From IMG/VR virus record IMGVR_UViG_3300037247_000734, positions 1 through 57,265 of that record: a stretch of 57,265 nt of DNA; one strand, given 5' to 3'. How positions within the stretch are numbered: position 1 is the stretch's first letter; the number at the start of each line of letters is the position of its first letter. The translations under genes were made by a program, and so were the position numbers. The stretch comes from a virus (taxonomy: Duplodnaviria > Caudoviricetes). Below the pieces are notes generated by a model. The model ran no database searches. It saw only the letters and a list, made by a program, of their open reading frames with translations, and had not been told where the DNA came from. Positions 1 to 57,265 of the stretch are shown here, in pieces.

Positions 1-139
1 CCTCCTGCTCTCTGCGGGGGTAGCTCAGAAGCGGTTAGAGCCCCTGGGACGCCAGGAAGAAGCAGGTTCAATTCCTGCCCCCCGCTGTTGAAGGGAGGAG
101 TTATGAGTAACTACGGTACAATGGCCACCAGTGCTAGCC
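1..139. repeat. Terminal direct repeat, left copy (probably circular assembly overlap)
   Basis: Identical to 57127-57265 except A127 vs G57253. Confidence 0.95.
14..86 (+). tRNA. tRNA-like element with a 4-nt anticodon loop (no assignable anticodon; repeated at 57140-57212)
   Basis: Acceptor GCGGGGG/CCCCCGC, TA, D-stem GCTC/GAGC with GG in loop, stem CCTGG/CCAGG closing GACG, 5-nt variable loop, T-arm GCAGG-TTCAATT-CCTGC; no encoded CCA. Confidence 0.8.
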
Positions 140-669
140 TACAACTCCAGGGACACACACGGGAGACCGAGGGACCCTGGAATCTTCGGATCGCCCCCAA
201 GTTCCAGCCTCCAATCATCCAGGGGTGGACAGCCAAACAGGTTTTCCTCTCGATGGAGCAGCCGAACAAGGACGACAACTTCACCTTGATCCGTGTGCTC
301 TACTTACGTGGTGTGAAGAAGCCAAGTCTCGTGGCGGGACTGACATTCCGCAGGGCTCGGTGGCGTCGGCGTCCACAAGGGGGGGTCGAGGTCCGGATCA
401 AAAAACGCTACGGCAACTCGTTCCCACATCCCCTCCCTCTAGGTAGGTACACTGGCACCTGTATGTACGATATGGAAGAGGGGTTCGGAGTTTTTACCTT
501 CCAGGCAATAACTCTGAGAAGGGAACCAAAGCCACAGGAGCCGAAGGTTATCATTACGCCAGGAGATAGGGGTTTCAATGAGTCCCTTAGAAACGCTAAG
601 AGAACTCTTTCACGAACTCATGGCCTGGGAGGGCGAGGAGCTAATGCCGGTGGACTTCGTAATGGCTAG
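103..669 (+). CDS. Hypothetical protein
   Basis: ATG at 103 preceded by GGAGGAG; open frame to 669. Confidence 0.7.
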   Translation: MSNYGTMATSASLQLQGHTRETEGPWNLRIAPKFQPPIIQGWTAKQVFLSMEQPNKDDNFTLIRVLYLRGVKKPSLVAGLTFRRARWRRRPQGGVEVRIKKRYGNSFPHPLPLGRYTGTCMYDMEEGFGVFTFQAITLRREPKPQEPKVIITPGDRGFNESLRNAKRTLSRTHGLGGRGANAGGLRNG

Positions 670-1777
670 TTACCTGACGGCGTTCCTTCCTGGAGCAGTT
701 GAGAAGGCATGGGGTGACTTATGTGGTCCGCCCGCGATTGGCAAGACCGAGATACTTCGGGCGTTGGAGGACGGCCAACGTCGGACTGTCATGCTCGACA
801 CTCTCACGGAGAATGCCTTCTCCAGTGCCATGCGGGACCCCGACCAACCAGACAAGGACTTCTCTCTGCTCTATCAGTTGTCCAACGCCCGCGAGCCAAG
901 AGGTCCGAAAGTGCTGGTTATCAAGGAGTTTTCGACGTTCCTGAACATGCGGAGTGAGAAGGTGGACAAGATTTTTGCGGACCTTCGTGCGGCGTATGAT
1001 GGGACCTATGCGACGGCGGCGGGAAACATCGGTTTGGAGACCAGGACCGATCTGAACTTTGGTATGTTGACAGCCTGTACGGAGAAGCTCGATGAATTTC
1101 GACGGACTAATCAAACACTTGGTGAGCGAACACTGGTATGTCGTATTGGACGACAGACACGTTCATACGCTGCCCGTGCGGCGGTTGCGGATCACGTTGT
1201 ACGAGGCTGTCGAATCAAAAAGGCTTCGCTCCGTGCTCGAATCAAGATTGCCACTCGCAAGGCGATCGACGCGGCTATCACGGACATTAGAGCTAGCGGT
1301 GGTAAGGTTGTGCAGAGAGACTCGTTTATCCACCGGGTCGGACGCCTTGCTGCGATCGCTACTTCCGTCCGTTCGTTGCCTCTATCGAAGAAGAGCTATA
1401 CGAATCTGGCAGAGGGAGCTGGACGGTTTGCAGGGCAGCTCACTTCTTGGGGTGATTGTCGTGTCTTGTTTGACTCTCGGAAGTCTTGGACCGACGACGA
1501 TTATGCAATGGTGCGACGGATTGCTCAGGACACTATGCCCCCGGAGTCTCTTCGAGCCATTTCTTGTATCTGGAGGAGCGGACAAGATGAGGCAGTAAAA
1601 CCCATGTCGGGTAACGAAATCTGCGTCAGGGCAATATGTGACGGGAGTTTCTACCGGCAGTTGAGGCAGTGGGAGATCATCGGAATTCTCCACTCCTTCG
1701 ACACCGACGAGTACGGAATGAACCCGGAGTTCGCCAGGGACATTGAGTACACCGGCTTCATGGAGGGTCTGGAGTAA
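578..1777 (+). CDS. AAA+ ATPase, MCM-like; probable replicative helicase
   Basis: Walker A GPPAIGKT, Walker B-like VLVIKEF, LRAAYDG, LTACT sensor-like segment, LGER arginine-finger-like motif. Confidence 0.7.
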   Translation: MSPLETLRELFHELMAWEGEELMPVDFVMASYLTAFLPGAVEKAWGDLCGPPAIGKTEILRALEDGQRRTVMLDTLTENAFSSAMRDPDQPDKDFSLLYQLSNAREPRGPKVLVIKEFSTFLNMRSEKVDKIFADLRAAYDGTYATAAGNIGLETRTDLNFGMLTACTEKLDEFRRTNQTLGERTLVCRIGRQTRSYAARAAVADHVVRGCRIKKASLRARIKIATRKAIDAAITDIRASGGKVVQRDSFIHRVGRLAAIATSVRSLPLSKKSYTNLAEGAGRFAGQLTSWGDCRVLFDSRKSWTDDDYAMVRRIAQDTMPPESLRAISCIWRSGQDEAVKPMSGNEICVRAICDGSFYRQLRQWEIIGILHSFDTDEYGMNPEFARDIEYTGFMEGLE

Positions 1778-1977
1778 TGGAAAGTGAGCCGTGTGGGTAC
1801 TGTGGGAACGAACCGGATGAGTGCGTATGCTATCTGGCTCAGGACTTTCCGGACGACCCGATTGAGGAGTTGGATACTGACTACCTAGATTGGGAGTTCT
1901 ACGAAGAGGAGGAAAACAATGAAGGTGGTAGGCAAGAGAATCTTGGTGAAGCAGGCCAAGACGAAGGAAGTGAGTGA
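1777..1977 (+). CDS. Small acidic Cys-rich hypothetical protein
   Basis: TAATG coupling to the upstream gene; CGYC and CVC; very acidic. Confidence 0.6.
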   Translation: MESEPCGYCGNEPDECVCYLAQDFPDDPIEELDTDYLDWEFYEEEENNEGGRQENLGEAGQDEGSE

Positions 1978-2194
1978 AGGCGGTATCGTTATGACTGCCG
2001 CCTCAATCCAGAACCTTCCCTACGGGACTGTCGAACAGGTCGGTCCCAGAGCGGGGAGGTTGTGCGGTACTCTGAAGGTTGGTGACGTAGTCCTGTTCGA
2101 GGGGATGGGTGCAATTCCACTGAGGATCAAAGAGGGTTATGTGCTCATTGAACCTGGGGACATTCTGGCGGTTCTGGAAGAAGGAGAGTTCTGA
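1919..2194 (+). CDS. groES: Co-chaperonin GroES (Cpn10)
   Basis: GKRILVK, mobile loop SEGGIVM, VGP, LKVGDVVLF, DILAVL. Confidence 0.92.
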   Translation: MKVVGKRILVKQAKTKEVSEGGIVMTAASIQNLPYGTVEQVGPRAGRLCGTLKVGDVVLFEGMGAIPLRIKEGYVLIEPGDILAVLEEGEF

Positions 2195-2853
2195 TGTTGA
2201 CCAGTGGTGATGTTATGAAAGCCGAGAAAGAGGAATGGAAGGGGGACGCCTTCATTCTTACCCACGCAGGGAGAAAGTTCCGCTACGATGGTTTCGGACC
2301 CGAGGACATTTGCATCGAGGACATTGCCCACTCGCTGGCACACCTGTGTCGGTACACGGGACACACGATCATGTTCTACTCAGTCGCCCAGCACTCGTTG
2401 CTGGTATCCGAGAAGGTTCCGGGTGGTCCGGAGGACAAGTTGGTAGCATTACTACACGACGTAGCGGAAGCATACACCAACGATCTTGCCTCACCCTTGA
2501 AGAAGTACCTCCGACAGTTGCTCGACGAGGACGGCTACTGTCCCTATGCCGACTTGCAAAATAGGATCACAGCAGCGGTCTATGAGCGGTATGGAGTCGA
2601 GAGGATTCCCGACGACGTGCGACTGTACGACCAGGCAGCGGGAGTGTTCGAGGCCGAAGGCTTCATGGGGTTATCGGTCGGGGACCTGGGGAAGTACAAG
2701 TTCCCCACGGAGTTGCGAGGGCTGTGGGTACCCTGGGAACCCAGGGAGTTCGCGGGCAAGAATGCAGACCGCGAGTTCGGTGAGGTCGAAACAGAGTTCA
2801 TCCGTAGGTTTGAGGCGTTGATGTTCGCCGTCGGTAGGGAGAAGCTGGTATGA
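2194..2853 (+). CDS. HD-domain deoxynucleotide phosphohydrolase (YfbR/YfdR-like)
   Basis: EDIAHSLAHLCRYTGH, YSVAQHS, LLHDVAEAY.ND..SPLK. Confidence 0.88.
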   Translation: MLTSGDVMKAEKEEWKGDAFILTHAGRKFRYDGFGPEDICIEDIAHSLAHLCRYTGHTIMFYSVAQHSLLVSEKVPGGPEDKLVALLHDVAEAYTNDLASPLKKYLRQLLDEDGYCPYADLQNRITAAVYERYGVERIPDDVRLYDQAAGVFEAEGFMGLSVGDLGKYKFPTELRGLWVPWEPREFAGKNADREFGEVETEFIRRFEALMFAVGREKLV

Positions 2854-3116
2854 CAATGATTTCGAGACCCAACCCGTTTCGGGAACACAGCAAACTGCAC
2901 GACACCTTCGAGTTCATGGCGGATGGCGAGTGGCACACACTATCAGACATTGCTTTCCATGTCTACAGACATGACTACCGCCCACGACTTGCTACGGACC
3001 AGGTCACCTGTCGCAGGGTGGGGTCGGCCCTACGGACAATCCGAGCCACACCCGGCCTGGACGTGAACTACCACTACAGAAACGGCTATCAGTTGGTTGC
3101 CGCAGGCTACTTCTAG
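2850..3116 (+). CDS. Hypothetical protein, possible winged-helix DNA-binding protein
   Basis: ATGA overlap; MADGEWHTLSDIA...VGSALRTIR followed by a short beta hairpin. Confidence 0.5.
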   Translation: MTMISRPNPFREHSKLHDTFEFMADGEWHTLSDIAFHVYRHDYRPRLATDQVTCRRVGSALRTIRATPGLDVNYHYRNGYQLVAAGYF

Positions 3117-3249
3117 AATAGGGGCTGTTGTTGATTCATACACTAACGATCTGGTTTCGACCTAGACGGTGGTGGTCTTGGAGCCTCAGCCGACGCTTGA
3201 TTGGTCTCGGACCAGTAGCTATTAGCTGGGACCTTTAGGAGGACTTGAC

Positions 3250-3420
3250 ATGGCTTCCCCTTTCAATTTGGCGGACATCTGGCTGAAAACCATGAAAGAA
3301 GTCAACGAGCCCTACAGCCTTGAAGCCGAAGTTACTCAATTCGCCCTCCAAAACCTGGGGGTAACTGAGGAGAAACTTCGGGAGGCCCTGTGGCACGCCC
3401 GCTGCGAATGGGACGTTTAG
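3250..3420 (+). CDS. 56-aa hypothetical protein (not in ORF track)
   Basis: AGGAGG RBS; MASPFNLADIWLKTMKEV...ARCEWDV*; stop overlaps the stop of the converging gene. Confidence 0.7.
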   Translation: MASPFNLADIWLKTMKEVNEPYSLEAEVTQFALQNLGVTEEKLREALWHARCEWDV

Positions 3421-6400
3421 AAGGGCGGTTGCTGCTGGTTGACGCCGCGTTGTCGTCCGATCGTCTGGGGGTTGATGGTATCGAGCGGTCCGAGATTCCG
3501 GGCAGCGTTGAATCCGGGCCGTCCGATATTGGCGGTCCTCGCTGCCTGCCGCACCGCTGACGGTTCACCGAGGATGGTCGGGTCAACACCTAGGACCTGC
3601 TGGCCCTGAGTTCCCAGGGTCGCAGCGATCAACTGGACGAGTTGGTTACGGGCTGGCCCGGGCGGCAGGGTCCTGACGACCTGCTCCAGCCGTGTCATCT
3701 GACGCCGTAGCTGCATGGCCCGCATGTCCTTTTCCGTAACCGGCAAATTGAACCCGAACCGTTGCTTGAATCCCTCCAAAATCTGGTTGGCCTCGCTCGC
3801 GTTGTTCCGGAACCGGGCATCCATGTAGGTCTGTCGGGCCTCTCGAATCTGATCCCGATTCTTCACGAGGGTTTCCAGAAGGAGCGACTCTTTCTCGATG
3901 TCGCCTCCCTTCACACCCAAGCCGTACCGTATGATCTCCCAGGGACGATAGAACCCCTTGAGGGTCCCCCGTCCACTAAACAGGGCGATCCGGCCATCGG
4001 GGGCGGGCTGGCTGTAGTCCGCATAGGTCCGCTCGAACGCCTTGGCCGCTACTTGACCGACATTGCCGGGCAGGCCGGGAACGAGTCCCATCGCACGGAA
4101 GATCGCGGTCCCACCGGGGATCAACAGGGGGGTGGACCGTGCCAGTTCCGAGAAGTCACCTGACCCCAAGCCGACGCCAGCCGCACCCAAAATCTGGAAG
4201 AACGGAGGCACGACCGGGATGGGAGCAAGCACCTTGCCCGCCGGTGTGAACGTCGGCAGAGCACCCCCGATGAGGGCATCCCCTACGTTCCAGTTCATAG
4301 CTTCACCTAGCTCCATAGCGATGATGGAACCGGCGATCATGCGGGCGAACGTACCGGGGTTCACGCCCAGGAAGTTCATCTCTTTACCTGTGCGAGGGTC
4401 AATCGCCCCGGACCCCAATGACATCGCCGTAACGGTGGCGAACTCCAACATGCGGAGGGGGAACTGGGCTAGCTGTCGGACCAGGGGAGACCTATCCACC
4501 AAGAAGAATGGTGTGTTCTGTGGTCCCGTAAGGAACTGAGTCTTTTCCACGAGCCTCCGGGAGAATTCAATCGCGGCCTCCATAGGCATCTTCGCTCGAC
4601 GGGCATGGATCATTCCGGCCTCGAATGAGGCGAGCCGGACCGTGGTCTCGGACGTGGCGAACAGCGACATCATTGCCCGCTTCACCTTGTCTGCCACCTT
4701 AGTAACTCCGGAGGGTAGGGCAGCAATCTCGTGGGCATTGATGAGAGTATTCTGGACGGCTTCTTCGGTAAGAGGTGAAGCCACCAGTCCAGCCTTGCCG
4801 AACTCGGGGTACGCTGCTCGAAGAGCTTTGTCGTGTCCGAACCTTCGGGGACCCAGTCGCAAGGCAAAGTACTTGTGGGACTTCCGCATCGCCTCACCGA
4901 GCCCAGCAGCGGCCGTCCGGTATCCGATGACGGGGCCGGTGGTCAACACGAGCTGGAGAGTATTCTTGAGGGCAGAGCCGGGATTGAGACCTAGAGTAGA
5001 CAGGTAAAAGTACCCGGCTGTTTTCCGCTCCAGGTTGACGAGACTGAACGCACCCTTGGAGGATTTCATTCCTGCAACAAGGGAGTTGGTCGCCGACTCA
5101 CCCAGAATCTTACGGAGACCGGGACTCGATTCCAGCTTGACTGCCAGCGTTTGGTTGGCCTGGGACCACATCTGGGCACGTAGGGCATTGCGGAACGTCC
5201 CCCGTCCCATCGCCAGTGGAATGTAGGTCTCTTCGAGGATATGTGCTTGATAACGGGCTACGGAGTTCACCTTTCCCCGGAACTTTAGCTCGTCGAGCAT
5301 CTGTACTGCCTTCTCACCACCGCCTTTTATGGTCCAGGCATAGGTGCCAGCCAACGTGTGGTTGTATTGGCTGATGACAGGCATCAACTTGAGGCTGTAC
5401 TCCGAGGGCCTATGCTCGGCGAGGAGGGTCGCAATCTTCTGAGCCTCTGCTGGTTGGAACAGCTTGGGATAGGTTTCTTCCAACTCCCGAAGGGGGAGCC
5501 GTTTCATCATGGCAATAGTTGATCCACGTACACCTGCAACTCGTGCCTGGTGAATCAACCGCGACTTCGTAAGGATGTCTAAACGGGAACGAGCCCCCTT
5601 ATCCACAAGGTCTCCCATTGCGTCCAGGTCTTGGAAGCTGGGAAGCATCTGGAACTTCCGCTTGTATATTTCGGGCGAAGCCCACATTCCCATCTTCCGG
5701 ACTCCCGACTTAGCGAACTTCTTCGCACTGGCTGACTCGGTAAGTACCGCGATCAGCTTCCGGAAGTCCTCCTCGCTCTGGAGTATGCGACGGGGAAAGT
5801 AGTCGGGAATCTTCTTCGGGTTGCGGAGGAACTCGGACATTGCCTCACTGATGTCATCACCGAACCCCGCCGCCTTCTGACGACTGATAGCTGCAAGGAT
5901 ACGCTTTCGTCCCTTGACATCTGAGAACACTTCTCGCCACTGATCGTCGAGCGTCTGCCGGAAACCCTTCGCCAATTGCAGCGTCGGTCCTCCCATCCTC
6001 TGTTCGAGGCCCGGCATCAGGGTCCCAACTCCGTCAATAACAGTAGTGGTCTCTCCGCTCCCCAACCTGATCTTCCCATGCTTGCCCTGGAACCCACGAA
6101 GAGGCTTATGTAGTCCATCAAGCCATGCCGCAACCATCCTCTGTTCGTTCAGCTTAGGCAGATGACCTGTGCCACGACGGAATGTCTCCAAGTGAGCCGC
6201 GAACAACCCACCGTACTTGGATCGGAAGTCGTGCACGTCCTTGATGATGAATCCGAACTCATCGACGAAGTCCGCTGCCGATCCGGTACGCTTCATCCCC
6301 TGGAAGAGACCCTGCATCGAGGCCAGGTGCCGAAGGACCGGAAACTTGGCTGCGAAGCCCTGCATCGCCTTGGACAGCTTGAAGATGTTGTCACCCGAAG

Positions 6401-6695
6401 GGATCGGGAACTTGTGGGCCAGAGCCAGAGATGCAATCAACAGAGGGTTGGTAAGAGTCTTGAATACCTGGGCATACGGTCCCTGGTCCAAGCCCCACTT
6501 CCGAAGAAGCTGGTCCCGTTCGACAGGCGTCAGCTCCTTGGGTTGGAATGCCGCACGCCACACCGCAGGCAGGTCCCCAGAGAACGCCTGTTGCATAACC
6601 TGCCCAGGCCGGTCCGTGATCCCAATCGCCCGAGCCAACGGCTGCGGTGTGATCCCTCCCATGTCACTCAATGGCATCTTACTGTCCCCCGCCAC
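3417..6695 (-). CDS. Large putative internal virion (ejection) protein, 1092 aa
   Basis: Last and largest gene of the structural operon; helical; hydrophobic stretches near the C-terminus. Call is positional. Confidence 0.55.
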   Translation of the reverse strand: MAGDSKMPLSDMGGITPQPLARAIGITDRPGQVMQQAFSGDLPAVWRAAFQPKELTPVERDQLLRKWGLDQGPYAQVFKTLTNPLLIASLALAHKFPIPSGDNIFKLSKAMQGFAAKFPVLRHLASMQGLFQGMKRTGSAADFVDEFGFIIKDVHDFRSKYGGLFAAHLETFRRGTGHLPKLNEQRMVAAWLDGLHKPLRGFQGKHGKIRLGSGETTTVIDGVGTLMPGLEQRMGGPTLQLAKGFRQTLDDQWREVFSDVKGRKRILAAISRQKAAGFGDDISEAMSEFLRNPKKIPDYFPRRILQSEEDFRKLIAVLTESASAKKFAKSGVRKMGMWASPEIYKRKFQMLPSFQDLDAMGDLVDKGARSRLDILTKSRLIHQARVAGVRGSTIAMMKRLPLRELEETYPKLFQPAEAQKIATLLAEHRPSEYSLKLMPVISQYNHTLAGTYAWTIKGGGEKAVQMLDELKFRGKVNSVARYQAHILEETYIPLAMGRGTFRNALRAQMWSQANQTLAVKLESSPGLRKILGESATNSLVAGMKSSKGAFSLVNLERKTAGYFYLSTLGLNPGSALKNTLQLVLTTGPVIGYRTAAAGLGEAMRKSHKYFALRLGPRRFGHDKALRAAYPEFGKAGLVASPLTEEAVQNTLINAHEIAALPSGVTKVADKVKRAMMSLFATSETTVRLASFEAGMIHARRAKMPMEAAIEFSRRLVEKTQFLTGPQNTPFFLVDRSPLVRQLAQFPLRMLEFATVTAMSLGSGAIDPRTGKEMNFLGVNPGTFARMIAGSIIAMELGEAMNWNVGDALIGGALPTFTPAGKVLAPIPVVPPFFQILGAAGVGLGSGDFSELARSTPLLIPGGTAIFRAMGLVPGLPGNVGQVAAKAFERTYADYSQPAPDGRIALFSGRGTLKGFYRPWEIIRYGLGVKGGDIEKESLLLETLVKNRDQIREARQTYMDARFRNNASEANQILEGFKQRFGFNLPVTEKDMRAMQLRRQMTRLEQVVRTLPPGPARNQLVQLIAATLGTQGQQVLGVDPTILGEPSAVRQAARTANIGRPGFNAARNLGPLDTINPQTIGRQRGVNQQQPPF

Positions 6696-7875
6696 CCATC
6701 TGATTGAACAACTGATCCAGTAGGAACTGAATGTCCTTGCCTGGTCGTCCTCGTCGTAGAACGCCCTGTTGTGGGTCGGACCCGATTCTCCGCTCGGTAC
6801 TCGTCAGCGTCTCGGTACTCTGACCCGTGTCCGCCAGTATCCTCACCACCTCCTGGAACAGTTCCGGCTCGAACCTTTGCATAGTCACCTTACGACGAGC
6901 CACAGCCTCCTGCTTATCCACGATATCCCGTAAGAAGTCCACACTTGACGACGGACCGAGACCCTCGAACCCTTGGAGAGCGAGCTTCCTCGCCCGACCC
7001 TCCCGACCCATGATACCGACCGCTCGGTGAGCCTCAAGAACACCAATCACTCCCATGCCCACCGCACCGAAGGCCGTCTTACCCAAGAGACCCGCAGCCT
7101 TTCGACCGATTCCGGCTCCCGTGGCAAGCCCCCCCTTCTCCAGGGCCTTGACAGCGGAGCCCGCTACCTTCGGCAGCTTGCCCGCATTAGTCTGCTTGAG
7201 TAGGTCCTGCATCCCCTGGGGGAGGACTGCCGTACCTTCCCTCTTAAACAACCGATTGAACTGTCTGAGAATGAAGGGGTCCTCACCTCTACGGGCCAGT
7301 ACGGATAGAGCCTGGTTCGACCCCACACTGGCCACAACCTTCGGGTCTACTGCCCGAAGTTCCTTGAGGATACGCCGACCATCTGCCGTCTGGAACTCAG
7401 CCTCCTTGGCAAGGTCGTCGAGCATCTCGGTCCACTTCGTCATTAGCTGTTCAGGCTTCGCCCCTTTAATCGCAGCCCTCGCAGCCTTCAACGCCTCCTT
7501 GGCTTCCCCCAGGTTCTCTTTACCAATTACGCCTGTAACCGACTTCGGGAAACCCTTCTTACCCATGAGGTGCTTCGCACCCAGGGACTCAATACGCTCA
7601 CGAGCCTCAGCACCAACCCCCATGTCATCCATCTCATTAAGGAAGGTTGCCCAGATGTCGTCGATACTCCGACCTGCACCGGCAGTACCAACGGACAACT
7701 GGCTAAACCGCAATAGCCGACGGAAGGCTCCTGGAGCCTCCGTAAGATTGGCCGTACCGACGCCAATATTGCGAGGGGTTGTGCGACGGGAACGAGTTCT
7801 TTCCTTCGGAGCCCTCCGTGTTTTCTGGAGGGGTCGTCCATCGGGTCCCACGAGTTTTGATTTTCGTTCTGGCAT
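6679..7875 (-). CDS. Putative internal virion protein
   Basis: Basic, helical, Gly/Ala hydrophobic segment; position after the nozzle gene. Confidence 0.5.
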   Translation of the reverse strand: MPERKSKLVGPDGRPLQKTRRAPKERTRSRRTTPRNIGVGTANLTEAPGAFRRLLRFSQLSVGTAGAGRSIDDIWATFLNEMDDMGVGAEARERIESLGAKHLMGKKGFPKSVTGVIGKENLGEAKEALKAARAAIKGAKPEQLMTKWTEMLDDLAKEAEFQTADGRRILKELRAVDPKVVASVGSNQALSVLARRGEDPFILRQFNRLFKREGTAVLPQGMQDLLKQTNAGKLPKVAGSAVKALEKGGLATGAGIGRKAAGLLGKTAFGAVGMGVIGVLEAHRAVGIMGREGRARKLALQGFEGLGPSSSVDFLRDIVDKQEAVARRKVTMQRFEPELFQEVVRILADTGQSTETLTSTERRIGSDPQQGVLRRGRPGKDIQFLLDQLFNQMGGGGQ

Positions 7876-7878
7876 TGC

Positions 7879-8310
7879 TTACTGTCCAGAGGTTTGAGGT
7901 GAAGTACCCATCTGTCGGGCGATGGAGGACATGTCCCCCATCCGAGAAGGTGAGGAGACCTGGTTGAGTGTACGGGGTGAGATGCCCAACCGCTGCGAGA
8001 TCATATCGAGGACGGCAGTGTTGCCGCCTCCACCGACTTCCGGTTGAGGCATACGAGACAAGGCTGCCTGAGTCAGGAGTCGGGAGGGAATCCTGTTGAA
8101 CTTGGCGAACTTCTCTTGGAGGTGTTCGGCTCCCCGCTGCTCGGTTGCCATTGTGGCGAACGCCCGGCGTTGGTTCTTCGCAGCCAGTTGTTTAAGGGCC
8201 AACTCCACGTCGGCTTCGGGGTCTCCCTCAAGATGCTCAAGGAGAGCAGCGACCCCCTCGAACAAGGCGATGCTGCCCATGAGCCCAGCTATAGTGAGTA
8301 GTGCCGCCAT
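7879..8310 (-). CDS. Putative virion protein with hydrophobic N-terminus
   Basis: MAALLTIAGLMGSIALF; tightly packed in the operon. Confidence 0.5.
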   Translation of the reverse strand: MAALLTIAGLMGSIALFEGVAALLEHLEGDPEADVELALKQLAAKNQRRAFATMATEQRGAEHLQEKFAKFNRIPSRLLTQAALSRMPQPEVGGGGNTAVLDMISQRLGISPRTLNQVSSPSRMGDMSSIARQMGTSPQTSGQ

Positions 8311-8319
8311 TCTTAACCC

Positions 8320-10608
8320 CTACTGATTGCTTTTCCGAATGGTATCCCGAATTTCTTCGGGAGTAAGAGTCTCTCTGATCCGCTTGGCTTCGCTAGGGAA
8401 TGGCAGAGGAACGTCACCCTTGAAGGCTGCACGAGCTCCAAGGTGAGCAGGAACTCCGAGAGTCCGTCCACCAATACCAGCAGCCATAGCAGTTCCACCA
8501 TAGACTAACGCTGATTTGACTCCACTGTGTGCTAAGCTAATCATCGTAGGAACCTGCTCAGCAAGCACTCCGATTGCCCCGCCCTTCTCGAAAGACTCGC
8601 CGATACTTGGGGGTCCCTCTCGTTGGCTGCTGGCCTCGCGGGCTTGCCGTGCCCGCTGGTTACGCTTGTAATTGAAGGACGCTCCCTCGACTGCATTCTT
8701 AACATAGCCCGAACGCTCCTGTTCCACCCTCGTCTGGTTGATGTAGGCTTGCAGATTCGGGGAAGTCAGAGGTTCCAACTCAGCAGTGATAAAGGCTGAC
8801 ACCTCGTTGAGAACGTCCGGACCCAGGTCGTTGCCGATCTTGATAATTGCGTCCATATGAGTCATGGTAGACTGGAGGTCCGCTGCATTGATACGGTTGA
8901 GGCTACCTTGTACTTCACCGGGAGGAGTCGCGGCCACACGCTCGGCAGCACCCTCCAGGGCCTCTTCCGTACTCATAAGTTCCTGAACCCGACGTTCATT
9001 CTGTTCACCTTCGTCGAGGATGCGGGTGGCGTAGACATCGGCGAGACGAGCGTACCGACCCAGTTCGCCTCGGAACTGTTCCAAGATGCTGTTCTTCTCG
9101 AAGCCCATGTGTGTCCGGTTGGCAAAGGCAGCAGCTTCACCCAAGCGGCTCTGCATCACATCCAGTCCCTTGACGAGGCCAACTGCACCCGATGGTACTC
9201 CAAGTGCCAAGGCTGTCTGTTCCGGTCCAAGCTCCGCTTCCATTTGCTGAACGAGTGAACTTGCGAGGCTGGCACCCCCTTCGCCGACGTTCTGGAACTC
9301 GGTCATCATGTGTTCTTTGATGTTATACAGGGCAGACTCAAGAGCCATCGCAGTCGCCAGTTCCTTGTCGGACTTCAGTTCCCTCTTGCCATCGAAGATT
9401 TCCGCTGCGATGACAGCAATTTCATCACCGTTCCTGCCACCACCGAAGATTTCCGCAACAGCCCCAAACGTGATCTGACGACCCATGTCGTTGAACTTGT
9501 TGGGGTTGGGGTCCGCCAGAAAGTTTTCCAACGACCGTTCAATCGCACTCCCAGCCATTGGGTTGAACATCTTGTTGTAGCCCTCATACATCTCAAGGTG
9601 GGGCCTAAGTCGATCCATTGACTGGACTATAATCCCTGCATTCTTCCGGTCCAACTCCTGTCGGAGGGACTTGTCGGTGGCGAACCGTAGATAGTCGTCT
9701 CGGGCCATCGCATCGAGAACCACGTCGGAGCTTACCAGTCGAGGAGAGTACCCCTCGGGCAACCCAAAGTTCTCTTCGTCGTTGAACACAACGCCATCCC
9801 GGGGGTAGCCCCCGAATATCTTCATCTCGAACATCTTGTCGGGGCTGATCTCACCAGGTTCGGCAATCCGCCTACCGCTCTGATGGGGAGGATCAATCAT
9901 CGGCATCATAAGAGGCTCGACGACAAGGTTGGACAAGTCCATAGTCCCGTCACCCAGGATCGTCGTCTGTACATTCTTGTTGTGTACCCGATACGCTTCG
10001 GCAATGTGACGGTCGTCATAGCTATCGTCGTGGTTGGCCGACATCAGGTCGAGCAGGTGACGACGCTTCTTGAGTTCTTTTCGACCTTCCGAACTTGAGA
10101 ACCATCCAGCCGTGAGCATCTCATCGGTGCGAGCCGAGTAGGCTGCAATAGCCTCCGAGTTCGCCGCCTTCTTAGAGAGAAAGGAATCGTGGTAGTTCGT
10201 AATCTGGTCCCGCTGGCCCTGAATAGCCGCACCCATCGCCGCTGCTTCCTTGGCTGCATCCTGTTGTAGCTTCGCGTTCAACTCTTGTTGCTGTACCGCG
10301 AACGTCTTGTCCTCAGCTCGTTCCCGTTGCCTCGTTGATTGTTGTTCCGCACGCTCAAGGCCCCTGGTTACTTGATTGGCCACCTCAGTAGCCGCTCCAC
10401 CACCGGCCTGTGCCGCAGCAGCAACTTGCCTCTGATTCTCTTCCTGGGCCTGCTGCATGGTCCTGAGTAGTTTGTTGAACTGCTCCTGTTGCTGCTGTTG
10501 CATGGCAACCAACGCCGCAATCGGGCTGGACTTAACCCCCGGTCCGAGCATCTGAGGGATGCGAACCTGTGTGCCCGCCGGTGCCGCCTTATCTCTTGCT
10601 CTTGGCAT
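8320..10608 (-). CDS. Putative internal virion protein, Gln-rich coiled coil
   Basis: 762-aa helical ORF with Q-rich N-terminus; position. Confidence 0.55.
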   Translation of the reverse strand: MPRARDKAAPAGTQVRIPQMLGPGVKSSPIAALVAMQQQQQEQFNKLLRTMQQAQEENQRQVAAAAQAGGGAATEVANQVTRGLERAEQQSTRQRERAEDKTFAVQQQELNAKLQQDAAKEAAAMGAAIQGQRDQITNYHDSFLSKKAANSEAIAAYSARTDEMLTAGWFSSSEGRKELKKRRHLLDLMSANHDDSYDDRHIAEAYRVHNKNVQTTILGDGTMDLSNLVVEPLMMPMIDPPHQSGRRIAEPGEISPDKMFEMKIFGGYPRDGVVFNDEENFGLPEGYSPRLVSSDVVLDAMARDDYLRFATDKSLRQELDRKNAGIIVQSMDRLRPHLEMYEGYNKMFNPMAGSAIERSLENFLADPNPNKFNDMGRQITFGAVAEIFGGGRNGDEIAVIAAEIFDGKRELKSDKELATAMALESALYNIKEHMMTEFQNVGEGGASLASSLVQQMEAELGPEQTALALGVPSGAVGLVKGLDVMQSRLGEAAAFANRTHMGFEKNSILEQFRGELGRYARLADVYATRILDEGEQNERRVQELMSTEEALEGAAERVAATPPGEVQGSLNRINAADLQSTMTHMDAIIKIGNDLGPDVLNEVSAFITAELEPLTSPNLQAYINQTRVEQERSGYVKNAVEGASFNYKRNQRARQAREASSQREGPPSIGESFEKGGAIGVLAEQVPTMISLAHSGVKSALVYGGTAMAAGIGGRTLGVPAHLGARAAFKGDVPLPFPSEAKRIRETLTPEEIRDTIRKSNQ

Positions 10609-10632
10609 AATTAAATTCTTGATCCCTTTCGT

Positions 10633-11772
10633 CTAGAGGACTGCACCCAGGACTACTTCGAGGAGGTTCTCTATGGGACTGCCCCTCATGGATGCCACCA
10701 TTTCCTTGGTGATTTCCATGCTAGCAGTCTGTAGCCTCATAACGAAGTCCCTGCTCACAACGTCGCTGCCGATTGTGTATGCTGCTGTTGCCGCCCCGGT
10801 CAAGTCAAGGTACGGAGTGCTCTGTTCCGGAAGCGTCCGGAGAAGAATGTCGTTCCCCGTCATGGTTGCCTGTGTCCGGGTGGCCAACAACTGAGACTGC
10901 GAACTGGCAAAGGATGCTGAGGCGTTTGCCTCAATCTCTAGGAGTTGATTGGACATCTGCCCAACGGCGACCTGGGCAGCAGAGAACGCCTGTCCCTGGA
11001 GGCCGGTCAACTGTGCCTTTGCTCCCAGAACCGTACTCTCGATCTGTCCAGTGATCCCCCCGAACTTTGTGGCAATGTCCGCCGACAGTTGATTGAACGC
11101 AAGCACCGTCTGTCCGATTGCCGGAGCCATTGAAGAAGCCCCCGCCAATTTCACCTGGGAGATCATGCTTTGCTTCTGAGACTGGGTCAGGTCGGGATTC
11201 GCATTGATCTGGGCGACCTGATTGTTTACGTTACCTTGGATACCTTCAACGGCTGCCTGCATCGCAGCCGACCTGCCCTCCTCAGCCTTCCCAAGTGCCG
11301 CCTCTCGTTGAGTGTCGATCCGGTCGAAGGAGACATCGGCCTCCGCACCGAACTCATCTCGCAGTCGGTCGAACTCGTTGGTGATCTCGTCCGGAATTCC
11401 CTCAATTCGCCCTCGGGCACCTTCTATCTCCGTCCGGAACCGCTGGCGATCCTTTTCGACCTCCCCACTGGCTACGTCAATTAGCCCGGTGGTCTCTTCA
11501 ATGTCTCCCCGAACATCCCCGGCGAACAAATCGGCCTGTTTCTTGTCCTCCTGTTCAGCGAGGTTCTGTCTCGATGCTGTTACCGTATAGGCGTCTACAA
11601 GTTCCTGACCCAAACCTGCAACTGTTTCCTCCCCCCGATATGCAATGCCTGTAGGAGTTTCCGTAAGGCTGGGAGCTTCGGGTATGCCATCACCAGGCTT
11701 CTTCTTATTTCCAGAGGCCATAGAGCCCAAGCCACCAAATAACAGGTCCCGCAGTTCAGTACGTGCTGCCAT
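10633..11772 (-). CDS. Putative DNA ejection/pilot protein
   Basis: Ala/Gln-rich helical protein directly after the nozzle gene. Confidence 0.5.
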   Translation of the reverse strand: MAARTELRDLLFGGLGSMASGNKKKPGDGIPEAPSLTETPTGIAYRGEETVAGLGQELVDAYTVTASRQNLAEQEDKKQADLFAGDVRGDIEETTGLIDVASGEVEKDRQRFRTEIEGARGRIEGIPDEITNEFDRLRDEFGAEADVSFDRIDTQREAALGKAEEGRSAAMQAAVEGIQGNVNNQVAQINANPDLTQSQKQSMISQVKLAGASSMAPAIGQTVLAFNQLSADIATKFGGITGQIESTVLGAKAQLTGLQGQAFSAAQVAVGQMSNQLLEIEANASASFASSQSQLLATRTQATMTGNDILLRTLPEQSTPYLDLTGAATAAYTIGSDVVSRDFVMRLQTASMEITKEMVASMRGSPIENLLEVVLGAVL

Positions 11773-11773
11773 C

Positions 11774-14311
11774 CTATGCTACCCCTTGTCGTGACTGGGC
11801 CTCGGACGATCCGAGCATACCCTTTACCAGGACGGCTTGAAGTTCCCAATCCTGATTGCCTGCCTTGAATTCCAGGTACGGGAATAGACGGGTACTGGAG
11901 TGGTTCAAGTATACCGCCGTCTTGTCGGGAACGATGTTGAAGTTCGTCTCTACGGAGCCCAAATCAGTTTCCATCTGCCGAACACCGAACCGGAACTTCC
12001 CGTTCGTGTCGGTTGTGCCGGTGTGCCCGCCCAAATCGGAGAAGCTCGCCATGAACGACTTCGTGGTCTTTCGGGTGAACGGGTCCGGCTGGCCCGTCGC
12101 TCCCACCATAACAGGCAGAACCAGCCTCGTGACCACGGGAGCCACGGAGTAACGATCGCCCACAGCCGGGGTCCCGGACATGGTGGGTACGGTCAACTGA
12201 GTGGCACTATCCCGCGAGGTGATCGTAGCTGACTCCCCCAACAGGTCCCCCGAGAGGATGTGGAGTGTGAAACCAGCACACCCGGTCGGGAAGGTCGCAG
12301 TAGAGTCGGCGATGTTGGTCGTACTCGTTCCCGACGTGAAAGTCCCATTGACTGTTTCCCCTGCTGCGGTACCGCACATCGAACGCTTGCCCATCTCGCG
12401 GGACCCGTCGATGATGTGAACCAACCCCGCATCCGTTACAAAGTATGCCCGAACCGACCCGTCAGTCAAGACATCGGGGCCTGCTGTGAGGTGGGTCCAC
12501 GGGATGTCCTCTAGTCGGGTTACTGCACCCGTGGACTCCCAAAGAATATACACTTCCTTCTTAGTCGTATTCAAGAGGATCAGGGCACCCACCTTGGCAT
12601 CGAATTCTACATGAACGCTACCTAGAGAACCGGCCCACTCGGAGTCATCGAGGAGAACCCTGTCCAGGACGGTTACGGAGTTGATGGCTCCCGTGTTGCC
12701 GTCGATCTGCTTGAGACCCGATGACGTAACGATGAACAGTGAGTTGCCCACGCCCGTGCACCCAAAACGAGAGACACCCCCCAGCCGAAACTGGAGTCGG
12801 TTGATGACCACCTCGGAACCGGATCGCGTCACTCGATAGATGCTCGCATTGGTTACGCCGAATAGATGGTCACCTGTAGGGTAGAGCCCGAAGAACCGTT
12901 CCGCCGCATCATCGGGTCGATACTGCTGTTCGGGAGGAAAGTTCTCCGGTTCGTTGGCAGTAAGGATCGACCACACGATCGCTTCTGGAACCTGTTCGGA
13001 CTCGTCCCAGTCCTGATCCGGCGTAGCTGGCTCCTCAATGTCGGTAATGCCCACCAGAAGTCCATCCCATGCCTGGAGCCTCTTGAGCCGGGGAGTCGGA
13101 TGGAAGGTATCCAGGTATGCCGTGTACTGATGCTGTACCAGCAGTCCCGTAGGACCGAACCACTTACACTTGGCATCACCATACGTCGTACCGAGAGTTG
13201 AGTCGTTGTCGAAGTAGAGTTGAAAGAGACTCGTTCCCGTCGTGTACGTCTCCTTTTCCAGGTATTCGTTTATGAGATACAAGTTGCCCACCGGCGTATA
13301 TTTGTCGAAGGAAACTCCGCCACTGTCAATCGGTGACTTCCAAAATCGGAACCCGTCCACGTGGGGAATACCCCAATTGATGATACACGTTCGTTCGTGG
13401 AGATTGGCCTTGATCTGGTGAGTCGCACCGGCCTGGTTAGCCGGGAGATTGATCTCGTCGAGGAAGTACCGCAAGGCCGAGTTTCCCGTACCAAGGGCAG
13501 TCTCCGTCATAAGTCTCAGGTATGACCGGAGGTTGTGTTTTCGACTGATAAGCTCCACCGCCAGGGTATACTCACCTCCGGGTGTAATGTGAGCGGACGG
13601 GCCGTACACCTGGCTCGCCATCGCGTCTGAGGAGTCTCCTACAAAGGTGCCGTCGTTGTCGGCATTCAAAGGATGTCCCAGACACCGACGAGGCATGAGG
13701 CCCATGAAGCGATGCTCGAAACTATCAGAGACATACTTGTCCCAGTCATTGATCTTGTAGTCCCAGAAGTATGCCTTGTTGTAGGGCAGTTCCTTATTTT
13801 GCCACTGCGTCACATTTGAGGAGGTGTCCCCACTGATACACACGTAGATGTAGCGGCCCAGCGACGTAATGTCGAACTGGTTATAGCTGGTCAGCTTGAA
13901 GTCGTCGTAGGTATCGTAGTCCTCCAGTTCCACCACGTCGGTTGATCCGTCGCTGGAGTCCCGGTATGCGAAGTACAGCGACTTGCCGGTCCCTCCCGGA
14001 TTGTCGGCGAGAATCGCAAGACCCTTGAACGTGTGGGCGGTATTCCCCTTTTGTACAGAAACGTACTTGACAAGTACGACGTTGGCAACAGTCGTAATCG
14101 TATGACCTGCTTCGGGGTTCGGGACCCCGTGGATCGTCTCGTCGGCCATACCGGGGAACGGACGGATTGCACCCATAAAGCGGCCATCCACGCCGGTTGC
14201 CTCCACGAGCTTCGGGAGGGCTACGGCGTGCTTGTTGACCTTTGCGTCCATACCCGGCACCAGGAGCGGGTATGTCCACACGGTACTATCATCATGTTCC
14301 CGTTGAGGCAT
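11774..14311 (-). CDS. Tail nozzle / stabilization protein (P22 gp10 or tail tubular B-like)
   Basis: Beta-rich 845 aa; AIVWS...EPENFP, GDHLFGVT..SIY, VGNSLFIVT..G propeller-like pattern; position. Confidence 0.65.
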   Translation of the reverse strand: MPQREHDDSTVWTYPLLVPGMDAKVNKHAVALPKLVEATGVDGRFMGAIRPFPGMADETIHGVPNPEAGHTITTVANVVLVKYVSVQKGNTAHTFKGLAILADNPGGTGKSLYFAYRDSSDGSTDVVELEDYDTYDDFKLTSYNQFDITSLGRYIYVCISGDTSSNVTQWQNKELPYNKAYFWDYKINDWDKYVSDSFEHRFMGLMPRRCLGHPLNADNDGTFVGDSSDAMASQVYGPSAHITPGGEYTLAVELISRKHNLRSYLRLMTETALGTGNSALRYFLDEINLPANQAGATHQIKANLHERTCIINWGIPHVDGFRFWKSPIDSGGVSFDKYTPVGNLYLINEYLEKETYTTGTSLFQLYFDNDSTLGTTYGDAKCKWFGPTGLLVQHQYTAYLDTFHPTPRLKRLQAWDGLLVGITDIEEPATPDQDWDESEQVPEAIVWSILTANEPENFPPEQQYRPDDAAERFFGLYPTGDHLFGVTNASIYRVTRSGSEVVINRLQFRLGGVSRFGCTGVGNSLFIVTSSGLKQIDGNTGAINSVTVLDRVLLDDSEWAGSLGSVHVEFDAKVGALILLNTTKKEVYILWESTGAVTRLEDIPWTHLTAGPDVLTDGSVRAYFVTDAGLVHIIDGSREMGKRSMCGTAAGETVNGTFTSGTSTTNIADSTATFPTGCAGFTLHILSGDLLGESATITSRDSATQLTVPTMSGTPAVGDRYSVAPVVTRLVLPVMVGATGQPDPFTRKTTKSFMASFSDLGGHTGTTDTNGKFRFGVRQMETDLGSVETNFNIVPDKTAVYLNHSSTRLFPYLEFKAGNQDWELQAVLVKGMLGSSEAQSRQGVA

Positions 14312-14352
14312 CCTGATTACACCAACAAATAGTCAATGGGGATACGAACTGC

Positions 14353-14799
14353 TCACGTCGTCTGTGTGAGCAGTTCGTATCCCCATTGAGCAGTAGTACG
14401 CTTAACCACGAACCACGTCAATCCTCCTCCTCCATCAATAACGAAACCAGCGGACCCCGCAGGAGGATTCCCGAATATGGCGGCTAGTTCAGTAGTAGTA
14501 GGAGGGTTACTTACATCAGCCAACGAAATCGGAAGCAACACTGTTCTGGCAAGCCCCTCCTCCTTGATGAGGTCGGTACGAGCTTTCGATCCTTTACTTT
14601 CATCAACCGGGGTTACACCCTCCAACTGAACTTCGGGTGCCAACCGCCCCTCGTCAGGAGGAGGTTGATCCGGACCGGGCTCGCTGAACATAGGCCGTTG
14701 TCCCCATTGTGAAGTAGCCGAGCCAAGAGCCGGACGTAGTGCAGAACGGGAACGAGTCTCCGGCTTATTGGGGTCTCGTAATCTGTCCCAGTATCTCAT
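14353..14799 (-). CDS. Hypothetical virion protein
   Basis: TAATG coupling with the upstream gene. Confidence 0.6.
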   Translation of the reverse strand: MRYWDRLRDPNKPETRSRSALRPALGSATSQWGQRPMFSEPGPDQPPPDEGRLAPEVQLEGVTPVDESKGSKARTDLIKEEGLARTVLLPISLADVSNPPTTTELAAIFGNPPAGSAGFVIDGGGGLTWFVVKRTTAQWGYELLTQTT

Positions 14800-17780
14800 T
14801 AGTAGTTGCTCCGGTTCGGGTTGTCCCAGGTGTCCCCATCAAAGTGGTGGGGGAACCGACCCTCCATCTTGCTGACCTGCCGCCGCATTGCGGACATCTT
14901 GACCGCGTAGTTCGTGGAGAGCGTGGACATCCGTTGCGAGTTGCCCTCCTGAGAGAGCAGGTCGATCGAAGCCCGCAGAGCCACGAGGTGCTTAATCATC
15001 CGACTGTAGATCGGAATGACTTCGTACACGAGTGTCCCTGTCGGAGTGGTGTCCCACGCCTTATTGATCGTGGCAACACGGGTGGTTACATTGTAGGCCG
15101 TGATGAGCCGTTCCTCCTGGACGTTCTCGGTGGAGGAGATGACACGAACCAACATGCCCACGTATTCGTTTGGTCTCTTCCCCAGAGTCCCGTCCGTGGG
15201 GGTCGCCATTAGGGTAATGGTACTAGCCGCCACGTCCTCCGCAGTGCCCTTGTGCATGAGGGGCTCGGAGTTCGGCATGTACATCAGTTCCAACGTGTCG
15301 GTCGAGACCCAGTTGCGGAGGAGACGGAGGACGTTACCTTCCAGCACCCAACCAGACCCGATGGGATTCATGTAGGACCCGGGCCATATCTCATAGTCGG
15401 GCAGCCCGGTGGTGGAGTTAATCTTCGCAACCCGAATCAATTCTGCCACGTTCGGGGGTAGAATGTAATCCTGGGTCCCGTCCACCAGAGTAATGCTGTA
15501 CCGGATGATAATCGGGTGGTCGGTGTTGACGTGAATGTCCGTCATAACCGTGTCCATACCGACCTGGATCAGTTCGACAATGTCGCCGTCCGTGTACTTC
15601 GCCGAAGCACCCGGCTCATCAGTGGCCTTGCGAATAAGCGACACCACGTCAGAAAGGAATCCAGAGCCGGAGAGAGAGGAAGCACTAACCACAGCAGGAG
15701 CCACAAGGGTATCAATGGCATCCCGAATCTCCTTAAGACTGTCGGTACTTGTATCGAAACCCGACCCTTCGATGAGGGCAAGCCGCTCACCCTGGTACTC
15801 CAGACTGTCGGTCGTTGGGTCATACGTGCCGACAGAGGACGGCGTAACCGCCCCCTTCGACATGATGGACCGAAGGTGGTCGATCAGTCTGTTGGGTGAC
15901 GTGGCAGCGAAGCCTGATGCCAGAACACTGAGTAGGGTAAGAGCACCTGCGTCAGCCCGGAAAACCTCAACGAGGTCTCCGGAACCAGGCGTAAACCCGA
16001 GAGCGGGGCTGACTGTAAAAGACGGGTCGCTGTCATCGTAGTCATCGACCACACGCATGTTGAACCGGGCGGTCGTCTTATCAGTGCCGTCATAGACGAC
16101 AATGATCGTGTTATTGTAGTCGTCGTCAGCACCCCCTGATGGCGGATCAGCGGCTTGTACGAACACCTTCGTGGTGGTTGAGGAAGCTGTTGAGGTCCCG
16201 TTAAAGATTCGAGTGGACGAGTCAAGAATCTGTCCACTGTCAATTCGGGCATCATCCACCAGGGTAAGGTTCGTGATTCCGGAAATAGTAAATGGTCCTC
16301 GGATGGCAACAGTTCCTCCGGTACAGGTTCCTTCGATAACCTGCCCTCGTCCCTCAATGGAGGCCGTATCGGTGCTGGCGGCGTCCCCCATTGACTCCAA
16401 CTGGATGCCTCCACTGTAGTCCCGCATGTTCAGGTTTGTGTTACCGATCGCGTCCCCAAACTCGAATACGGGGGTGCCTGTTCCGGCAATCGCGGAGCCA
16501 CACCTATCATAGAAGTAGTCCCCAGCCTCAACGACCGTTTGGGTTCCGGCGATCCCACACTCCATGAAGTGGGTGTCCTTTATGATGGACATCGCTCCGA
16601 GTTGGCAGCCCATGAAGGATTGGCCCGACCCCGTTCCCGCCATTAACCCACTGACGGTAGCCCCCTGGACATGGATACCGACCATCGTCTGGTTCTCCAG
16701 GGCCAGGGTCCAGTTGTCACCGAAGAAGGAGTATCCGGAGGACGTTGCAGCCAACGTGATTGTGGACCCGTTGATGATGTGAAAGTCCTTGATGCCCAGA
16801 CTGATAGCCAGGACGTATGCCGCTGCAATTGTGCTTACCGGATTGTCAGCAGTCCCATCTACGAAATCCTCGGTGTTGGTGTTGGGTGGGGAGGCATTCG
16901 TGTCTACCCATATGGCTCCTCCTGCGTACCCAACTGTTCTCGAAACTATGGTGTACTCCACGAGAATCTGGTCCACCAGCAACTTCGTCGTATCGGTAAA
17001 AGCCACACTTCCGGTATTATACCGAATTCGGACTTTCCCTATGTCGCTACCTGTTCCTACGTGAGCGGCAATCAGGGTATAGTCGTCGCTTTGATGAACG
17101 GTCCCGGATTGAAGTGAACCAATTTGGTTCCACGCCGGGGTGCCGGTCCAGTTCCAGGCGTATACTGTAATGTTTTTCCCGGTACCACCGCCTTTGTTCA
17201 ACTGGTGATGGGCTGTAACACCAGTAGGCAAGCCATCGCCACCGATGGTGAACTCATAGTACACGTCGATCTTTCTGGTCCCGCCGTCATTTATGGCCTC
17301 GATGTCGTGGGTTGTTTCATCGAGAACGTGTGTACTGTCCTCGTCGTTGGCCTCGTTCTCACCCTTTGTAATGGTGAACCCATCAGGCTCATCCTTAGGT
17401 GGTTGACTGATCGCAGCCCCGGTGGAGAACACCACTTCGTTCGTTAGCTGAACGTCCTCTACAGCGGGGGCGAATCCCGTTCCTGAAACGACTAATAGAA
17501 CACCCTCGACTCCAATGGCGAAGGCTGCATCTGGCCAGTCCACCCTGTATAGACCGGGACTGGAGGTGCCATCCACCTCAAACATCTTGTTGTCTGCATG
17601 AACCGAGTCGGTTGCATCCAAGGCTGTTGCGTCCGCCTTCGCTGCGGGAGCCTCCCCATACCGGGTATACTGTAGATCGAGGTCCGTGATGGTTACACCA
17701 GTTTCGGGAGACCCATCGGAGGAATCCACGATCATCACGTACCGAGAAACGTCAGTTGTACCCTTGGTAAGTTCCGGCAC
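14799..17780 (-). CDS. Tail protein: beta-rich N-terminal region fused to a head-tail adaptor-like C-terminal domain
   Basis: C-terminal LSDVVSLIRKATDE...YTDGDIVELI...ITLVDGTQDYILP pattern; Thr/Gly/Asp-rich N-terminus. Confidence 0.55.
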   Translation of the reverse strand: MPELTKGTTDVSRYVMIVDSSDGSPETGVTITDLDLQYTRYGEAPAAKADATALDATDSVHADNKMFEVDGTSSPGLYRVDWPDAAFAIGVEGVLLVVSGTGFAPAVEDVQLTNEVVFSTGAAISQPPKDEPDGFTITKGENEANDEDSTHVLDETTHDIEAINDGGTRKIDVYYEFTIGGDGLPTGVTAHHQLNKGGGTGKNITVYAWNWTGTPAWNQIGSLQSGTVHQSDDYTLIAAHVGTGSDIGKVRIRYNTGSVAFTDTTKLLVDQILVEYTIVSRTVGYAGGAIWVDTNASPPNTNTEDFVDGTADNPVSTIAAAYVLAISLGIKDFHIINGSTITLAATSSGYSFFGDNWTLALENQTMVGIHVQGATVSGLMAGTGSGQSFMGCQLGAMSIIKDTHFMECGIAGTQTVVEAGDYFYDRCGSAIAGTGTPVFEFGDAIGNTNLNMRDYSGGIQLESMGDAASTDTASIEGRGQVIEGTCTGGTVAIRGPFTISGITNLTLVDDARIDSGQILDSSTRIFNGTSTASSTTTKVFVQAADPPSGGADDDYNNTIIVVYDGTDKTTARFNMRVVDDYDDSDPSFTVSPALGFTPGSGDLVEVFRADAGALTLLSVLASGFAATSPNRLIDHLRSIMSKGAVTPSSVGTYDPTTDSLEYQGERLALIEGSGFDTSTDSLKEIRDAIDTLVAPAVVSASSLSGSGFLSDVVSLIRKATDEPGASAKYTDGDIVELIQVGMDTVMTDIHVNTDHPIIIRYSITLVDGTQDYILPPNVAELIRVAKINSTTGLPDYEIWPGSYMNPIGSGWVLEGNVLRLLRNWVSTDTLELMYMPNSEPLMHKGTAEDVAASTITLMATPTDGTLGKRPNEYVGMLVRVISSTENVQEERLITAYNVTTRVATINKAWDTTPTGTLVYEVIPIYSRMIKHLVALRASIDLLSQEGNSQRMSTLSTNYAVKMSAMRRQVSKMEGRFPHHFDGDTWDNPNRSNY

Positions 17781-18814
17781 TACTGCTTACCTCCCCGCTT
17801 ATTCGGCATCAGGAGTCCACCGACTGCTCCACCACCGGCTGCTTGGATGGCACCCATGTCCATCTCGTCCGCCGAATAGTCCGAACCAGTCCCTTTCGCC
17901 GGGGAAGCCGCGTTCAGAGAGTAATCAGCACCAGCTACTTCGTCCACAAAGTCGGGGGCATCGGTCACTTCCGCCTCCTGCCCCGAAGCGTCTCCTGCAT
18001 AGTTTGCTGTATTACTATTGAGAAGATTGTGTACCAGGATGTCCCTATCACCTGAGTAACTTTGTATACCAGTAGCACAATCGTAAATGATAGTGTTGAT
18101 GACAACGACGTGGTTACGCCAAGCACTGGTCGTATAGACCCCAAAGGTCGTGCCCTTACCATCGCCATCTATGGTGCAGTTTATGACTACTATACCTCGC
18201 TCATTGGACGGCCCTGCGTCAATGGCTTGTGACCCCTGTGAGAAGAATACACAGTTGTAACAAATGAGATTTCCATCGCAGTCAATACCCGCTCCACCAT
18301 TTCGGTAGAACCCACAGTTGATGAACGTCGATCCAGTTCTGACAGCAGCACCGTCGCTTGTATTGTCAAGGAACTCACACTCGTAGAAACAACCGGCGTA
18401 ACCCATCACACAACCGTCAGCGGTGGCATTCTTAAAGACGCAGTTACGCCATGTAATGTCGTAGGATGAGAGGCTCGTACAGTTAGCGTTTGCACTGTTA
18501 GCATCGAAGATGAAGTTCTTGAAGCAGTAGAGACACTGCGTAGCAATGCTATCAAGGAGCGTGCCCACAATAGTTACCTGCCCACCGTCGCCTGGACTAG
18601 CAGTGTAACCCTCAAAGACGATCTCGGTGACAGTACCTCCGGCTGTATCTATAATCGGAGATTCAGTATATGTGCCATCGGCCTTGACCCAGACCTTCTC
18701 CCCCGCCGCGATTGTATTCATGGCCTTGTCAATGGTTTTGAAGGCCAGGGCTTCACTGAGGCCAGTGTCGGTGTCGTCCCCTGTTGCGTCACTAACGTAG
18801 TATGGACCCGCCAT
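17780..18814 (-). CDS. Right-handed parallel beta-helix protein (tailspike or receptor-binding-like)
   Basis: YYVS...GDD...G.S...AFKTI.KA start; repeated NC.F..N units; DYSL...SPAKG.G and DMGA ending. Confidence 0.75.
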   Translation of the reverse strand: MAGPYYVSDATGDDTDTGLSEALAFKTIDKAMNTIAAGEKVWVKADGTYTESPIIDTAGGTVTEIVFEGYTASPGDGGQVTIVGTLLDSIATQCLYCFKNFIFDANSANANCTSLSSYDITWRNCVFKNATADGCVMGYAGCFYECEFLDNTSDGAAVRTGSTFINCGFYRNGGAGIDCDGNLICYNCVFFSQGSQAIDAGPSNERGIVVINCTIDGDGKGTTFGVYTTSAWRNHVVVINTIIYDCATGIQSYSGDRDILVHNLLNSNTANYAGDASGQEAEVTDAPDFVDEVAGADYSLNAASPAKGTGSDYSADEMDMGAIQAAGGGAVGGLLMPNKRGGKQ

Positions 18815-19243
18815 TTACTGTACCTCCCCACCACTAATAGGAGAACTGAAAGCAAAGGGGATCGGCCTGAGACCCTTATCGGTCAGCCTCTTTTTCGCCC
18901 AGTCCCAACGATTCTGGTCCTCCCGAATCTTGTCAACCTCGTTCCGAACTCGGTCCCTCTCCTTGGAGATAAGACGCTGCTTCTTAACCTTCCAGTCAAC
19001 GGGCTTCCAGCACTCCACGATCATCCGGATAAACTCGGGAGTTATCTTCTCGAACGACATCCCGAGGTCCTCCATCTCCTCGACAAGGTGACGACCCTCA
19101 TGGACATAGTAGGCCAACACCCACTCGCCGGTCTCTGCGTTCCAGAAGGTGATGATGTCCGGGAACTGTAGTTTGCGTCGAAACAGCCTCGCAGCAGGAG
19201 TGTCCTTCACCAGATGCTTATTGGGATCAATGACTGTAAGCAT
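18815..19243 (-). CDS. Hypothetical protein
   Basis: ATG at 19243 with AGGAG RBS. Confidence 0.65.
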   Translation of the reverse strand: MLTVIDPNKHLVKDTPAARLFRRKLQFPDIITFWNAETGEWVLAYYVHEGRHLVEEMEDLGMSFEKITPEFIRMIVECWKPVDWKVKKQRLISKERDRVRNEVDKIREDQNRWDWAKKRLTDKGLRPIPFAFSSPISGGEVQ

Positions 19244-19269
19244 AACTCCTCTCGCTCGTTCCTCCAACA

Positions 19270-19305
19270 GAAAAGCCGGGCCGGATTTCTCCGAACCCGG
19301 CTTCT
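19270..19305 (-). terminator. Intrinsic terminator after the major capsid gene
   Basis: Minus strand AGCCGGGTTCGGA-GAAA-TCCGGCCCGGCT followed by TTTC. Confidence 0.7.
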
Positions 19306-19324
19306 CTTGGGGAGGAGGAGGATT

Positions 19325-20836
19325 TTACCCAAGCACTTCGGTGATACCAGTGAGTTTCATCCAGTTCTTGGACTGCGTACTCGGCATCACGTTCCACTGA
19401 CGCAGGAACGGGGCTTCGACGAAGTCCGTCGTCGCACCAGTCGTGCTGTGAGCGTGCTTGAAAATTCCCTGTAAACCACCGGTCCCACCGAGGGACGCGA
19501 CGAACTCAACTTCCGTACCGAACCGCGAGTCCACCTTCGCACCAGGAATGGGCGGGGGGACATACCGAGTCAGCCCACCACCGCGAATCTTCCCGCAGTA
19601 GGCCGTACCAGGATTGCAGTACGTGGAAGTGAGAATTTCAACCGACCGAGATGCGAACCGATACCGGAACGCTTCCCAGCCAGCCTCGACCGTTACAGCC
19701 TGACCGTTACGATCATAGCGGAAGCGACCCGGCTGGGACGCGACTGCCGTATTGTACGTGTCAAGGTTGTCAATGAAGCCGATAAGGACACCCATCGTGG
19801 TCAGCATGGTGTCGATCTTCATGCCTGGGAACGACTCGAAGAACTTCGCAAAGTGCTTGTTCAGAGTGTTCTCAGTCATAGCCGCATTGATCGCACTCGG
19901 AACGTAAGAACGGAACTGACCGAAGTTCCGAACGTCAATCCCGAAGAACGACGTGACGGTCGAGCCGTCAGCGATCCAGGACTCCAGACCCTTCGGGGCC
20001 TTGTTAACCGAGTCCTTGATAACAAAGATGTCATTGTCGGCACCGCTTCCGGCATAGGTGAAGCCGCCGCCGAGGGATGTATCGGTCTGGAACGTGCCGC
20101 CGTCAACACGACGAACGTGAATCTTGTTATCCAACGGGTCCACGTTGTCGATTACGAGGAAGTACCCCGCATTCCGCTTCGTAGTCCCAGTGGAGTCATA
20201 CAAGTCCACCATCATACCCGTGCGGAACCTATGGACACGACCCGACGCACCCGTTCCCGAAAGGTCGAAGATCATAACCGCAGTATCGCTAGTCGGGCTC
20301 GTCTTGTTTGTGACATTAGCCGAACTGTCGCCAATGTCTGCCAGTTCGCCGGTGCTTGCCGAAGAACTGTAGAAGATCGCCGCCTCCTGCTGAGCGAGGA
20401 GGTCTGATACACCTTTGAGGTTCTGAGCGACCACCGAACCGATGGAAGCATTCAGCCTGTCCGCACGCAAAATCTGGTGGGGCAGGTAGAAGTTACCACG
20501 GTGCTCGATGAGCGTGACCTCCGTCTGGATGAACGCCGGAGCAGTGACCTCATCCACAGCCTGGAAGGTCTGTGGGGTGTCGTACATGTTAAAACCGAGT
20601 GGCCCGGACAAGGTGTTACCCCCGGCCACATCCATGAACTTGGCCCCACCGGAAACCCCAGTGACCCAAGTCTTAATAACCTTCCACCCACGACCGATCC
20701 CACGGTTCCGCATAACGTTCATGCTGGACCGACGAATCATCGGGTAGACAGGGTCCAAGTCCCACAGAGACTCGAAGATCGTCGGAACAATCTTCTGCTC
20801 CAGGGTGTATTGGACAGCATCAGTGATCGTTGCCAT
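19325..20836 (-). CDS. Major capsid protein
   Basis: 503 aa; follows portal and scaffold; followed by a terminator; C-terminal WMKLTGITE typical of capsid proteins. Confidence 0.75.
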   Translation of the reverse strand: MATITDAVQYTLEQKIVPTIFESLWDLDPVYPMIRRSSMNVMRNRGIGRGWKVIKTWVTGVSGGAKFMDVAGGNTLSGPLGFNMYDTPQTFQAVDEVTAPAFIQTEVTLIEHRGNFYLPHQILRADRLNASIGSVVAQNLKGVSDLLAQQEAAIFYSSSASTGELADIGDSSANVTNKTSPTSDTAVMIFDLSGTGASGRVHRFRTGMMVDLYDSTGTTKRNAGYFLVIDNVDPLDNKIHVRRVDGGTFQTDTSLGGGFTYAGSGADNDIFVIKDSVNKAPKGLESWIADGSTVTSFFGIDVRNFGQFRSYVPSAINAAMTENTLNKHFAKFFESFPGMKIDTMLTTMGVLIGFIDNLDTYNTAVASQPGRFRYDRNGQAVTVEAGWEAFRYRFASRSVEILTSTYCNPGTAYCGKIRGGGLTRYVPPPIPGAKVDSRFGTEVEFVASLGGTGGLQGIFKHAHSTTGATTDFVEAPFLRQWNVMPSTQSKNWMKLTGITEVLG

Positions 20837-20912
20837 TTCTTGGCCCTTACACTACCAATTCAATTACTGACAGCCAGGAAAGGATTGGTCTGGACCCTGG
20901 CGGTCCACCTCA

Positions 20913-21881
20913 CTAAGTTTTGCCTCGCTCAGCCTGGGCCTGGTGGTAAGCCAGGGTCTCCAGGACGTTCTGCTCGAAAGCATCACCCTCAGTGGAAGGT
21001 ACGTGGTCGGGGAGTTTGGTGGGATAGACTTCCGTATCACCGCCGCCCGGAGCATGGCCGAGACCCGTGGGGGTCCGTTTGCCTGGAGTACCTAGAGCTT
21101 GCAGGTGCTCCCTGATCTCAGGGAGGACTTCCGCAAGGATACGGGCTCCATCTCCGAAGTCGCCGCTGAACGAGTCAAGTCGTCCTCGAATCTTCTCATC
21201 CACGTATTGACGAATTGCCGTACGCCCCTCGGGCGTCTGTGCATTCATATTATAGGCAATAGCTTCGTCCTTGTCAAGTGCATTTCCTACAATTTTGTCA
21301 ATTCTCACTTTCTCGGCCTCCCGGAGCACCCTCTGGACATCCGGAGACAACCCGGCATACCCTACTGGGCCGTCCTCACGGGAACGAGTAGCCGGTTTGC
21401 CAGACTCTCCAGCCTTGTCAGCCTCCTTGAAGTAGTCGTCTACAACGTCCTCGTCGTCGTCCGGGGTCTCGAAGGTCCTCTTGGCGATCTCCTCGACCCT
21501 ATCGCCGGGGACCCCGAACTGGGCACCGATGCGACGGAAGGCATCCATGCGGTCCGGGAGGGGGGTGTCCTCACCATCCTTGAACACCAGTTCCATGTCC
21601 TCCTGGATGGCCAGGGCCTTTGCATTCTCCTTGCGAATACCGGCAGCTTCTTGGAACTTCTCCCGACCGGCGGCACCTGTCTGGGCCTCCGAGATCAGCT
21701 TGTCCAGGGGCCACTGCTCCTGCTTCCCGTTGATCGTCACGTCATAGAGACGAGCCTGGTCAGGGTGGGGCGACTTTGCCAGACTTGGGTGAACCTGGTC
21801 GTTTGGGATGTTCGTCACGCCAGCGTCATCGTCCGCGATTGGGGTACTTCGTCCGTCCGCCGTATTGGTAGGATCGGGCAT
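20913..21881 (-). CDS. Capsid scaffolding protein
   Basis: Acidic and helical; YDVTINGKQEQWPLDKLI motif; lies between portal and capsid. Confidence 0.7.
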   Translation of the reverse strand: MPDPTNTADGRSTPIADDDAGVTNIPNDQVHPSLAKSPHPDQARLYDVTINGKQEQWPLDKLISEAQTGAAGREKFQEAAGIRKENAKALAIQEDMELVFKDGEDTPLPDRMDAFRRIGAQFGVPGDRVEEIAKRTFETPDDDEDVVDDYFKEADKAGESGKPATRSREDGPVGYAGLSPDVQRVLREAEKVRIDKIVGNALDKDEAIAYNMNAQTPEGRTAIRQYVDEKIRGRLDSFSGDFGDGARILAEVLPEIREHLQALGTPGKRTPTGLGHAPGGGDTEVYPTKLPDHVPSTEGDAFEQNVLETLAYHQAQAERGKT

Positions 21882-21918
21882 CTCTACTCTCCTGAAAAGG
21901 GGTTAAAGTCGTGGTCCT

Positions 21919-22110
21919 CTAGACAAGCCGCTCTAGCTTGGTATCCGCGTATGGGACCCTAAATACGGCGGGTATGAACCTGTCACACTTCTTACAGTGG
22001 TCAAGAACCAACTGAATCGTTGCTGTAGGGTCCACTCCATCGTGACATCGTGAATCCAGTGGTTCCCACATTTTCTTATGAAACCAGTTACACCACAGCC
22101 TTCCAAACAT
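21919..22110 (-). CDS. Small Cys/His hypothetical protein
   Basis: GGAGG RBS; LWCNWFH and CKKC. Confidence 0.55.
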   Translation of the reverse strand: MFGRLWCNWFHKKMWEPLDSRCHDGVDPTATIQLVLDHCKKCDRFIPAVFRVPYADTKLERLV

Positions 22111-22129
22111 TACATCCTCCTAAAGGGGG

Positions 22130-24196
22130 TTAAAGTGGTCCGCCAGGCGAAATGCCGGGTGGGATTCCTGCTTGTTCGTTACCCGGCCTCTGCTGAGCAC
22201 CGGCCTGTTCTGCGAGAGCTACCTCTTCGGGGGGAGGCATCTCATCCGGGAACCGCTGTCCCGCGAGTATCTCAAGGTCCAACTTCCAGTCCTCGAACAC
22301 CTTGCGGACCGCCTCACTGGACAGACTGAATTCGATCTTGTTCATAAACTCCTGGAGCTTGATGAGTTGGATGTCGGGGTTCTGAGTATGCTCCCCGATG
22401 TCCAAGTTGCCAGGTGCCTGACCATCCCGGAATAGAGTGATTATCTGCCAGGTACACTTCCGCCAGGTCTCCCATATCTCGCGGGGGGCACCCGGCATAT
22501 CCAGGTTCTCTTCCATCGCAGTGATCCAGAACCGTGTCGGGTCCACAAGCTGCATCCCATACAGTTCCTTCAACTCCTGCTTCCGGACTTCCCGATCACG
22601 AGGCTGGCGGTCCTTAATGTCGATCTTGATCTCCCACGACTCGGGGATCGGGTTCTCAGCCAACTTCATATCCCCGGTCTGGGGATCGAGGATGACGCCC
22701 GCGATCGCGTCGTCTATCGTCGCCAGCTTGATGGTCTCACCCGGTTTAAGACGCTCCTTAGCCACCTGCAACATCCGTGAGTAGACACCTGCGAGTGCAT
22801 CAGCAAGGCCATGACTAGGTAGACCGAGGCTGATATTGCCAGTGTTAAACAGAAAGCCGAGACCAGCAGCAGAGTCAATACGGCCACTTGTTTCTCCTTG
22901 GAAGGCGGGTCCCTGACCCGACAGTTTTTGCAGCATCTCGCTAGCGATAGCAGCGAACTTCGCGGGCATCAGGCCCGTGTTCGACGGGGCAATGGTGAAC
23001 GGCTGGAGACTCGGGTTAAGGGGGTCGGGCTCGAACTTTTCAGCCCTCGGACGCGGTCCCGTTCTCCACCGCTTGATGTCAATACCGGAGGCACCGGGGA
23101 TGAACAGAGTGCCGAACATGTCGAGTTCCTGAATATTCTTGAACAACGACTGGAGCATCTTCTCAATCTGGTCGTTCATCGGCATTAAGGGAGCGACGAA
23201 ACCACGGGCGAACATCTTGCCAATGTCCGTGTGCCGAGCTACATGGAGCGGGCAAAGGACACGGACCTTCTGTTCCTCGAAGTTCTCGTCAATGAGAATC
23301 TTCTTCCCTACCTTGACGATGAAGCGTGCAACGAACATCTGGGTGTCGTCGTAGATGTAGATTTCCTCCAATGGAACGTACAGCCGTCCGTCCCTCCGGG
23401 GTCCCGGACGATCGCTGTAGCCAGCCGAGCCCTTACTGATGTTCAGGCCCATAGCATCAATCCTGGGTGCCCAGATGCTACCGCCGCCGGATGCCACCAC
23501 ACCCTGACCGATCGGGTCCGGGGGTGGACCGCCCCACGGTACGTCACGGGCGTCCATGTTTGACTCGGGCCGCTTGAGGTCGATCCGCTTGTCGAACACG
23601 CTCTTCATACGGTCGGCAAGCCAGTGGATCGGTATCCACCGCTTACGGGCGATACCCATCAGGTTGCCGGTGCCATCCACCCATGCAGGCATACCTCGAA
23701 GTTGGCGGGCGGTAACGACCTCAATCTGATCCGGCATATCCGACATGCCGGTCTCGACATGGTTCAGGCCCACGGTCCCGTGCTTGAGGAAGGGGATCAG
23801 AATTTGCCGCTTGATGGACTCCAGGGGCAGAGGAGCTGAGAGTGCCCCAAGCGTAGCCGCACCAATAGCGGCCTTCCGGAGAGCATCGAGGGACTCCCCC
23901 TTCTTTGCCGCTGTCGGGAGAATCTCTATCTTCATGTACCGGCCCATCTCAGCCAGATACAACCGTGTAATCTCCTCATACCGCATACTAAGTTCACCCT
24001 GTGCGTTCTCAAACGCAACCTCAAGGCTCCCAGCAAAGCGGTCGTTAATCTTGAAACGACGAGTACCGGCGAGATAGGCGTCAATTATCTTGTGAGTCGT
24101 AACATGGACGTTGGTTTCCTGTTCAGCCGGGATCAACTCGGCGTCGAGGGCACCTATCAGGTCGTTTTCTTTCTTGGGGAGGGCGAGTCTAGCCAT
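22130..24196 (-). CDS. Portal protein
   Basis: 688 aa between terminase and scaffold; GFVAPLMPMNDQIEK, LSGQ..FQG...R.DSAAGL; Pro/Gln-rich tail. Confidence 0.75.
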   Translation of the reverse strand: MARLALPKKENDLIGALDAELIPAEQETNVHVTTHKIIDAYLAGTRRFKINDRFAGSLEVAFENAQGELSMRYEEITRLYLAEMGRYMKIEILPTAAKKGESLDALRKAAIGAATLGALSAPLPLESIKRQILIPFLKHGTVGLNHVETGMSDMPDQIEVVTARQLRGMPAWVDGTGNLMGIARKRWIPIHWLADRMKSVFDKRIDLKRPESNMDARDVPWGGPPPDPIGQGVVASGGGSIWAPRIDAMGLNISKGSAGYSDRPGPRRDGRLYVPLEEIYIYDDTQMFVARFIVKVGKKILIDENFEEQKVRVLCPLHVARHTDIGKMFARGFVAPLMPMNDQIEKMLQSLFKNIQELDMFGTLFIPGASGIDIKRWRTGPRPRAEKFEPDPLNPSLQPFTIAPSNTGLMPAKFAAIASEMLQKLSGQGPAFQGETSGRIDSAAGLGFLFNTGNISLGLPSHGLADALAGVYSRMLQVAKERLKPGETIKLATIDDAIAGVILDPQTGDMKLAENPIPESWEIKIDIKDRQPRDREVRKQELKELYGMQLVDPTRFWITAMEENLDMPGAPREIWETWRKCTWQIITLFRDGQAPGNLDIGEHTQNPDIQLIKLQEFMNKIEFSLSSEAVRKVFEDWKLDLEILAGQRFPDEMPPPEEVALAEQAGAQQRPGNEQAGIPPGISPGGPL

Positions 24197-24279
24197 TCTG
24201 CCACATCTTCCTCGGTTAGTTCACCGACTTCTGGATCGTCATACTCAAGCCATTCTCGAAGCTCATCCTCTTCGGTCAT
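24157..24279 (-). CDS. 40-aa acidic peptide (not in ORF track)
   Basis: ATGA overlap with the upstream stop; MTEEDELREWLEYDDPEVGELTEEDVAEWLDSPSPRKKTT. Confidence 0.45.
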   Translation of the reverse strand: MTEEDELREWLEYDDPEVGELTEEDVAEWLDSPSPRKKTT

Positions 24280-24614
24280 GGCACGCTTATGACATCACAG
24301 CCGGGGGGAGGCCATTGAGTATCCGGAGAGTCCTGCCACGGGTCTCCCTCTTCTCTCTGTGACCCCTCCTCAAGCGACCGACGATGGCTCACGGCCTCAA
24401 CCGCCTTACCCTGATTCACCATCGCCATCTCGATCATGCGGTCAGCCATCCGGTCGGCAGCGTGGGAACGAGTTTTCTCGGCCTGCTCGACTATGACCCG
24501 CATCGCCTCAATCCGCTTACTGTTGATTGCCGTCTGGCCCTGCAACACCCGGAGCAGCTTTGTCACAGTCTCCATCTGCTCCGACATCTTCTCAATCTGT
24601 TCCTTCCAGTTCAT
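24276..24614 (-). CDS. Coiled-coil hypothetical protein
   Basis: ATGA coupling; heptad-like N-terminus. Confidence 0.65.
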   Translation of the reverse strand: MNWKEQIEKMSEQMETVTKLLRVLQGQTAINSKRIEAMRVIVEQAEKTRSHAADRMADRMIEMAMVNQGKAVEAVSHRRSLEEGSQREEGDPWQDSPDTQWPPPGCDVISVP

Positions 24615-24814
24615 AACTTCCCCCCTTCATTCAGACCCTTTACCATGTTCTCAACAGCCTCTTCGATCCGCTTCTGGAGACCGTCAACACCTTCAACCTT
24701 CATCAACTCATGGGGGACTTGCAAGTTCAAAGGAACAAACAGAAGGTCTGTTGTGGTCTTTGTACCTGTCTTAAATATGACGGGGGCCTCTGATCCAAAC
24801 TTGTAAGTAATCAT
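24611..24814 (-). CDS. Hypothetical protein
   Basis: Packed directly after terminase. Confidence 0.6.
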   Translation of the reverse strand: MITYKFGSEAPVIFKTGTKTTTDLLFVPLNLQVPHELMKVEGVDGLQKRIEEAVENMVKGLNEGGKL

Positions 24815-24820
24815 CTCTTT

Positions 24821-26695
24821 CTACCTCCCTTCAAACGGTATCCAGTCCATCCACCAACTCTCCGATGGTCCGAACTGCTCCTCTGCCCGATCGTATCGAG
24901 CGTTGAGAAGCTCGTGTAGATCATCGTTCGACAGGTCCGATGCATTGATGCCCGACATCAGCGGTACACCCAGGTACTCGGTCTCTCCCTTCTTCATCTC
25001 CCCGATCAAACTGACCGGCTCGTAGATGTCGGGAGCAGCACCCCTATGTTGTTTCCCGATCGCCTGGTGCATCGCCAGGGTGTCAATTGCATCATCGTGA
25101 TCGAGCAACGCCATGTCCTCGGTGAAGTTCTCCACTTCGTAGAACAGGCGTGCGTAGCCCGGCAGTCCCCGACGATCAACCGGCAACTTCATCCGGAAGT
25201 GCCGGAACCGCCACTCCATCTGCATGATCTTATCTTCCTTCCGCATCTTCGGAGGGAACTTCAACGGGATCACGCGGGGGATCGTTTCATTCTTCCCATA
25301 CAGGCCCGGAAGGTTATCGCGGACACGCTCGTAGAACTCGGCCATGACGGGGTACGCCTCGACCCCAATCAGCCTGATGTCCCACTTGAGGGCCATCCGG
25401 TACACCTGCCGGAGCAGTTCTTCGGGTCTTACTCTTCCCACCCATATATCTAGTGAGTACAGCGTGTCTCTATGTTCATGGCTATTCTCGAAGCCCATAA
25501 CGTGAACAACAGAGAAGTCGGAGGTTGGAGTCGTCGTGCGAGATGAATCAACCGTAATGAACCGACGCATATTTGATACCACCTCTGACCAACAACGATG
25601 CTGTACGATCGGGACCGGTAGTTCATCGCCCTCCTCAGTCTTTCGGATGCCTTTGAGACAGTGGGTGACCACGATAGCTTGACTGCCGAGGGGATCGTTG
25701 TATGCTGCATCATCTAAATCCTCCAACCAATAAGTGTTTAGTTCGGGGTGGATAGCCAACACGCGGTCGGCTGCCGTCCCCGGATCGTTCATGTACTGAG
25801 CGTTGTACGCCGCGACACCGAGTCGCCGCTTCTCCGATACCTGCCACTTCTCATCCATGACCTCCCAATCGAGGTCAATGACGTTCATCAGGGTCCGGTT
25901 CCAGAACTCCTTGATTCGGGAATCGTCAGTAGTGTATAACCAGTAGATGAACATCCGTCGATTATATAGAGTCCCGATAATCCTAATAGGTACAGAGAAT
26001 CCCGGCGAGCGGGCCATCGGGTAGATGGCGTTGAAGAAGAACTTCTCAAAGTTCTCACGTAGGTCAGAAGGCGTCTGGACCAAGTCATCTGATTTCTCCA
26101 CGTCATCCAGGACAACCAGACCTGATGGCCGCGTACCCAGAGACGCACCCGTAATCGGGATGGCCCTTACGCTGGAACCGTTGGAGAGGTCCATTCGAGA
26201 CCCCCGGTTCCACACGCCGTCCCCCCGCGAACACTTGAGCTTCCCGAAGTCGTCGATGAGGGCCTCGTTGTTAGCGACTTCGGCCATCAAGCGACCCAAC
26301 CGATCACCGCAGAATGCCTGAGTGGCAAGGAACAATGCACACTCCCAATAGGGCGTAGTCACACACTTGCGGAGCACTTCCTCCAGGTTCACCGTAGTCT
26401 TGCAAGTACCACGAGGTGCAGCATGAACCAACAGGTCATGCTTGTGCCAATCCATCACCCATTTGTAGTGCGATGGGGGACTGGGTGTGAAGCCTGTCCG
26501 ATACCATGCTGGGCCACGAGGCACGAGGTATTGCTCCCGGAAGAACGACCACCCGGCCACCTCCAACTCGGGAGTTCCCCCGAGCGAGGCCGCATTCACA
26601 CGAGCAAGCCGTCGCCCCTCCTTCGTGTACCCGCCATCATAGTAATCGTCCGGCAGGGGAAAGAACCTAGAATCTCGAAAAACTACTGACTGCAT
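24821..26695 (-). CDS. terL: Terminase large subunit
   Basis: Walker A APRGTCKTT, Walker B VVLDDVE, IIGT coupling motif, nuclease FITVDS and HDDAIDTLA; start by TAATG overlap at 26695. Confidence 0.92.
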   Translation of the reverse strand: MQSVVFRDSRFFPLPDDYYDGGYTKEGRRLARVNAASLGGTPELEVAGWSFFREQYLVPRGPAWYRTGFTPSPPSHYKWVMDWHKHDLLVHAAPRGTCKTTVNLEEVLRKCVTTPYWECALFLATQAFCGDRLGRLMAEVANNEALIDDFGKLKCSRGDGVWNRGSRMDLSNGSSVRAIPITGASLGTRPSGLVVLDDVEKSDDLVQTPSDLRENFEKFFFNAIYPMARSPGFSVPIRIIGTLYNRRMFIYWLYTTDDSRIKEFWNRTLMNVIDLDWEVMDEKWQVSEKRRLGVAAYNAQYMNDPGTAADRVLAIHPELNTYWLEDLDDAAYNDPLGSQAIVVTHCLKGIRKTEEGDELPVPIVQHRCWSEVVSNMRRFITVDSSRTTTPTSDFSVVHVMGFENSHEHRDTLYSLDIWVGRVRPEELLRQVYRMALKWDIRLIGVEAYPVMAEFYERVRDNLPGLYGKNETIPRVIPLKFPPKMRKEDKIMQMEWRFRHFRMKLPVDRRGLPGYARLFYEVENFTEDMALLDHDDAIDTLAMHQAIGKQHRGAAPDIYEPVSLIGEMKKGETEYLGVPLMSGINASDLSNDDLHELLNARYDRAEEQFGPSESWWMDWIPFEGR

Positions 26696-27879
26696 TACCC
26701 ATCCAAACCGCACAAAGCGAACGCAGTAAAGCCAGCCGTCGCTACGAGGAAGGACGTGACCCATTTGGCCCCGAGGACGTGCCCCATTTCCATACTGATG
26801 ACCTTGCGGCACACCGACGTAACGAACTGCGGGTCGCACAAGAAGCCCTTGAAGCGGTTGTCGAACTCGATCTGGAGCTTCTGTGGCCAACCGTTGTAGC
26901 CGACGTGGCGGTGAACCTTCTGCCCAAGGTGCCGTCGCCAGAACCGATGGACATCGTTCCCCCGCATGAAGTCATTCACGTCCTGGACCAACTGCTGTGT
27001 TTTGGCAAGCTCCATGTCAGCCCGAACCCTTCCAGGATCATCCGGAGGGCCGTCCTGCTCCGGTTCCGGAACCTTGGCAATCGGCTCATCCCAATTCCCA
27101 TCATAGCCGTCGTCGTTAAAGTTGATGCTGTCCCTCTGGCATGGGGTCCCGTCGTAGTTCGGAACTTGCTTCTGCTCAGGTACAGGACCGAGGTTCATCG
27201 CCGGGGGCGAGATTTGAGGGACGCTGATTTTTCTCCCGTCTTTCAAGGTAACTTGCCGCAGCTTCGGCTGCTTGTTCTCGGGCTCGGTCGATTCGCTTGA
27301 GGCGATCGACGGAGGATTCGGCGGTGGCACAGTCACGGATGGACCCGGCGTCTGAATCGGGGCTGCGACGGGGGACACCGGGCTCCCACCAGTTGGTACG
27401 CTTTGCGGCGTGCTCGCCGGGGATGATTGGCCTGCGGGGTTCAACAGTACTGGCCCCTCCGGACGGTCCATCCTCTCCGGGCCGCTGGGCGGGACCCCCT
27501 GTAGGTGCGACAGGATTTGGCTGATCCCCGACTCGATGTTCTGTACTTTCCCCTCCAGCTCCTTCACCCTCTGGGCCTCGTCCAGGTTCGACGGATACCC
27601 CTCTTCCTCGTTCATCTTCTGCTCCCTTAATTGTGCCTTCGTCATCTTGTTCACATCCAACCCCCGTTCCCGATCCGCTATGCTGTGGGAAGGATGAGTT
27701 GGCCCGTTCTCCCTCATGTCCCTGTAAGCGAACGTCATCCCCTCCGCCGCCATCGCTGTGGGGTCCATTTCTACCATCTGTCCGGTCTGATCCGGTACTG
27801 CAATCGGAGCCTCGGGGTTGTCTTGGTAGGCTTGGTCCCCGCCCTCCAGACTCATCGCCTCCATCATTTCCTCGTTCAT
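26695..27879 (-). CDS. Hypothetical protein with long Pro-rich linker
   Basis: GGAGG RBS; coupled to terL. Confidence 0.7.
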   Translation of the reverse strand: MNEEMMEAMSLEGGDQAYQDNPEAPIAVPDQTGQMVEMDPTAMAAEGMTFAYRDMRENGPTHPSHSIADRERGLDVNKMTKAQLREQKMNEEEGYPSNLDEAQRVKELEGKVQNIESGISQILSHLQGVPPSGPERMDRPEGPVLLNPAGQSSPASTPQSVPTGGSPVSPVAAPIQTPGPSVTVPPPNPPSIASSESTEPENKQPKLRQVTLKDGRKISVPQISPPAMNLGPVPEQKQVPNYDGTPCQRDSINFNDDGYDGNWDEPIAKVPEPEQDGPPDDPGRVRADMELAKTQQLVQDVNDFMRGNDVHRFWRRHLGQKVHRHVGYNGWPQKLQIEFDNRFKGFLCDPQFVTSVCRKVISMEMGHVLGAKWVTSFLVATAGFTAFALCGLDG

Positions 27880-28348
27880 CTAGTACCTCCACGTCAATAA
27901 CCTTGTCGCTCTCGCTCTTGGAGGCACCCTCCAATAAAGCCAGAGTAGATTTCAGCCTCGAACTCCCCTCCTGGGTCAACCTCATTCCCTCGGCGTTGTA
28001 CTCAGCCTGGGTCCCATCCTCCAGCGTCTTTCGTATCGTCAGCCGGTCCTTCTGGATAAGTCCCCCGAGCACCATTGCTTCCTTGGCCTTCTTGTCGAGC
28101 ATCACCAGGGCTGCCATCCGTTCCTTAGCAGTGACAATCGGCTCCTCAATCAAGGTCCCATCCCTCTTGGTGATCGTCCTGACTTCCTTCCCCCGAACGA
28201 TGTCCGTAAGAACCTCGACCATCTCGACGACCGTGAACTCGTTCTCTCGGAACGCTGCGTCGATCGCACCCGGCACGAAAAAACCACAGAGCCCCTCCCC
28301 GGTTCCGGCAACCAGGTCGTGCTGCTCAGTTTTCTGGATACTGTCCAA
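27176..28348 (-). CDS. Possible terminase small subunit (first ~155 aa) with a long overlapping low-complexity tail
   Basis: Helical TAKERMAALVML and VIDVEV motifs; upstream of terL; TTG start uncertain. Confidence 0.4.
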   Translation of the reverse strand: MDSIQKTEQHDLVAGTGEGLCGFFVPGAIDAAFRENEFTVVEMVEVLTDIVRGKEVRTITKRDGTLIEEPIVTAKERMAALVMLDKKAKEAMVLGGLIQKDRLTIRKTLEDGTQAEYNAEGMRLTQEGSSRLKSTLALLEGASKSESDKVIDVEVLDERGNDGGDESGGRGPSLPRQPRGSDCSTGSDRTDGRNGPHSDGGGGDDVRLQGHEGERANSSFPQHSGSGTGVGCEQDDEGTIKGAEDERGRGVSVEPGRGPEGEGAGGESTEHRVGDQPNPVAPTGGPAQRPGEDGPSGGASTVEPRRPIIPGEHAAKRTNWWEPGVPRRSPDSDAGSIRDCATAESSVDRLKRIDRAREQAAEAAASYLERREKNQRPSNLAPGDEPRSCT

Positions 28349-28350
28349 CG

Positions 28351-28722
28351 TCAGGCTTTCCGATAACCTTCCATTCGGGAATGAGGGACCTTGATCCCCT
28401 TCTTCCCAGGATTCTTGATTGTGTGCGGGCCACGCTTGCTCAGAGCCCGCTGAAGGGCCTGTAGCCGCTCCCTAATGGCCTCTTTACTCAAAGTGCCATA
28501 GACGATACCCGCCGAGGCGTGGATGGCCCTCACGGCGTCCTGGGACCCCTTAGCGGCTTCGGGAAGCCCGGCCTCAAACAGGGCCATCTCAAGAGCCCAC
28601 AAGTTCACATACTGCTTGTCTCCCCCCGGCAACGTAATGAGGGGAATGGCGAATGTAGCCAAGAGGGACATGACACCCTTCTCTGGGACCCCCCAATCCG
28701 TGGCGAGCCCATCCGCACTCAC
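28351..28722 (-). CDS. Hypothetical protein
   Basis: ORF fills the gap in the operon. Confidence 0.55.
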   Translation of the reverse strand: MSADGLATDWGVPEKGVMSLLATFAIPLITLPGGDKQYVNLWALEMALFEAGLPEAAKGSQDAVRAIHASAGIVYGTLSKEAIRERLQALQRALSKRGPHTIKNPGKKGIKVPHSRMEGYRKA

Positions 28723-28745
28723 GAGGATTACACCCGCACCAACCT

Positions 28746-28973
28746 TTATTCTGTGTGGCTGAATAGTGGACCCTCCAACTCCTCAACCGTCACTGTAACT
28801 CCCGGCAGGTTCTTGATAGCAACAATGCAGAGTTCATCCTCCTCGCTACCGTTATCCTCAATCCAAGCCTTCCGATCTGGGTCCCAATGCCACGCCCAAC
28901 TCGTGAGGGTTTCACGATGGGGGTACGTGTCCCCGGTTGCGACAAACCTCTTAGTTCCTGTCCAGCTACCCAT
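28746..28973 (-). CDS. Hypothetical protein
   Basis: AGGAG RBS; GDTYPHRETL...WHWDPDRKAW motif seen in small phage proteins. Confidence 0.65.
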   Translation of the reverse strand: MGSWTGTKRFVATGDTYPHRETLTSWAWHWDPDRKAWIEDNGSEEDELCIVAIKNLPGVTVTVEELEGPLFSHTE

Positions 28974-29127
28974 GCCTCACTCCTAAACCACTGCTGCTGC
29001 TGTAATAGGTTTGGATTTCCCCCCACCCCGAGGAAGAAGAAGCGGTGCTCCCCGCCCCTTCCGTCCTATATTAAAAGTTATGTAGGTGGTTCCCGTCCCT
29101 CCCGATTACTTAACGAGGAACCACTAT

Positions 29128-29156
29128 ATTATAGGCTCCTCATCTCCCAATATCAA
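29128..29156 (-). promoter_or_regulatory. Sigma70-type promoter
   Basis: TTGATA-17-TATAAT on minus strand. Confidence 0.65.
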
Positions 29157-29542
29157 GAAGATTCTTGATTTACTTTACGCCAACCCGGCTCACCGTCCAC
29201 CGTCGTTGGATCGTACTCCCATCCCTCCGGTGGCCTACAGGTCCTAAACTGGTGGTGCTGGTACAACCGGGTTCCCTCATCCCCCAGGGGAAAGTCTCCC
29301 CTTATTACTACAGCAGCAGCGAACCCTCCCATCTCGTTGACGCATCCCCGACAATACCAACCCCGCTTCCTGATAGCGTCCTTGATCTCCTCCACGGAAG
29401 CCCCCCCTCGGTACAAGGCGGACAAGGTGGGTCGTCCTCGCAATACCAGCCGACCTCGTCTCTCCTTACACTTCCGGCACCCCCCTCGGGACCCCCGCTT
29501 CCTTACCTTCCCCACGAACTCCACGACTCGATCAAATTTCAT
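29153..29542 (-). CDS. Basic Zn-binding hypothetical protein
   Basis: GGAGG RBS; two CxxC motifs (CRKC, CRGC). Confidence 0.6.
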   Translation of the reverse strand: MKFDRVVEFVGKVRKRGSRGGCRKCKERRGRLVLRGRPTLSALYRGGASVEEIKDAIRKRGWYCRGCVNEMGGFAAAVVIRGDFPLGDEGTRLYQHHQFRTCRPPEGWEYDPTTVDGEPGWRKVNQESS

Positions 29543-29587
29543 CCTCAACCTCCAACGGCTGCAAACCTATTACTACAGCAGCAGGAG

Positions 29588-29616
29588 ATTATAGCACCTT
29601 ATCGGTCCTTTGTCAA
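29588..29616 (-). promoter_or_regulatory. Consensus sigma70-type promoter with CCGATAA in its spacer
   Basis: TTGACA-AAGGACCGATAAGGTGC-TATAAT. Confidence 0.75.
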
Positions 29617-29873
29617 ACGGGACGGTGCTTCTCGTGAAAAAGCCACGGCTCAAGAAGAAAGTTCGGAATCTCCTCCACGCTCGCCTGCGACAGCAACTCG
29701 TCGCACTGCGGACATTGGAAGTCCCCCAGTCGAACCTCCTTCATCTCCATGTACTTCCTTCGACCCTTGGCTACAAGACGGGCCTTGACTGCCTTGTTGC
29801 TGCTCAACCTCTTATACGACTTCCACTCACTCAAGATCGACAATGGTAGCATAATGAACTCCTCCCTACCCAC
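29613..29873 (-). CDS. Hypothetical protein
   Basis: ORF with CPQC; start uncertain. Confidence 0.5.
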   Translation of the reverse strand: MGREEFIMLPLSILSEWKSYKRLSSNKAVKARLVAKGRRKYMEMKEVRLGDFQCPQCDELLSQASVEEIPNFLLEPWLFHEKHRPV

Positions 29874-29882
29874 CTGGACGCG

Positions 29883-30269
29883 TTACTTCTTTCCCGCTCT
29901 CTTGGCAAGCTCCCCCAATTTCCTCAATGGATCAATAAGCTTAGAGGTGCCCGTTGCTTTCTCAATGGGCCTCCGCCTACTCTTCGGCGTGGACTTCCCC
30001 GTCGGCGTTCGCCGACCGCCCGGCTGAGACACAGATTGAGCAGAACCCTTCTTCTGCGGACCGATCCCCATCCTTTTCTCTAGCCTCCCAACGGCCTTCA
30101 AAACCGTCTGATGCTTTCCCCTCTCCTCAACAGTCAGACGTTTATAACCTTTACCAACCGCCTTGTCTGCTTTGAGGGCTGCACTTGCTTGCTTCTTTGC
30201 AGCCTTGATACGAGCCGGGAATTCACGTTTCTGGAATTCAGTATTGGTCTCTTTATTAGGTTTGGGCAT
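29883..30269 (-). CDS. Lys/Arg-rich basic protein
   Basis: MPKPNKETN... highly basic; start chosen at ATG 30269. Confidence 0.55.
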   Translation of the reverse strand: MPKPNKETNTEFQKREFPARIKAAKKQASAALKADKAVGKGYKRLTVEERGKHQTVLKAVGRLEKRMGIGPQKKGSAQSVSQPGGRRTPTGKSTPKSRRRPIEKATGTSKLIDPLRKLGELAKRAGKK

Positions 30270-30483
30270 CTTCAACTTTCCTATGTGGTTTGTCTTTCCA
30301 ATAATGGCTAGCAAGTACCTTACACTCACTGCACCGAGCGTCGAACTGCTCCGGAGCAATCAGATAGATACGCCACTCCATCTTGAAGCCACAGTTCACA
30401 CACTCCAACTTCCTGGAACCCTCACCGACAGTCTCAAGTTTGTACATCGTTCCCCACGGAACAAACCCCGGACCCTTCAACAT
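30256..30483 (-). CDS. Zn-ribbon hypothetical protein
   Basis: CVNC and CSEC; G-rich RBS. Confidence 0.6.
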   Translation of the reverse strand: MLKGPGFVPWGTMYKLETVGEGSRKLECVNCGFKMEWRIYLIAPEQFDARCSECKVLASHYWKDKPHRKVEDAQT

Positions 30484-30544
30484 CCCCCCCCCTTATTCGT
30501 TCGACGGTGCTGCTCGTTCGACTCTCCGGCTGGACTACTTACCG

Positions 30545-30964
30545 TCATCGGACAGCCGCCGCCCAGTCCATCACGGCCTGGCTCAACGTCGCCAGGGCCA
30601 TCTCCTTACGCCTCTTGATCTCCCCGACCTTATCCACTACCTTCGTAAGCCTCCGCCGCTTCGGCCTATTCTCGGCACGTTGAGCTGCCTTCCCCCTTTG
30701 GTTGGCATCCACGGCTCCCCCAATGGCTCCGATCCCAGCCCCGATAGCAGTGCCAATTCCAGGAGCAATAGCAGTACCCATTGCGGCACCCGCCATAGCT
30801 CCCTTGGCTGCTCCAGCACCGGCAGACTCGTTCCCGTTTGCCTTCTTGGAGGTCTTTGCAGCCTTTGCCTTCTTCTCTGCTTCCCGCTCTTTCCTCCTTC
30901 GTTCAAGGTCAGAAACAGCAAGAGAGGCCCCGGCCAATCCACCTGCACCTATAGGCATAGGCAT
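30545..30964 (-). CDS. Glycine-zipper protein
   Basis: GAMAGAAMGTAIAPGIGTAIGAGIGAIGG; AGGAG RBS. Confidence 0.7.
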   Translation of the reverse strand: MPMPIGAGGLAGASLAVSDLERRRKEREAEKKAKAAKTSKKANGNESAGAGAAKGAMAGAAMGTAIAPGIGTAIGAGIGAIGGAVDANQRGKAAQRAENRPKRRRLTKVVDKVGEIKRRKEMALATLSQAVMDWAAAVR

Positions 30965-30988
30965 ATCAAACTCCTATCTCATAGACGC

Positions 30989-31450
30989 TCATCTGAGCGT
31001 GGTCGCGGCTCCCGCAAGGGTAGCCTGCTGTTGAAGATTCTTCCTACGATCCCGAGCCTTCGACGCGGCCCCCAACCGAGCCCCCAGTCCCGCCTCCGGA
31101 GGAGCCGCCAATTCCGGATTCGCCGTCTGGGCAGCATCCCTAGAAACATTCTGCTGAACCGGCCCGGTAGCCGGTCTCACAATAGACGGCGGGGCCTTAG
31201 AAGCCTCGTCCCCAGCGTTTTCCTGGTATCCTTGACGTTCAAGCCCGGTTGGCTGACCTGCCGACTTTACAGTCGGTGGCATAGGACTGGTGGTAGCCGC
31301 CTGAGACACCGCATTCGTCGGAGGTCCCTGCGGCTGTGTATTGATGGCCGATCCGAAGGCCGCACCCGCCCTCGCCTGTCGCCTTTTGCTCACAAGTCTC
31401 CCGAGTGCCCCCAGGGCCAACCCAGCCAACGGTATGAGGAATCCAGGCAT
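30989..31450 (-). CDS. Ala/Pro/Gln-rich protein with hydrophobic N-terminus
   Basis: GAGG RBS; MPGFLIPLAGLALGALG. Confidence 0.6.
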   Translation of the reverse strand: MPGFLIPLAGLALGALGRLVSKRRQARAGAAFGSAINTQPQGPPTNAVSQAATTSPMPPTVKSAGQPTGLERQGYQENAGDEASKAPPSIVRPATGPVQQNVSRDAAQTANPELAAPPEAGLGARLGAASKARDRRKNLQQQATLAGAATTLR

Positions 31451-31451
31451 A

Positions 31452-31667
31452 CTACCTCGGTGCCCTCTCCATCCAGAATGGACCAACGTGGTAACAGAAC
31501 CCAAAGCTCGTTGCCTGACTGTGTATCAATCGAGCCCTGTATAGGGACCAGTAGAACGGAGTGAAGCAGAATTCCCACCTACCCCAAGTTACGGTCACAT
31601 TAGGTATTGGGACATTTAAGTGGAATCTGATTCTCATCAGGATTCCCACTCCGAACTCTTTATACAC
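31452..31667 (-). CDS. Small aromatic-rich hypothetical protein
   Basis: Fills the gap; overlaps the upstream stop. Confidence 0.45.
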   Translation of the reverse strand: MYKEFGVGILMRIRFHLNVPIPNVTVTWGRWEFCFTPFYWSLYRARLIHSQATSFGFCYHVGPFWMERAPR

Positions 31668-31966
31668 ACTTCCCTACCTTTACGGGAACGAGTAGGCGGA
31701 CCCGGCGAACCAGAGCTACCAGATCGCCCACGCCAGGAGTTCCAGGCCAAACGAGCCTTCCTCTGAGCCGGGTAGGAGATGAGAGCGACGGAAGTCAGAC
31801 CCATAATTGCGATCCACGAGGCAACGCTGTCGCCGTCTCCGCCTTTGAGGCCGATCATCTGGTCTCCGCCTGCGGTCGGGCTGGCTACTTTGAAGGCGGC
31901 CTTGAAAGCGGCACACCCTCCGAGCAATAGTCCCAGAACGATGATAACGGGAACGAGTCGCCGCAT
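31637..31966 (-). CDS. Putative lipoprotein with an additional transmembrane segment
   Basis: MRR + hydrophobic stretch + LGGC lipobox; second hydrophobic helix VASWIAIMGLTSVALI. Confidence 0.6.
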   Translation of the reverse strand: MRRLVPVIIVLGLLLGGCAAFKAAFKVASPTAGGDQMIGLKGGDGDSVASWIAIMGLTSVALISYPAQRKARLAWNSWRGRSGSSGSPGPPTRSRKGREVCIKSSEWES

Positions 31967-32199
31967 TATTCACCTGTGGACGGGGGACTGGGGGAATCGT
32001 CCAGCAGGTCGATTAGTTGACTCAGGTCCATCCGGGAACTGGCCTTCTTGCCGTCCTTGTCCCCGTCTACCGTGTGACCGACGAAAACTTCGGAGGTGCT
32101 CCGATAGCCGATCGAGTAACTGCCCGCACCTTCCAGGACGACACATCCGTTGAGGGCCAGGCTCAGAATCGCCAAACTTACTGTAGGTCGTTTTGACAC
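31966..32199 (-). CDS. Putative lipoprotein
   Basis: MSKR + hydrophobic stretch + LNGC lipobox; AGGAG RBS. Confidence 0.6.
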   Translation of the reverse strand: MSKRPTVSLAILSLALNGCVVLEGAGSYSIGYRSTSEVFVGHTVDGDKDGKKASSRMDLSQLIDLLDDSPSPPSTGE

Positions 32200-32432
32200 G
32201 TATTCTCTCCTATTTGAGGGTTCTTGTCCGTGGTTGTGCCTTCACAAGTGAATTCGTAAGTGAACGGGGGTTGTTCCCACCAGGGTCGGGGCCACTCCCA
32301 GGGCCACTGGTAAGGTATTTGTGGGATGGAGACTACAGGGGGGTCGCTCCGACCACATGTGGGACAACGCCCACAGTTCGGGCAAGGCTTTTCAGACTTG
32401 CAGGACACCATCTCTTCTGGTCTGAGGGGCAT
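32178..32432 (-). CDS. Cys/Pro/Trp-rich small protein
   Basis: CPNCGRCPTCG; GGAG RBS; first gene after the 32550-32578 promoter. Confidence 0.6.
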   Translation of the reverse strand: MPLRPEEMVSCKSEKPCPNCGRCPTCGRSDPPVVSIPQIPYQWPWEWPRPWWEQPPFTYEFTCEGTTTDKNPQIGENTCQNDLQ

Positions 32433-32549
32433 AGTTTAGGTCTCCAGGCGGGAGGTCCTCCCTTCTACGATGTTCGGGCCATGACAGCCCCATTGAGTTC
32501 ATGGCCCGGAAAACCCAACGAGGCTGCCACTTCTTTACCCCGCATCACT

Positions 32550-32578
32550 ATTATAGGGGGGTTGAAACGGAAAGTCAA
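32550..32578 (-). promoter_or_regulatory. Sigma70-type promoter heading the packaging/structural arm
   Basis: TTGACT-17-TATAAT. Confidence 0.75.
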
Positions 32579-32605
32579 GAATAATCGGGAAATTGGAGTT
32601 CGACA

Positions 32606-32633
32606 TCCTAAGTAGTATATATACGACTTAGGA
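32606..32633. repeat. 28-bp near-perfect palindrome
   Basis: TCCTAAGTAGT-ATATAT-ACGACTTAGGA, one mismatched pair. Confidence 0.85.
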
Positions 32634-32851
32634 CGGAGGTGTGACGGGGGTCCGGACGTCCTAGGGAGGGTCTACTCGTTCCCGTATGCACTTTAAGAAG
32701 GAAAGTGGGGCTTTAGGTATGGGAAAGGGGTCCCAGATCGGTTTTCAACACGGGTAGTCATTCCCTTCCCCCCAGCCGTCGCCGGGGGCCGATAACCTTG
32801 GGGCCGAGGGTCCGATAGCCCATCCCCCGGCCTGTTGTTATCGGACTGCGA

Positions 32852-32964
32852 CTGCCATAATGGCAGGTGGAGGTTGGGTACTATTACCCATATCCCTCTT
32901 ATCGGCCCCTAATCCCCATCTCACCCTGCCATAATGGCAGTCCACCAACCTGCCAAAGTGGCAG
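32852..32964. repeat. Three CTGCCA-N3-TGGCAG palindromes
   Basis: 32852-32866, 32926-32940 and 32950-32964. Confidence 0.85.
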
Positions 32965-33165
32965 TCCTTCCGATAACCCCAAGGGGGCCACGTCCCATAA
33001 CCTCACCCCGCCGATCCTCCCGGCCACGTTATCGAACCACCCCGCGATCTCCCCACCTTATCGGACCATGAGTTATCGGACCTTGGACCCCACAAGAAGA
33101 GCGGCGAACCCCCAGATGGCTGCCGGCATACCGGCCAGAGCTGACGGCTCAAACCGCTCTATCTC

Positions 33166-33546
33166 TCAGTAAGGTAGCGAGTCAAGGTAGGCCGACACAC
33201 CACCCGACAGGTCAGCCTCAAGTGAGTCCATCGTCGCATCATCGAGACGGTCATACTCTACGTAATACACGCAGTCCATACACACATCCAGATGGAGAAT
33301 CTTGTTGTCACTGCCAACACCGTGGAGCGGGTGACGGTTGCCCGCCAGCTTCGAGCCGCAAGCATCGCATGATGCTTTCGAGAAGTAGGGCTCCGGTTCC
33401 GACTCGAACGTCTCGGCTTCATCGTCATACCCATAATCGTCGCGGCATTTCTCACAGCCCGAACAGGCTCCCGATGAGACATGCGACAGTCCCTCAAGGC
33501 CACGGTCAACGGCCACTTTATACTCGGCATATTCGGTCCTAGTCAT
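33166..33546 (-). CDS. Cys-rich acidic hypothetical protein
   Basis: CSGCEKC, CDAC, CMDC; ATG at 33546 after AGGA. Confidence 0.65.
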   Translation of the reverse strand: MTRTEYAEYKVAVDRGLEGLSHVSSGACSGCEKCRDDYGYDDEAETFESEPEPYFSKASCDACGSKLAGNRHPLHGVGSDNKILHLDVCMDCVYYVEYDRLDDATMDSLEADLSGGVSAYLDSLPY

Positions 33547-33550
33547 TGTC

Positions 33551-33733
33551 CTACTCCAGCAAATAGGTCGCATGGGGGGTGCGTCCGATAACCTCCCCGT
33601 CCGAGAGTATTTCTTCGTCGATTGTTTCGCCCGATAGAAACATTTCGTCCGCTTCGTCGCGGGTCTCCGCTTCCACCGTGTATCGGACCCTGCGAGCAAT
33701 CGTTTCATCCACAATCGAAGTCCACCGTTTCAT
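33551..33733 (-). CDS. Small acidic hypothetical protein
   Basis: YTVEAETRDEA motif common in small phage proteins. Confidence 0.6.
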   Translation of the reverse strand: MKRWTSIVDETIARRVRYTVEAETRDEADEMFLSGETIDEEILSDGEVIGRTPHATYLLE

Positions 33734-34010
33734 GTCCTATAACCCCCCAAGATAGTATGCCCGATAACCGTCCGCCGATAATCTCCACATCGGTGGCGTA
33801 TAATCCTACCCCCACATCTTCCGCCCATCGGGCCGTATTTTCGGGCCACGCGTACCCTGCCAATGGGGATGCCCAGTACACGAAGCCTGAGTGTGGCACT
33901 GTCGTCGCTTGCTCCAGCCGAACGGGCAACCCGGCCGGGAGTACCCGGCTGTCTCCGGGGTTACCGTGGCGTGTCTCACCCAGTGTTCGTCCGATAAGAT
34001 AACTACGCAC
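33705..34010 (-). CDS. Hypothetical protein
   Basis: GTG start overlapping the upstream stop. Confidence 0.5.
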   Translation of the reverse strand: MRSYLIGRTLGETRHGNPGDSRVLPAGLPVRLEQATTVPHSGFVYWASPLAGYAWPENTARWAEDVGVGLYATDVEIIGGRLSGILSWGVIGHETVDFDCG

Positions 34011-34356
34011 CGATTTGCTCCACTCCGATAATCTCCACTCCGATAATCTTGTCTACAAGCATGGCCGTCTCTACATGGGCCGATAAGAACACACTGTCCT
34101 GATCGAACGTTGCCCGGACCGTCTCCGCTAGGTCAAACCACCATTCTCGGACGGAACGCACCTGTCTCCATTCGCCACCAATGCTGCATTCTAGCACCGA
34201 CACTTGATCCTTGACAGGCACGCCGTCTTCGTCCGCCCACCAACCGACTGCTTTCGAGACAGTGACCCCGCCCCATCGTCCGATAATCCTTCCAATGATC
34301 GGACCTAGTTCTTCTTCGCTGTGTGTCGGCACTATCAGTCTGACGTTGAATCCCAT
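34003..34356 (-). CDS. Hypothetical protein (DUF3574-like small alpha/beta fold)
   Basis: WGGVTV..AVGWW and FDQDSVF motifs; GGAG RBS. Confidence 0.6.
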   Translation of the reverse strand: MGFNVRLIVPTHSEEELGPIIGRIIGRWGGVTVSKAVGWWADEDGVPVKDQVSVLECSIGGEWRQVRSVREWWFDLAETVRATFDQDSVFLSAHVETAMLVDKIIGVEIIGVEQIGA

Positions 34357-34436
34357 AATCGTATACTCCCTCTTACCATAAGGCGATAGTTGTCGCGACG
34401 GCTAGTATGACCGTCTGAATCCAGAACAAACTCTCA

Positions 34437-34808
34437 CTACGTTGTTCCATCATGTACTCCCTTTGTGCAGCCGATAATCTCGTTCACTGTTGAACCACAG
34501 CTCGGACAATGCTGTGTGGGGGGGTTACTCGGACCACTACGGCGGAAGAATGCCGAACAATCGAGGCACCGATGTGTACCTAAACACCTGAGCACGAGCG
34601 TGTCGAGGATATCAGTCCAAGTGAGCCGGTCATACCCGGCAGGGACCGGCACCCATTCTCCAATATGCTCACTCCATACTCGTGCGGAGGCTAGCGTATT
34701 GAGAAGGGCGGGAGACCGCGAGCCGAGCCCATACCCCCCGACCGCCATTTTAATCGACCCGTTATGTTCCATCGCCCGATAATTCCGTTCACTTTCGCAC
34801 AATCTCAT
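34437..34808 (-). CDS. Hypothetical protein with C-terminal Zn ribbon
   Basis: GGAGGG RBS; CLDC and CPSCGS. Confidence 0.55.
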   Translation of the reverse strand: MRLCESERNYRAMEHNGSIKMAVGGYGLGSRSPALLNTLASARVWSEHIGEWVPVPAGYDRLTWTDILDTLVLRCLGTHRCLDCSAFFRRSGPSNPPTQHCPSCGSTVNEIIGCTKGVHDGTT

Positions 34809-34940
34809 CACAGTACACCCTCCGACACTTACACGACCTACTGTAGGCCGATAAGTCCGAGCTCCCGCGTGGTTCCGCTCCACTAGGCAAGGCACGTCTG
34901 CCTTTCAGGCTAGCCTATTCGGGAGCCCGGTGTTATCGGT

Positions 34941-35198
34941 CTACTTCCCAGAGCGTCCGATAACGTGAAGCATTACCTTGACACCCGATATGTCGAGTAT
35001 TCGGTAACTCCCGGTCGAGCATACTCGCGGGTTGCCCTTTGCGTTCTCGTCCGCCTCAAGAGCCTTCTTGGACGGGTTGAACGCCCCGATAATCCGCTTC
35101 GGATCAAACTCAATCTGGACCTTATCGGTCCCATCAGTGATACGAAGGTTGTTCGGGCCGAACGTCTGCGTCTCTGTCTGCGTCTCTGTTTTCGCCAT
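34941..35198 (-). CDS. Hypothetical protein
   Basis: AGGGG RBS; first gene after the 35274-35302 promoter. Confidence 0.65.
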   Translation of the reverse strand: MAKTETQTETQTFGPNNLRITDGTDKVQIEFDPKRIIGAFNPSKKALEADENAKGNPRVCSTGSYRILDISGVKVMLHVIGRSGK

Positions 35199-35273
35199 TG
35201 TACAATCCCCTACGGACCTTACGGTTCGATCCACCCGGACCTCACCCTATCGGCGTCCGCTGCCGACAATTCA

Positions 35274-35302
35274 AGCCTACGATACCTATCTGCAATTGTC
35301 AA
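35274..35302 (-). promoter_or_regulatory. Sigma70-type promoter
   Basis: TTGACA-17-TAGGCT, followed by TGAATTGTCGGCA. Confidence 0.65.
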
Positions 35303-35361
35303 CCCGCGTGCAAAGTTTTCTTTTCGCCGTCGGGTTGTCCAATAACCCTGTAACGAATGTG

Positions 35362-35392
35362 GGCAGTCTAGGTCTAATAACCCAGACTGCCC
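35362..35392. terminator. Strong intergenic hairpin, possible terminator
   Basis: GGGCAGTCT...AGACTGCCC stem; no clear U tract. Confidence 0.4.
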
Positions 35393-35462
35393 GATAAGTC
35401 TGTCCTGCCCAAGACTAGTTCCAGAAATTGACCTTCCCCTGTCCTGAACCTGGAAATTGGCA

Positions 35463-35666
35463 TTAGTCCGTCAGACTAGCGATCCCCTCCCCTATCTCAC
35501 GGGCCACCCCGACCCACCCCCCGGTCTTCACTTGGGCTACCTGAACTCGTGCCTCAGCCCAGATAGTGGCCTCCTTTACCCTATAATGCCCCACCCCTCC
35601 AATAAGAAGGGCGAAGGCGGCAAGTGCACCTCCAACAATCCAACATGCGGTCTCACGGTCTTTCAT
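35463..35666 (-). CDS. Small membrane protein
   Basis: Hydrophobic WIVGGALAAFALLIGGV; GGGGAG RBS. Confidence 0.6.
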   Translation of the reverse strand: MKDRETACWIVGGALAAFALLIGGVGHYRVKEATIWAEARVQVAQVKTGGWVGVAREIGEGIASLTD

Positions 35667-35684
35667 TTCTGTCTCTCCCCACGA

Positions 35685-35837
35685 TCACAGTGTGGCGATC
35701 CCGTTCAACACCACAAATGTGGTTCCCCAAATTAGAGGCGGCCAATCCCACGGCCTCCCACTTTTCCTTTCCAGGACCACCTTCATGCCCACGTAGAACA
35801 GCCACCCTACAACAAACGCTTGTCCGTACCCAATCAC
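35685..35837 (-). CDS. 50-aa putative membrane peptide (not in ORF track)
   Basis: GTGA overlap with the upstream stop; two hydrophobic segments. Confidence 0.45.
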   Translation of the reverse strand: MIGYGQAFVVGWLFYVGMKVVLERKSGRPWDWPPLIWGTTFVVLNGIATL

Positions 35838-36175
35838 TTCGGCACCCCCATCCCGTCCACGAAGTCCACTTTTCTATCTGTTTCCCAGTTCCATAATTGC
35901 CACTCGAACTCCACTTGGCAGAGTTTCCACGGCCTCGGCAGTACCTTGTTCAACCGATTTTTGGTGATGGCTGTGCGATACCCGCGAGTGTATAGGAAAA
36001 GTGAGCCATCCGCGTATAGCCGAGCAATTACGTGCTTGTGCAGAAGCACCGCGACACCGCAACCCACCACACAGTTCCGCAACACGGTATTGTTGCACAC
36101 TGTCTTTTGCTCCCTGCCCTTCAACAAGACTTGAGCCTGCTTGTATGATCGACACTCAAAGTCTTTCACCCTCAT
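35834..36175 (-). CDS. Hypothetical protein
   Basis: GAGGTG RBS; LH..VIA...G...T.GY.T.ITKNRLN..LP pattern seen in small phage proteins. Confidence 0.65.
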   Translation of the reverse strand: MRVKDFECRSYKQAQVLLKGREQKTVCNNTVLRNCVVGCGVAVLLHKHVIARLYADGSLFLYTRGYRTAITKNRLNKVLPRPWKLCQVEFEWQLWNWETDRKVDFVDGMGVPK

Positions 36176-36468
36176 GGTTTCACCTCCCCGCCGCAAGCTA
36201 AAACGTGCACTCCCAAGAACCGAGCCGCTACCTGACGTTCGATGTCATCGGGAATAGAAGCCCGACCATGAGACAACCTGGGAAGGGCTAACATTGGTGG
36301 AACCCCCATCTTGCACAAACCATTTTCGATCAGACGGGCAGCCATACGTCCATAGCTCCCCTGTAAGTGCCACACAGTACCATCGTCGATCCCTTTCTGG
36401 AATCCGGCGACAGTGGCCTCCTGACCCAACTCCCCCGCTTCGTATGCTATGATGAAGTCAACGTCCAT
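36172..36468 (-). CDS. Hypothetical protein
   Basis: FQ..ID.G.VWHLQGSYGRMA..LIE.G motif seen in phage proteins. Confidence 0.7.
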   Translation of the reverse strand: MDVDFIIAYEAGELGQEATVAGFQKGIDDGTVWHLQGSYGRMAARLIENGLCKMGVPPMLALPRLSHGRASIPDDIERQVAARFLGVHVLACGGEVKP

Positions 36469-36655
36469 AGCTCTCTACCTTTCTTACCAAATAATCTCGC
36501 TGCTTCAAGAGGTCACCTAGGATCTCCTTCACCCTTCCGGTCTTCAAGTTCCATTCCGTCATAGAAATGTGATGCTTCTTGACGCGGTGCTCAATGGCGA
36601 CTTGAACCTGTCCCAACGCAATCTCCGTATCCGCTAGTCTCGGTCCCTTTTTCAT
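36458..36655 (-). CDS. Hypothetical protein
   Basis: GGAG RBS; first gene after the 36694-36722 promoter. Confidence 0.55.
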   Translation of the reverse strand: MKKGPRLADTEIALGQVQVAIEHRVKKHHISMTEWNLKTGRVKEILGDLLKQRDYLVRKVESYGR

Positions 36656-36693
36656 TGCCCTATCTCCCGGTCGGCCCCGTTGCCGACAATTCA

Positions 36694-36722
36694 AGCATAG
36701 CATTTGAGTATTTCGATGTCAA
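36694..36722 (-). promoter_or_regulatory. Sigma70-type promoter with A/T-rich UP element
   Basis: GAAAAGTTTTTTC-TTGACA-17-TATGCT, followed by TGAATTGTCGGCA. Confidence 0.7.
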
Positions 36723-36733
36723 GAAAAAACTTT

Positions 36734-36868
36734 TCACGATCGCAGCCCTTTCACTATAGCCAGTGTCAGGAAGAAGGCACCAAGCCAGTACAGTGCCTTC
36801 CAGTACATCCCCTTCCACAGAGCCTCGACGAGACACCCCACCTGCAACAGCAACATCAGGGTCTCCAT
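36734..36868 (-). CDS. 44-aa membrane peptide closing the Ubl operon (not in ORF track)
   Basis: TGATG coupling; METLMLLLQVGCLVEALWKGMYWKALYWLGAFFLTLAIVKGLRS. Confidence 0.55.
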   Translation of the reverse strand: METLMLLLQVGCLVEALWKGMYWKALYWLGAFFLTLAIVKGLRS

Positions 36869-37125
36869 CACCCGAACATCTCCCGTAGATTCGCATTCCG
36901 CTGTTCTCTGAGAGACTCATCCGGGTCCCTCGCCTTACATTGAACTTGCTCTTCCGGAAGAGCGTACAAGGGGATTGCTCCAACCCCCTCGATCGGGTAC
37001 CTTATCTTGAAGTCCCGCATGAATGCCTTCGGGAATGGCGGTACGATTTCAAGTTGGATTGATTCCTCCGCCTCCCTCAGCGTCCTCTGTTGTTCCGCCA
37101 TCCGTAGGTCCTCCGTCTGGTCCAT
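36868..37125 (-). CDS. Hypothetical protein in the Ubl operon
   Basis: GAGGAG RBS before ATG 37125. Confidence 0.6.
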   Translation of the reverse strand: MDQTEDLRMAEQQRTLREAEESIQLEIVPPFPKAFMRDFKIRYPIEGVGAIPLYALPEEQVQCKARDPDESLREQRNANLREMFG

Positions 37126-37531
37126 CACTGCTCTCCTCATTAAGATTATATGAACACATGTCCTTCGATCCTCCCAAGGGTCCATCGGGGACCGCAATAG
37201 TAAGATGACCCTCCTTGTCGAATGTTATGCTTGCTGTTTCCTGTAACATGAGTAGACACATCGAGAGCACCCTGAGCAACGGGCAAAGGGCATGAGGGTC
37301 CTGGGTCAGATGGCCAAACAGGGTTAGTGCGACCTTCTCAAGGAAGTCCTCTTCGTGGCCCGCTTTCATTGTCGCAGTTAATGTACACATGGCAGACCAG
37401 ATACTTACTACAGTGCTGATACCATTCATGTTCAACTCTACAGACTGCCCCGTGTCAGGATGCTTTCCGACTCTGACCTGCCTCACTCTTCGATCATCAT
37501 TCGGACACCGACTGTAGTTCATATCACTCAT
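37049..37531 (-). CDS. Hypothetical protein coupled to the E2-like gene
   Basis: ATGA overlap with the upstream stop. Confidence 0.6.
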   Translation of the reverse strand: MSDMNYSRCPNDDRRVRQVRVGKHPDTGQSVELNMNGISTVVSIWSAMCTLTATMKAGHEEDFLEKVALTLFGHLTQDPHALCPLLRVLSMCLLMLQETASITFDKEGHLTIAVPDGPLGGSKDMCSYNLNEESSDGPDGGPTDGGTTEDAEGGGGINPT

Positions 37532-38739
37532 GGTAGTCTCCCATTCGTCAGCCTGTGGAGTATCTTACCTCTCTCGTCCGTGTGGGATATATCCACGTTG
37601 CCCGGCCCGTCGAGGTTCGACTTGAGCAACTGCAGGCTGAAGTAGTCGAGACTTTGATCCTCACGCTGTACTGTTATGGGCAACTCACGCAACATAGCTA
37701 AGCCGAAGGCTCTCCTTTGACGTTCGGAGCACTCGGAACCCGCCACCCCGGACAACAGTTCGCGTACCAACTCCTGTGCCTTTTCTATCCACGCTATCGG
37801 AGGACGAACGTTGGTGTAATTGATCGGGTTCCCCGGCACATGTAGGCTGTAGCCCATAACAGAATGACGTAGGAGACGGAGTTCTATCGCACTCGGAGAG
37901 GGCTCGCATTCAAAGCCACGGAAGTCACCTATACAACCACCCATATAGCCTCGATTGTACTGATGCTTGTAGGGACCCAACCACTGCGGTGTCACGGGAG
38001 GCCAACCCCTCTCGCCTAGTGCCCTGTTCATTTCGTACAACCAGTCAGGCACCACGTACAGTCCCATCATTTTCTCTCTTGTGATAGGCAATGTTAAACC
38101 GAATGCGTAAGCCGCTGCTTCACGTAGGGTTTCATTCGCCATAAGAGTCCTAATATCGTGAGTCCGGCACCCTGCGTAGCGTTTAATGATGTCCAGGACC
38201 AGTGGACCCTCCCAGGGTTCCTTTCCAGTAAAATATACTTCTTCCCCTGCCAGGAAGGTGGCAGCATACTCGGAAGCGAGCTTGAGCCAATCTAGTTCGA
38301 CGCCCCCCTGACGTTGCTCCATCATGGCTTCAAGAACCAACGACAGTCCCCACTGTCTCTTTATCCTCCGGGGTGGCAAGGTCCCTAGCTTTTCATACCC
38401 ATACTTGATTAACTTGTCACGTAAGGGTGCCACGTCCAATTGGGCAAAGCCACAGCAATAGGGAGTCCCCTCGGGAGCCGGGATCATTAGGGCCTTATAC
38501 CTCGCGGTCTCTACCGAACCTTCTTCGCAGGTCCACTCAAGGTAGTTCTTCCTCACTTCGGTTACACCTCCGCTCTGTTCAGGCCAAATGAGGTGGAATG
38601 CTTCCGTAATCGTACCGAACAGTTCCCCAGCCTTATAACTCCTCGCCGGTGGGTTTTCCCACTCCGCCAACTGGTCAATTCCTATGGTTATGCAGTCCGC
38701 TACGGTCCCTCCTACACCACAACTAGGCCACTTTGCCAT
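37528..38739 (-). CDS. Putative prokaryotic E2-like conjugating enzyme with large N-terminal extension
   Basis: H-x9-C motif HQYNRGYMGGCIGDF has the His-Cys spacing of the E2 HPN...C motif; AGGAG RBS; operon with Ubl, E1 and JAB. Confidence 0.55.
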   Translation of the reverse strand: MAKWPSCGVGGTVADCITIGIDQLAEWENPPARSYKAGELFGTITEAFHLIWPEQSGGVTEVRKNYLEWTCEEGSVETARYKALMIPAPEGTPYCCGFAQLDVAPLRDKLIKYGYEKLGTLPPRRIKRQWGLSLVLEAMMEQRQGGVELDWLKLASEYAATFLAGEEVYFTGKEPWEGPLVLDIIKRYAGCRTHDIRTLMANETLREAAAYAFGLTLPITREKMMGLYVVPDWLYEMNRALGERGWPPVTPQWLGPYKHQYNRGYMGGCIGDFRGFECEPSPSAIELRLLRHSVMGYSLHVPGNPINYTNVRPPIAWIEKAQELVRELLSGVAGSECSERQRRAFGLAMLRELPITVQREDQSLDYFSLQLLKSNLDGPGNVDISHTDERGKILHRLTNGRLP

Positions 38740-39751
38740 TATTGCCTCCTCTATCGGGAACGAGTCGAATGCCAATCGGAGCATCGTCCCACCTGTTGGC
38801 TAAGCACAGATTCCTGTAACCTCGGTAGTCAGCCGAGTCCAGAAGATACGTATCCCCGTCACTAGTCACCAGCCACAGGTCGCCAACACTCTCCAGGACA
38901 GGCTCGTCCCACGCTGTCATTAGAGCTACTGCATATAGCCCCGGTTCCCACGGGGTCTCCTCTTCCTTCCCGTGTGGCCTGGTGAACTTCGTGTCCCCTA
39001 TTAGATTCTTGAACCATTCACTCTGTTGCCACTTGAGCTGTCCTCGCTTGGACCTCGGATCATACAGCATCGGTTGTTTGGTTGGCTTGGGCACTTGCAG
39101 GAGTTTCTTGAGCTTCCTGTTCAAGGACGTATAGAGAGGGGCGGCTTTCCTCTCCATGTCCATAATCGTACCATCGGTGATATGGACACAGTGGCCGTAT
39201 GCACTTCCGTAGGTCGAGAAGGTTCCATCACGTCCGAAAATGACGTGAATTCCGGAACATTCCTTCTCCGTCCAATGACCGAGGTCGAAGGAGGAGGCAC
39301 CTGACGCCGATCCGGGATGTATATGGACGGTCCCGAGGAAACGTGCCCGTTCAAGAAACCAGTTCATACCCTCCTTGTCCTGCCACTCAATGCCTCCGGA
39401 AGTCCCCACCTGTTTCGGAACCATAAAGAACCACGGACACTTGTCCTTTACAATCTGGTGTTGCCTGCCCACGACGTACATGACCTCACGCTTGTACTGC
39501 GAGAGGAAACGGTCATACAGGTCCGCCAACCACCCCATTTCGGGATACTGATCCCAGTCCACGCCTCCGTAGTACAAGGCGGGTTTGGTCTTGTCAGCCG
39601 GTTCCGCCGGGCAGATAAGGGTCATCAAGCCCCGCGTCGTGCGATACAGACGGAGGTCCTCGCCGACCATCACTTCACCCACGCCGGGCAGGGCCTCAGT
39701 CGTGGCGAGAGCCTTGAACTCTTCAACCAAAGGCAGCGGGTCCCTAGCCAT
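38723..39751 (-). CDS. JAB/JAMM metalloprotease (Ubl-processing or deconjugating enzyme)
   Basis: Upstream Glu (KREV), VPKQ, exact HxHx7Sx2D (HIHPGSASGASSFD), GIHVIFG; TGATG coupling to E1. Confidence 0.85.
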   Translation of the reverse strand: MARDPLPLVEEFKALATTEALPGVGEVMVGEDLRLYRTTRGLMTLICPAEPADKTKPALYYGGVDWDQYPEMGWLADLYDRFLSQYKREVMYVVGRQHQIVKDKCPWFFMVPKQVGTSGGIEWQDKEGMNWFLERARFLGTVHIHPGSASGASSFDLGHWTEKECSGIHVIFGRDGTFSTYGSAYGHCVHITDGTIMDMERKAAPLYTSLNRKLKKLLQVPKPTKQPMLYDPRSKRGQLKWQQSEWFKNLIGDTKFTRPHGKEEETPWEPGLYAVALMTAWDEPVLESVGDLWLVTSDGDTYLLDSADYRGYRNLCLANRWDDAPIGIRLVPDRGGNNGKVA

Positions 39752-40515
39752 CAGAGTATCTCCTCCGGCTCGACAGCCGTGCGGGCCACGACGGTAGTCC
39801 AAGCCTTGGTAGTATAGGTCTTGGGATTCCGCCGCCAGTAGTATTCCCCCACTACTACGGGCAGGTCTCCCTCCGGCTTCCAGAACGTCACGGCCTCAAG
39901 GATAGCTGGACCAAACAAGGCCCCCGTCATAAGGTTCGAGAGCGTACTCTGAGCACCGCAGCCCTGTGGCTCGTTCCCGTCGATAGGCTTGTGGTTCGGA
40001 TCACCGACCTCTAAATGGAAGGGCTTCCAATCGTGCACAGCACCGTAGTTCTCGTAGACCCCAAAGTACACCTGTCCGTAGTTCATGTCGCAGCCGCTCA
40101 TCACCATAAGAGTACGGCCCCCTCGGTTCACACACCACTCCCGAACGGCAAGGCGAGCGTCGTCCACATCCACATTCACGATAACAATCACATCCGCTCG
40201 TGGACCTATCGACACATCACCCTCAAGAGCCCACGCTTGGAATGTACACGTCCGTGCCGAGGTTCGGGCGAGTAGCCCCTTGGGGGTGTGGGTATCCTTA
40301 GCACTGGCGACTTTGCTAATGCCGAGGATATTGAAGTTGTCTTCTCTGCACCACTGTCGCTCGGTGTTCCTCGGCGTCAGCCAATCCGGGTCCAGGTAGC
40401 GAATTGCCAAAGGTTGGAGTCTCTTGAGTAGGGAACAAAAGTAGTTCCCCGAGGTCCAGTACGTACCGCCGCAGCCGACGAATATGACCGCCACGTCGTT
40501 AGGCATATAAGTCAT
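39751..40515 (-). CDS. ThiF/E1-family Ubl-activating enzyme
   Basis: VGCGGT, DPD.L..RN..RQ, SK, VD..DAR, GQV, candidate catalytic C in QGCGAQSTLSN. Confidence 0.85.
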   Translation of the reverse strand: MTYMPNDVAVIFVGCGGTYWTSGNYFCSLLKRLQPLAIRYLDPDWLTPRNTERQWCREDNFNILGISKVASAKDTHTPKGLLARTSARTCTFQAWALEGDVSIGPRADVIVIVNVDVDDARLAVREWCVNRGGRTLMVMSGCDMNYGQVYFGVYENYGAVHDWKPFHLEVGDPNHKPIDGNEPQGCGAQSTLSNLMTGALFGPAILEAVTFWKPEGDLPVVVGEYYWRRNPKTYTTKAWTTVVARTAVEPEEIL

Positions 40516-40894
40516 CGGGTTCCCCTCCATTATCAACCGGGTCAACTGGGTCAACCGGGTTATCGTCCAATTCCAGAAGGTTCGGCCACGCCGGATTTCT
40601 CCGGAGCCAATTAACTTCCGAACCAGTCAGAAACGTCTTATCCTCGAAGTGCTTCGATGCAAGTCGGGGGTCGTAGACAACTTTTCCTGTTTCAAGGTTC
40701 TGTACTACAACCTTCTTGTTCAGCACCTCAGTATCCCCATTCCCAAACAGGAGGAACAGTTCTGTCAACTCGGGGTATCGTGCATGGTGCCGAATACCCA
40801 ACCAACAGATGGTCTCCTTTGTCTCCCCATTGGGAGCAAAAACCTTCATTCTTGCAGGTGGACTACCAAAGAAGTCCTCTAAGAATGGGTGCAT
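40499..40894 (-). CDS. Hypothetical protein between Ubl and E1
   Basis: AAGGTG RBS; stop overlaps the E1 start. Confidence 0.65.
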   Translation of the reverse strand: MHPFLEDFFGSPPARMKVFAPNGETKETICWLGIRHHARYPELTELFLLFGNGDTEVLNKKVVVQNLETGKVVYDPRLASKHFEDKTFLTGSEVNWLRRNPAWPNLLELDDNPVDPVDPVDNGGEPDDLYA

Positions 40895-40965
40895 TGTCCA
40901 CCTTTCAGCAAGGGGGGGAGGGAACTTTTCCCCCGCCCCCCACCTCCGTGGCCACAAGAGGATCG

Positions 40966-41196
40966 CTACGCGAGACGCCCACCAACCGGGGCTGTCGCTA
41001 CCGTGTCGCCTTCTTTGACGACCGTCGCCGCAGTCGCGGGATGACCATTGACACGTATGGCATTAATAGTGTCGATACCTCGTAGGTGTCCATCCTCGAA
41101 CAGAGCCCGCACCGTGGAGTCTACAGGGACCTCCGTGGTGATGAACTCACCGTTGACCTCAATCGAGACCTTCATCGCTGCTTGTTCCTCAGCCAT
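40966..41196 (-). CDS. Ubiquitin-like beta-grasp protein (ThiS/MoaD-like), 76 aa, ending VGG-RLA
   Basis: AGGAGG RBS; MKVSIEVNG...STVRAL...IRVNG...VKEGDTV..AP.GG. Confidence 0.85.
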   Translation of the reverse strand: MAEEQAAMKVSIEVNGEFITTEVPVDSTVRALFEDGHLRGIDTINAIRVNGHPATAATVVKEGDTVATAPVGGRLA

Positions 41197-41274
41197 TACC
41201 CGTCCTCCTATCGGCGTCCGCCGATGATGAGGCTGCCTCAACTCTGAGCATCCCGTCGATGCCCTTACGTTCAA

Positions 41275-41303
41275 AACATAGCATCTTCCCGGAAGATTGT
41301 CAA
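41275..41303 (-). promoter_or_regulatory. Promoter of the Ubl operon, with palindromic spacer
   Basis: TTGACA-17-TATGTT with TG extended -10; spacer holds ATCTTCC-N-GGAAGAT. Confidence 0.7.
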
Positions 41304-41311
41304 CAACTATC

Positions 41312-41629
41312 CTAAAGTTTTTTTGAACCCGATAATACCTTCAATGCTTCGGCGATGAAGCGAGGATTATCGGCAAGGAATTGGGTAAGGGCTTCTCCCA
41401 AGATAACGAGGATGGCCTCCTCGTCCTTGAAGTCATGCCCTGCAACCATAGCATGGAGACTCTCGTGGATCACAAGCTCGATCTTACGGGAACGAGTCGT
41501 CCGACGGAGAACTCGGATGGTGGTCGTGCCGCTATCCATATCGGCGGCGACATCAGACCCGAGTTCCCTTTGGGTAGCCGACTTGACCTTGTAGGTGTGA
41601 GCACCGATCTTGACTGACCTGGGAAGCAT
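41312..41629 (-). CDS. Small HExxH (zincin-like) phage protein
   Basis: P..VKIG...YKV start; VIHESLHA; AGGAGG RBS. Confidence 0.7.
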   Translation of the reverse strand: MLPRSVKIGAHTYKVKSATQRELGSDVAADMDSGTTTIRVLRRTTRSRKIELVIHESLHAMVAGHDFKDEEAILVILGEALTQFLADNPRFIAEALKVLSGSKKL

Positions 41630-41699
41630 GGGACCTCCTATAGGAAAGGCTGCCAGCCTGTCGAGCCAGTAGCCTATAAGGGGGAAATTGAAATTGACC

Positions 41700-41933
41700 C
41701 TACCTACTGAGCAGGGTGTCCAGCTTCTCGTTCACACTGTCCATCTTGCCCGACAGGCTGGAAAGCTCCCTCTCGATCCACTTGGCATCACGAATGTAGG
41801 GACTCTCCACCTGGATCATCTGGCTTACCTCCACTCGGTTCACGTACCGGCCAACCACAGCCACGTACATGACTCCACAGGTGATTAGCCCCCCCACGCA
41901 GGCCGCGACTACTCGTTCCCGTTGTCCGTTCAT
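41700..41933 (-). CDS. Single-pass membrane protein with coiled coil (possibly lysis-related)
   Basis: Hydrophobic VVAACVGGLITCGVMYVAVV; C-terminal heptads. Confidence 0.5.
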   Translation of the reverse strand: MNGQRERVVAACVGGLITCGVMYVAVVGRYVNRVEVSQMIQVESPYIRDAKWIERELSSLSGKMDSVNEKLDTLLSR

Positions 41934-41934
41934 G

Positions 41935-42345
41935 TTATGCCGGTTGTCCGCCAAATCCGACGACACTAACGTCATCCAGGTCATCGGCTTGGTGGGTGGT
42001 GCAGAAGGACACCGAATGAACGGCGATCTGTCCTCCACAACTTACGTCCACCCAGTTTGCCGAGCCGTCAGGAGCATCAGTTCCGCCATCGGCGACGAAC
42101 TTGGTCTCCTTTGGAGGAATCACGAAATGACCGAGGCCGTTAGCCGCCGAGAACGTCTCACTCACGGTCCCGTTCAACTCGGTGTTGACCTTGACCAGCA
42201 GCTCCGAGTTCGTACAGTGGTTTGTAACAATGCAGGGCCGTACCGGATTCCTGAACAGGATAATTCTCGGCAGAACCAGACTGTCGTCCGTCCCCGCCGC
42301 AGCTTGAGTCCCCGTACTGGGGGCACCTGACCGTGTTCTGGACAT
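41935..42345 (-). CDS. Beta-rich hypothetical protein, probably virion-associated
   Basis: GGGAG RBS; follows the paralog array. Confidence 0.6.
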   Translation of the reverse strand: MSRTRSGAPSTGTQAAAGTDDSLVLPRIILFRNPVRPCIVTNHCTNSELLVKVNTELNGTVSETFSAANGLGHFVIPPKETKFVADGGTDAPDGSANWVDVSCGGQIAVHSVSFCTTHQADDLDDVSVVGFGGQPA

Positions 42346-42354
42346 CGTTTCTCC

Positions 42355-43104
42355 CTACGTACCGAGGGCACGGCTGATCGCCATACCAACCAGGTTGATC
42401 TTCGGATCGGCACCGGCAGACGAATCTTCGAGGACACTCAGAAACGGAATCAGGTCCACGATATTTCCGGCTCCTACAGCCCCCCCAAAGTACCCGTTAC
42501 AACTGACTTCTCGTTCATCGACAAACACTCGGGCGATGCCTTGGGGATCAAACTTGATCGCGAGGTGGACATACTGGCTGGCTGCTACTGTTGCCACACC
42601 GGCAATGACGGTGTCGGAGTTGCCGATGGAGCTGACTGCGTCGAGTATGGCATCATCAGTCGCTTGGAGAGCGATACAGTCGTTGTCCGCGTTCGACGCT
42701 GTGCCATTTGTCAACATCAGGCCAACCTTGATGACTCGATCAGTCAGGACGGCATCATATTGGAACAACCACTCACACTCAGTCTCCTGGTCTGTACCCC
42801 AGGTAAACTCAGTGAGAGGGCTCCCATTCGCGAGGGTTGCCGGTCCTATTGCAACTCCAAGGACGGTATCCGCCACCACAGCATAAAAGTTGCCACCCGA
42901 TTCGACCGCCACTGCCGCTGTTGCCGACGTAATGCTGGCCCCCGTGAGGATCATATCGGCGTCCGCGATCATCCGGGTGCTATCTGTAGCGTTAACGTAG
43001 TCTGCGAGGATCGCAACCTTACCACGGAGAGGACGCCAGACGAAGTTTATCCTGTCCCGGCGGTCAACCTCGTGGGTGATGAAGCTCTGTAGTGAGGCTC
43101 TCAC
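42355..43104 (-). CDS. Paralog 4 of the beta-sandwich array
   Basis: Near-colinear with 43114-43890 (TRMIAD, FTWGTDQETE, ISRALG). Confidence 0.75.
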   Translation of the reverse strand: MRASLQSFITHEVDRRDRINFVWRPLRGKVAILADYVNATDSTRMIADADMILTGASITSATAAVAVESGGNFYAVVADTVLGVAIGPATLANGSPLTEFTWGTDQETECEWLFQYDAVLTDRVIKVGLMLTNGTASNADNDCIALQATDDAILDAVSSIGNSDTVIAGVATVAASQYVHLAIKFDPQGIARVFVDEREVSCNGYFGGAVGAGNIVDLIPFLSVLEDSSAGADPKINLVGMAISRALGT

Positions 43105-43113
43105 GATTTCTCC

Positions 43114-43890
43114 TTATGCACCGAGGGCACGGCTAATGGCAAACCCAACCAGATTGTACTTGGGATCAGCCGCTCCGGACGTGTCCTCTTTGCCGCCGTA
43201 GAACGGGATTAGATCAACGACGTTTCCGGCCCCTACCGAGCCCCCGAAGTTTGGAGCCCCTATATGGACTTCTCGTCCGTCGATGTAGCAGTGGGGGGTC
43301 CCCGCCGGATCGAACTTGATGGCGAGGTGAACGTAGCCACTTGCGGCCCGAGTCGCAGCCCCGGTCGTGAGCAGGTCCGCACCACTCCCTCCAATTGAGA
43401 CTCCAACGTCGATAACCGCTACGTTCTCGTCGATTGAGAAGTACACCTGATCGTTATCGGTGGTCTGAGCAGCTACGGGATCGTCGATCGCGTCCGACAG
43501 ACGCAGGCCGCAGACCATCCACCTGTCGGTAATGGCCGAGTCTATCTGAATCAGCCACTCAGCCTCGGTCTCCTGGTCCGTGCCCCACGTAAACTCCGTG
43601 AGGGGACTGTTGTTCGTCAGGGTAGCCGGGCCGAAGATGCATTCGTCGGTGCCTCCGCTCACTACCGCGTAAAAGTTACCACCACTTTCAACGGCTACGG
43701 CCGCTGTACCCGACGTGATGTTCAAACCTGTAAGGATCACATCGGGATCAGCGATCATTCGTGTAGCGTCGGTCGCATGGACGTAGTCAGCCAGGAGGGC
43801 AGCCTTGCCCTTGAGGGGACGCCAGATGTGGTTGATTCGGTCCCGGCGACTCGGTTCACGGGTGATGAAACTATGAAGAGATGCTCTCAC
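43114..43890 (-). CDS. Paralog 3 of the beta-sandwich array
   Basis: Shared TRMIADP, YVHLAIKFD and ISRALG motifs. Confidence 0.75.
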   Translation of the reverse strand: MRASLHSFITREPSRRDRINHIWRPLKGKAALLADYVHATDATRMIADPDVILTGLNITSGTAAVAVESGGNFYAVVSGGTDECIFGPATLTNNSPLTEFTWGTDQETEAEWLIQIDSAITDRWMVCGLRLSDAIDDPVAAQTTDNDQVYFSIDENVAVIDVGVSIGGSGADLLTTGAATRAASGYVHLAIKFDPAGTPHCYIDGREVHIGAPNFGGSVGAGNVVDLIPFYGGKEDTSGAADPKYNLVGFAISRALGA

Positions 43891-43902
43891 AATACTTACT
43901 CC

Positions 43903-44646
43903 TTATCGGGCCTGTCCGATAGCCCGTGAAATTCGCCACCCGTACACGGTCATAGCCTCGGTCGCTCCGGAATTCTCCAGGACTTGTACCCCGATCATCG
44001 GCGTTTGGGCCACGGCTGCACCGCCTGTCATGTCAAGGTGGGCTACGAGCTGGCCGTTGATTCGGGCTTCGCATCGGCCCAACCCGGTGTACTTGATTGA
44101 AAAGTGGTACACGCCACCGGCTACAACAAGTACGCCTGTGTCAACGTCCAGGTCGGTTCCGCCCGACGCTACGTCGGTAACAAAACCCCAGTTCGTGTCG
44201 CTGTCGTCACCCTCGTTGAAGTTGAAAACCGCCATGCCATTGTTATTAACGGCCATGTCAGCCGGGTTGGTGTTTAGCTGGAGCCCTGCCATCACTATGA
44301 GGTCCGTAATAGTCGAGGGCATCTTGATAGCACACTCGAATTCAGCCTCGCGGTCGGTCCGCAGGGTGAGGTTGTCAACGTGGCATTGGCAGGCATTCGC
44401 CAGTTCGTGTACAACCAGGATCGACTGATCGTTATCCACGGCTGCCGTCACTACGTCGATTCCGCCCTCAGCGTTGACGCTGGTGTTTCCGACGACCGCA
44501 TTAGTACCTGCAACCTCGACTAGCGGATCGGTAATCATCCGCGTGGACTCAGCCGTAGCCGTCAGGTTCGCTGTGACGCCGGGCTTACCGTTCTCACCAG
44601 CGATCCACAGCCACTCACGATAATGTCTGTTCAGAAGGAAACTCAT
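43903..44646 (-). CDS. Paralog 2 of the beta-sandwich array
   Basis: TRMITDP, YHFSI, ING..VA, ISRAIG. Confidence 0.75.
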   Translation of the reverse strand: MSFLLNRHYREWLWIAGENGKPGVTANLTATAESTRMITDPLVEVAGTNAVVGNTSVNAEGGIDVVTAAVDNDQSILVVHELANACQCHVDNLTLRTDREAEFECAIKMPSTITDLIVMAGLQLNTNPADMAVNNNGMAVFNFNEGDDSDTNWGFVTDVASGGTDLDVDTGVLVVAGGVYHFSIKYTGLGRCEARINGQLVAHLDMTGGAAVAQTPMIGVQVLENSGATEAMTVYGWRISRAIGQAR

Positions 44647-44649
44647 GGT

Positions 44650-45402
44650 TTAGGCTCCGTAAAGGCGACTGATCTTCTGCTCGTACCACACAACCTCGTC
44701 GGTGGTGGCAGACAGCGATTGCAGTCCCATCACTGGTTTAAGGTCTACGGTATTCCCACCGAAGTCCACCTCGGCGACCTTAACGCCGTTGATGTAGCAG
44801 TGGGCCGTCTCGTTCACGTCAAACTCGATACGGAAGTGATAACGAGTGAGCCCCGCCACCCGAACTCCCGAATCCGTATCAACCACGGTTCCGCCACCAG
44901 CGTTGCTCACGACACCCCAGGAGGCATCGGAATCGTCAGTGTTGAAGTTGAACAGTACAAGGTCATCATCATCTAGGCCCATGTCCAGGTCACTCTTGAG
45001 CCCGGCAATGAGGTGAATTCCAGTGGTGATGTCAGCGGGTGTTTCAAGATATCCTTCCCACCGGACCTCTCGATCACTGCCCCACGTCACATAGTTCCAC
45101 GGGCTCTGTCCCGCGTCCTGGTGAGGTACCAGAATCTCCTGATCGTCGTCCGCACCACCTGTCTGAGCAGTTAGTCCACCCTCAGAATTGTGCGTTACGT
45201 CGTCAGTCGCGGCACTCGTCCCCAGAATCTCGAAATCCGGGTCCGCCGTCATCCGAGTTGCCTCAGTCGAGTTTTGAATGTCGGCATTTATCGAGGGAAT
45301 ACCCCGCTCGCCACCGACCCACGTCAACTGCAACCTTCCACCTCGCCAGTCACGTTGTGGCCCGGCACAGACAGGAATATAGTCACTCGCCTTACCCATC
45401 AT
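44650..45402 (-). CDS. Paralog 1 of the beta-sandwich array (ConA/LamG-like pattern)
   Basis: TRMTADP, TWGSDRE, YHFRI, YING..VA, ISRLYG. Confidence 0.75.
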   Translation of the reverse strand: MMGKASDYIPVCAGPQRDWRGGRLQLTWVGGERGIPSINADIQNSTEATRMTADPDFEILGTSAATDDVTHNSEGGLTAQTGGADDDQEILVPHQDAGQSPWNYVTWGSDREVRWEGYLETPADITTGIHLIAGLKSDLDMGLDDDDLVLFNFNTDDSDASWGVVSNAGGGTVVDTDSGVRVAGLTRYHFRIEFDVNETAHCYINGVKVAEVDFGGNTVDLKPVMGLQSLSATTDEVVWYEQKISRLYGA

Positions 45403-45408
45403 TCTCTC

Positions 45409-45972
45409 CTAGATGACTCGCACGCATCGAAGCGTGATGAGCAGTTTGTACGTAAAAGCCTTGTCGTGAAGTCCGAGACGGGAGTTCGCCTGTACACGGA
45501 GAGAGTCGTCTGTACTGACAACGTCGTTGCCCGACATCCCCATGTCTATCTTACGGACCTCGCCCACCTTCATTCCGCCACAGTCCACCGAACCGATGCT
45601 CGAAGCTCCGCCCTTATTGACGCCCACTGAGCACCCGTTCTGCCCACCTTCGCTGGCACCCTTGCCATCATCCAGGCAGGTCACTTCGCCTCCCATAATC
45701 AGGAAGTTGTATGGGGCATCCGAAGAGCAAAAGTCAACCGCCGTCTCAGTTGACGTGGCATGTGCCACATAGCAGTTTAGGTCAAAGGGGGTACCATAGT
45801 TCCTGTTTCCAGTAGCACCCTTGAGCCCGTTTGGACTGTGCCTGATCCCCTTTTCCGGGACCTGGGTCATCACTCCAAGAGTGTCGTTGGCAGCCAACTC
45901 CGTTGGTCCACCACTTTGTCCAAGAATCGTTAGCATATCGTTACTCCGAGGAAGGAATCGCGTAGAATTCAA
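45409..45972 (-). CDS. Beta-rich protein related to 46456-47034
   Basis: DAPYNF, DDSLRV and terminal C.RVI motifs. Confidence 0.65.
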   Translation of the reverse strand: MNSTRFLPRSNDMLTILGQSGGPTELAANDTLGVMTQVPEKGIRHSPNGLKGATGNRNYGTPFDLNCYVAHATSTETAVDFCSSDAPYNFLIMGGEVTCLDDGKGASEGGQNGCSVGVNKGGASSIGSVDCGGMKVGEVRKIDMGMSGNDVVSTDDSLRVQANSRLGLHDKAFTYKLLITLRCVRVI

Positions 45973-46444
45973 CTAGGACCAGCAGCTTGCCAGTCACGAC
46001 CGAGATGGCAGTAGTTATCGCTGCGTCAACATTCAACCCCGCTGCGACCATGTGACTCGTGTAGTCCACATTGTTTGCCAGGGCTTCCCATTCTGCTGTG
46101 AACCCCGAGGAATCGAACTTGACCAACTCTCCGACATCATCGGCAGTTACAGGAGTAAGGGTCGCCAGGGTGTTGTTATCCTCATCATTAACAGTGATAA
46201 CCACTGTCGAGGACGAGAAAATCTCAGTGACGAACCCCTTGATCCCCGTAATGATGAGCCCATACTTGTTCAGTGACGCCGGGATCAGCTCCAGGTATGT
46301 GTCCACCGGCACTTTTGACTCGTCAAAGTCGAACTCCAGCATCGCACACTGGAGGTTCACAATCTTCCCCTCGATCGCAGCGTTCCGCGTCACCGCATTC
46401 GCTGTTGTTCCCTTCAAGCTAGCTGGAACTGTAAAGTCCGCCAT
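45941..46444 (-). CDS. Beta-rich acidic protein, possible capsid decoration
   Basis: AGGAG RBS; terminal GKLLVLVEF strand. Confidence 0.6.
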   Translation of the reverse strand: MADFTVPASLKGTTANAVTRNAAIEGKIVNLQCAMLEFDFDESKVPVDTYLELIPASLNKYGLIITGIKGFVTEIFSSSTVVITVNDEDNNTLATLTPVTADDVGELVKFDSSGFTAEWEALANNVDYTSHMVAAGLNVDAAITTAISVVTGKLLVLVEFYAIPSSE

Positions 46445-46455
46445 CTATCTTCTCC

Positions 46456-47034
46456 TTACTCGTCTGCGATACAACGCATACAGAGCATATACACTTTCAC
46501 TGCCGTATTATGGTTACTTGAGTCGGCCAACGTCAGCACGATCCGTAGACTCTCGTCCACGTCGATGACGGCGTTGTCCTGGTTAAACTGGCTCGTTCCC
46601 TGTACCAGACCGAAGAGTTCATCGTCGTTTATGCCACTAAGTGCGATCGCATCGGTGATCGTTACAAAGCTTTCCGAATCCGCCCCGTCGCCCCGCGAAA
46701 TGGTGATGGTATCCGACGCTATGGTCCCGGTCTCATCGAGTACAACGCCCCACGCCAGGCACATCTTGAACTTGTAGGGGGCGTCCTTGTTGAACACCGC
46801 GAAGTTGTGGACCTGTCCGTCTGTCTCGGCCCCGTGGCATACTGCCTCGATGATGAAGGGAATCCCGAAGCTAACCCTTATGGCCGCAGCAAGCTCGCCC
46901 CCTGGATCGGCGGCTGCACCCATATCCTCAGCCTGGGTCTGCCCCGTGGGGTCTTGCATCACCAGTCCGTCAAGACGGCTGACAACCTCTAGTTCCTGAT
47001 CCGTGCCAGCGAGATGCTTTAAGCTAATGCCCAT
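46456..47034 (-). CDS. Beta-rich acidic protein, first gene of the array operon
   Basis: DAPYKF, DESLRI, terminal CMRCI. Confidence 0.65.
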   Translation of the reverse strand: MGISLKHLAGTDQELEVVSRLDGLVMQDPTGQTQAEDMGAAADPGGELAAAIRVSFGIPFIIEAVCHGAETDGQVHNFAVFNKDAPYKFKMCLAWGVVLDETGTIASDTITISRGDGADSESFVTITDAIALSGINDDELFGLVQGTSQFNQDNAVIDVDESLRIVLTLADSSNHNTAVKVYMLCMRCIADE

Positions 47035-47122
47035 GTTTCGTGTTCCCGCTAAGAATTAAAGTATGGCTGACCGGGCTGGAATCCACTCGGGACCCAACCC
47101 GATCAACTCGTTCCCACGCTCT

Positions 47123-47151
47123 ATTATAGGACCCCCGGGGTCCACTGTCAA
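47123..47151 (-). promoter_or_regulatory. Consensus sigma70-type promoter with palindromic spacer
   Basis: TTGACA-GTGGACCCCGGGGGTCC-TATAAT. Confidence 0.8.
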
Positions 47152-47178
47152 GGGCGAAAAGTTTTTTCTTGAAAACTC

Positions 47179-47207
47179 TTGACTCCGGGGCTTCGGGGAC
47201 CTACGCT
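47179..47207 (+). promoter_or_regulatory. Divergent promoter for the replication arm
   Basis: TTGACT-17-TACGCT with upstream A/T tract. Confidence 0.55.
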
Positions 47208-47260
47208 TCAATCGAAGGCCGAAAAGGCGGCAGCGACGTAGAAATTGAAGGAAGGCTGTA

Positions 47261-47458
47261 ATGGAAGAGTGGAATATGACCCCGATCGAGGCCCACATGG
47301 CCGCGAAGGTGTGCGACCGCCTTTGGGAGGAGTTCGATGAATTCTCTGAGGAGGTACTGAACGACGGGGGGGAGGGAACACTTCGGGTTCTAGACGACCT
47401 ACATGAACTCAAGGGACGCCTGATGCGGGTGCTCCCCTACGAACCAAGGGAGGTATAG
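47261..47458 (+). CDS. Hypothetical protein
   Basis: AAGG RBS; first gene of the plus arm. Confidence 0.6.
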   Translation: MEEWNMTPIEAHMAAKVCDRLWEEFDEFSEEVLNDGGEGTLRVLDDLHELKGRLMRVLPYEPREV

Positions 47459-47460
47459 GG

Positions 47461-50121
47461 ATGGAGACCACACTAGACATTATTCAGCTAGGTCGGGACC
47501 GGGAGTGCACCCGGTGTGACCTACACGAGGAATGCAAGACGGTCTGTATCCCGACAACGTCGCACGGCGTGCCAGCGTGTCGCTCCCGTGCCATCCTGAT
47601 AATCGGTGAGGCTCCTGGTGGAGTTGAGGACCTCAAGGATCGGCCCTTCGTCGGGCCATCCGGACATATTCTCCGAAAACTGTACATCGAGTTCTTCAAG
47701 CTGGCCGAGAGGACTGACGTGTACTGTGCAAATGCGGCGAGGTGCCGCCCTCCTGGGAATCGGACCCCGAATAAAACTCAACTGAGAGCCTGTCACGGCT
47801 TTCTACTCGCTGATGTTGTTCAACTACAGCGGGAATACAATGAGGTCCTGGTCCTAGTGGTAGGTGGCCCCGCCGCTCGTGCAGTATGGGGTGGCTCCCT
47901 CAAAGATTCCTTCCGCAGGCAAGGTGACTTCACCGACTGGCACAACCTCGTAAAGAACCCGGACCCTGTGCCTAAGCCGTGTCGGGTGTTTTCGACCTAT
48001 CATCCTGCGTTCATTCGACGCGAACCCTCCACCGCACTGTCGGTCAAGCGTCACATGCAGATGCTATCCGACTACCTGGACGGCAAACTGAAGTATGAGC
48101 TTGACGATCTGCTGGACATTAGCACCGCCCCAATGCCCCCCGAGTACAAACTGGGCCGCTTGTCTCTCGATATCGAGACCTACGGAATCGTGAAGAGCTT
48201 TCCGAAGCAGCGGTTCTTCCATCCCAAGCTATCCGTCGGACGGGACTTCATCGCCTCAAAGAACCTAGTTCAAACATGCGGTCTGACTTGGCGGGAGCCT
48301 CTCACGAGTTGTGGTCTTGGAGCAGGTGAGGGCTTGCAGCAACACGCTATCTTCTACATGGACGATAGGGTTCATCGTAGTAGGTTGTGGGCATGGCTCA
48401 AGAAGTGCCGCAGGGAGTCGGGTTTCGAGTTCCTGTTGGGCCAGAACATCGTATTCGATCTGATGTACCTCCGTCATGCGTACCCGGAGGCCCGCATCCT
48501 GCTCGACGACCCCCTACCCATTATGGACCTGATGGTCCTTAACTACCTACACGACGAGTCCCGTCCGGAGAAGTCGCTCAAGGCCCTGGCTCCTCTCTTC
48601 CGCGTGTCCAAGTATGGCGACCCCAAGACCAAGGGGGAATTCAAGCGATACGACAACAACCGTGTTCCCGAACTTGTTCAGTACAACTGTCAGGACACGG
48701 CCAGTACATTGCGGATTGCTGAGAAACTGATGACCGAGATCAAGGGATTCTACGGTAATGACACCAAAAAGCTCTCCCCGTTCTGTATGAAGTGGTACAG
48801 TCAGCTTCTATGGCTAATTGTTTGGATGTCCGAGAACGGCCTCCGTATGGATAAAGGCAAGCTCGTAGAGTTGTTCGACCGGAATGAACGAGCCCAGAAT
48901 GCCATCACGCGGGCAGCCCGAGAACTCTACAATATGCCCCTCCGTGGTACGGGCTCTGAGAGGGCCAAACGTGCTATGATGGACGACGCTGTTACAGTTG
49001 TGGATCAAACTAACGAATTGCCAGACCTGGAGCTTACGGACAAGAAAAAAGAGATTTGCTTCTCGGCAGATAACCGCAATGCCCTGATGGACCTACTGGA
49101 CCGAGAGCTGCTTGCTTATAAGCAACTCAAGCTGTTCGGGGCGTATCAGGATGTGTCCGGTCTCATGGACCGCTACTTATACCCACTACTTGTGGGAGGA
49201 GGAAAGAAGCATGACAACAAGGCTAGTGTACTCCTCAATGGGTTTGCCTATCCGCGTTGGTTTCCCGTGCCCTCCGAGTTTGAGGATCGCTCGACCGGAG
49301 GGACCAAACAAGCTCGCATTGTGGCAAAAGGACCACCATGCCAGACATTTCCGCCTGTCGTCAAAAGACTTATTAGAGGCCGGTTCCCTACTGGCTGGCA
49401 GATATGGTTCGACTACTCGCAAATCGAGTTTCGCGTGGCTGCTCTGCTCTCGAACGACCCAGCCATGATGGAGGAGTATCAGGGGTCGCCGGACCTGCAC
49501 GGCACGACGACGTGCCTCATGTTCGGTGATGATATCGTCAACCACCCCCAGTACAAGGCCAAGTATCGGCAGGCGGGCAAGGTGTTCAACTTCCGTGCCC
49601 TCTACCGAGGCGGTGCCAAGAGAGCCCAAACTTCCCTTATGAAGGACCTCGGTATCCACCTCGACCTGGTTCAGATCACCAAGATCGACAACGCCTTCTG
49701 GAAGAAGCACCGCCGATTGCGTATATGGCAGGATGAACTGATGGCGTTCGTCCAGAAACGAGGGTTCTACGAACTACCCTTAATCGGACAATCGAGATTG
49801 TTCCTTGGTGGCAGGAAGGCCAGAGAACAGAAGCTCAACGAAGTCGTGAACCTGCCCGTCCAGGCGATCGCCGCCGACATCATGTTGTCGGCCCAGTACG
49901 TCCTGTGGGCCAAGCTCCGTCAAGCAGGCTTGAAGGCGGTCATCCCCTGCAACGTGTACGATGCGGCTCTCATCGAATGCCCGAAATACGAAGTCCATCG
50001 GGTGCGACGGATCATGGCCGAGGTCCTTCCGAACCCACCCTTCTACCAAGCGTTGTGCGACGAACTAGGACGTACACTCCCACTTGAATACGAGATAGAG
50101 GAGAAACGTGTTGTTGCTTGA
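47461..50121 (+). CDS. Family A DNA polymerase with N-terminal family-4 uracil-DNA glycosylase domain and 3'-5' exonuclease
   Basis: UDG: CxxC, GEAPG, PFVGPSG, CRPP.NRTP, YHPA. Exo: LDIET, N..FD, YN..D. Pol: DYSQIEFR, R..GK.FNF..LY, N.PVQ..AAD, VYD. Confidence 0.93.
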   Translation: METTLDIIQLGRDRECTRCDLHEECKTVCIPTTSHGVPACRSRAILIIGEAPGGVEDLKDRPFVGPSGHILRKLYIEFFKLAERTDVYCANAARCRPPGNRTPNKTQLRACHGFLLADVVQLQREYNEVLVLVVGGPAARAVWGGSLKDSFRRQGDFTDWHNLVKNPDPVPKPCRVFSTYHPAFIRREPSTALSVKRHMQMLSDYLDGKLKYELDDLLDISTAPMPPEYKLGRLSLDIETYGIVKSFPKQRFFHPKLSVGRDFIASKNLVQTCGLTWREPLTSCGLGAGEGLQQHAIFYMDDRVHRSRLWAWLKKCRRESGFEFLLGQNIVFDLMYLRHAYPEARILLDDPLPIMDLMVLNYLHDESRPEKSLKALAPLFRVSKYGDPKTKGEFKRYDNNRVPELVQYNCQDTASTLRIAEKLMTEIKGFYGNDTKKLSPFCMKWYSQLLWLIVWMSENGLRMDKGKLVELFDRNERAQNAITRAARELYNMPLRGTGSERAKRAMMDDAVTVVDQTNELPDLELTDKKKEICFSADNRNALMDLLDRELLAYKQLKLFGAYQDVSGLMDRYLYPLLVGGGKKHDNKASVLLNGFAYPRWFPVPSEFEDRSTGGTKQARIVAKGPPCQTFPPVVKRLIRGRFPTGWQIWFDYSQIEFRVAALLSNDPAMMEEYQGSPDLHGTTTCLMFGDDIVNHPQYKAKYRQAGKVFNFRALYRGGAKRAQTSLMKDLGIHLDLVQITKIDNAFWKKHRRLRIWQDELMAFVQKRGFYELPLIGQSRLFLGGRKAREQKLNEVVNLPVQAIAADIMLSAQYVLWAKLRQAGLKAVIPCNVYDAALIECPKYEVHRVRRIMAEVLPNPPFYQALCDELGRTLPLEYEIEEKRVVA

Positions 50122-50145
50122 CTTCGTCCAATTAGTGGGTATAAT
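50118..50145 (+). promoter_or_regulatory. Sigma70-type promoter
   Basis: TTGACT-16-TATAAT. Confidence 0.65.
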
Positions 50146-50168
50146 ATAGGCGAAAGGAACCTTTTCAA

Positions 50169-50933
50169 ATGAAAACTCAGAGAAGAATTATCCTTCCGGA
50201 CCTACACCTACCCTTCCACGATAAGAAGCTCTTGGCGTGCTGGCTGGAACGGCTCCGTTCCCGTATTTGGGACGGCGTGGACATCATAGGCGACTTCCTC
50301 GACTGCTATACGCTGAGCCGATTCGACGCCAATCCCACTCGAAAGGACACTCTCCAACAGGAGATCGACGAGAGCCATAAACTCCTACAGTATATCCGTA
50401 CCATATCTCCCGAAGCGGACATCAGGTATTCGGAGGGCAACCACGAGGATCGACTTCGTAAGATGCTGTGGGGAAAGGCCCCCGCTCTGGCTCACCTTCG
50501 CAACCTTACGATCCCCGACCTTCTGGACCTCCAGAACTTGTGTATCAAATGGCACAGTACCCAGAACCCCTACAAGATCAGCGACTTATGGTACACCCAC
50601 GGAGACGTTCTCCGAAAGCACGCAGGCATGTCGGCCCGAGCCAAATCTGAGGCCATCCACGGGTCAGTCATTGTTGGGCACACTCACCGTCAGGGTTGGT
50701 CGCCCCTGACGACGTGGAGCGGCACTGACGACGCCTATGAAGTCGGGTACATGGCTGATCCTACTCAGCTTGACTATGTCCGTACCCCCTTCAACTGGCA
50801 GTCGGGCTGGGCCGAGGTACAATTTGTTGATGGTACCCACCATGTGGACTTCTACCGAACGGTTGACCGTGGACGGGAACGAGTCGTAATCGGACCCGAG
50901 GGAGTGATAGCACAATGGAGAACACGAAGATGA
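50169..50933 (+). CDS. Calcineurin-like metallophosphoesterase
   Basis: DLH, GDFLD, GNHE, HG and GHTH motifs. Confidence 0.9.
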   Translation: MKTQRRIILPDLHLPFHDKKLLACWLERLRSRIWDGVDIIGDFLDCYTLSRFDANPTRKDTLQQEIDESHKLLQYIRTISPEADIRYSEGNHEDRLRKMLWGKAPALAHLRNLTIPDLLDLQNLCIKWHSTQNPYKISDLWYTHGDVLRKHAGMSARAKSEAIHGSVIVGHTHRQGWSPLTTWSGTDDAYEVGYMADPTQLDYVRTPFNWQSGWAEVQFVDGTHHVDFYRTVDRGRERVVIGPEGVIAQWRTRR

Positions 50934-51109
50934 GGATGATGGACTTCCATCTTACATTGAGCTGCCAGTTCGGGAACCGCTATCGTCAGGTGAGGTTCCA
51001 TCTACGTCCTTTCAAGTGGCAGTTTGGGGATGCCTCCTACAGACTCTCTTGCGGACTCGGACTGTTTCGCATGTATGCCTTTGGTCCTTTCGCGGTGCAG
51101 TGGGGATAA
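50915..51109 (+). CDS. Hypothetical protein
   Basis: Packed in the operon; start uncertain. Confidence 0.5.
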   Translation: MENTKMRMMDFHLTLSCQFGNRYRQVRFHLRPFKWQFGDASYRLSCGLGLFRMYAFGPFAVQWG

Positions 51110-51115
51110 AAGACG

Positions 51116-51358
51116 ATGAAACATTTGTGGCATAGGTGGCATACTTGCCATGTACGGTCGGAATGTGGGCAGCGGCCTCCCCAAATTAAGCGGGTGGATA
51201 TGGTATTCTACATTGCAGAGGCAACCTGCGAAGAATGTCTCACAATACGTCGAGAGAACGCACTCAGACAAGCGACTGAATGTATTGACCGTCGCTTCGC
51301 CCTACTTGATATAAAGCTCCACTTTAAGCAAGGGAAAACCGAAAAGGACGAGTTTTAA
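51116..51358 (+). CDS. Small Cys/His hypothetical protein
   Basis: H...CG...TCEECL. Confidence 0.55.
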   Translation: MKHLWHRWHTCHVRSECGQRPPQIKRVDMVFYIAEATCEECLTIRRENALRQATECIDRRFALLDIKLHFKQGKTEKDEF

Positions 51359-51378
51359 AATTCGACGGGGAAATCGGG

Positions 51379-51603
51379 ATGTCATCTGAGAAAACGCAAA
51401 AACCAGAACCGTTTTGGACAGGACCGGGATACCGGGGCGAGTACCAGTGCCCGCACGGTGTGGGCCACGGCAACCACATCCACGGTTGTGACGGTTGTTG
51501 TGAACGGCCTGACTACCCTCTTCGGGGAAAGTTGAAGGACGTTCCGTTCTTTGAGAGACTTGACAAGATCGACAAGATCATTGAGGAAGGGGAAGGGAAA
51601 TGA
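51379..51603 (+). CDS. Small Cys/His-rich protein
   Basis: CPHGVGH...HGCDGCC motif. Confidence 0.65.
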   Translation: MSSEKTQKPEPFWTGPGYRGEYQCPHGVGHGNHIHGCDGCCERPDYPLRGKLKDVPFFERLDKIDKIIEEGEGK

Positions 51604-51821
51604 CTGTTGACTTATATGTACTAGTACCGATTAGTGCCTGCTTAGTGTCTTGGATTGGGGGGTGTCTCGTTGGCAGGGCACTCCTTCGACGAGAGATGTC
51701 AGAGCAACTGGATCACATGAGGATGAGGTACGAAGTCGCGTGCAAGACAGCAGAGACCTGGAGAGATGAGGTTGAGGTCCTCGCTGCACGGGTAAAGGAG
51801 GACGACGATGGGAAAGGGTGA
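51600..51821 (+). CDS. Small membrane protein
   Basis: ATGA overlap; hydrophobic N-terminus. Confidence 0.6.
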   Translation: MTVDLYVLVPISACLVSWIGGCLVGRALLRREMSEQLDHMRMRYEVACKTAETWRDEVEVLAARVKEDDDGKG

Positions 51822-52113
51822 CAATACACGACCATTGAGCGTGTCAAAGGAGGAGTACGATGACAACTTCGAAGCAATCTTCGGAGAGAAGAAGCTCAAC
51901 GTCTGGGAAAACCCTCCCCGAATTGATGAGGGAGATCGACCGGACGGTGGACAAACTGTTGGCGTGCCCGAAGGACCGGACGGATCACTGGATTCACAGA
52001 CTCAAGAGCCTGCAAAGGAGACGGGATGCCCTTGCTGTGGAAAGACCCTGTGGCCCGATGGAACTGACAGGTGGTGGTGCCCAAGTTGTAAATGGACTGG
52101 AGAAGCCAAATGA
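51808..52113 (+). CDS. Hypothetical protein with C-terminal Zn ribbon
   Basis: GGAGG RBS; MGKG..RP.SV...Y..NF..IF motif; CPCCG and CPSC. Confidence 0.6.
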   Translation: MGKGDNTRPLSVSKEEYDDNFEAIFGEKKLNVWENPPRIDEGDRPDGGQTVGVPEGPDGSLDSQTQEPAKETGCPCCGKTLWPDGTDRWWCPSCKWTGEAK

Positions 52114-52367
52114 GCAGACGAAGTGCAAAGCCAGCCGGGCCGGTGACACGACGGGAACAGGTCGAGAGTCTCCGACAGATGAAGGCCCAGGAGGTAGCGA
52201 GTCGGGTGGCAGAGAGCATCCGCGAGGCAGTGAAGCAGGAGGTGGAGGCCCAATTGAAACCAATCAAGGACACGATGTTGGACCTGATCGACCGGGTGGT
52301 GGACCTGGAGAAAGACCTGTCACAAGCGATCGTCATGGTAGGCCAAAAAACCCCCAGCGAGGACTAG
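52110..52367 (+). CDS. Coiled-coil hypothetical protein
   Basis: ATGA overlap; heptad pattern. Confidence 0.6.
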   Translation: MSRRSAKPAGPVTRREQVESLRQMKAQEVASRVAESIREAVKQEVEAQLKPIKDTMLDLIDRVVDLEKDLSQAIVMVGQKTPSED

Positions 52368-52928
52368 GTGATTGCGACGGTGACGATCGACAGGCGGGAG
52401 CAGAGGGAGCTGAGGTTCCCAGAGGTAATGAAGTGGTATGGGGACCGGGCCACCACTGGACAGATAGTCATAGTCCGGACCCAGACTAAGCAGATGCCAG
52501 TCGGCGACTATGCTCTCAAAGGTTTCGAGGAGACCTGTATCATCGAACGGAAGGGCTCCATTCGTGAGCTTGCTACGAACCTGTTGGGTGACGATTGGGC
52601 TCGGGCGATGGATGCCTTCAAACGGTTGGCCGACGCCACGGCCCACCCGTACCTCATGGTGGAGTGTACCCCGGCGGACCTCAGAACTCGTTCCCGTTGG
52701 GTACATGAACCGGAGCGTGTGGTTGATGCACTCGCTGCCCTCATCGAGAAATTGGACTTACGCCTCATCCTGTGCGGCAGGGTGACAGATGTAAAGCAGA
52801 AGCGGACAGTGGGCGAGCTGATGCTACGACTCATGTTGGCCCACGCTTACCAACGGGAGACTGACTATGGCGAAGTCGAGGATGTTATCAAAAAAATTGG
52901 AGCAGGAAATCCACGAGGCTCTGGCTAA
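52368..52928 (+). CDS. ERCC4/XPF-family nuclease (probable resolvase)
   Basis: IDRREQ, GDY, IIERKGS..EL. Confidence 0.88.
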   Translation: MIATVTIDRREQRELRFPEVMKWYGDRATTGQIVIVRTQTKQMPVGDYALKGFEETCIIERKGSIRELATNLLGDDWARAMDAFKRLADATAHPYLMVECTPADLRTRSRWVHEPERVVDALAALIEKLDLRLILCGRVTDVKQKRTVGELMLRLMLAHAYQRETDYGEVEDVIKKIGAGNPRGSG

Positions 52929-53034
52929 GTGGGATGATGGCGACCACTGGGTGGGAGGTACTCCTCGGGAGACGCTTGATCTCCTAGATTCGGTGCTTTA
53001 CGAAACGACGGGGGCCTTTCATGGGAAGGAGTAA
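52867..53034 (+). CDS. 55-aa hypothetical protein (not in ORF track)
   Basis: GGGAG RBS; MAKSRMLSKKLEQEIHEAL...; bridges the gap to the next gene. Confidence 0.4.
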   Translation: MAKSRMLSKKLEQEIHEALAKWDDGDHWVGGTPRETLDLLDSVLYETTGAFHGKE

Positions 53035-53641
53035 TCTGGCGGGGGGAAGAGTTACAGAAGCAATGGGCAGACAGTTCATATTGGAGCAGGAAATGAGACA
53101 TGGGAACGAGAAAACTGAGTTCGAGACCGGGGCACACCGGGACACCGCCGAAGGGAAAGGAACCCCCAGTCTAATAAGTCCGATATTGATTCACCGACTT
53201 GGAGTGCTTCTTGAGGAGGGAGCAAAGCATTACGGGACCGATAACTGGAGGAAGGGAATGCCGTACCGTCGCGTGATCGACAGTATGATCCGACACACCT
53301 TCCTTGAGTTGGCCGGGGATAAAGAGGAGGACCACCTCGCTGCCATCGTCTTTGGGTGCATGTGTCTGATGACCTACAAATCTGACAAGGTCCTTGACCA
53401 GAAGCTCGACGACAGAGATGAGGGCCTGAAAAAAATTCTTCCATCTCTCTTGACTCCGACCCCGCCGAAGCCTAGACTTGAACGTGATGTACGCGAACAA
53501 GAGTTATCAACGCCCTCAAAGTGGCCAACGAAGATGCAGCCTTGCAAGGGTAGCTGTGGGGGAATGACGGTCTGGGAGGATGGGTATTGTCAGACTTGTA
53601 CAGTAAGGGGGGAGAATCCTAACCATGTCTGCTCTCAATAA
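53021..53641 (+). CDS. DUF5664 dATP/dGTP diphosphohydrolase-domain protein
   Basis: FETGA.RD...GK...SLI, GAKHYG..NWRKG, S..RH, EDHLAA; alternative start at 53093. Confidence 0.85.
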   Translation: MGRSNLAGGRVTEAMGRQFILEQEMRHGNEKTEFETGAHRDTAEGKGTPSLISPILIHRLGVLLEEGAKHYGTDNWRKGMPYRRVIDSMIRHTFLELAGDKEEDHLAAIVFGCMCLMTYKSDKVLDQKLDDRDEGLKKILPSLLTPTPPKPRLERDVREQELSTPSKWPTKMQPCKGSCGGMTVWEDGYCQTCTVRGENPNHVCSQ

Positions 53642-54830
53642 AGAACCAACGGTTAATGTCAAGCCGGGGACCAAGGTGCTCTCGGCGAAGTGCCGAACGG
53701 TACAGCAGGCCCATGAAGGCGGTAAGATGGGGTGGAATGTTCCGAAGTCCACCGTGGACTTCTTCAAGGAGATTCGTAAGCCGTTGATCCGGTCCTCGCC
53801 GCTCATGTGCCTGGACCATTGTCCGAGGAGGTTCCTCTATGAGTATCGTCTTGGTATTCGTCCGCGTCGTTACGAGTCTGCTCTCACGAGGGGCACGATC
53901 GTTCACAAGATTCTGCAAGCCCTCTTCCTGGGTCAGGAACCGACGGAGGCCCTCGCGGTTTGTGAGCGTCTCCTCGCAAAGGAGCAGGCAAAGCTGATCG
54001 AGGATGCCGGTCCCGATGGGTTCCTCCCTACTGGAGAGGCCCTTGAGCCCACCCTCAAGAAGTTAGAAGAGGATTACCATAAAGCCAGGGCGACCGGGTT
54101 GGTGTTCTGGCAATTCGTACCGTTCGCCAAAGAGAAGTATGAGGTTCTGCGAACGCCGGATGGCACTCCCATGATCGAGGTGCTCCTAGAAGCAAGGTAC
54201 CCTGGTCTCAGTCGCCCCATCCGGACCCCTTGTGACTTAGCCCTGGTTGAGAAAGCAACCGGGGATGTCTGGATCGTGGACCACAAAACCACGAGCTTCG
54301 ATCCAAAGAAGCGAGCGATCCCCACGAAGATCAGTGCCCAACTCGCCATCTACCGACTGGTCCTCCAGTCCCACCTGGATGCGTGGGCCGAGATTGCTTT
54401 TGAGAACCGTGGAGTCGAGGAACCTCCTCGGACAGTGGTGGGGTCCATGCACGCTATCATTAAGACACCGGGGATCAAGTTCTGTAAGAAGGACGCCAAC
54501 TTCGCGGCGTACATCGAGCGGCTAGTCCAGTGGTACAAGGACGCCGAGGCTAAGGACCCGGACAATCCTCCCCTGATCCTGGACCCCAATCGCTTCGCTG
54601 GCTCCCTAATGACCGGCGAGTTGTGGGGGCGACTCAAGCAATACTGTAAGGCGTGCCACGCATCCCCGAACATAGACCACTTCTACCGGGTCGGGGAGTC
54701 AGCGTGCCTCCAGTACAACAAGATTTGTCCCTATATGAAGCTGTGCAACAGTGACCCGTCCATGTGGCCGGACCTCGTTGAACAGCGATATGAAATCAGT
54801 TTCCGTGAGGACAGAGAGGAGAACGATTAA
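53625..54830 (+). CDS. PD-(D/E)XK nuclease, RecB/Cas4-like exonuclease
   Basis: CPRRF, G...H, DL, IVDHKT, QL..Y, terminal C..CPY..LC. Confidence 0.85.
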   Translation: MSALNKEPTVNVKPGTKVLSAKCRTVQQAHEGGKMGWNVPKSTVDFFKEIRKPLIRSSPLMCLDHCPRRFLYEYRLGIRPRRYESALTRGTIVHKILQALFLGQEPTEALAVCERLLAKEQAKLIEDAGPDGFLPTGEALEPTLKKLEEDYHKARATGLVFWQFVPFAKEKYEVLRTPDGTPMIEVLLEARYPGLSRPIRTPCDLALVEKATGDVWIVDHKTTSFDPKKRAIPTKISAQLAIYRLVLQSHLDAWAEIAFENRGVEEPPRTVVGSMHAIIKTPGIKFCKKDANFAAYIERLVQWYKDAEAKDPDNPPLILDPNRFAGSLMTGELWGRLKQYCKACHASPNIDHFYRVGESACLQYNKICPYMKLCNSDPSMWPDLVEQRYEISFREDREEND

Positions 54831-54831
54831 G

Positions 54832-55014
54832 ATGATCTTCGCAGTCTGGAGTCGGCTGTGTCGGCGTGTCCATCGGGCATTATGCTTCGTAGGCATCCAC
54901 GCATCGAACAGTACCTTCGAGTGTGGCAAAGACGCAGACGGCAAATGGGTGCCAATTGGATGGTTCTGTGGAGTGTGTTGTAAGTCTTGGGACACAGATA
55001 AGGAGAACAGCTAA
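54832..55014 (+). CDS. Small Cys/His hypothetical protein
   Basis: AGGAG RBS; LC..GIH and CGVC. Confidence 0.55.
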   Translation: MIFAVWSRLCRRVHRALCFVGIHASNSTFECGKDADGKWVPIGWFCGVCCKSWDTDKENS

Positions 55015-55015
55015 G

Positions 55016-55423
55016 ATGAACTTTGAGGGAATGGACAGGCGGCTTCGGGACCGAGTTCACTGGGCCACGGGTGATCTTCTGGGTAAGGTAGTAAGAGACC
55101 ACCTGCTCAAGGGCGGCAAGTTTGACAGAACGAAGATGACTCAGATGTTCTATGAGTGTGTCCGAACCGCTCAACTAATCGAGGACCTGTACGTGGGAAC
55201 GGGACTGAACCCACTGGAAAAGGAGGGGATGGATGAAGTCAGTGATAACGGGACGGGAAATCCCGAAGGACTTGCAGGGAGTGACGGGGCTGCGGGCCGG
55301 GTTTGTTATACCCCCCGTCCAGCAGATACGGTTGACGATAACAGGGCAGCCGGGAGCAGGGAAATCGACGTTTCTGAACTCGAACCCCCATCTCCTAAGT
55401 CTGGACCCGGAACGAGGGGGTGA
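55016..55423 (+). CDS. Hypothetical protein
   Basis: AAGGAG RBS; C-terminal part overlaps the next gene. Confidence 0.55.
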   Translation: MNFEGMDRRLRDRVHWATGDLLGKVVRDHLLKGGKFDRTKMTQMFYECVRTAQLIEDLYVGTGLNPLEKEGMDEVSDNGTGNPEGLAGSDGAAGRVCYTPRPADTVDDNRAAGSREIDVSELEPPSPKSGPGTRG

Positions 55424-56132
55424 CACGGCGGCGGACCCACGAGCCATCCGGTTCACCCCGCCGCCTGACACTGATCTGGCGGTATTGGACCAGGCGTACC
55501 TGACGTTCGTGGACAAGCTTGTTGTCCGCAAGCTAAAGGGGGCGAACGACTTTCAGATGATTGCCATCGACACGATCGACGAGATGATCCTCCTGTTCCA
55601 GAAGGCCCTGTGTCTCCGGGAGAAGGTTCTCGACGTTGGGGACGTTGGTGGTGGGCACGGCAAGGGCTACTTCATCGTTCGGGACGCCATCTTTGGGATG
55701 CTCGACAAAGTGTACCGTGCAGGTATGGGGTGGGCCATCATTGCCCACACTCGTACCAGAACCGTGACGGTGGGCAAGGACGAGAAGCAGGTTTCGGGGC
55801 TGGCCATCAGTGACTCGTACAAGAGTGCTGTATTCCAGAAGTGTGAGCACATGCTGTTCGTTGAGCACGGCGTTGAGGTTGTTCCAGGAAAGAAGGAGAT
55901 AAAGATAGTCAACGGTAAGAAGATCGAGAAGTCGGGTAAGACGACAACAAGAGGAGTACAGAAGCTCAAGACGAGACCGGGAGGACTGTGGCAAGGAGGA
56001 GGTACGACCGACATAAAGGTGCGGGTCCCATTGGTTGAGGAAATAATCCTGCCCAAGGTGGGCGGGTGGGACACGTTCGCCAAGGCTTACGAGGATGCCA
56101 CCAAGCTCCTCGTAGAGGGAGACAAAGCATGA
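55233..56132 (+). CDS. AAA_24 / Sak4-like ATPase (single-strand annealing recombinase)
   Basis: GQPGAGKST, LDPERG, IAIDTID, GKGY, IIAH. Confidence 0.8.
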   Translation: MKSVITGREIPKDLQGVTGLRAGFVIPPVQQIRLTITGQPGAGKSTFLNSNPHLLSLDPERGGDTAADPRAIRFTPPPDTDLAVLDQAYLTFVDKLVVRKLKGANDFQMIAIDTIDEMILLFQKALCLREKVLDVGDVGGGHGKGYFIVRDAIFGMLDKVYRAGMGWAIIAHTRTRTVTVGKDEKQVSGLAISDSYKSAVFQKCEHMLFVEHGVEVVPGKKEIKIVNGKKIEKSGKTTTRGVQKLKTRPGGLWQGGGTTDIKVRVPLVEEIILPKVGGWDTFAKAYEDATKLLVEGDKA

Positions 56133-56353
56133 GGTGGAATTTTTTGTGCGGGGATAGCCTTCGTGGGTTCCTCAACGAGAAGGACGAAGTGAAGAATACA
56201 AAGAGTGTGGAGGTCATATTCGACGATGGAGAGTCAACAGGTGTCCTGGTGGAACTAGAGAACGGGGACCTCATCCATTTCTGTTCCAGGGAGACCGAGC
56301 ACGATGGCTGTCGTAAATCACTGTCTGTTTCTACCACAAAAGGAGACGAGTAG
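56129..56353 (+). CDS. Hypothetical protein
   Basis: ATGA overlap. Confidence 0.5.
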   Translation: MRWNFLCGDSLRGFLNEKDEVKNTKSVEVIFDDGESTGVLVELENGDLIHFCSRETEHDGCRKSLSVSTTKGDE

Positions 56354-56868
56354 TGTCTGATGATGCATTTTTGGAAGTTCTAGCAGGTTGTACTGATGCT
56401 TGTGCGGACATGGACCTGAGCGACGACGGTTGGAGTCCACCGGACGGTCCATACGACGTAATGGTTGAGGACGTCGCTTCGGGTATTAAGGAAAAGGACG
56501 GGATCAACAACGCTTGGATCAAGCCGGTGTTCACCATCCTGGACGGTGACTTCAAAGGCCGCACGTTTTGCGATTTCTACTGGATCGAGCCTGGGATGAC
56601 GGAGCCGACGATCAGTATCAAGAACCTCTGTCGGTTTGCTACCTGCCTCCAGGGCAGTGAGACAAGGAACCCAGTCGAGGCGGCTGAGATCGCCAAGGCA
56701 TCCGTTGGTGAGTTTATGAGTGTCGAGGTCTATCGTACAACCTCAAAGAAAACACGCAAGACCTACGCGAACATTCGGTTCTGTCAATGCCTCCCCGCAA
56801 CCGACGTACCGGCTGAGGAGGCCGAGGAGGCCGAGGCAGGTGCACCACACGAGGCAACCAAAGGCTAG
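56353..56868 (+). CDS. Putative ssDNA-binding protein (DUF669-like)
   Basis: PDGPYDV.V, FTILDG.FKGR.F.D; acidic tail; follows the Sak4-like gene. Confidence 0.7.
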   Translation: MSDDAFLEVLAGCTDACADMDLSDDGWSPPDGPYDVMVEDVASGIKEKDGINNAWIKPVFTILDGDFKGRTFCDFYWIEPGMTEPTISIKNLCRFATCLQGSETRNPVEAAEIAKASVGEFMSVEVYRTTSKKTRKTYANIRFCQCLPATDVPAEEAEEAEAGAPHEATKG

Positions 56869-56900
56869 GGGTCAATCCCCTCTTTTACAGGAGAAGTAAG

Positions 56901-57086
56901 ATGAAGATTCAGTTTATCGTGGTCAAGGTGGGAACCACTAAGGAGCCCACAACCATAGGGGATCAGGAAGCGGTCCTCGAAACGTTCTCGAATCGACTGC
57001 AAGAGCAGTTCCCCAACACACCGATCCAGGTGGTGCCTGAGCACACCTCAATAAAGATCGACGGGAACGAGTACGCACCCAAGTAA
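56901..57086 (+). CDS. Hypothetical protein
   Basis: AGGAG RBS. Confidence 0.6.
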   Translation: MKIQFIVVKVGTTKEPTTIGDQEAVLETFSNRLQEQFPNTPIQVVPEHTSIKIDGNEYAPK

Positions 57087-57126
57087 CGGGAACGAGTTGG
57101 GGGAGCCGGTTCCGAGCGGATCGGCC

Positions 57127-57265
57127 CCTCCTGCTCTCTGCGGGGGTAGCTCAGAAGCGGTTAGAGCCCCTGGGACGCCAGGAAGAAGCAGGTTCAATTC
57201 CTGCCCCCCGCTGTTGAAGGGAGGAGTTATGAGTAACTACGGTACAATGGCCGCCAGTGCTAGCC
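57127..57265. repeat. Terminal direct repeat, right copy
   Basis: Matches 1-139 with one mismatch. Confidence 0.95.

Follow-up and report, generated by a model that had tools for sequence, protein, structure and literature searches.

A lineage-specific 12-letter word under genome-wide selection in an uncultured marine-sediment phage, and a candidate protein that may read it

The Repeated Word and Its Copies

The window analysed here is the entire virus record IMGVR_UViG_3300037247_000734 (57,265 nucleotides), the complete 57-kb genome of an uncultured phage from marine sediment, which has a direct terminal repeat of 139 bases and is labelled G000 in the comparisons below. The 12-mer ACGGGAACGAGT occurs in this genome in 14 exact copies, nine on the plus strand and five on the minus strand, and was absent from all of 100 dinucleotide shuffles. 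The word ranks far above any other k-mer of 8 to 14 letters, given that its 9-mer core GGGAACGAG is present 25 times and its 8-mer core GGGAACGA 31 times, against nine copies of the runner-up, an unrelated 9-mer. Sites with at most one mismatch number 20, where 0.33 are expected, and in all six one-mismatch copies the altered letter is a terminal one (first or last), internal positions never being affected.

Most of the exact copies are found inside genes. On the plus strand, those at 7786–7797, 14746–14757, 21378–21389 and 41486–41497 are antisense within the genes 6679–7875, 14353–14799, 20913–21881 and 41312–41629, respectively, and two more (31682–31693 and 31947–31958) are antisense within the ORF 31637–31966, as is the minus-strand copy at 52686–52697 within the gene 52368–52928. 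Sense copies lie on the minus strand at 13229–13240 (gene 11774–14311) and 30826–30837 (gene 30545–30964), and on the plus strand at 50873–50884, in a metallophosphoesterase gene (50169–50933), a position kept in the closer relative L158. The core of the copy at 21378 is kept in L009, L011 and L012 despite diverged flanks, where it encodes the peptide TRSR, which is replaced by VTQQ at the homologous site of L010. Outside the genes, one minus-strand copy (32674–32685) lies in the large non-coding region 32433–33165, and another (41911–41922) lies 13 bases past the stop of the gene 41935–42345, sense to leftward transcription and with a moderate hairpin (−20.9 kcal/mol) after it. The last two copies form a plus-strand tandem pair (57061–57072 and 57086–57097) on the 3′ side of the DUF669 gene.

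The one-mismatch copies are CCGGGAACGAGT at 4075–4086 (plus strand, position kept in L158), ACGGGAACGAGC at 5583–5594 (plus), 10316–10327 and 39969–39980 (both minus), and TCGGGAACGAGT at 12323–12334 (minus) and 38754–38765 (plus), the last of which lies a short way upstream of the E2-like gene's AGGAGG ribosome site (minus strand), as had been predicted. The variant GTGGGAACGAGT occurs at 416–427 (minus strand, within the gene 103–669, with position and letters kept in L158), at 24462–24473 (plus strand, with no counterpart at the corresponding site of L009, L011 and L012) and at 47106–47117 (minus strand). Two further copies share the 9-mer core, CAGGGAACGAGC at 46591–46602 (minus strand, position kept in L158) and ATGGGAACGAGA at 53100–53111 (plus strand). 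Taken together, 12 of the 31 core sites are sense to a gene, 14 antisense and five outside genes, with all three frames and both orientations in use. The original prediction had described copies inside genes in different frames and orientations, which is what was found, and its coordinates for the exact, one-mismatch and variant copies were all correct.

Selection on the Word

The enrichment was predicted to be testable by a codon-preserving shuffle, and it persists under this codon-aware null. When 300 synonymous-codon shuffles were made with every protein kept, the 14 copies of the 12-mer fell to a mean of 3.4 (maximum 6), most of the residue being copies outside the shuffled genes, and the 25 copies of the 9-mer fell to a mean of 5.5 (maximum 9). 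The word also approaches saturation, as the 11-mer is present at 15 of the 19 places where it can be written synonymously in this genome and the 9-mer at 23 of 50, and four relatives carry their own word at 65–75% of such places. A rule of orientation relative to transcription was looked for and none was found, with 61 genic sites running with transcription and 79 against it (p = 0.15); 81% of the word sites are inside genes, the strand split is roughly equal, the spacing is 1.3–2.1 kb, and no hairpins occur at the dispersed sites.

Homologous sites are, in addition, conserved well above background, at 19 of 33 sites between the relatives G005 and G006 (background 15%) and at four of seven between G000 and L158 (background 8.8%). 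The codon-aware null, this conservation and the near-saturation of the writable places together support selection on the DNA word itself throughout the genome. The prediction of a protein-binding site selected genome-wide thus holds with respect to selection on the DNA, and protein binding is the best reading of it rather than a proven one.

Words in Related Phages

The trait is family-wide, and the word varies from lineage to lineage. Each of seven related phage genomes or fragments has its own purine-rich word in 14–43 copies (for example AACCGGGAGAGT and GCAGAGACAGG), the dominant asymmetric words being CAGAGACAG in G004 (43 copies), GCCGGGAGA in G005 (34), ACCGGGAGA in G006 (31) and TCGGGAGAG in G007 (22), together with those of G008 (16 copies) and G010 (14 copies in 22 kb), where 0.5–0.9 copies are expected. 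These words are clearly related to each other and to that of G000 (CGGGA..GAGT). The search among relatives that had been proposed for the original motif therefore recovered an enriched, related word in each relative, but GGGAACGAG itself is nearly absent from five of them, which have 45–63% TerL identity (0, 0, 1, 0 and 0 copies), and is found ten times, with other flanks, in 20.9 kb of L158. At homologous sites of G005 and G006 the flank has been altered in concert, from AAGCC... to AACC...T, and the word sites originate through substitutions and not through insertions. At the other extreme, G003 (99% complete) has only six copies of its own 17-letter word and no dispersed copies, and G009 has no word.

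Copies at a Promoter and at Hairpins

A strong promoter that matches TTGACA-N17-TATAAT perfectly (47123–47151, minus strand) heads the leftward operon, and the operator-like copy at 47106–47117 begins five letters past its −10 box, in agreement with the predicted location at the start of this promoter's transcript; the copy is followed directly by a leader hairpin on the same strand (approximately 47066–47105, −28.7 kcal/mol). In all eight lineages examined, a single consensus promoter has the lineage's own word in sense orientation 4–55 letters past its −10 box, and after the word, within a few letters, comes a hairpin (−23 to −35 kcal/mol). The word starts 4–8 letters past the −10 box in G000, L158, G003 and G004; in G005 it lies at +55 and is still adjacent to its hairpin, and a T-run follows the leader hairpin in G004–G008. 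The leader copy of G000 is a GT variant, unlike the AC form that prevails across the genome.

A second conserved arrangement is located downstream of the DUF669 gene, where the tandem pair directly precedes a GC-rich hairpin (57099–57130, plus strand) that is followed by a tRNA. A word copy abuts the hairpin at this place in six of the seven lineages examined, and tRNA-like elements are found on either side of the module; the tRNA was the sole match in an Rfam search. The six copies of G003 occupy these same regulatory places.

A Candidate Reader and a Possible Mechanism

We give about an even chance to the explanation that the word is bound by a phage-encoded protein, with a few copies serving as operators and many acting through their number alone. 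ACGGGAACGAGT would then be one lineage's version of a private word distributed across a family of uncultured 50–57 kb phages, which selection would keep and write almost anywhere that the proteins permit, regardless of gene direction. Its reader would most likely be a sequence-specific, fast-evolving phage DNA-binding protein that co-evolves with it.

In G000, the best candidate for this role is encoded by the gene that closes the rightward operon (2850–3116, plus strand). Its product, a predicted winged-helix protein of 88 amino acids, is modelled as a helix-helix-helix-hairpin fold (pLDDT 77), for which the best solved look-alikes are the winged-helix DNA-binding domains of OmpR, ToxR, SaeR and PhoP, a weak Foldseek likeness (probability 0.9–0.99, TM 0.45–0.61, E only 0.05–0.4); an independent Atlas model compared with Trans_reg_C gave a TM of 0.65–0.69, and its sequence had no match in Pfam. 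The same slot encodes a tandem winged-helix protein in G004–G008 (PadR match, 4e-6), the AlphaFold model of which is poor (pLDDT 44). The slot gene is present in all seven of the word-rich genomes that include the slot and is absent from G003 and G009, a negative correlation that comprises these two genomes only, the G003 contig also breaking within the leftward operon, so that further genes may be missing there. Between G000 and L158, moreover, the slot protein shows the lowest conservation of the orthologues (41–46%, against 51–83% for the others).

Other observations are less easily accommodated by this candidate. Across 40 diverse members of the slot family A8 (that of G000 and L158), the putative recognition helix, RRRTASALRTIR, hardly varies, and alone it cannot explain lineage-specific words. 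Homology between A8 and the family A4 of G004–G008 was undetectable by sequence, and the clear relationship of the words in spite of this argues instead for one conserved reader. Given that G003 keeps the regulatory copies without the slot gene, some other reader would be needed for those copies.

If the protein does bind the word, the regulatory copies may allow it to act as an operator-type switch on the leftward operon, as well as on the read-through into the distal rightward genes, including 2850–3116 itself. The dispersed copies would act through number rather than position or direction, possibly as decoys that titrate the protein as the genomes replicate, as a coat over the phage DNA itself, or as direction-independent blocks.

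Alternative Explanations

An alternative that we consider unlikely is that the word is read or used by RNA. A short leader RNA would begin with the word and end in a terminator hairpin, a design that recurs at the 3′ end of the DUF669 mRNA, and its role could be that of guide, sponge or antitermination site, with the genomic copies as pairing partners or as competitors for a shared binding factor. It is hard to see how a protein bound to the DNA just before a terminator hairpin would act on the terminator, and an RNA-level role fits better at these places, where the word coincides with or adjoins the expected start of transcription in four lineages (G000, L158, G003 and G004) with the hairpin directly after it, the T-run follows in G004–G008, and the adjacency of word and hairpin is conserved though the promoter distance varies. 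A guide would also explain the concerted change of all the sites and the indifference to DNA orientation, and the tRNA-like elements around the DUF669 module and the maintenance of both modules in G003 without the slot protein point in the same direction. However, the pairing of RNA with RNA needs an antisense bias that the genic sites do not have, the leader copy of G000 is not of the AC form, and conservation at the sites stops at the word without mirroring the leader flanks. The dispersed sites are also devoid of hairpins, no known guide-using effector was recognised when 69 ORFs were compared with Pfam, and Rfam yields only the tRNA.

Similarly doubtful is a reader supplied by the host, for which the word would be a Chi-like signal that halts a helicase-nuclease, an uptake-type sequence, or a site for evading or exploiting defence, the lineage words differing as the hosts differ. 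The word is non-palindromic, G-rich, purine-skewed and present on both strands, its density matters more than its position, and near-saturation is expected if each extra copy protects; the lineage dialects recall those of DNA uptake sequences, and, in keeping with the absence of a conserved candidate, no phage reader is needed. Against this, a scan of one genome per species for two copies within 30 letters, covering 185,579 species, revealed no dispersed copies: it returned 104 stretches, and the 80 examined were all local coding tandem repeats with a period of 12–24, so that the mimicry of a host motif suggested earlier found no support. The word is also longer than the known Chi sites (10–13 letters against 5–8), a host signal would not account for the copies conserved at hairpins and at a single promoter, and G003 has the family's core genes but no dispersed copies.

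It is quite improbable that the reader is a conserved replication or recombination enzyme, such as the PD-(D/E)XK nuclease and AAA_24 ATPase acting on a phage-private Chi, or a sequence-specific primase, so that the word would serve on both strands as a starting point for recombination-dependent replication or lagging-strand priming. The genes for the PD-(D/E)XK nuclease, AAA_24, DUF669 and PolA are found in all lineages, a vertically inherited reader would account for related words, and the near-equal strand split and the 1.3–2.1 kb spacing suit a process on both strands. Nevertheless, G003 has all these core genes and six copies, lineages whose words are alike have different helicase modules, no account is given of the copies at the promoter and the hairpins, and, to our knowledge, no primase or Chi system uses 10–13 letters.

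There is little reason to favour a covalent event at the word, either a site-specific nick, as in T5-type and tf-type phages, or a sequence-specific base modification. Localised nicks at asymmetric consensus sequences of 9–19 letters do occur in some phages, and genes for nucleotide-pool enzymes are present (a MazZ-like protein, an HD hydrolase and, on PolA, a UDG-like domain), but the 69 ORFs scanned yielded no recognisable nickase, methyltransferase or HNH domain, and neither process demands the word at most of the possible places. Least credible of all is a functionless by-product of mutational or gene-conversion drive, which would produce near-saturation and indifference to position but sits poorly with the origin of sites through substitutions, the unmismatched internal positions and the copies at conserved regulatory positions, and would still need a sequence-specific agent.

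Comparison with Known Systems

The word and its proposed reader can be set beside several known systems. Among the actinobacteriophages, the 17-bp repeats of Cluster O and the start-associated sequences of Cluster K are likewise cluster-specific short repeats with tens of copies and no identified reader, but they are palindromic or tied to gene starts, whereas the present word is asymmetric, mostly intragenic and without a positional rule. The leader antitermination modules, namely lambda nut (boxA and boxB), the Q-dependent late promoters and RfaH/ops (12 letters), share with it a short asymmetric sense element in the leader of a long operon, beside a hairpin or terminator, with a second copy in the opposite operon, as in nutL and nutR; however, such elements number one or two per genome and are sense only, and they are not known to be scattered through coding DNA in both orientations.

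Chi, as used by RecBCD or AddAB, is also a G-rich, asymmetric and over-represented word whose benefit grows with number, and, given that it is read in one direction, both orientations would be useful on a permuted linear genome. It has 5–8 letters, is abundant in the host genome and has no promoter or terminator copies, whereas no host enrichment was seen here. The DUS and USS of the Neisseriaceae and Pasteurellaceae are non-palindromic words of 10–12 letters, found on both strands, in genes and beside terminator hairpins, in which density outweighs position and related lineages have related dialects. Word length, strands, genic and hairpin sites and dialects are thus common to both, but DUS and USS are a property of the chromosome of a competent host, in contrast to a word of phage lineages for which no bacterium with dispersed copies was found and which has a family member, G003, without dispersed copies.

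The closest known system is that of the Cluster A mycobacteriophages (L5 gp71, TipsytheTRex), in which operator and stoperator sites are bound by a monomeric immunity repressor (PMC6550527, PMC9283540). There the sites are oriented with transcription, reversal abolishing their function, and occupy promoters and the short gaps between genes (PMC9283540, PMC6550527). These rules of orientation and intergenic placement do not hold here, where orientation is random (61 with, 79 against), 81% of the sites are genic and 65–79% of the writable places are occupied, and the candidate reader resembles no Pfam family in sequence. Integrase, ParAB and an L5-type repressor were searched for and not found in this phage, so nothing points to lysogeny. 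The stoperator-like character proposed in the original prediction applies in a loose sense only, through the promoter-proximal copy and the lineage-specific word, but not in orientation with transcription or in placement. What is shared with Cluster A is an asymmetric word of 12–13 bp in 20–40 copies over a phage genome of about 50 kb, one copy at an early promoter, a consensus that belongs to the lineage and drifts with phylogeny, and a proposed reader with domains of the winged-helix or HTH type on an asymmetric site, two per chain in the relatives.

Copies of the word in the window

The word ACGGGAACGAGT occurs as 14 exact 12-mers in the window, where 100 shuffles yielded 0 copies. Copies with at most one mismatch number 20, against 0.33 expected, with all six mismatches at the first or the last letter. 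The core is present 25 times as a 9-mer and 31 times as an 8-mer, and the word is the commonest k-mer at each length from 8 to 14. Every coordinate in the original prediction is correct, and it had named a codon-aware null beforehand as a refuting check. Under a synonymous-codon shuffle, which preserves every protein and the codon pool of each gene, the 12-mer falls from 14 to 3.4, a residue made up mostly of copies outside the shuffled genes; the enrichment therefore persists, and this check fails to refute it. The 31 core sites occupy all six classes formed by the three frames and the two orientations to the gene, and the earlier statement that the word is not a peptide motif is thus upheld.

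Within 1.9 kb, at 30826-32685, there are four exact copies, amid small membrane-type and lipoprotein-like ORFs which are possibly lysis genes, and a large non-coding region adjoins them. The stretch at 32686-38753 holds no copy of the word, and bears the array of the CCGATAA heptamer that had been noticed earlier.

The genome and its gene content

The window, a whole IMG/VR virus record of 57,265 bases with a G+C content of 54-58%, is rated 100% complete. It has a terminal direct repeat of 139 bases (1-139 and 57127-57265), the first 126 bases of which are identical. The genome is either closed or terminally redundant, despite its label as linear in IMG/VR. Genes are directed rightward at 1-3116 and 47461-57100, and leftward at 3417-47412. 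A tRNA-like gene at 14-86, repeated at 57140-57212, scores 49 bits against Rfam RF00005 and is not called by ARAGORN, which agrees with the shortened anticodon arm noticed in the original prediction.

The recognizable genes of the window include the large terminase (TerL; PHROG 38, 1.8e-34), a metallophosphoesterase, a GroES homologue and an HD-motif hydrolase (2194-2853), as well as, by Pfam, a PD-(D/E)XK nuclease, an AAA_24 ATPase, a DUF669 protein, a family-A DNA polymerase (PolA) with an N-terminal UDG-like domain (47461-50121) and a MazZ-like dGTP/dATP diphosphohydrolase domain (53021-53641). The domain assignments of the HD hydrolase, the MazZ-like protein and the UDG-like PolA suggest nucleotide-pool editing or a modified base. 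No PurZ-like protein was found; the product of 578-1777, which was considered for this role and rejected, is a P-loop-type protein and resembles none of the solved chains of the adenylosuccinate-synthetase-like type. Of 69 ORFs of the window scanned against Pfam, none matched a DNA methyltransferase, a classical repressor, ParA/ParB or an integrase.

No close cultured relative was found by megablast, and TerL and PolA give distant matches only, with an identity of at most 29%. The sole sequencing run with DNA of the window is a marine sediment metagenome, which is probably its source.

Related words in other phages

The search with TerL returned 101 relatives in public data, several of them on contigs of 50-55 kb. 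Five near-complete IMG/VR relatives (G003-G007), with TerL identities of 45-63%, were compared with the window, together with fragments. In these five genomes, GGGAACGAG has 0, 0, 1, 0 and 0 copies, respectively. Four of the five, and three further records, have a dominant non-palindromic purine-rich word of their own, for which less than one copy is expected in each case. The words are GCAGAGACAGG in G004 (43 copies), AAGCCGGGAGAG in G005 (34 copies), AACCGGGAGAGT in G006 (31 copies), ATCGGGAGAGAGT in G007 (22 copies), ACCGGGAGAGA in G008 (16 copies in 40 kb) and TGTGGGTGAGAT in G010 (14 copies in 22 kb), while the record L023 has a word like that of G004, the copies of which were not counted separately. 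Several of the words have a common two-part shape, CGGGA followed by 0-3 letters and GAG(T). No dominant word was found in the more distant records G009, G011 and G012.

The remaining near-complete relative, G003, has only six copies of the 17-mer TGTAGAGGAGTAGAGTC, at 747, 8956, 35046, 39700, 39939 and 39996 (loci L039-L041). Five of these six are intergenic; among them, the leftward promoter has one, another precedes the hairpin that follows the DUF669 gene, and two form an inverted pair in a large non-coding region. G003 looks like a regulatory-only state of the word system. Closer relatives retain the core of the window's word. One of them, L158 (~72% nucleotide identity to the window), has GGGAACGAG 10 times in 20.9 kb, without the AC preference at the 5' end. 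The word is a trait of the family, with a different word in each lineage, and the observation is much broader than could be seen from the window alone.

At single sites, the copy at 21378 is kept in three related loci (L009, L011 and L012) despite their diverged flanks and is absent from a fourth (L010), and the copy at 24462 is not shared with the closer relatives. An origin of the sites by insertion was rejected, as the 13-base gap in L010, the protein of which reads VTQQ against TRSR in the others, is an alignment artefact; the differences between genomes at the sites are substitutions, not insertions.

Two further observations concern the gene content of the family. The Ubl/E1/JAB/E2-like operon at 36734-41303, seen in the original prediction, is kept across G003-G007 by BLAST, and its Pfam matches are sub-threshold (ThiF, 0.0023; ThiS, 0.0021). 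The replicative helicase module varies, with a D5_N/DUF5906 protein of ~470 aa in G004-G007, instead of which the window, G003 and L158 have a P-loop protein of 395-399 aa at another location. A metagenome scan with AAA_24 gave at least three loci.

Selection on the number of sites

The split between strands is near even in every genome, and of the 140 genic sites in five genomes, 61 share the direction of the gene and 79 oppose it (p=0.15). Intergenic sites make up 32 of 172, i.e., about three times the 6% share of non-coding DNA (p=2e-8), and 81% of the sites lie inside genes, where their position along the gene is flat. Regular spacing was rejected, given that the coefficient of variation of the gaps, 0.70-0.91 against ~0.95 for random placement, is near random and reaches significance in G007 alone (p=0.048).

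The sites are retained between genomes far above arbitrary 8-mers, with 19 of 33 kept from G005 to G006 (15% for arbitrary 8-mers), 4 of 7 from the window to L158 (8.8%) and 4 of 10 from G006 to G007 (7.9%). At homologous sites of G005 and G006, the flanking letters have shifted in concert to the consensus of the genome in which they lie. Of the 19 places in window genes at which the 11-mer could be written synonymously, 15 have the word, and in four relatives the share is 65-75%, counts which are partly circular because the proteins may have changed to admit sites. The selection concerns the number of sites and not their place.

On the 5' side of the dispersed sites of six genomes, the 50 letters next to the word fold more weakly on average than random DNA (-8.3 vs -10.0 kcal/mol, p=8e-8), and the 5' consensus of the flanks has A/T preferences, as would be expected if a wing or a second domain of a protein were to contact the A/T-rich minor groove.

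Regulatory copies and the word-hairpin module

Promoters with the sigma-70 consensus are many in each genome, and only the leftward one, beside the divergent polymerase gene, has a sense word just downstream. In the window, this promoter (47151-47123, minus strand) has perfect TTGACA and TATAAT boxes, and the GT variant of the word, which differs from the commoner AC form, begins 5 letters after the -10 box. The promoter is accompanied by the lineage's own word in 8/8 lineages examined, at 4-55 letters from the -10 box. In all eight, the promoter copy has a hairpin (-23 to -35 kcal/mol) within a few letters after it, with a T-run in G004-G008.

Four tandem paralogues of ~250 aa lie behind the word-bearing promoter in the window (42355-45402), with weak ConA-like lectin matches; one to three copies are found in G004-G007 and none in G003, in which the contig is broken there. 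The 4.7 kb paralogue block has no copy of the word.

A word directly 5' of a GC-rich hairpin is also found after the DUF669 gene, in six of the seven lineages examined, and nearly all of the copies in G003 are of the regulatory kind. In the window, this second module, after the DUF669 gene, is formed by the tandem pair of words at 57061 and 57086 and a hairpin at 57099-57130, and then comes the tRNA (Rfam, 49 bits). In G005 and G007, the word-hairpin module is bordered by T-arm-like sequences.

A role of the word at the level of RNA is possible, and the word-hairpin modules leave real room for it. At the dispersed copies of six genomes, no hairpins like those of the regulatory copies were found, and the excess of downstream structure is slight (mean -11.0 vs -10.0 kcal/mol, p=0.015). 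As the dispersed sites have no marked structure, the design of word plus hairpin is special to the regulatory copies.

A candidate reader of the word

The last gene of the rightward operon, at 2850-3116 (+), overlaps the stop codon of the HD hydrolase gene and encodes a protein of 88 aa, for which no sequence match was found in Pfam, PHROG or PDB. An AlphaFold2 model (pLDDT 77, pTM 0.68) has helices at 15-23, 31-38 and 51-66 and strands at 70-75 and 79-85, i.e., three helices followed by a beta-hairpin wing, as in solved wHTH domains. The best Foldseek matches are DNA-bound ToxR and the OmpR-family domains of SaeR, PhoP and CovR, with a probability of 0.9-0.99, modest by E value (0.05-0.4) and TM (0.45-0.61), and an independent model in the ESM Atlas falls with Trans_reg_C clusters (TM 0.65-0.69). 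An exhaustive profile search among 1.84 billion sequences returned 52 representatives (P0102-P0153), mostly of 75-125 aa. They have an NPYR..SKL motif at the N terminus and an arginine-rich helix, RRRTASALRTIR, which is almost invariant; the protein belongs to an undescribed family of small proteins. The homologue at the same position in L158 has 94 aa and 41-46% identity, the lowest among the clear orthologues (51-83% in the others).

At this position, G004-G008 have a protein of 163-222 aa with two winged-helix units (PadR, 4e-6; MarR-type PDB matches, 0.03; double wHTH in the Atlas), the model of which is poor (pLDDT 44). This tandem family was not found in the window by HMM, and its profile matched five genomes in a scan of viral contigs, all of them already in the comparison. 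No homology was detected between the two families, though their words are related.

A gene of one or the other winged-helix type occupies the position in 7/7 word-rich records that span it and in 0/2 word-poor ones; neither family was found in G003, which has no gene at this position, or in G009. Against this candidate, G003 retains regulatory copies without the gene; its contig also breaks within the leftward operon, so that other genes might be missing there. The words differ by lineage and the sites have changed in concert, and the candidate readers are few and belong to two families without detectable homology. The nearly invariant helix RRRTASALRTIR cannot by itself encode the specificity of the lineages. 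The most economical candidate for a reader of the word is a winged-helix protein encoded by the phage. A C2H2 zinc-finger reader was rejected, as no multi-finger array is present in any of six genomes.

The search for a host with the word

The original prediction had proposed a protein-binding site selected genome-wide, with the mimicry of a host motif among its possible roles. The observation is confirmed and this reading is supported in part; the mimicry found no support. Genomes of 185,579 species, one per species, were scanned for pairs of the 11-mer no more than 30 letters apart; a chromosome with the word every 2-5 kb is expected to yield several such pairs. In the 80 stretches examined, of 104, all hits are local tandem repeats with a period of 12-24, and none of the genomes has dispersed copies. 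The same scan of viral contigs picked up four unrelated ones, whose repeats are local tandem or coding ones and none of which resembles the window by tblastx. This rejects mimicry for the scanned genomes, among which the host may be missing, and a host factor is a possible reader of the word.

In many unrelated genomes (loci L054-L133), the 11-mer occurs solely as local tandem repeats with a period of 12, 15, 18, 21 or 24, presumably repetitive coding sequence, and some of these loci are conserved across species of Kribbella, Microcoleus and Streptomyces.

Possible functions of the word

What has been observed is consistent with a sequence-specific reader in joint evolution with its sites, most of which would function by number and not by direction. 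If the reader is the winged-helix protein, the copy at the promoter would be an operator, and the dispersed copies may be decoys that couple the level of free protein to the copy number of the genome. Alternatively, the dispersed copies may serve for a coat by which the DNA of the phage is marked as its own, or may be blocks that act independently of direction. Reading by a replication or recombination enzyme is also possible, as is a mark for a modification or for a nick, of the kind in virion DNA of T5- or tf-type phages.

The decoy reading can be extended to a self-tag genome counter, which we consider rather unlikely: the repressor would be soaked up by decoys on new genomes, the leftward operon and the read-through of the terminators flanked by the word would switch only at a set copy number, and word and reader would diverge so that relatives in a co-infection are unable to read one another's clocks. 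If true, genome-wide sites would here be put to a new, direction-independent use, in phages in which no lysogeny genes were seen. The case is tractable: the 12-mer is defined, the candidate reader has 88 aa, there is a single promoter-leader module, and variants exist in nature. If the reader is confirmed, orthogonal pairs of word and reader would be useful parts, and the lineage-specific words could serve as markers for uncultured phage lineages.

Comparison with known systems

Uptake sequences and Chi share with the word family a logic of density and not of place. Both need a host chromosome full of the word and a host machine that recognizes it (a competence receptor or RecBCD/AddAB), and, unlike them, the word family has no word-filled chromosome among the genomes scanned. 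In full-text searches of the literature, no account was found of this phage family, nor of any phage word that is near saturation and free of orientation.

To our knowledge, the only genome-wide word system of phages that is understood is that of the Cluster A stoperators, which depends on orientation and on lysogeny. The Cluster A mycobacteriophages are the nearest system. According to passages of two accounts of them, some sites serve as operators and others, located in short intergenic spaces, as stoperators; the orientation of the sites correlates with transcription and is needed for them to work, and the motifs change along with the repressor (PMC9283540, PMC6550527). As in Cluster A, there are tens of copies of an asymmetric site of ~13 bp (14 exact and 25-31 core copies here, 14-43 in the relatives), a copy at an early promoter, the candidate operator here, and a consensus specific to the lineage. 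Unlike Cluster A, the word family has no prevailing orientation to transcription (61 vs 79), and 81% of its sites lie inside genes instead of at promoters or in short intergenic spaces. Cluster A is temperate, whereas no integrase, ParA/ParB or repressor family was found among the 69 ORFs scanned against Pfam. The Cluster A reader is of the L5 gp71 type, with an HTH and a Stoperator domain, whereas the candidate here is modelled as a single winged helix of 88 aa. The word system works somewhat like that of Cluster A and is not a member of it; with 14-43 lineage-specific copies at most of the places that the proteins permit, no rule of orientation, no lysogeny genes seen and change in concert, the word family points to a second, more general way for phages to mark or regulate their own DNA.

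Follow-up and report, generated by a model that had tools for sequence, protein, structure and literature searches.

A phage operon predicted to encode a ubiquitin-like tag, an activating enzyme and a trimming protease next to a cysteine protein of unrecognised fold

Results

The window, i.e. the whole stretch of 57,265 nucleotides analyzed here, is a complete IMG/VR virus record of ~57 kb that encodes terminase, portal and PolA, so that the operon is indeed phage-borne, as the first-pass annotation had stated. A strong sigma-70-type promoter on the minus strand heads the operon (41275..41303; TTGACA-17-TG.TATGTT with an extended −10 TG and 10/12 consensus matches), and the following, likewise strong sigma-70-type promoter, which shows the same strict pattern on the same strand (36694..36722), marks its end. 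The unit therefore spans 41303 to just short of 36722. The strict pattern TTGACA-N14-TGNTATNNT occurs four times in the window, always on the minus strand (29616, 36722, 41303 and 47151), compared to 0.13 occurrences expected by shuffling, and four were reached in 0 out of 100 shuffles. All operon genes lie on the minus strand with overlaps of 1-17 nt or more between adjacent genes, which together with the two promoters confirms the closely coupled gene run behind one promoter that had been described before. The operon would be transcribed as a single unit by the host RNA polymerase, and because the promoters are of the sigma-70 type we regard the host as bacterial-type.

A synteny search, as suggested by the first-pass annotation, recovered the gene order of the operon in 4 out of 4 related viral genomes of ~50-57 kb and on two metagenome contigs, but not in GenBank phages or in the 185,579 prokaryote genomes searched. 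The full order of ubiquitin-like protein (Ubl), E1, JAB protease and Cys protein is found in the window and in the loci L002, L003 and L006; L004 and L005 are contigs that end within the locus on the upstream side. Ubl, E1 and JAB are constantly accompanied by a protein of 370-520 aa with an invariant Asn-x6-Cys loop and a fold that is not recognizable, and its gene follows the JAB gene immediately in all six loci that have a homologue of the 403-aa protein of the window. Several nucleotide-pool enzymes (MazZ-like, dNMP phosphatase-like) are encoded elsewhere in the phage genome. A six-frame search of the whole genome at E<=1 gave no match to rhodanese or cysteine desulfurase, and no thiamine, Moco or PP-loop thiolase families were detected among the scanned ORFs, which is in agreement with the earlier remark that thiamine and Moco genes are missing.

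The Ubl, E1 and JAB proteins of the window all remain below the Pfam cut-offs, and their identity was derived from relatives, some of which score above or near the cut-off, and from motifs. The Ubl precursor (40966..41196, minus strand, 76 aa) is of the ThiS/MoaD-type beta-grasp and has an AGGAGG 8 nt ahead of its ATG and the C-terminus PVGG-RLA. It scores 19.7 bits against ThiS (PF02597, cut-off 22.5) and two relatives reach 27.4 and 23.3 bits, by which the beta-grasp protein with a GG near its end noticed earlier is upheld as a ThiS-type Ubl. An invariant Gly is followed by a conserved three-residue RLA tail, and the HLRG loop is invariant as well. Among the relatives, 8 out of 9 end in P-x-[GAS]-G plus a tail of 3-4 residues of the form [RQK][LQ][AG]. 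Identity across syntenic homologues is 46-49%, and one homologue is labelled “sulfur carrier protein ThiS” by JGI. In NCBIfam and the PDB the tag comes closest to MoaD, ThiS and PF1061, each time with a weak match.

The E1 (39751..40515, minus strand, 254 aa) is a minimal single-domain adenylating enzyme of the ThiF/MoeB type, as had been annotated; this assignment is carried by the ThiF score of its relatives, a PDB profile search and motifs. While the window protein scores 17.6 bits against ThiF (PF00899), its relative in L004 (47% identical) reaches 36.0 bits with a cut-off of 28.1, and 23 out of 24 PDB matches at E<=1 belong to the E1 superfamily. The ATP and adenylation motifs are intact (GCGGT loop, DPD..N..RQ, NVDxDxxR, SGC..GQ, invariant Cys186), and identity across syntenic homologues is 30-47%.

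The JAB/JAMM metalloprotease (38723..39751, minus strand) comprises 342 aa with added N- and C-terminal regions. Its segment HIHPGSASGASSFD fits HxHx7Sx2D exactly (E89..H143xH145x7S153x2D156), and the catalytic motif E..HxHx7Sx2D is invariant in 10 out of 10 sequences, so that the protease proposed beforehand is borne out. Prok-JAB (PF14464) does not match the window protein itself but matches 10 out of 12 relatives at E<=0.01, the best of them with 24.9 bits (cut-off 25). The window protein is further matched by the PADLOC JAB model (E=0.034) and by AfJAMM (E=0.086), and identity across syntenic homologues is 33-54%. The nearest NCBIfam model to the family is the CBASS isopeptidase Cap3 (10 out of 12 relatives, E 0.00046-0.19), with a best score of 20.5 bits compared to a cut-off of 200 and the JAMM motif alone covered.

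The 403-aa protein (37528..38739, minus strand) diverges fastest in the operon, with 22-25% identity to its syntenic homologues compared to 47-50% for the terminase. Such divergence is easier to reconcile with a component that faces a target or takes part in an arms race than with a metabolic enzyme. Twelve relatives were found in 1.84 billion representatives. In the family alignment of 15 sequences Asn262 and Cys269 are invariant (15/15), as are P248, P251, W317 and P354, giving a loop P248-x2-P251...N262-x6-C269. The first-pass annotation had regarded this protein as E2-like because of an H-x9-C-IGDF motif. The literal string is present (H259..C269), but His259 is kept in 2 out of 15 members and IGDF is not conserved, which leaves N262-x6-C269. 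Translation of the whole genome in six frames gave no match at E<=10 to UQ_con or to Prok-E2_A-E, six Pfam E2 families in total, and a Pfam search of the 15 family members gave no match. The AlphaFold model (pLDDT 87) starts with a helix at the N-terminus and continues into a beta-meander; the Asn-Cys loop is modelled with a pLDDT of 64, below the rest of the confident model, as would be expected of an exposed loop. A fold search with this model had no UBC or other known fold among the matches listed, and UBC chains were likewise missing among those listed for residues 215-403 alone. The UBC fold, on which the earlier assignment had been made to depend, was thus not found, and the assignment of the protein as an E2 is not supported. 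In sequence and fold searches it did not detectably resemble any E2, E3 or other enzyme that forms thioesters. We regard the protein as a candidate Ubl acceptor of non-UBC type or as a candidate specificity factor.

The remaining genes are small. A 131-aa protein of unassigned function (40499..40894, minus strand) has no conserved Cys and no family; it occurs in the window and in L004 (41% identity), and a small coiled-coil protein takes its place in L002, L003 and L006, the three loci that hold homologues of the 160-aa protein (37049..37531, minus strand). The latter contains invariant NYxRCPxDD and HALCP motifs and a third Cys; it has no family or PDB match in profile searches, and its conserved residues may form a metal site or a Cys-His center. 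The following 109-aa ORF (36868..37197, minus strand) is more likely 77 aa long, since an alternative ATG at 37101 has a GGAGGA site. Its C-terminal REQR..NLR..FG is shared with the 125-aa zinc-ribbon-like homologue of L004, which matches TFS_arch with E=0.00057, far below the cut-off of that model. The last gene of the unit (36734..36871, minus strand) encodes a hydrophobic protein of 44/45 aa with a homologue in L004, probably a membrane protein.

Discussion

We tentatively favor the view that the operon encodes a pathway by which the phage tags proteins, with the Cys protein serving as a non-UBC conjugating or specificity factor. From the tagging pathway proposed at first, the set of Ubl, E1 and JAB is supported and the E2 component is not. 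The JAB protease would cut off the RLA tail and expose Gly73, which the E1 would adenylate, possibly with a thioester on Cys186. The tag would then move to Cys269 of the 403-aa protein, which would combine conjugating enzyme and specificity factor as a functional analogue of E2/E3 without UBC homology and join the tag to a target protein of the host or of the phage itself. The JAB protease may reverse the tagging too, and the 131-aa, 160-aa (Cys/His center), 77-aa and 44-aa membrane proteins would be accessory or target-related.

In favor of protein tagging we counted the tail conservation in 8 out of 9 tags, a trait shared by BilA tags, of which 12 are reported to have tails of 2-9 aa beyond the Gly (10.1101/2023.09.04.556158). 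The linkage to JAB in six out of six loci, combined with the Asn/Cys invariance, was counted likewise, as was the lack of matches to rhodanese, cysteine desulfurase, thiamine and Moco genes. A precedent for a non-E2 protein that catalyzes Ubl modification together with an E1 is archaeal MsrA with UbaA, as described in PMC5587910. Against tagging we counted that the 403-aa protein has no likeness to E2, E3 or thioester-forming enzymes, that the window Ubl, E1 and JAB score below the Pfam cut-offs, that the E1 has the small size of ThiF/MoeB enzymes and lacks the CYS insertion domain of the conjugating BilD E1 (10.1101/2023.09.26.559546), and that a tailed carrier with E1 and JAMM is equally a sulfur-carrier signature (PMC5925218).

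The links to Bil, PRTRC and CBASS drawn in the first-pass annotation hold as distant likenesses, with nothing closer; a PADLOC search of the operon gave nothing beyond the weak JAB match. The anti-phage ubiquitination system BilABCD, operon type 6d of Iyer, Burroughs and Aravind 2006, likewise keeps an E1, a JAB protease and a Ubl together in one operon, and its Ubl also terminates in a conserved Gly, in some cases followed by a few extra residues. However, Bil defends bacteria, whereas the operon here is part of the genome of a lytic-type phage. BilD contains an inactive and an active adenylation domain in tandem along with a mobile CYS domain (10.1101/2023.09.26.559546), where the E1 here is a single domain of 254 aa, and BilB is a UBC-type E2, unlike anything detectable here. 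PRTRC (ParB-related, ThiF-related cassette; NCBIfam TIGR03734-03742) is also a Ubl-type cassette on mobile DNA, and PRTRC_ThiF is the top NCBIfam model for four out of six E1s, but with 17-33 bits compared to a cut-off of 144.75. ParB_N was not found in the phage genome, and the operon proteins matched none of the PRTRC proteins A-F in NCBIfam. The literature matches listed showed no experimental tests of PRTRC.

The main rival, which we consider somewhat unlikely, is a sulfur-carrier pathway. Here JAB would trim the tag, the E1 would adenylate it and a host sulfurtransferase would convert it to a thiocarboxylate, from which the 403-aa Cys protein and the 160-aa Cys/His protein would use the sulfur to build a thio-metabolite or to thiolate a nucleotide or nucleic acid. 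The ThiS/MoaD character of the tag, including the JGI label, and the ThiF/MoeB size and motifs of the E1 agree with this, and the nucleotide-pool enzymes make DNA or nucleotide modification chemistry plausible in this genome. While ThiS and MoaD retain GG, the penultimate residue of the tag is G, A or S. Moreover, the sequence of the presumed sulfur user changes far more quickly than those of the other pathway components, which is unusual for an enzyme with a fixed small substrate. JAMM removal of residues past the Gly before E1 adenylation of a ThiS/MoaD-type protein is documented for QbsE/QbsD/QbsC and CxnE/CxnF/MoeZ (PMC5925218); there, however, the E1s bear or use a rhodanese domain within metabolite gene clusters, and no rhodanese, desulfurase or recognizable biosynthetic enzyme was found in the phage genome.

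Distinctly unlikely, in our estimate, is a tagging independent of any E2, in which the E1 alone loads target lysines and the 403-aa protein is the main target, an adaptor or co-transcribed cargo. To our knowledge no E2 takes part in archaeal sampylation, and E2 models match nowhere in this genome. Sampylation (SAMP1-3, UbaA, HvJAMM1) conjugates proteins by means of a small E1 and a JAMM protease together with a tag of the ThiS/MoaD type (PMC4443979 and PMC4895103), a modification which the non-E2 protein MsrA can promote (PMC5587910). The operon described here differs in its bacterial-type host, a tag tail that needs trimming and a dedicated Cys protein of unrecognized fold. The invariant Asn-x6-Cys in a fast-diverging protein points to chemistry beyond binding, and its strict linkage to JAB also speaks against mere cargo or target.

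A role in counter-defence, where JAB undoes conjugates made by the host, or the phage tag together with its E1 jams host Ubl immunity (Bil, type II CBASS), appears very unlikely as the main function but could be compatible with any other reading. Host Ubl systems target phage parts according to 10.1101/2023.09.04.556158, and one fast-diverging component is reminiscent of arms races. Although no named model comes closer to the JAB family than Cap3, the likeness to type II CBASS Cap2/Cap3 is confined to the JAMM motif, there is neither a CD-NTase nor an E1-E2 fusion here, and all scores are far below cut-offs. A lone deconjugase would furthermore require neither tag nor E1.

Least probable of all is that the operon is a Bil/PRTRC-type set whose 403-aa protein is a genuine UBC-fold E2, strongly diverged and with large insertions: the invariant P-x2-P...N-x6-C recalls the classical E2 layout YPxxPP...HPN-x8-C, the model has the helix and meander, and PRTRC_ThiF is the leading NCBIfam model for four out of six E1s, but the E2 and Pfam searches, the fold matches listed and the poor conservation of His259 oppose it, and fold-alignment ranges from residue 34 to 398 suggest that N- and C-terminal strands share one sheet, which is not the UBC layout.

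Under the protein-tagging reading, which we still prefer, as under its rivals, sequence comparison indicates that a small group of uncultured phages bears an operon of its own for a putative ubiquitin-like tag, its activating enzyme and a trimming protease.

Operon layout and transcription

The operon consists of eight minus-strand genes in 4.6 kb, whose stops and starts abut or overlap. Its bounds follow from two sigma-70-type promoters with an extended −10 element, one heading the operon at 41303-41275 (−) and a second at 36722-36694 (−), so that the unit limits drawn in the first-pass annotation are confirmed. The first gene (41196-40966, −), with AGGAGG ahead of its ATG, encodes the 76-aa ubiquitin-like tag (Ubl). 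It is followed by an ORF for a 131-aa protein with no assigned function, the E1 gene (40515-39751, −), the JAB protease gene (39751-38723, −), the gene of a 403-aa protein of no known family (38739-37528, −) and an ORF for a 160-aa protein, whose family gave nothing below E=0.5 in a PDB profile search. The seventh gene was called as a 109-aa ORF, for which inspection of the start site makes a start at 37101 (77 aa) likelier, and the last ORF encodes a hydrophobic protein of 44/45 aa. Searches of PHROGs and PADLOC with the operon proteins returned no match beyond a weak one between the PADLOC JAB model and the window protease (E=0.034).

If the promoter pattern is tightened to TTGACA-N14-TGNTATNNT, four near-consensus occurrences are found in the window (29588-29616, 36694-36722, 41275-41303 and 47123-47151), all on the minus strand and each ahead of a gene block. 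Shuffled sequences lead to an expectation of 0.13 occurrences, and none of 100 shuffles contained four. The minus strand is thus split into successive transcription units, and the promoter set points to a bacterial host, with most of the genome being read by the host RNA polymerase. The unit downstream of the operon starts with a small ORF (36458-36703), and its second gene (36172-36468, −) encodes a DUF7417 / phrog_3908 protein (E=4e-12, 7e-15).

Tag, E1 and JAB protease

As the window proteins stay under every curated cut-off, the identity of tag, E1 and JAB rests on their relatives and on motifs. The window E1, a single ThiF domain of 254 aa, reaches 17.6 bits (E=0.0022) against Pfam ThiF PF00899 with its cut-off of 28.1 bits, while the E1 of the metagenome contig L004, 47% identical to it, lies above this cut-off with 36.0 bits (E=5.2e-9). 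ThiF is matched by three of the five E1 family members, the unmatched ones being those of the viral genome L003 and of the contig L005 (a fragment), and PRTRC_ThiF matches the window E1 at E=0.0013, again under the curated cut-off. A search of the PDB with the family profile gave 24 sequences at E<=1, 23 of which are E1-type (MccB, SUMO and NEDD8 E1 subunits, MoeB, TcdA, ThiF-type). The conserved motifs are a GCGGT nucleotide loop, DPD..N..RQ (D-x-D...N-x2-R-Q), NVDxDxxR and SGC....GQ, and residues C15, N114, D116, D118, R121, C142 and C186 are invariant. In the alignment columns these motifs follow the adenylation layout of MoeB/ThiF, namely a Gly-rich loop, D-x-D...N-x2-R-Q and a Mg/ATP-binding Asp with an Arg. 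The ThiF/E1 enzyme of the first-pass annotation is therefore upheld by the relative above the cut-off, the PDB profile and the intact motifs.

The protease with an exact JAMM motif HxHx7Sx2D is upheld through its motif. Residues E89, H143, H145, S153 and D156, which make up the pattern E...HxHx7Sx2D, are invariant in 10/10 sequences, and the motif is also present in the JAB proteins of the viral genomes L002, L003 and L006. Ten of 12 relatives match Prok-JAB PF14464 at E<=0.01 (best score 24.9 bits against a cut-off of 25), and the window JAB and the family member P0008 show no match to it at E<=1. Among the NCBIfam models the CBASS isopeptidase Cap3 comes nearest, found with 10 of 12 relatives at E values of 0.00046-0.19, in matches that cover the JAMM motif alone and lie far under the Cap3 cut-off.

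Against ThiS PF02597 (cut-off 22.5 bits) the window tag scores 19.7 bits (E=0.0012-0.0021), and its distant relatives in L002 and L003 lie above the cut-off with 27.4 and 23.3 bits; a PDB profile search with the Ubl gave nothing below E=0.5. The C-termini of five close tag sequences read [GA]G-[RQ]LA and those of three distant ones SG-KQG plus zero or one further residue, so that a conserved tail of 3-4 residues stands behind an invariant Gly. The exception is the tag P0028, which has a divergent end without the Gly-plus-tail pattern. Of the 76-aa protein with GG near its end, as originally described, a ThiS-type character is supported by the scores of the relatives, and the second-last Gly is not strict, this position being G, A or S. 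A tail behind the Gly implies that the JAMM protease would have to cut it off before adenylation. Overhangs of 2-9 aa occur in 12 homologues of the conjugating tag BilA, according to 10.1101/2023.09.04.556158, and the sulfur carriers QbsE and CxnE are likewise tailed, as described in PMC5925218. Since both kinds of tag have tails, the tail does not discriminate between conjugation and sulfur transfer.

The 403-aa cysteine protein

The 403-aa protein had been read as E2-like on account of a string H-x9-C-IGDF. The string is present in the window protein and is not a family feature: in the alignment of 15 sequences His259 occurs in 2/15 and IGDF is not kept. What is invariant are P248, P251, N262, C269, W317 and P354, with N262-x6-C269 retained in 15/15. 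The hallmark of E2 enzymes is HPN-x8-C, with the catalytic Cys after a conserved Asn, and the spacer here is x6, unlike the x8 of E2. The E2 region YPxxPP...HPN...C resembles the layout P-x2-P...N-x6-C, a likeness which we regard as a lead only. None of the six models UQ_con and Prok-E2_A to E matches the whole genome in six frames at E<=10, and the E2 families of Pfam have no match at E<=10 in the 15 family members. A PDB profile search with the family gave nothing below E=0.5. The AlphaFold2 model is confident (pLDDT 87.0, pTM 0.78; Cys loop around 64), and with it Foldseek found nothing at E<=0.001 in PDB or BFVD, where residues 1-116 entered as part of a longer query. With no E2 model match, no fold match at this level and neither the His nor IGDF conserved, we do not file the protein as an E2, and the alternative that it is a true but diverged E2 is among the weaker ones.

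For this protein the ESM Atlas had pointed to families of lysozyme type (Muramidase, SLT, VgrG3-like C, Destabilase) with scores of 0.80-0.83, below 0.9, a level that shuffled proteins also reach; they were rejected because the search of the PDB with the confident model found no lysozyme-like fold.

The family is rare: a collection of 5.8 billion clusters contains three of its clusters, and 1.84 billion representatives include 12 at E<=0.001. Its homologues in L003 (8894-10381) and L006 (8709-10265) and the protein P0022 carry Cys-rich C-terminal tails. IBR or B-box matches arise in the L003 homologue alone and are sub-threshold (E 0.09-2.8), so that a RING-like E3 role of the tails may be taken as a hint, not as evidence. 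Complex prediction for E1, Ubl and 403-aa protein gave a score of 0.00 and a mark of 0.32, which speaks neither for nor against binding.

Genomic context and distribution

The 57,265-base IMG/VR virus record is rated complete by CheckV and encodes a large terminase, a portal, tail-associated proteins, a PD-(D/E)XK exonuclease, a Sak4-like annealing protein and an SSB-like protein. An 886-aa ORF (47461-50121, +) combines a family-A DNA polymerase with an N-terminal UDG-superfamily domain, and Rfam places a tRNA at 14-86 (+) with 49 bits (gathering 29; E=1.7e-7), which is absent from the ARAGORN output. The closest terminase match, and the sole one among 50,697 phage records, is a fragment of 29% identity in Bacillus phage BalMu-1; the phage is very distant from deposited phages. 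The ORF scan also located the N-domain of a MazZ-like dATP/dGTP diphosphohydrolase (53021-53641, +), a dNMP phosphatase-like protein (2194-2853, +) and a metallophosphoesterase (50169-50933, +). These three nucleotide-pool enzymes are a hint that the phage edits the nucleotide pool or has a modified base in its DNA; among the window ORFs covered by the scan, none resembles PurZ.

The order Ubl, small protein, E1, JAB, Cys protein and a 130-160-aa NYxRCP/HALCP protein recurs in L002, L003 and L006, viral genomes of 49-55 kb whose terminases are all (3/3) 47-50% identical to that of the window. The short metagenome contigs L004 and L005 contain E1, JAB and Cys protein, and in 6/6 loci the Cys protein gene comes immediately after the JAB gene. 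Identity between window and syntenic loci is 46-49% for the tag, 30-47% for the E1 and 33-54% for the JAB, and just 22-25% over part of the length for the Cys protein. With JAB, E1 and 403-aa protein, tblastn found no match in 50,697 GenBank phages, and a viral scan with the single 403-aa sequence found nothing. Pattern scans for JAB and E1 in 185,579 prokaryote genomes, which detect only relatives retaining the chosen peptide patterns, found no relative.

Directly upstream of the operon promoter lies the gene of a 105-aa protein (41312-41629, −; phrog_1233, E=3.2e-12) with a conserved HExxH motif (HESLH; HEALH in relatives), and in L002, L003 and L006 this gene again precedes the Ubl operon. 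Possibly it is a mini-metalloprotease associated with the Ubl system. Further upstream is a tandem array of four paralogues, about 250 aa each (42355-45402, −; 24-65% identity to the first), for which neither Pfam nor PHROG gave a match; homologues sit at the same location in L002, L003 and L006. A virion or decoration role is conceivable for these proteins, and it is possible that they are targets of tagging.

Comparison with known systems

In how it works, the operon is nearest to the Bil/6d-type or sampylation-type Ubl systems, yet it is a member of none. In BilABCD the E1, BilD, has tandem adenylation domains and a CYS insertion domain, as 10.1101/2023.09.26.559546 describes, whereas the operon E1 is one 254-aa domain; Bil further has a UBC-type E2, and none was detected in the window genome. 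The links to Bil, to PRTRC elements and to Cap2/Cap3 of CBASS drawn by the first-pass annotation come down to distant likenesses. For PRTRC, PRTRC_ThiF gives 18.1-32.7 bits on the E1 family against a cut-off of 144.75, ParB_N has no match in the window genome at E<=1, and none of the models of PRTRC proteins A-F matches. From type II CBASS the window genome lacks both CD-NTase and Cap2. Classical ThiS/MoaD proteins have a free Gly-Gly end and partner genes, whereas the window tag is tailed and no partner gene was found among the ORFs scanned. The Qbs/Cxn pathways share the tailed carrier and the JAMM protease with the operon, but their rhodanese E1, sulfur donor and metabolite genes were not found in its genome.

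Proposed protein tagging and the sulfur-transfer alternative

We favour, at somewhat under an even chance, a protein-tagging pathway in which the 403-aa protein serves as non-UBC carrier or specificity factor. The JAB would trim the tail off the tag, the E1 would adenylate its Gly, and the tag would then be transferred to a cysteine and from there to a target. The preference is based on the invariant Asn-Cys pair, the missing sulfur and cofactor genes and an archaeal precedent. An invariant Asn-Cys in an otherwise fast-diverging protein suggests that chemistry and target contact may be combined in it. Rhodanese, desulfurase, thiamine and Moco genes were not found in the window genome, the Rhodanese and Aminotran_5 models having no match at E<=1, and the thiamine or Moco partner genes noted as missing from the outset are indeed absent among the ORFs scanned. 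The precedent is an archaeal non-E2 protein that promotes Ubl modification together with E1, as reported in PMC5587910.

The main rival, which we hold to be rather improbable, is a JAMM-matured sulfur carrier: the tag would be trimmed by JAB, adenylated by E1 and then, as a thiocarboxylate, donate sulfur to some thio-modification. A ThiF-size E1 and a ThiS-type tag suit it equally well, and the combination of tailed carrier and JAMM protease known from Qbs/Cxn is found here, but the genome has no rhodanese-bearing E1, sulfur-donor or metabolite biosynthesis genes. Such rhodanese and sulfur-donor functions could come from the host. Weaker than this are tagging independent of an E2 with the big protein non-catalytic, and a counter-defence role of the operon.

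A more far-reaching form of the tagging reading, which we consider doubtful, is that the Asn-x6-Cys proteins of 370-520 aa form a new non-UBC class of Ubl-conjugating enzymes, E2 and E3 in one, which lytic phages would have invented or kept for tagging proteins of the host or of the phage while they infect.

Biological meaning

Until now, accounts of bacterial Ubl systems (Bil, type II CBASS, Bub) have presented them as anti-phage host defences; here the system is carried by the phage side. In this pared-down version a JAMM protease and a tailed tag accompany an E1 of ThiF size, and the E2 slot is taken by a rapidly evolving protein with a single invariant cysteine and a fold without known match. 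The new element is this layout without an E2, with a minimal E1 and a novel Cys protein. The operon type was not found in the literature on tailed phages, though the supplementary operon lists of Iyer 2006 and of the Bil and Bub papers may hold phage-borne cases; the nearest case is that of E1-like genes in Asgard-archaeal viruses.

Should the 403-aa protein be the carrier of the tag, it would represent a new type of conjugating enzyme and a way to learn what is tagged by phages in the course of infection. If the non-UBC class is real, Ubl conjugation would have evolved a second, structurally unrelated carrier. If the tag is a sulfur carrier instead, the operon would point to an unknown thio-modification made by the phage.
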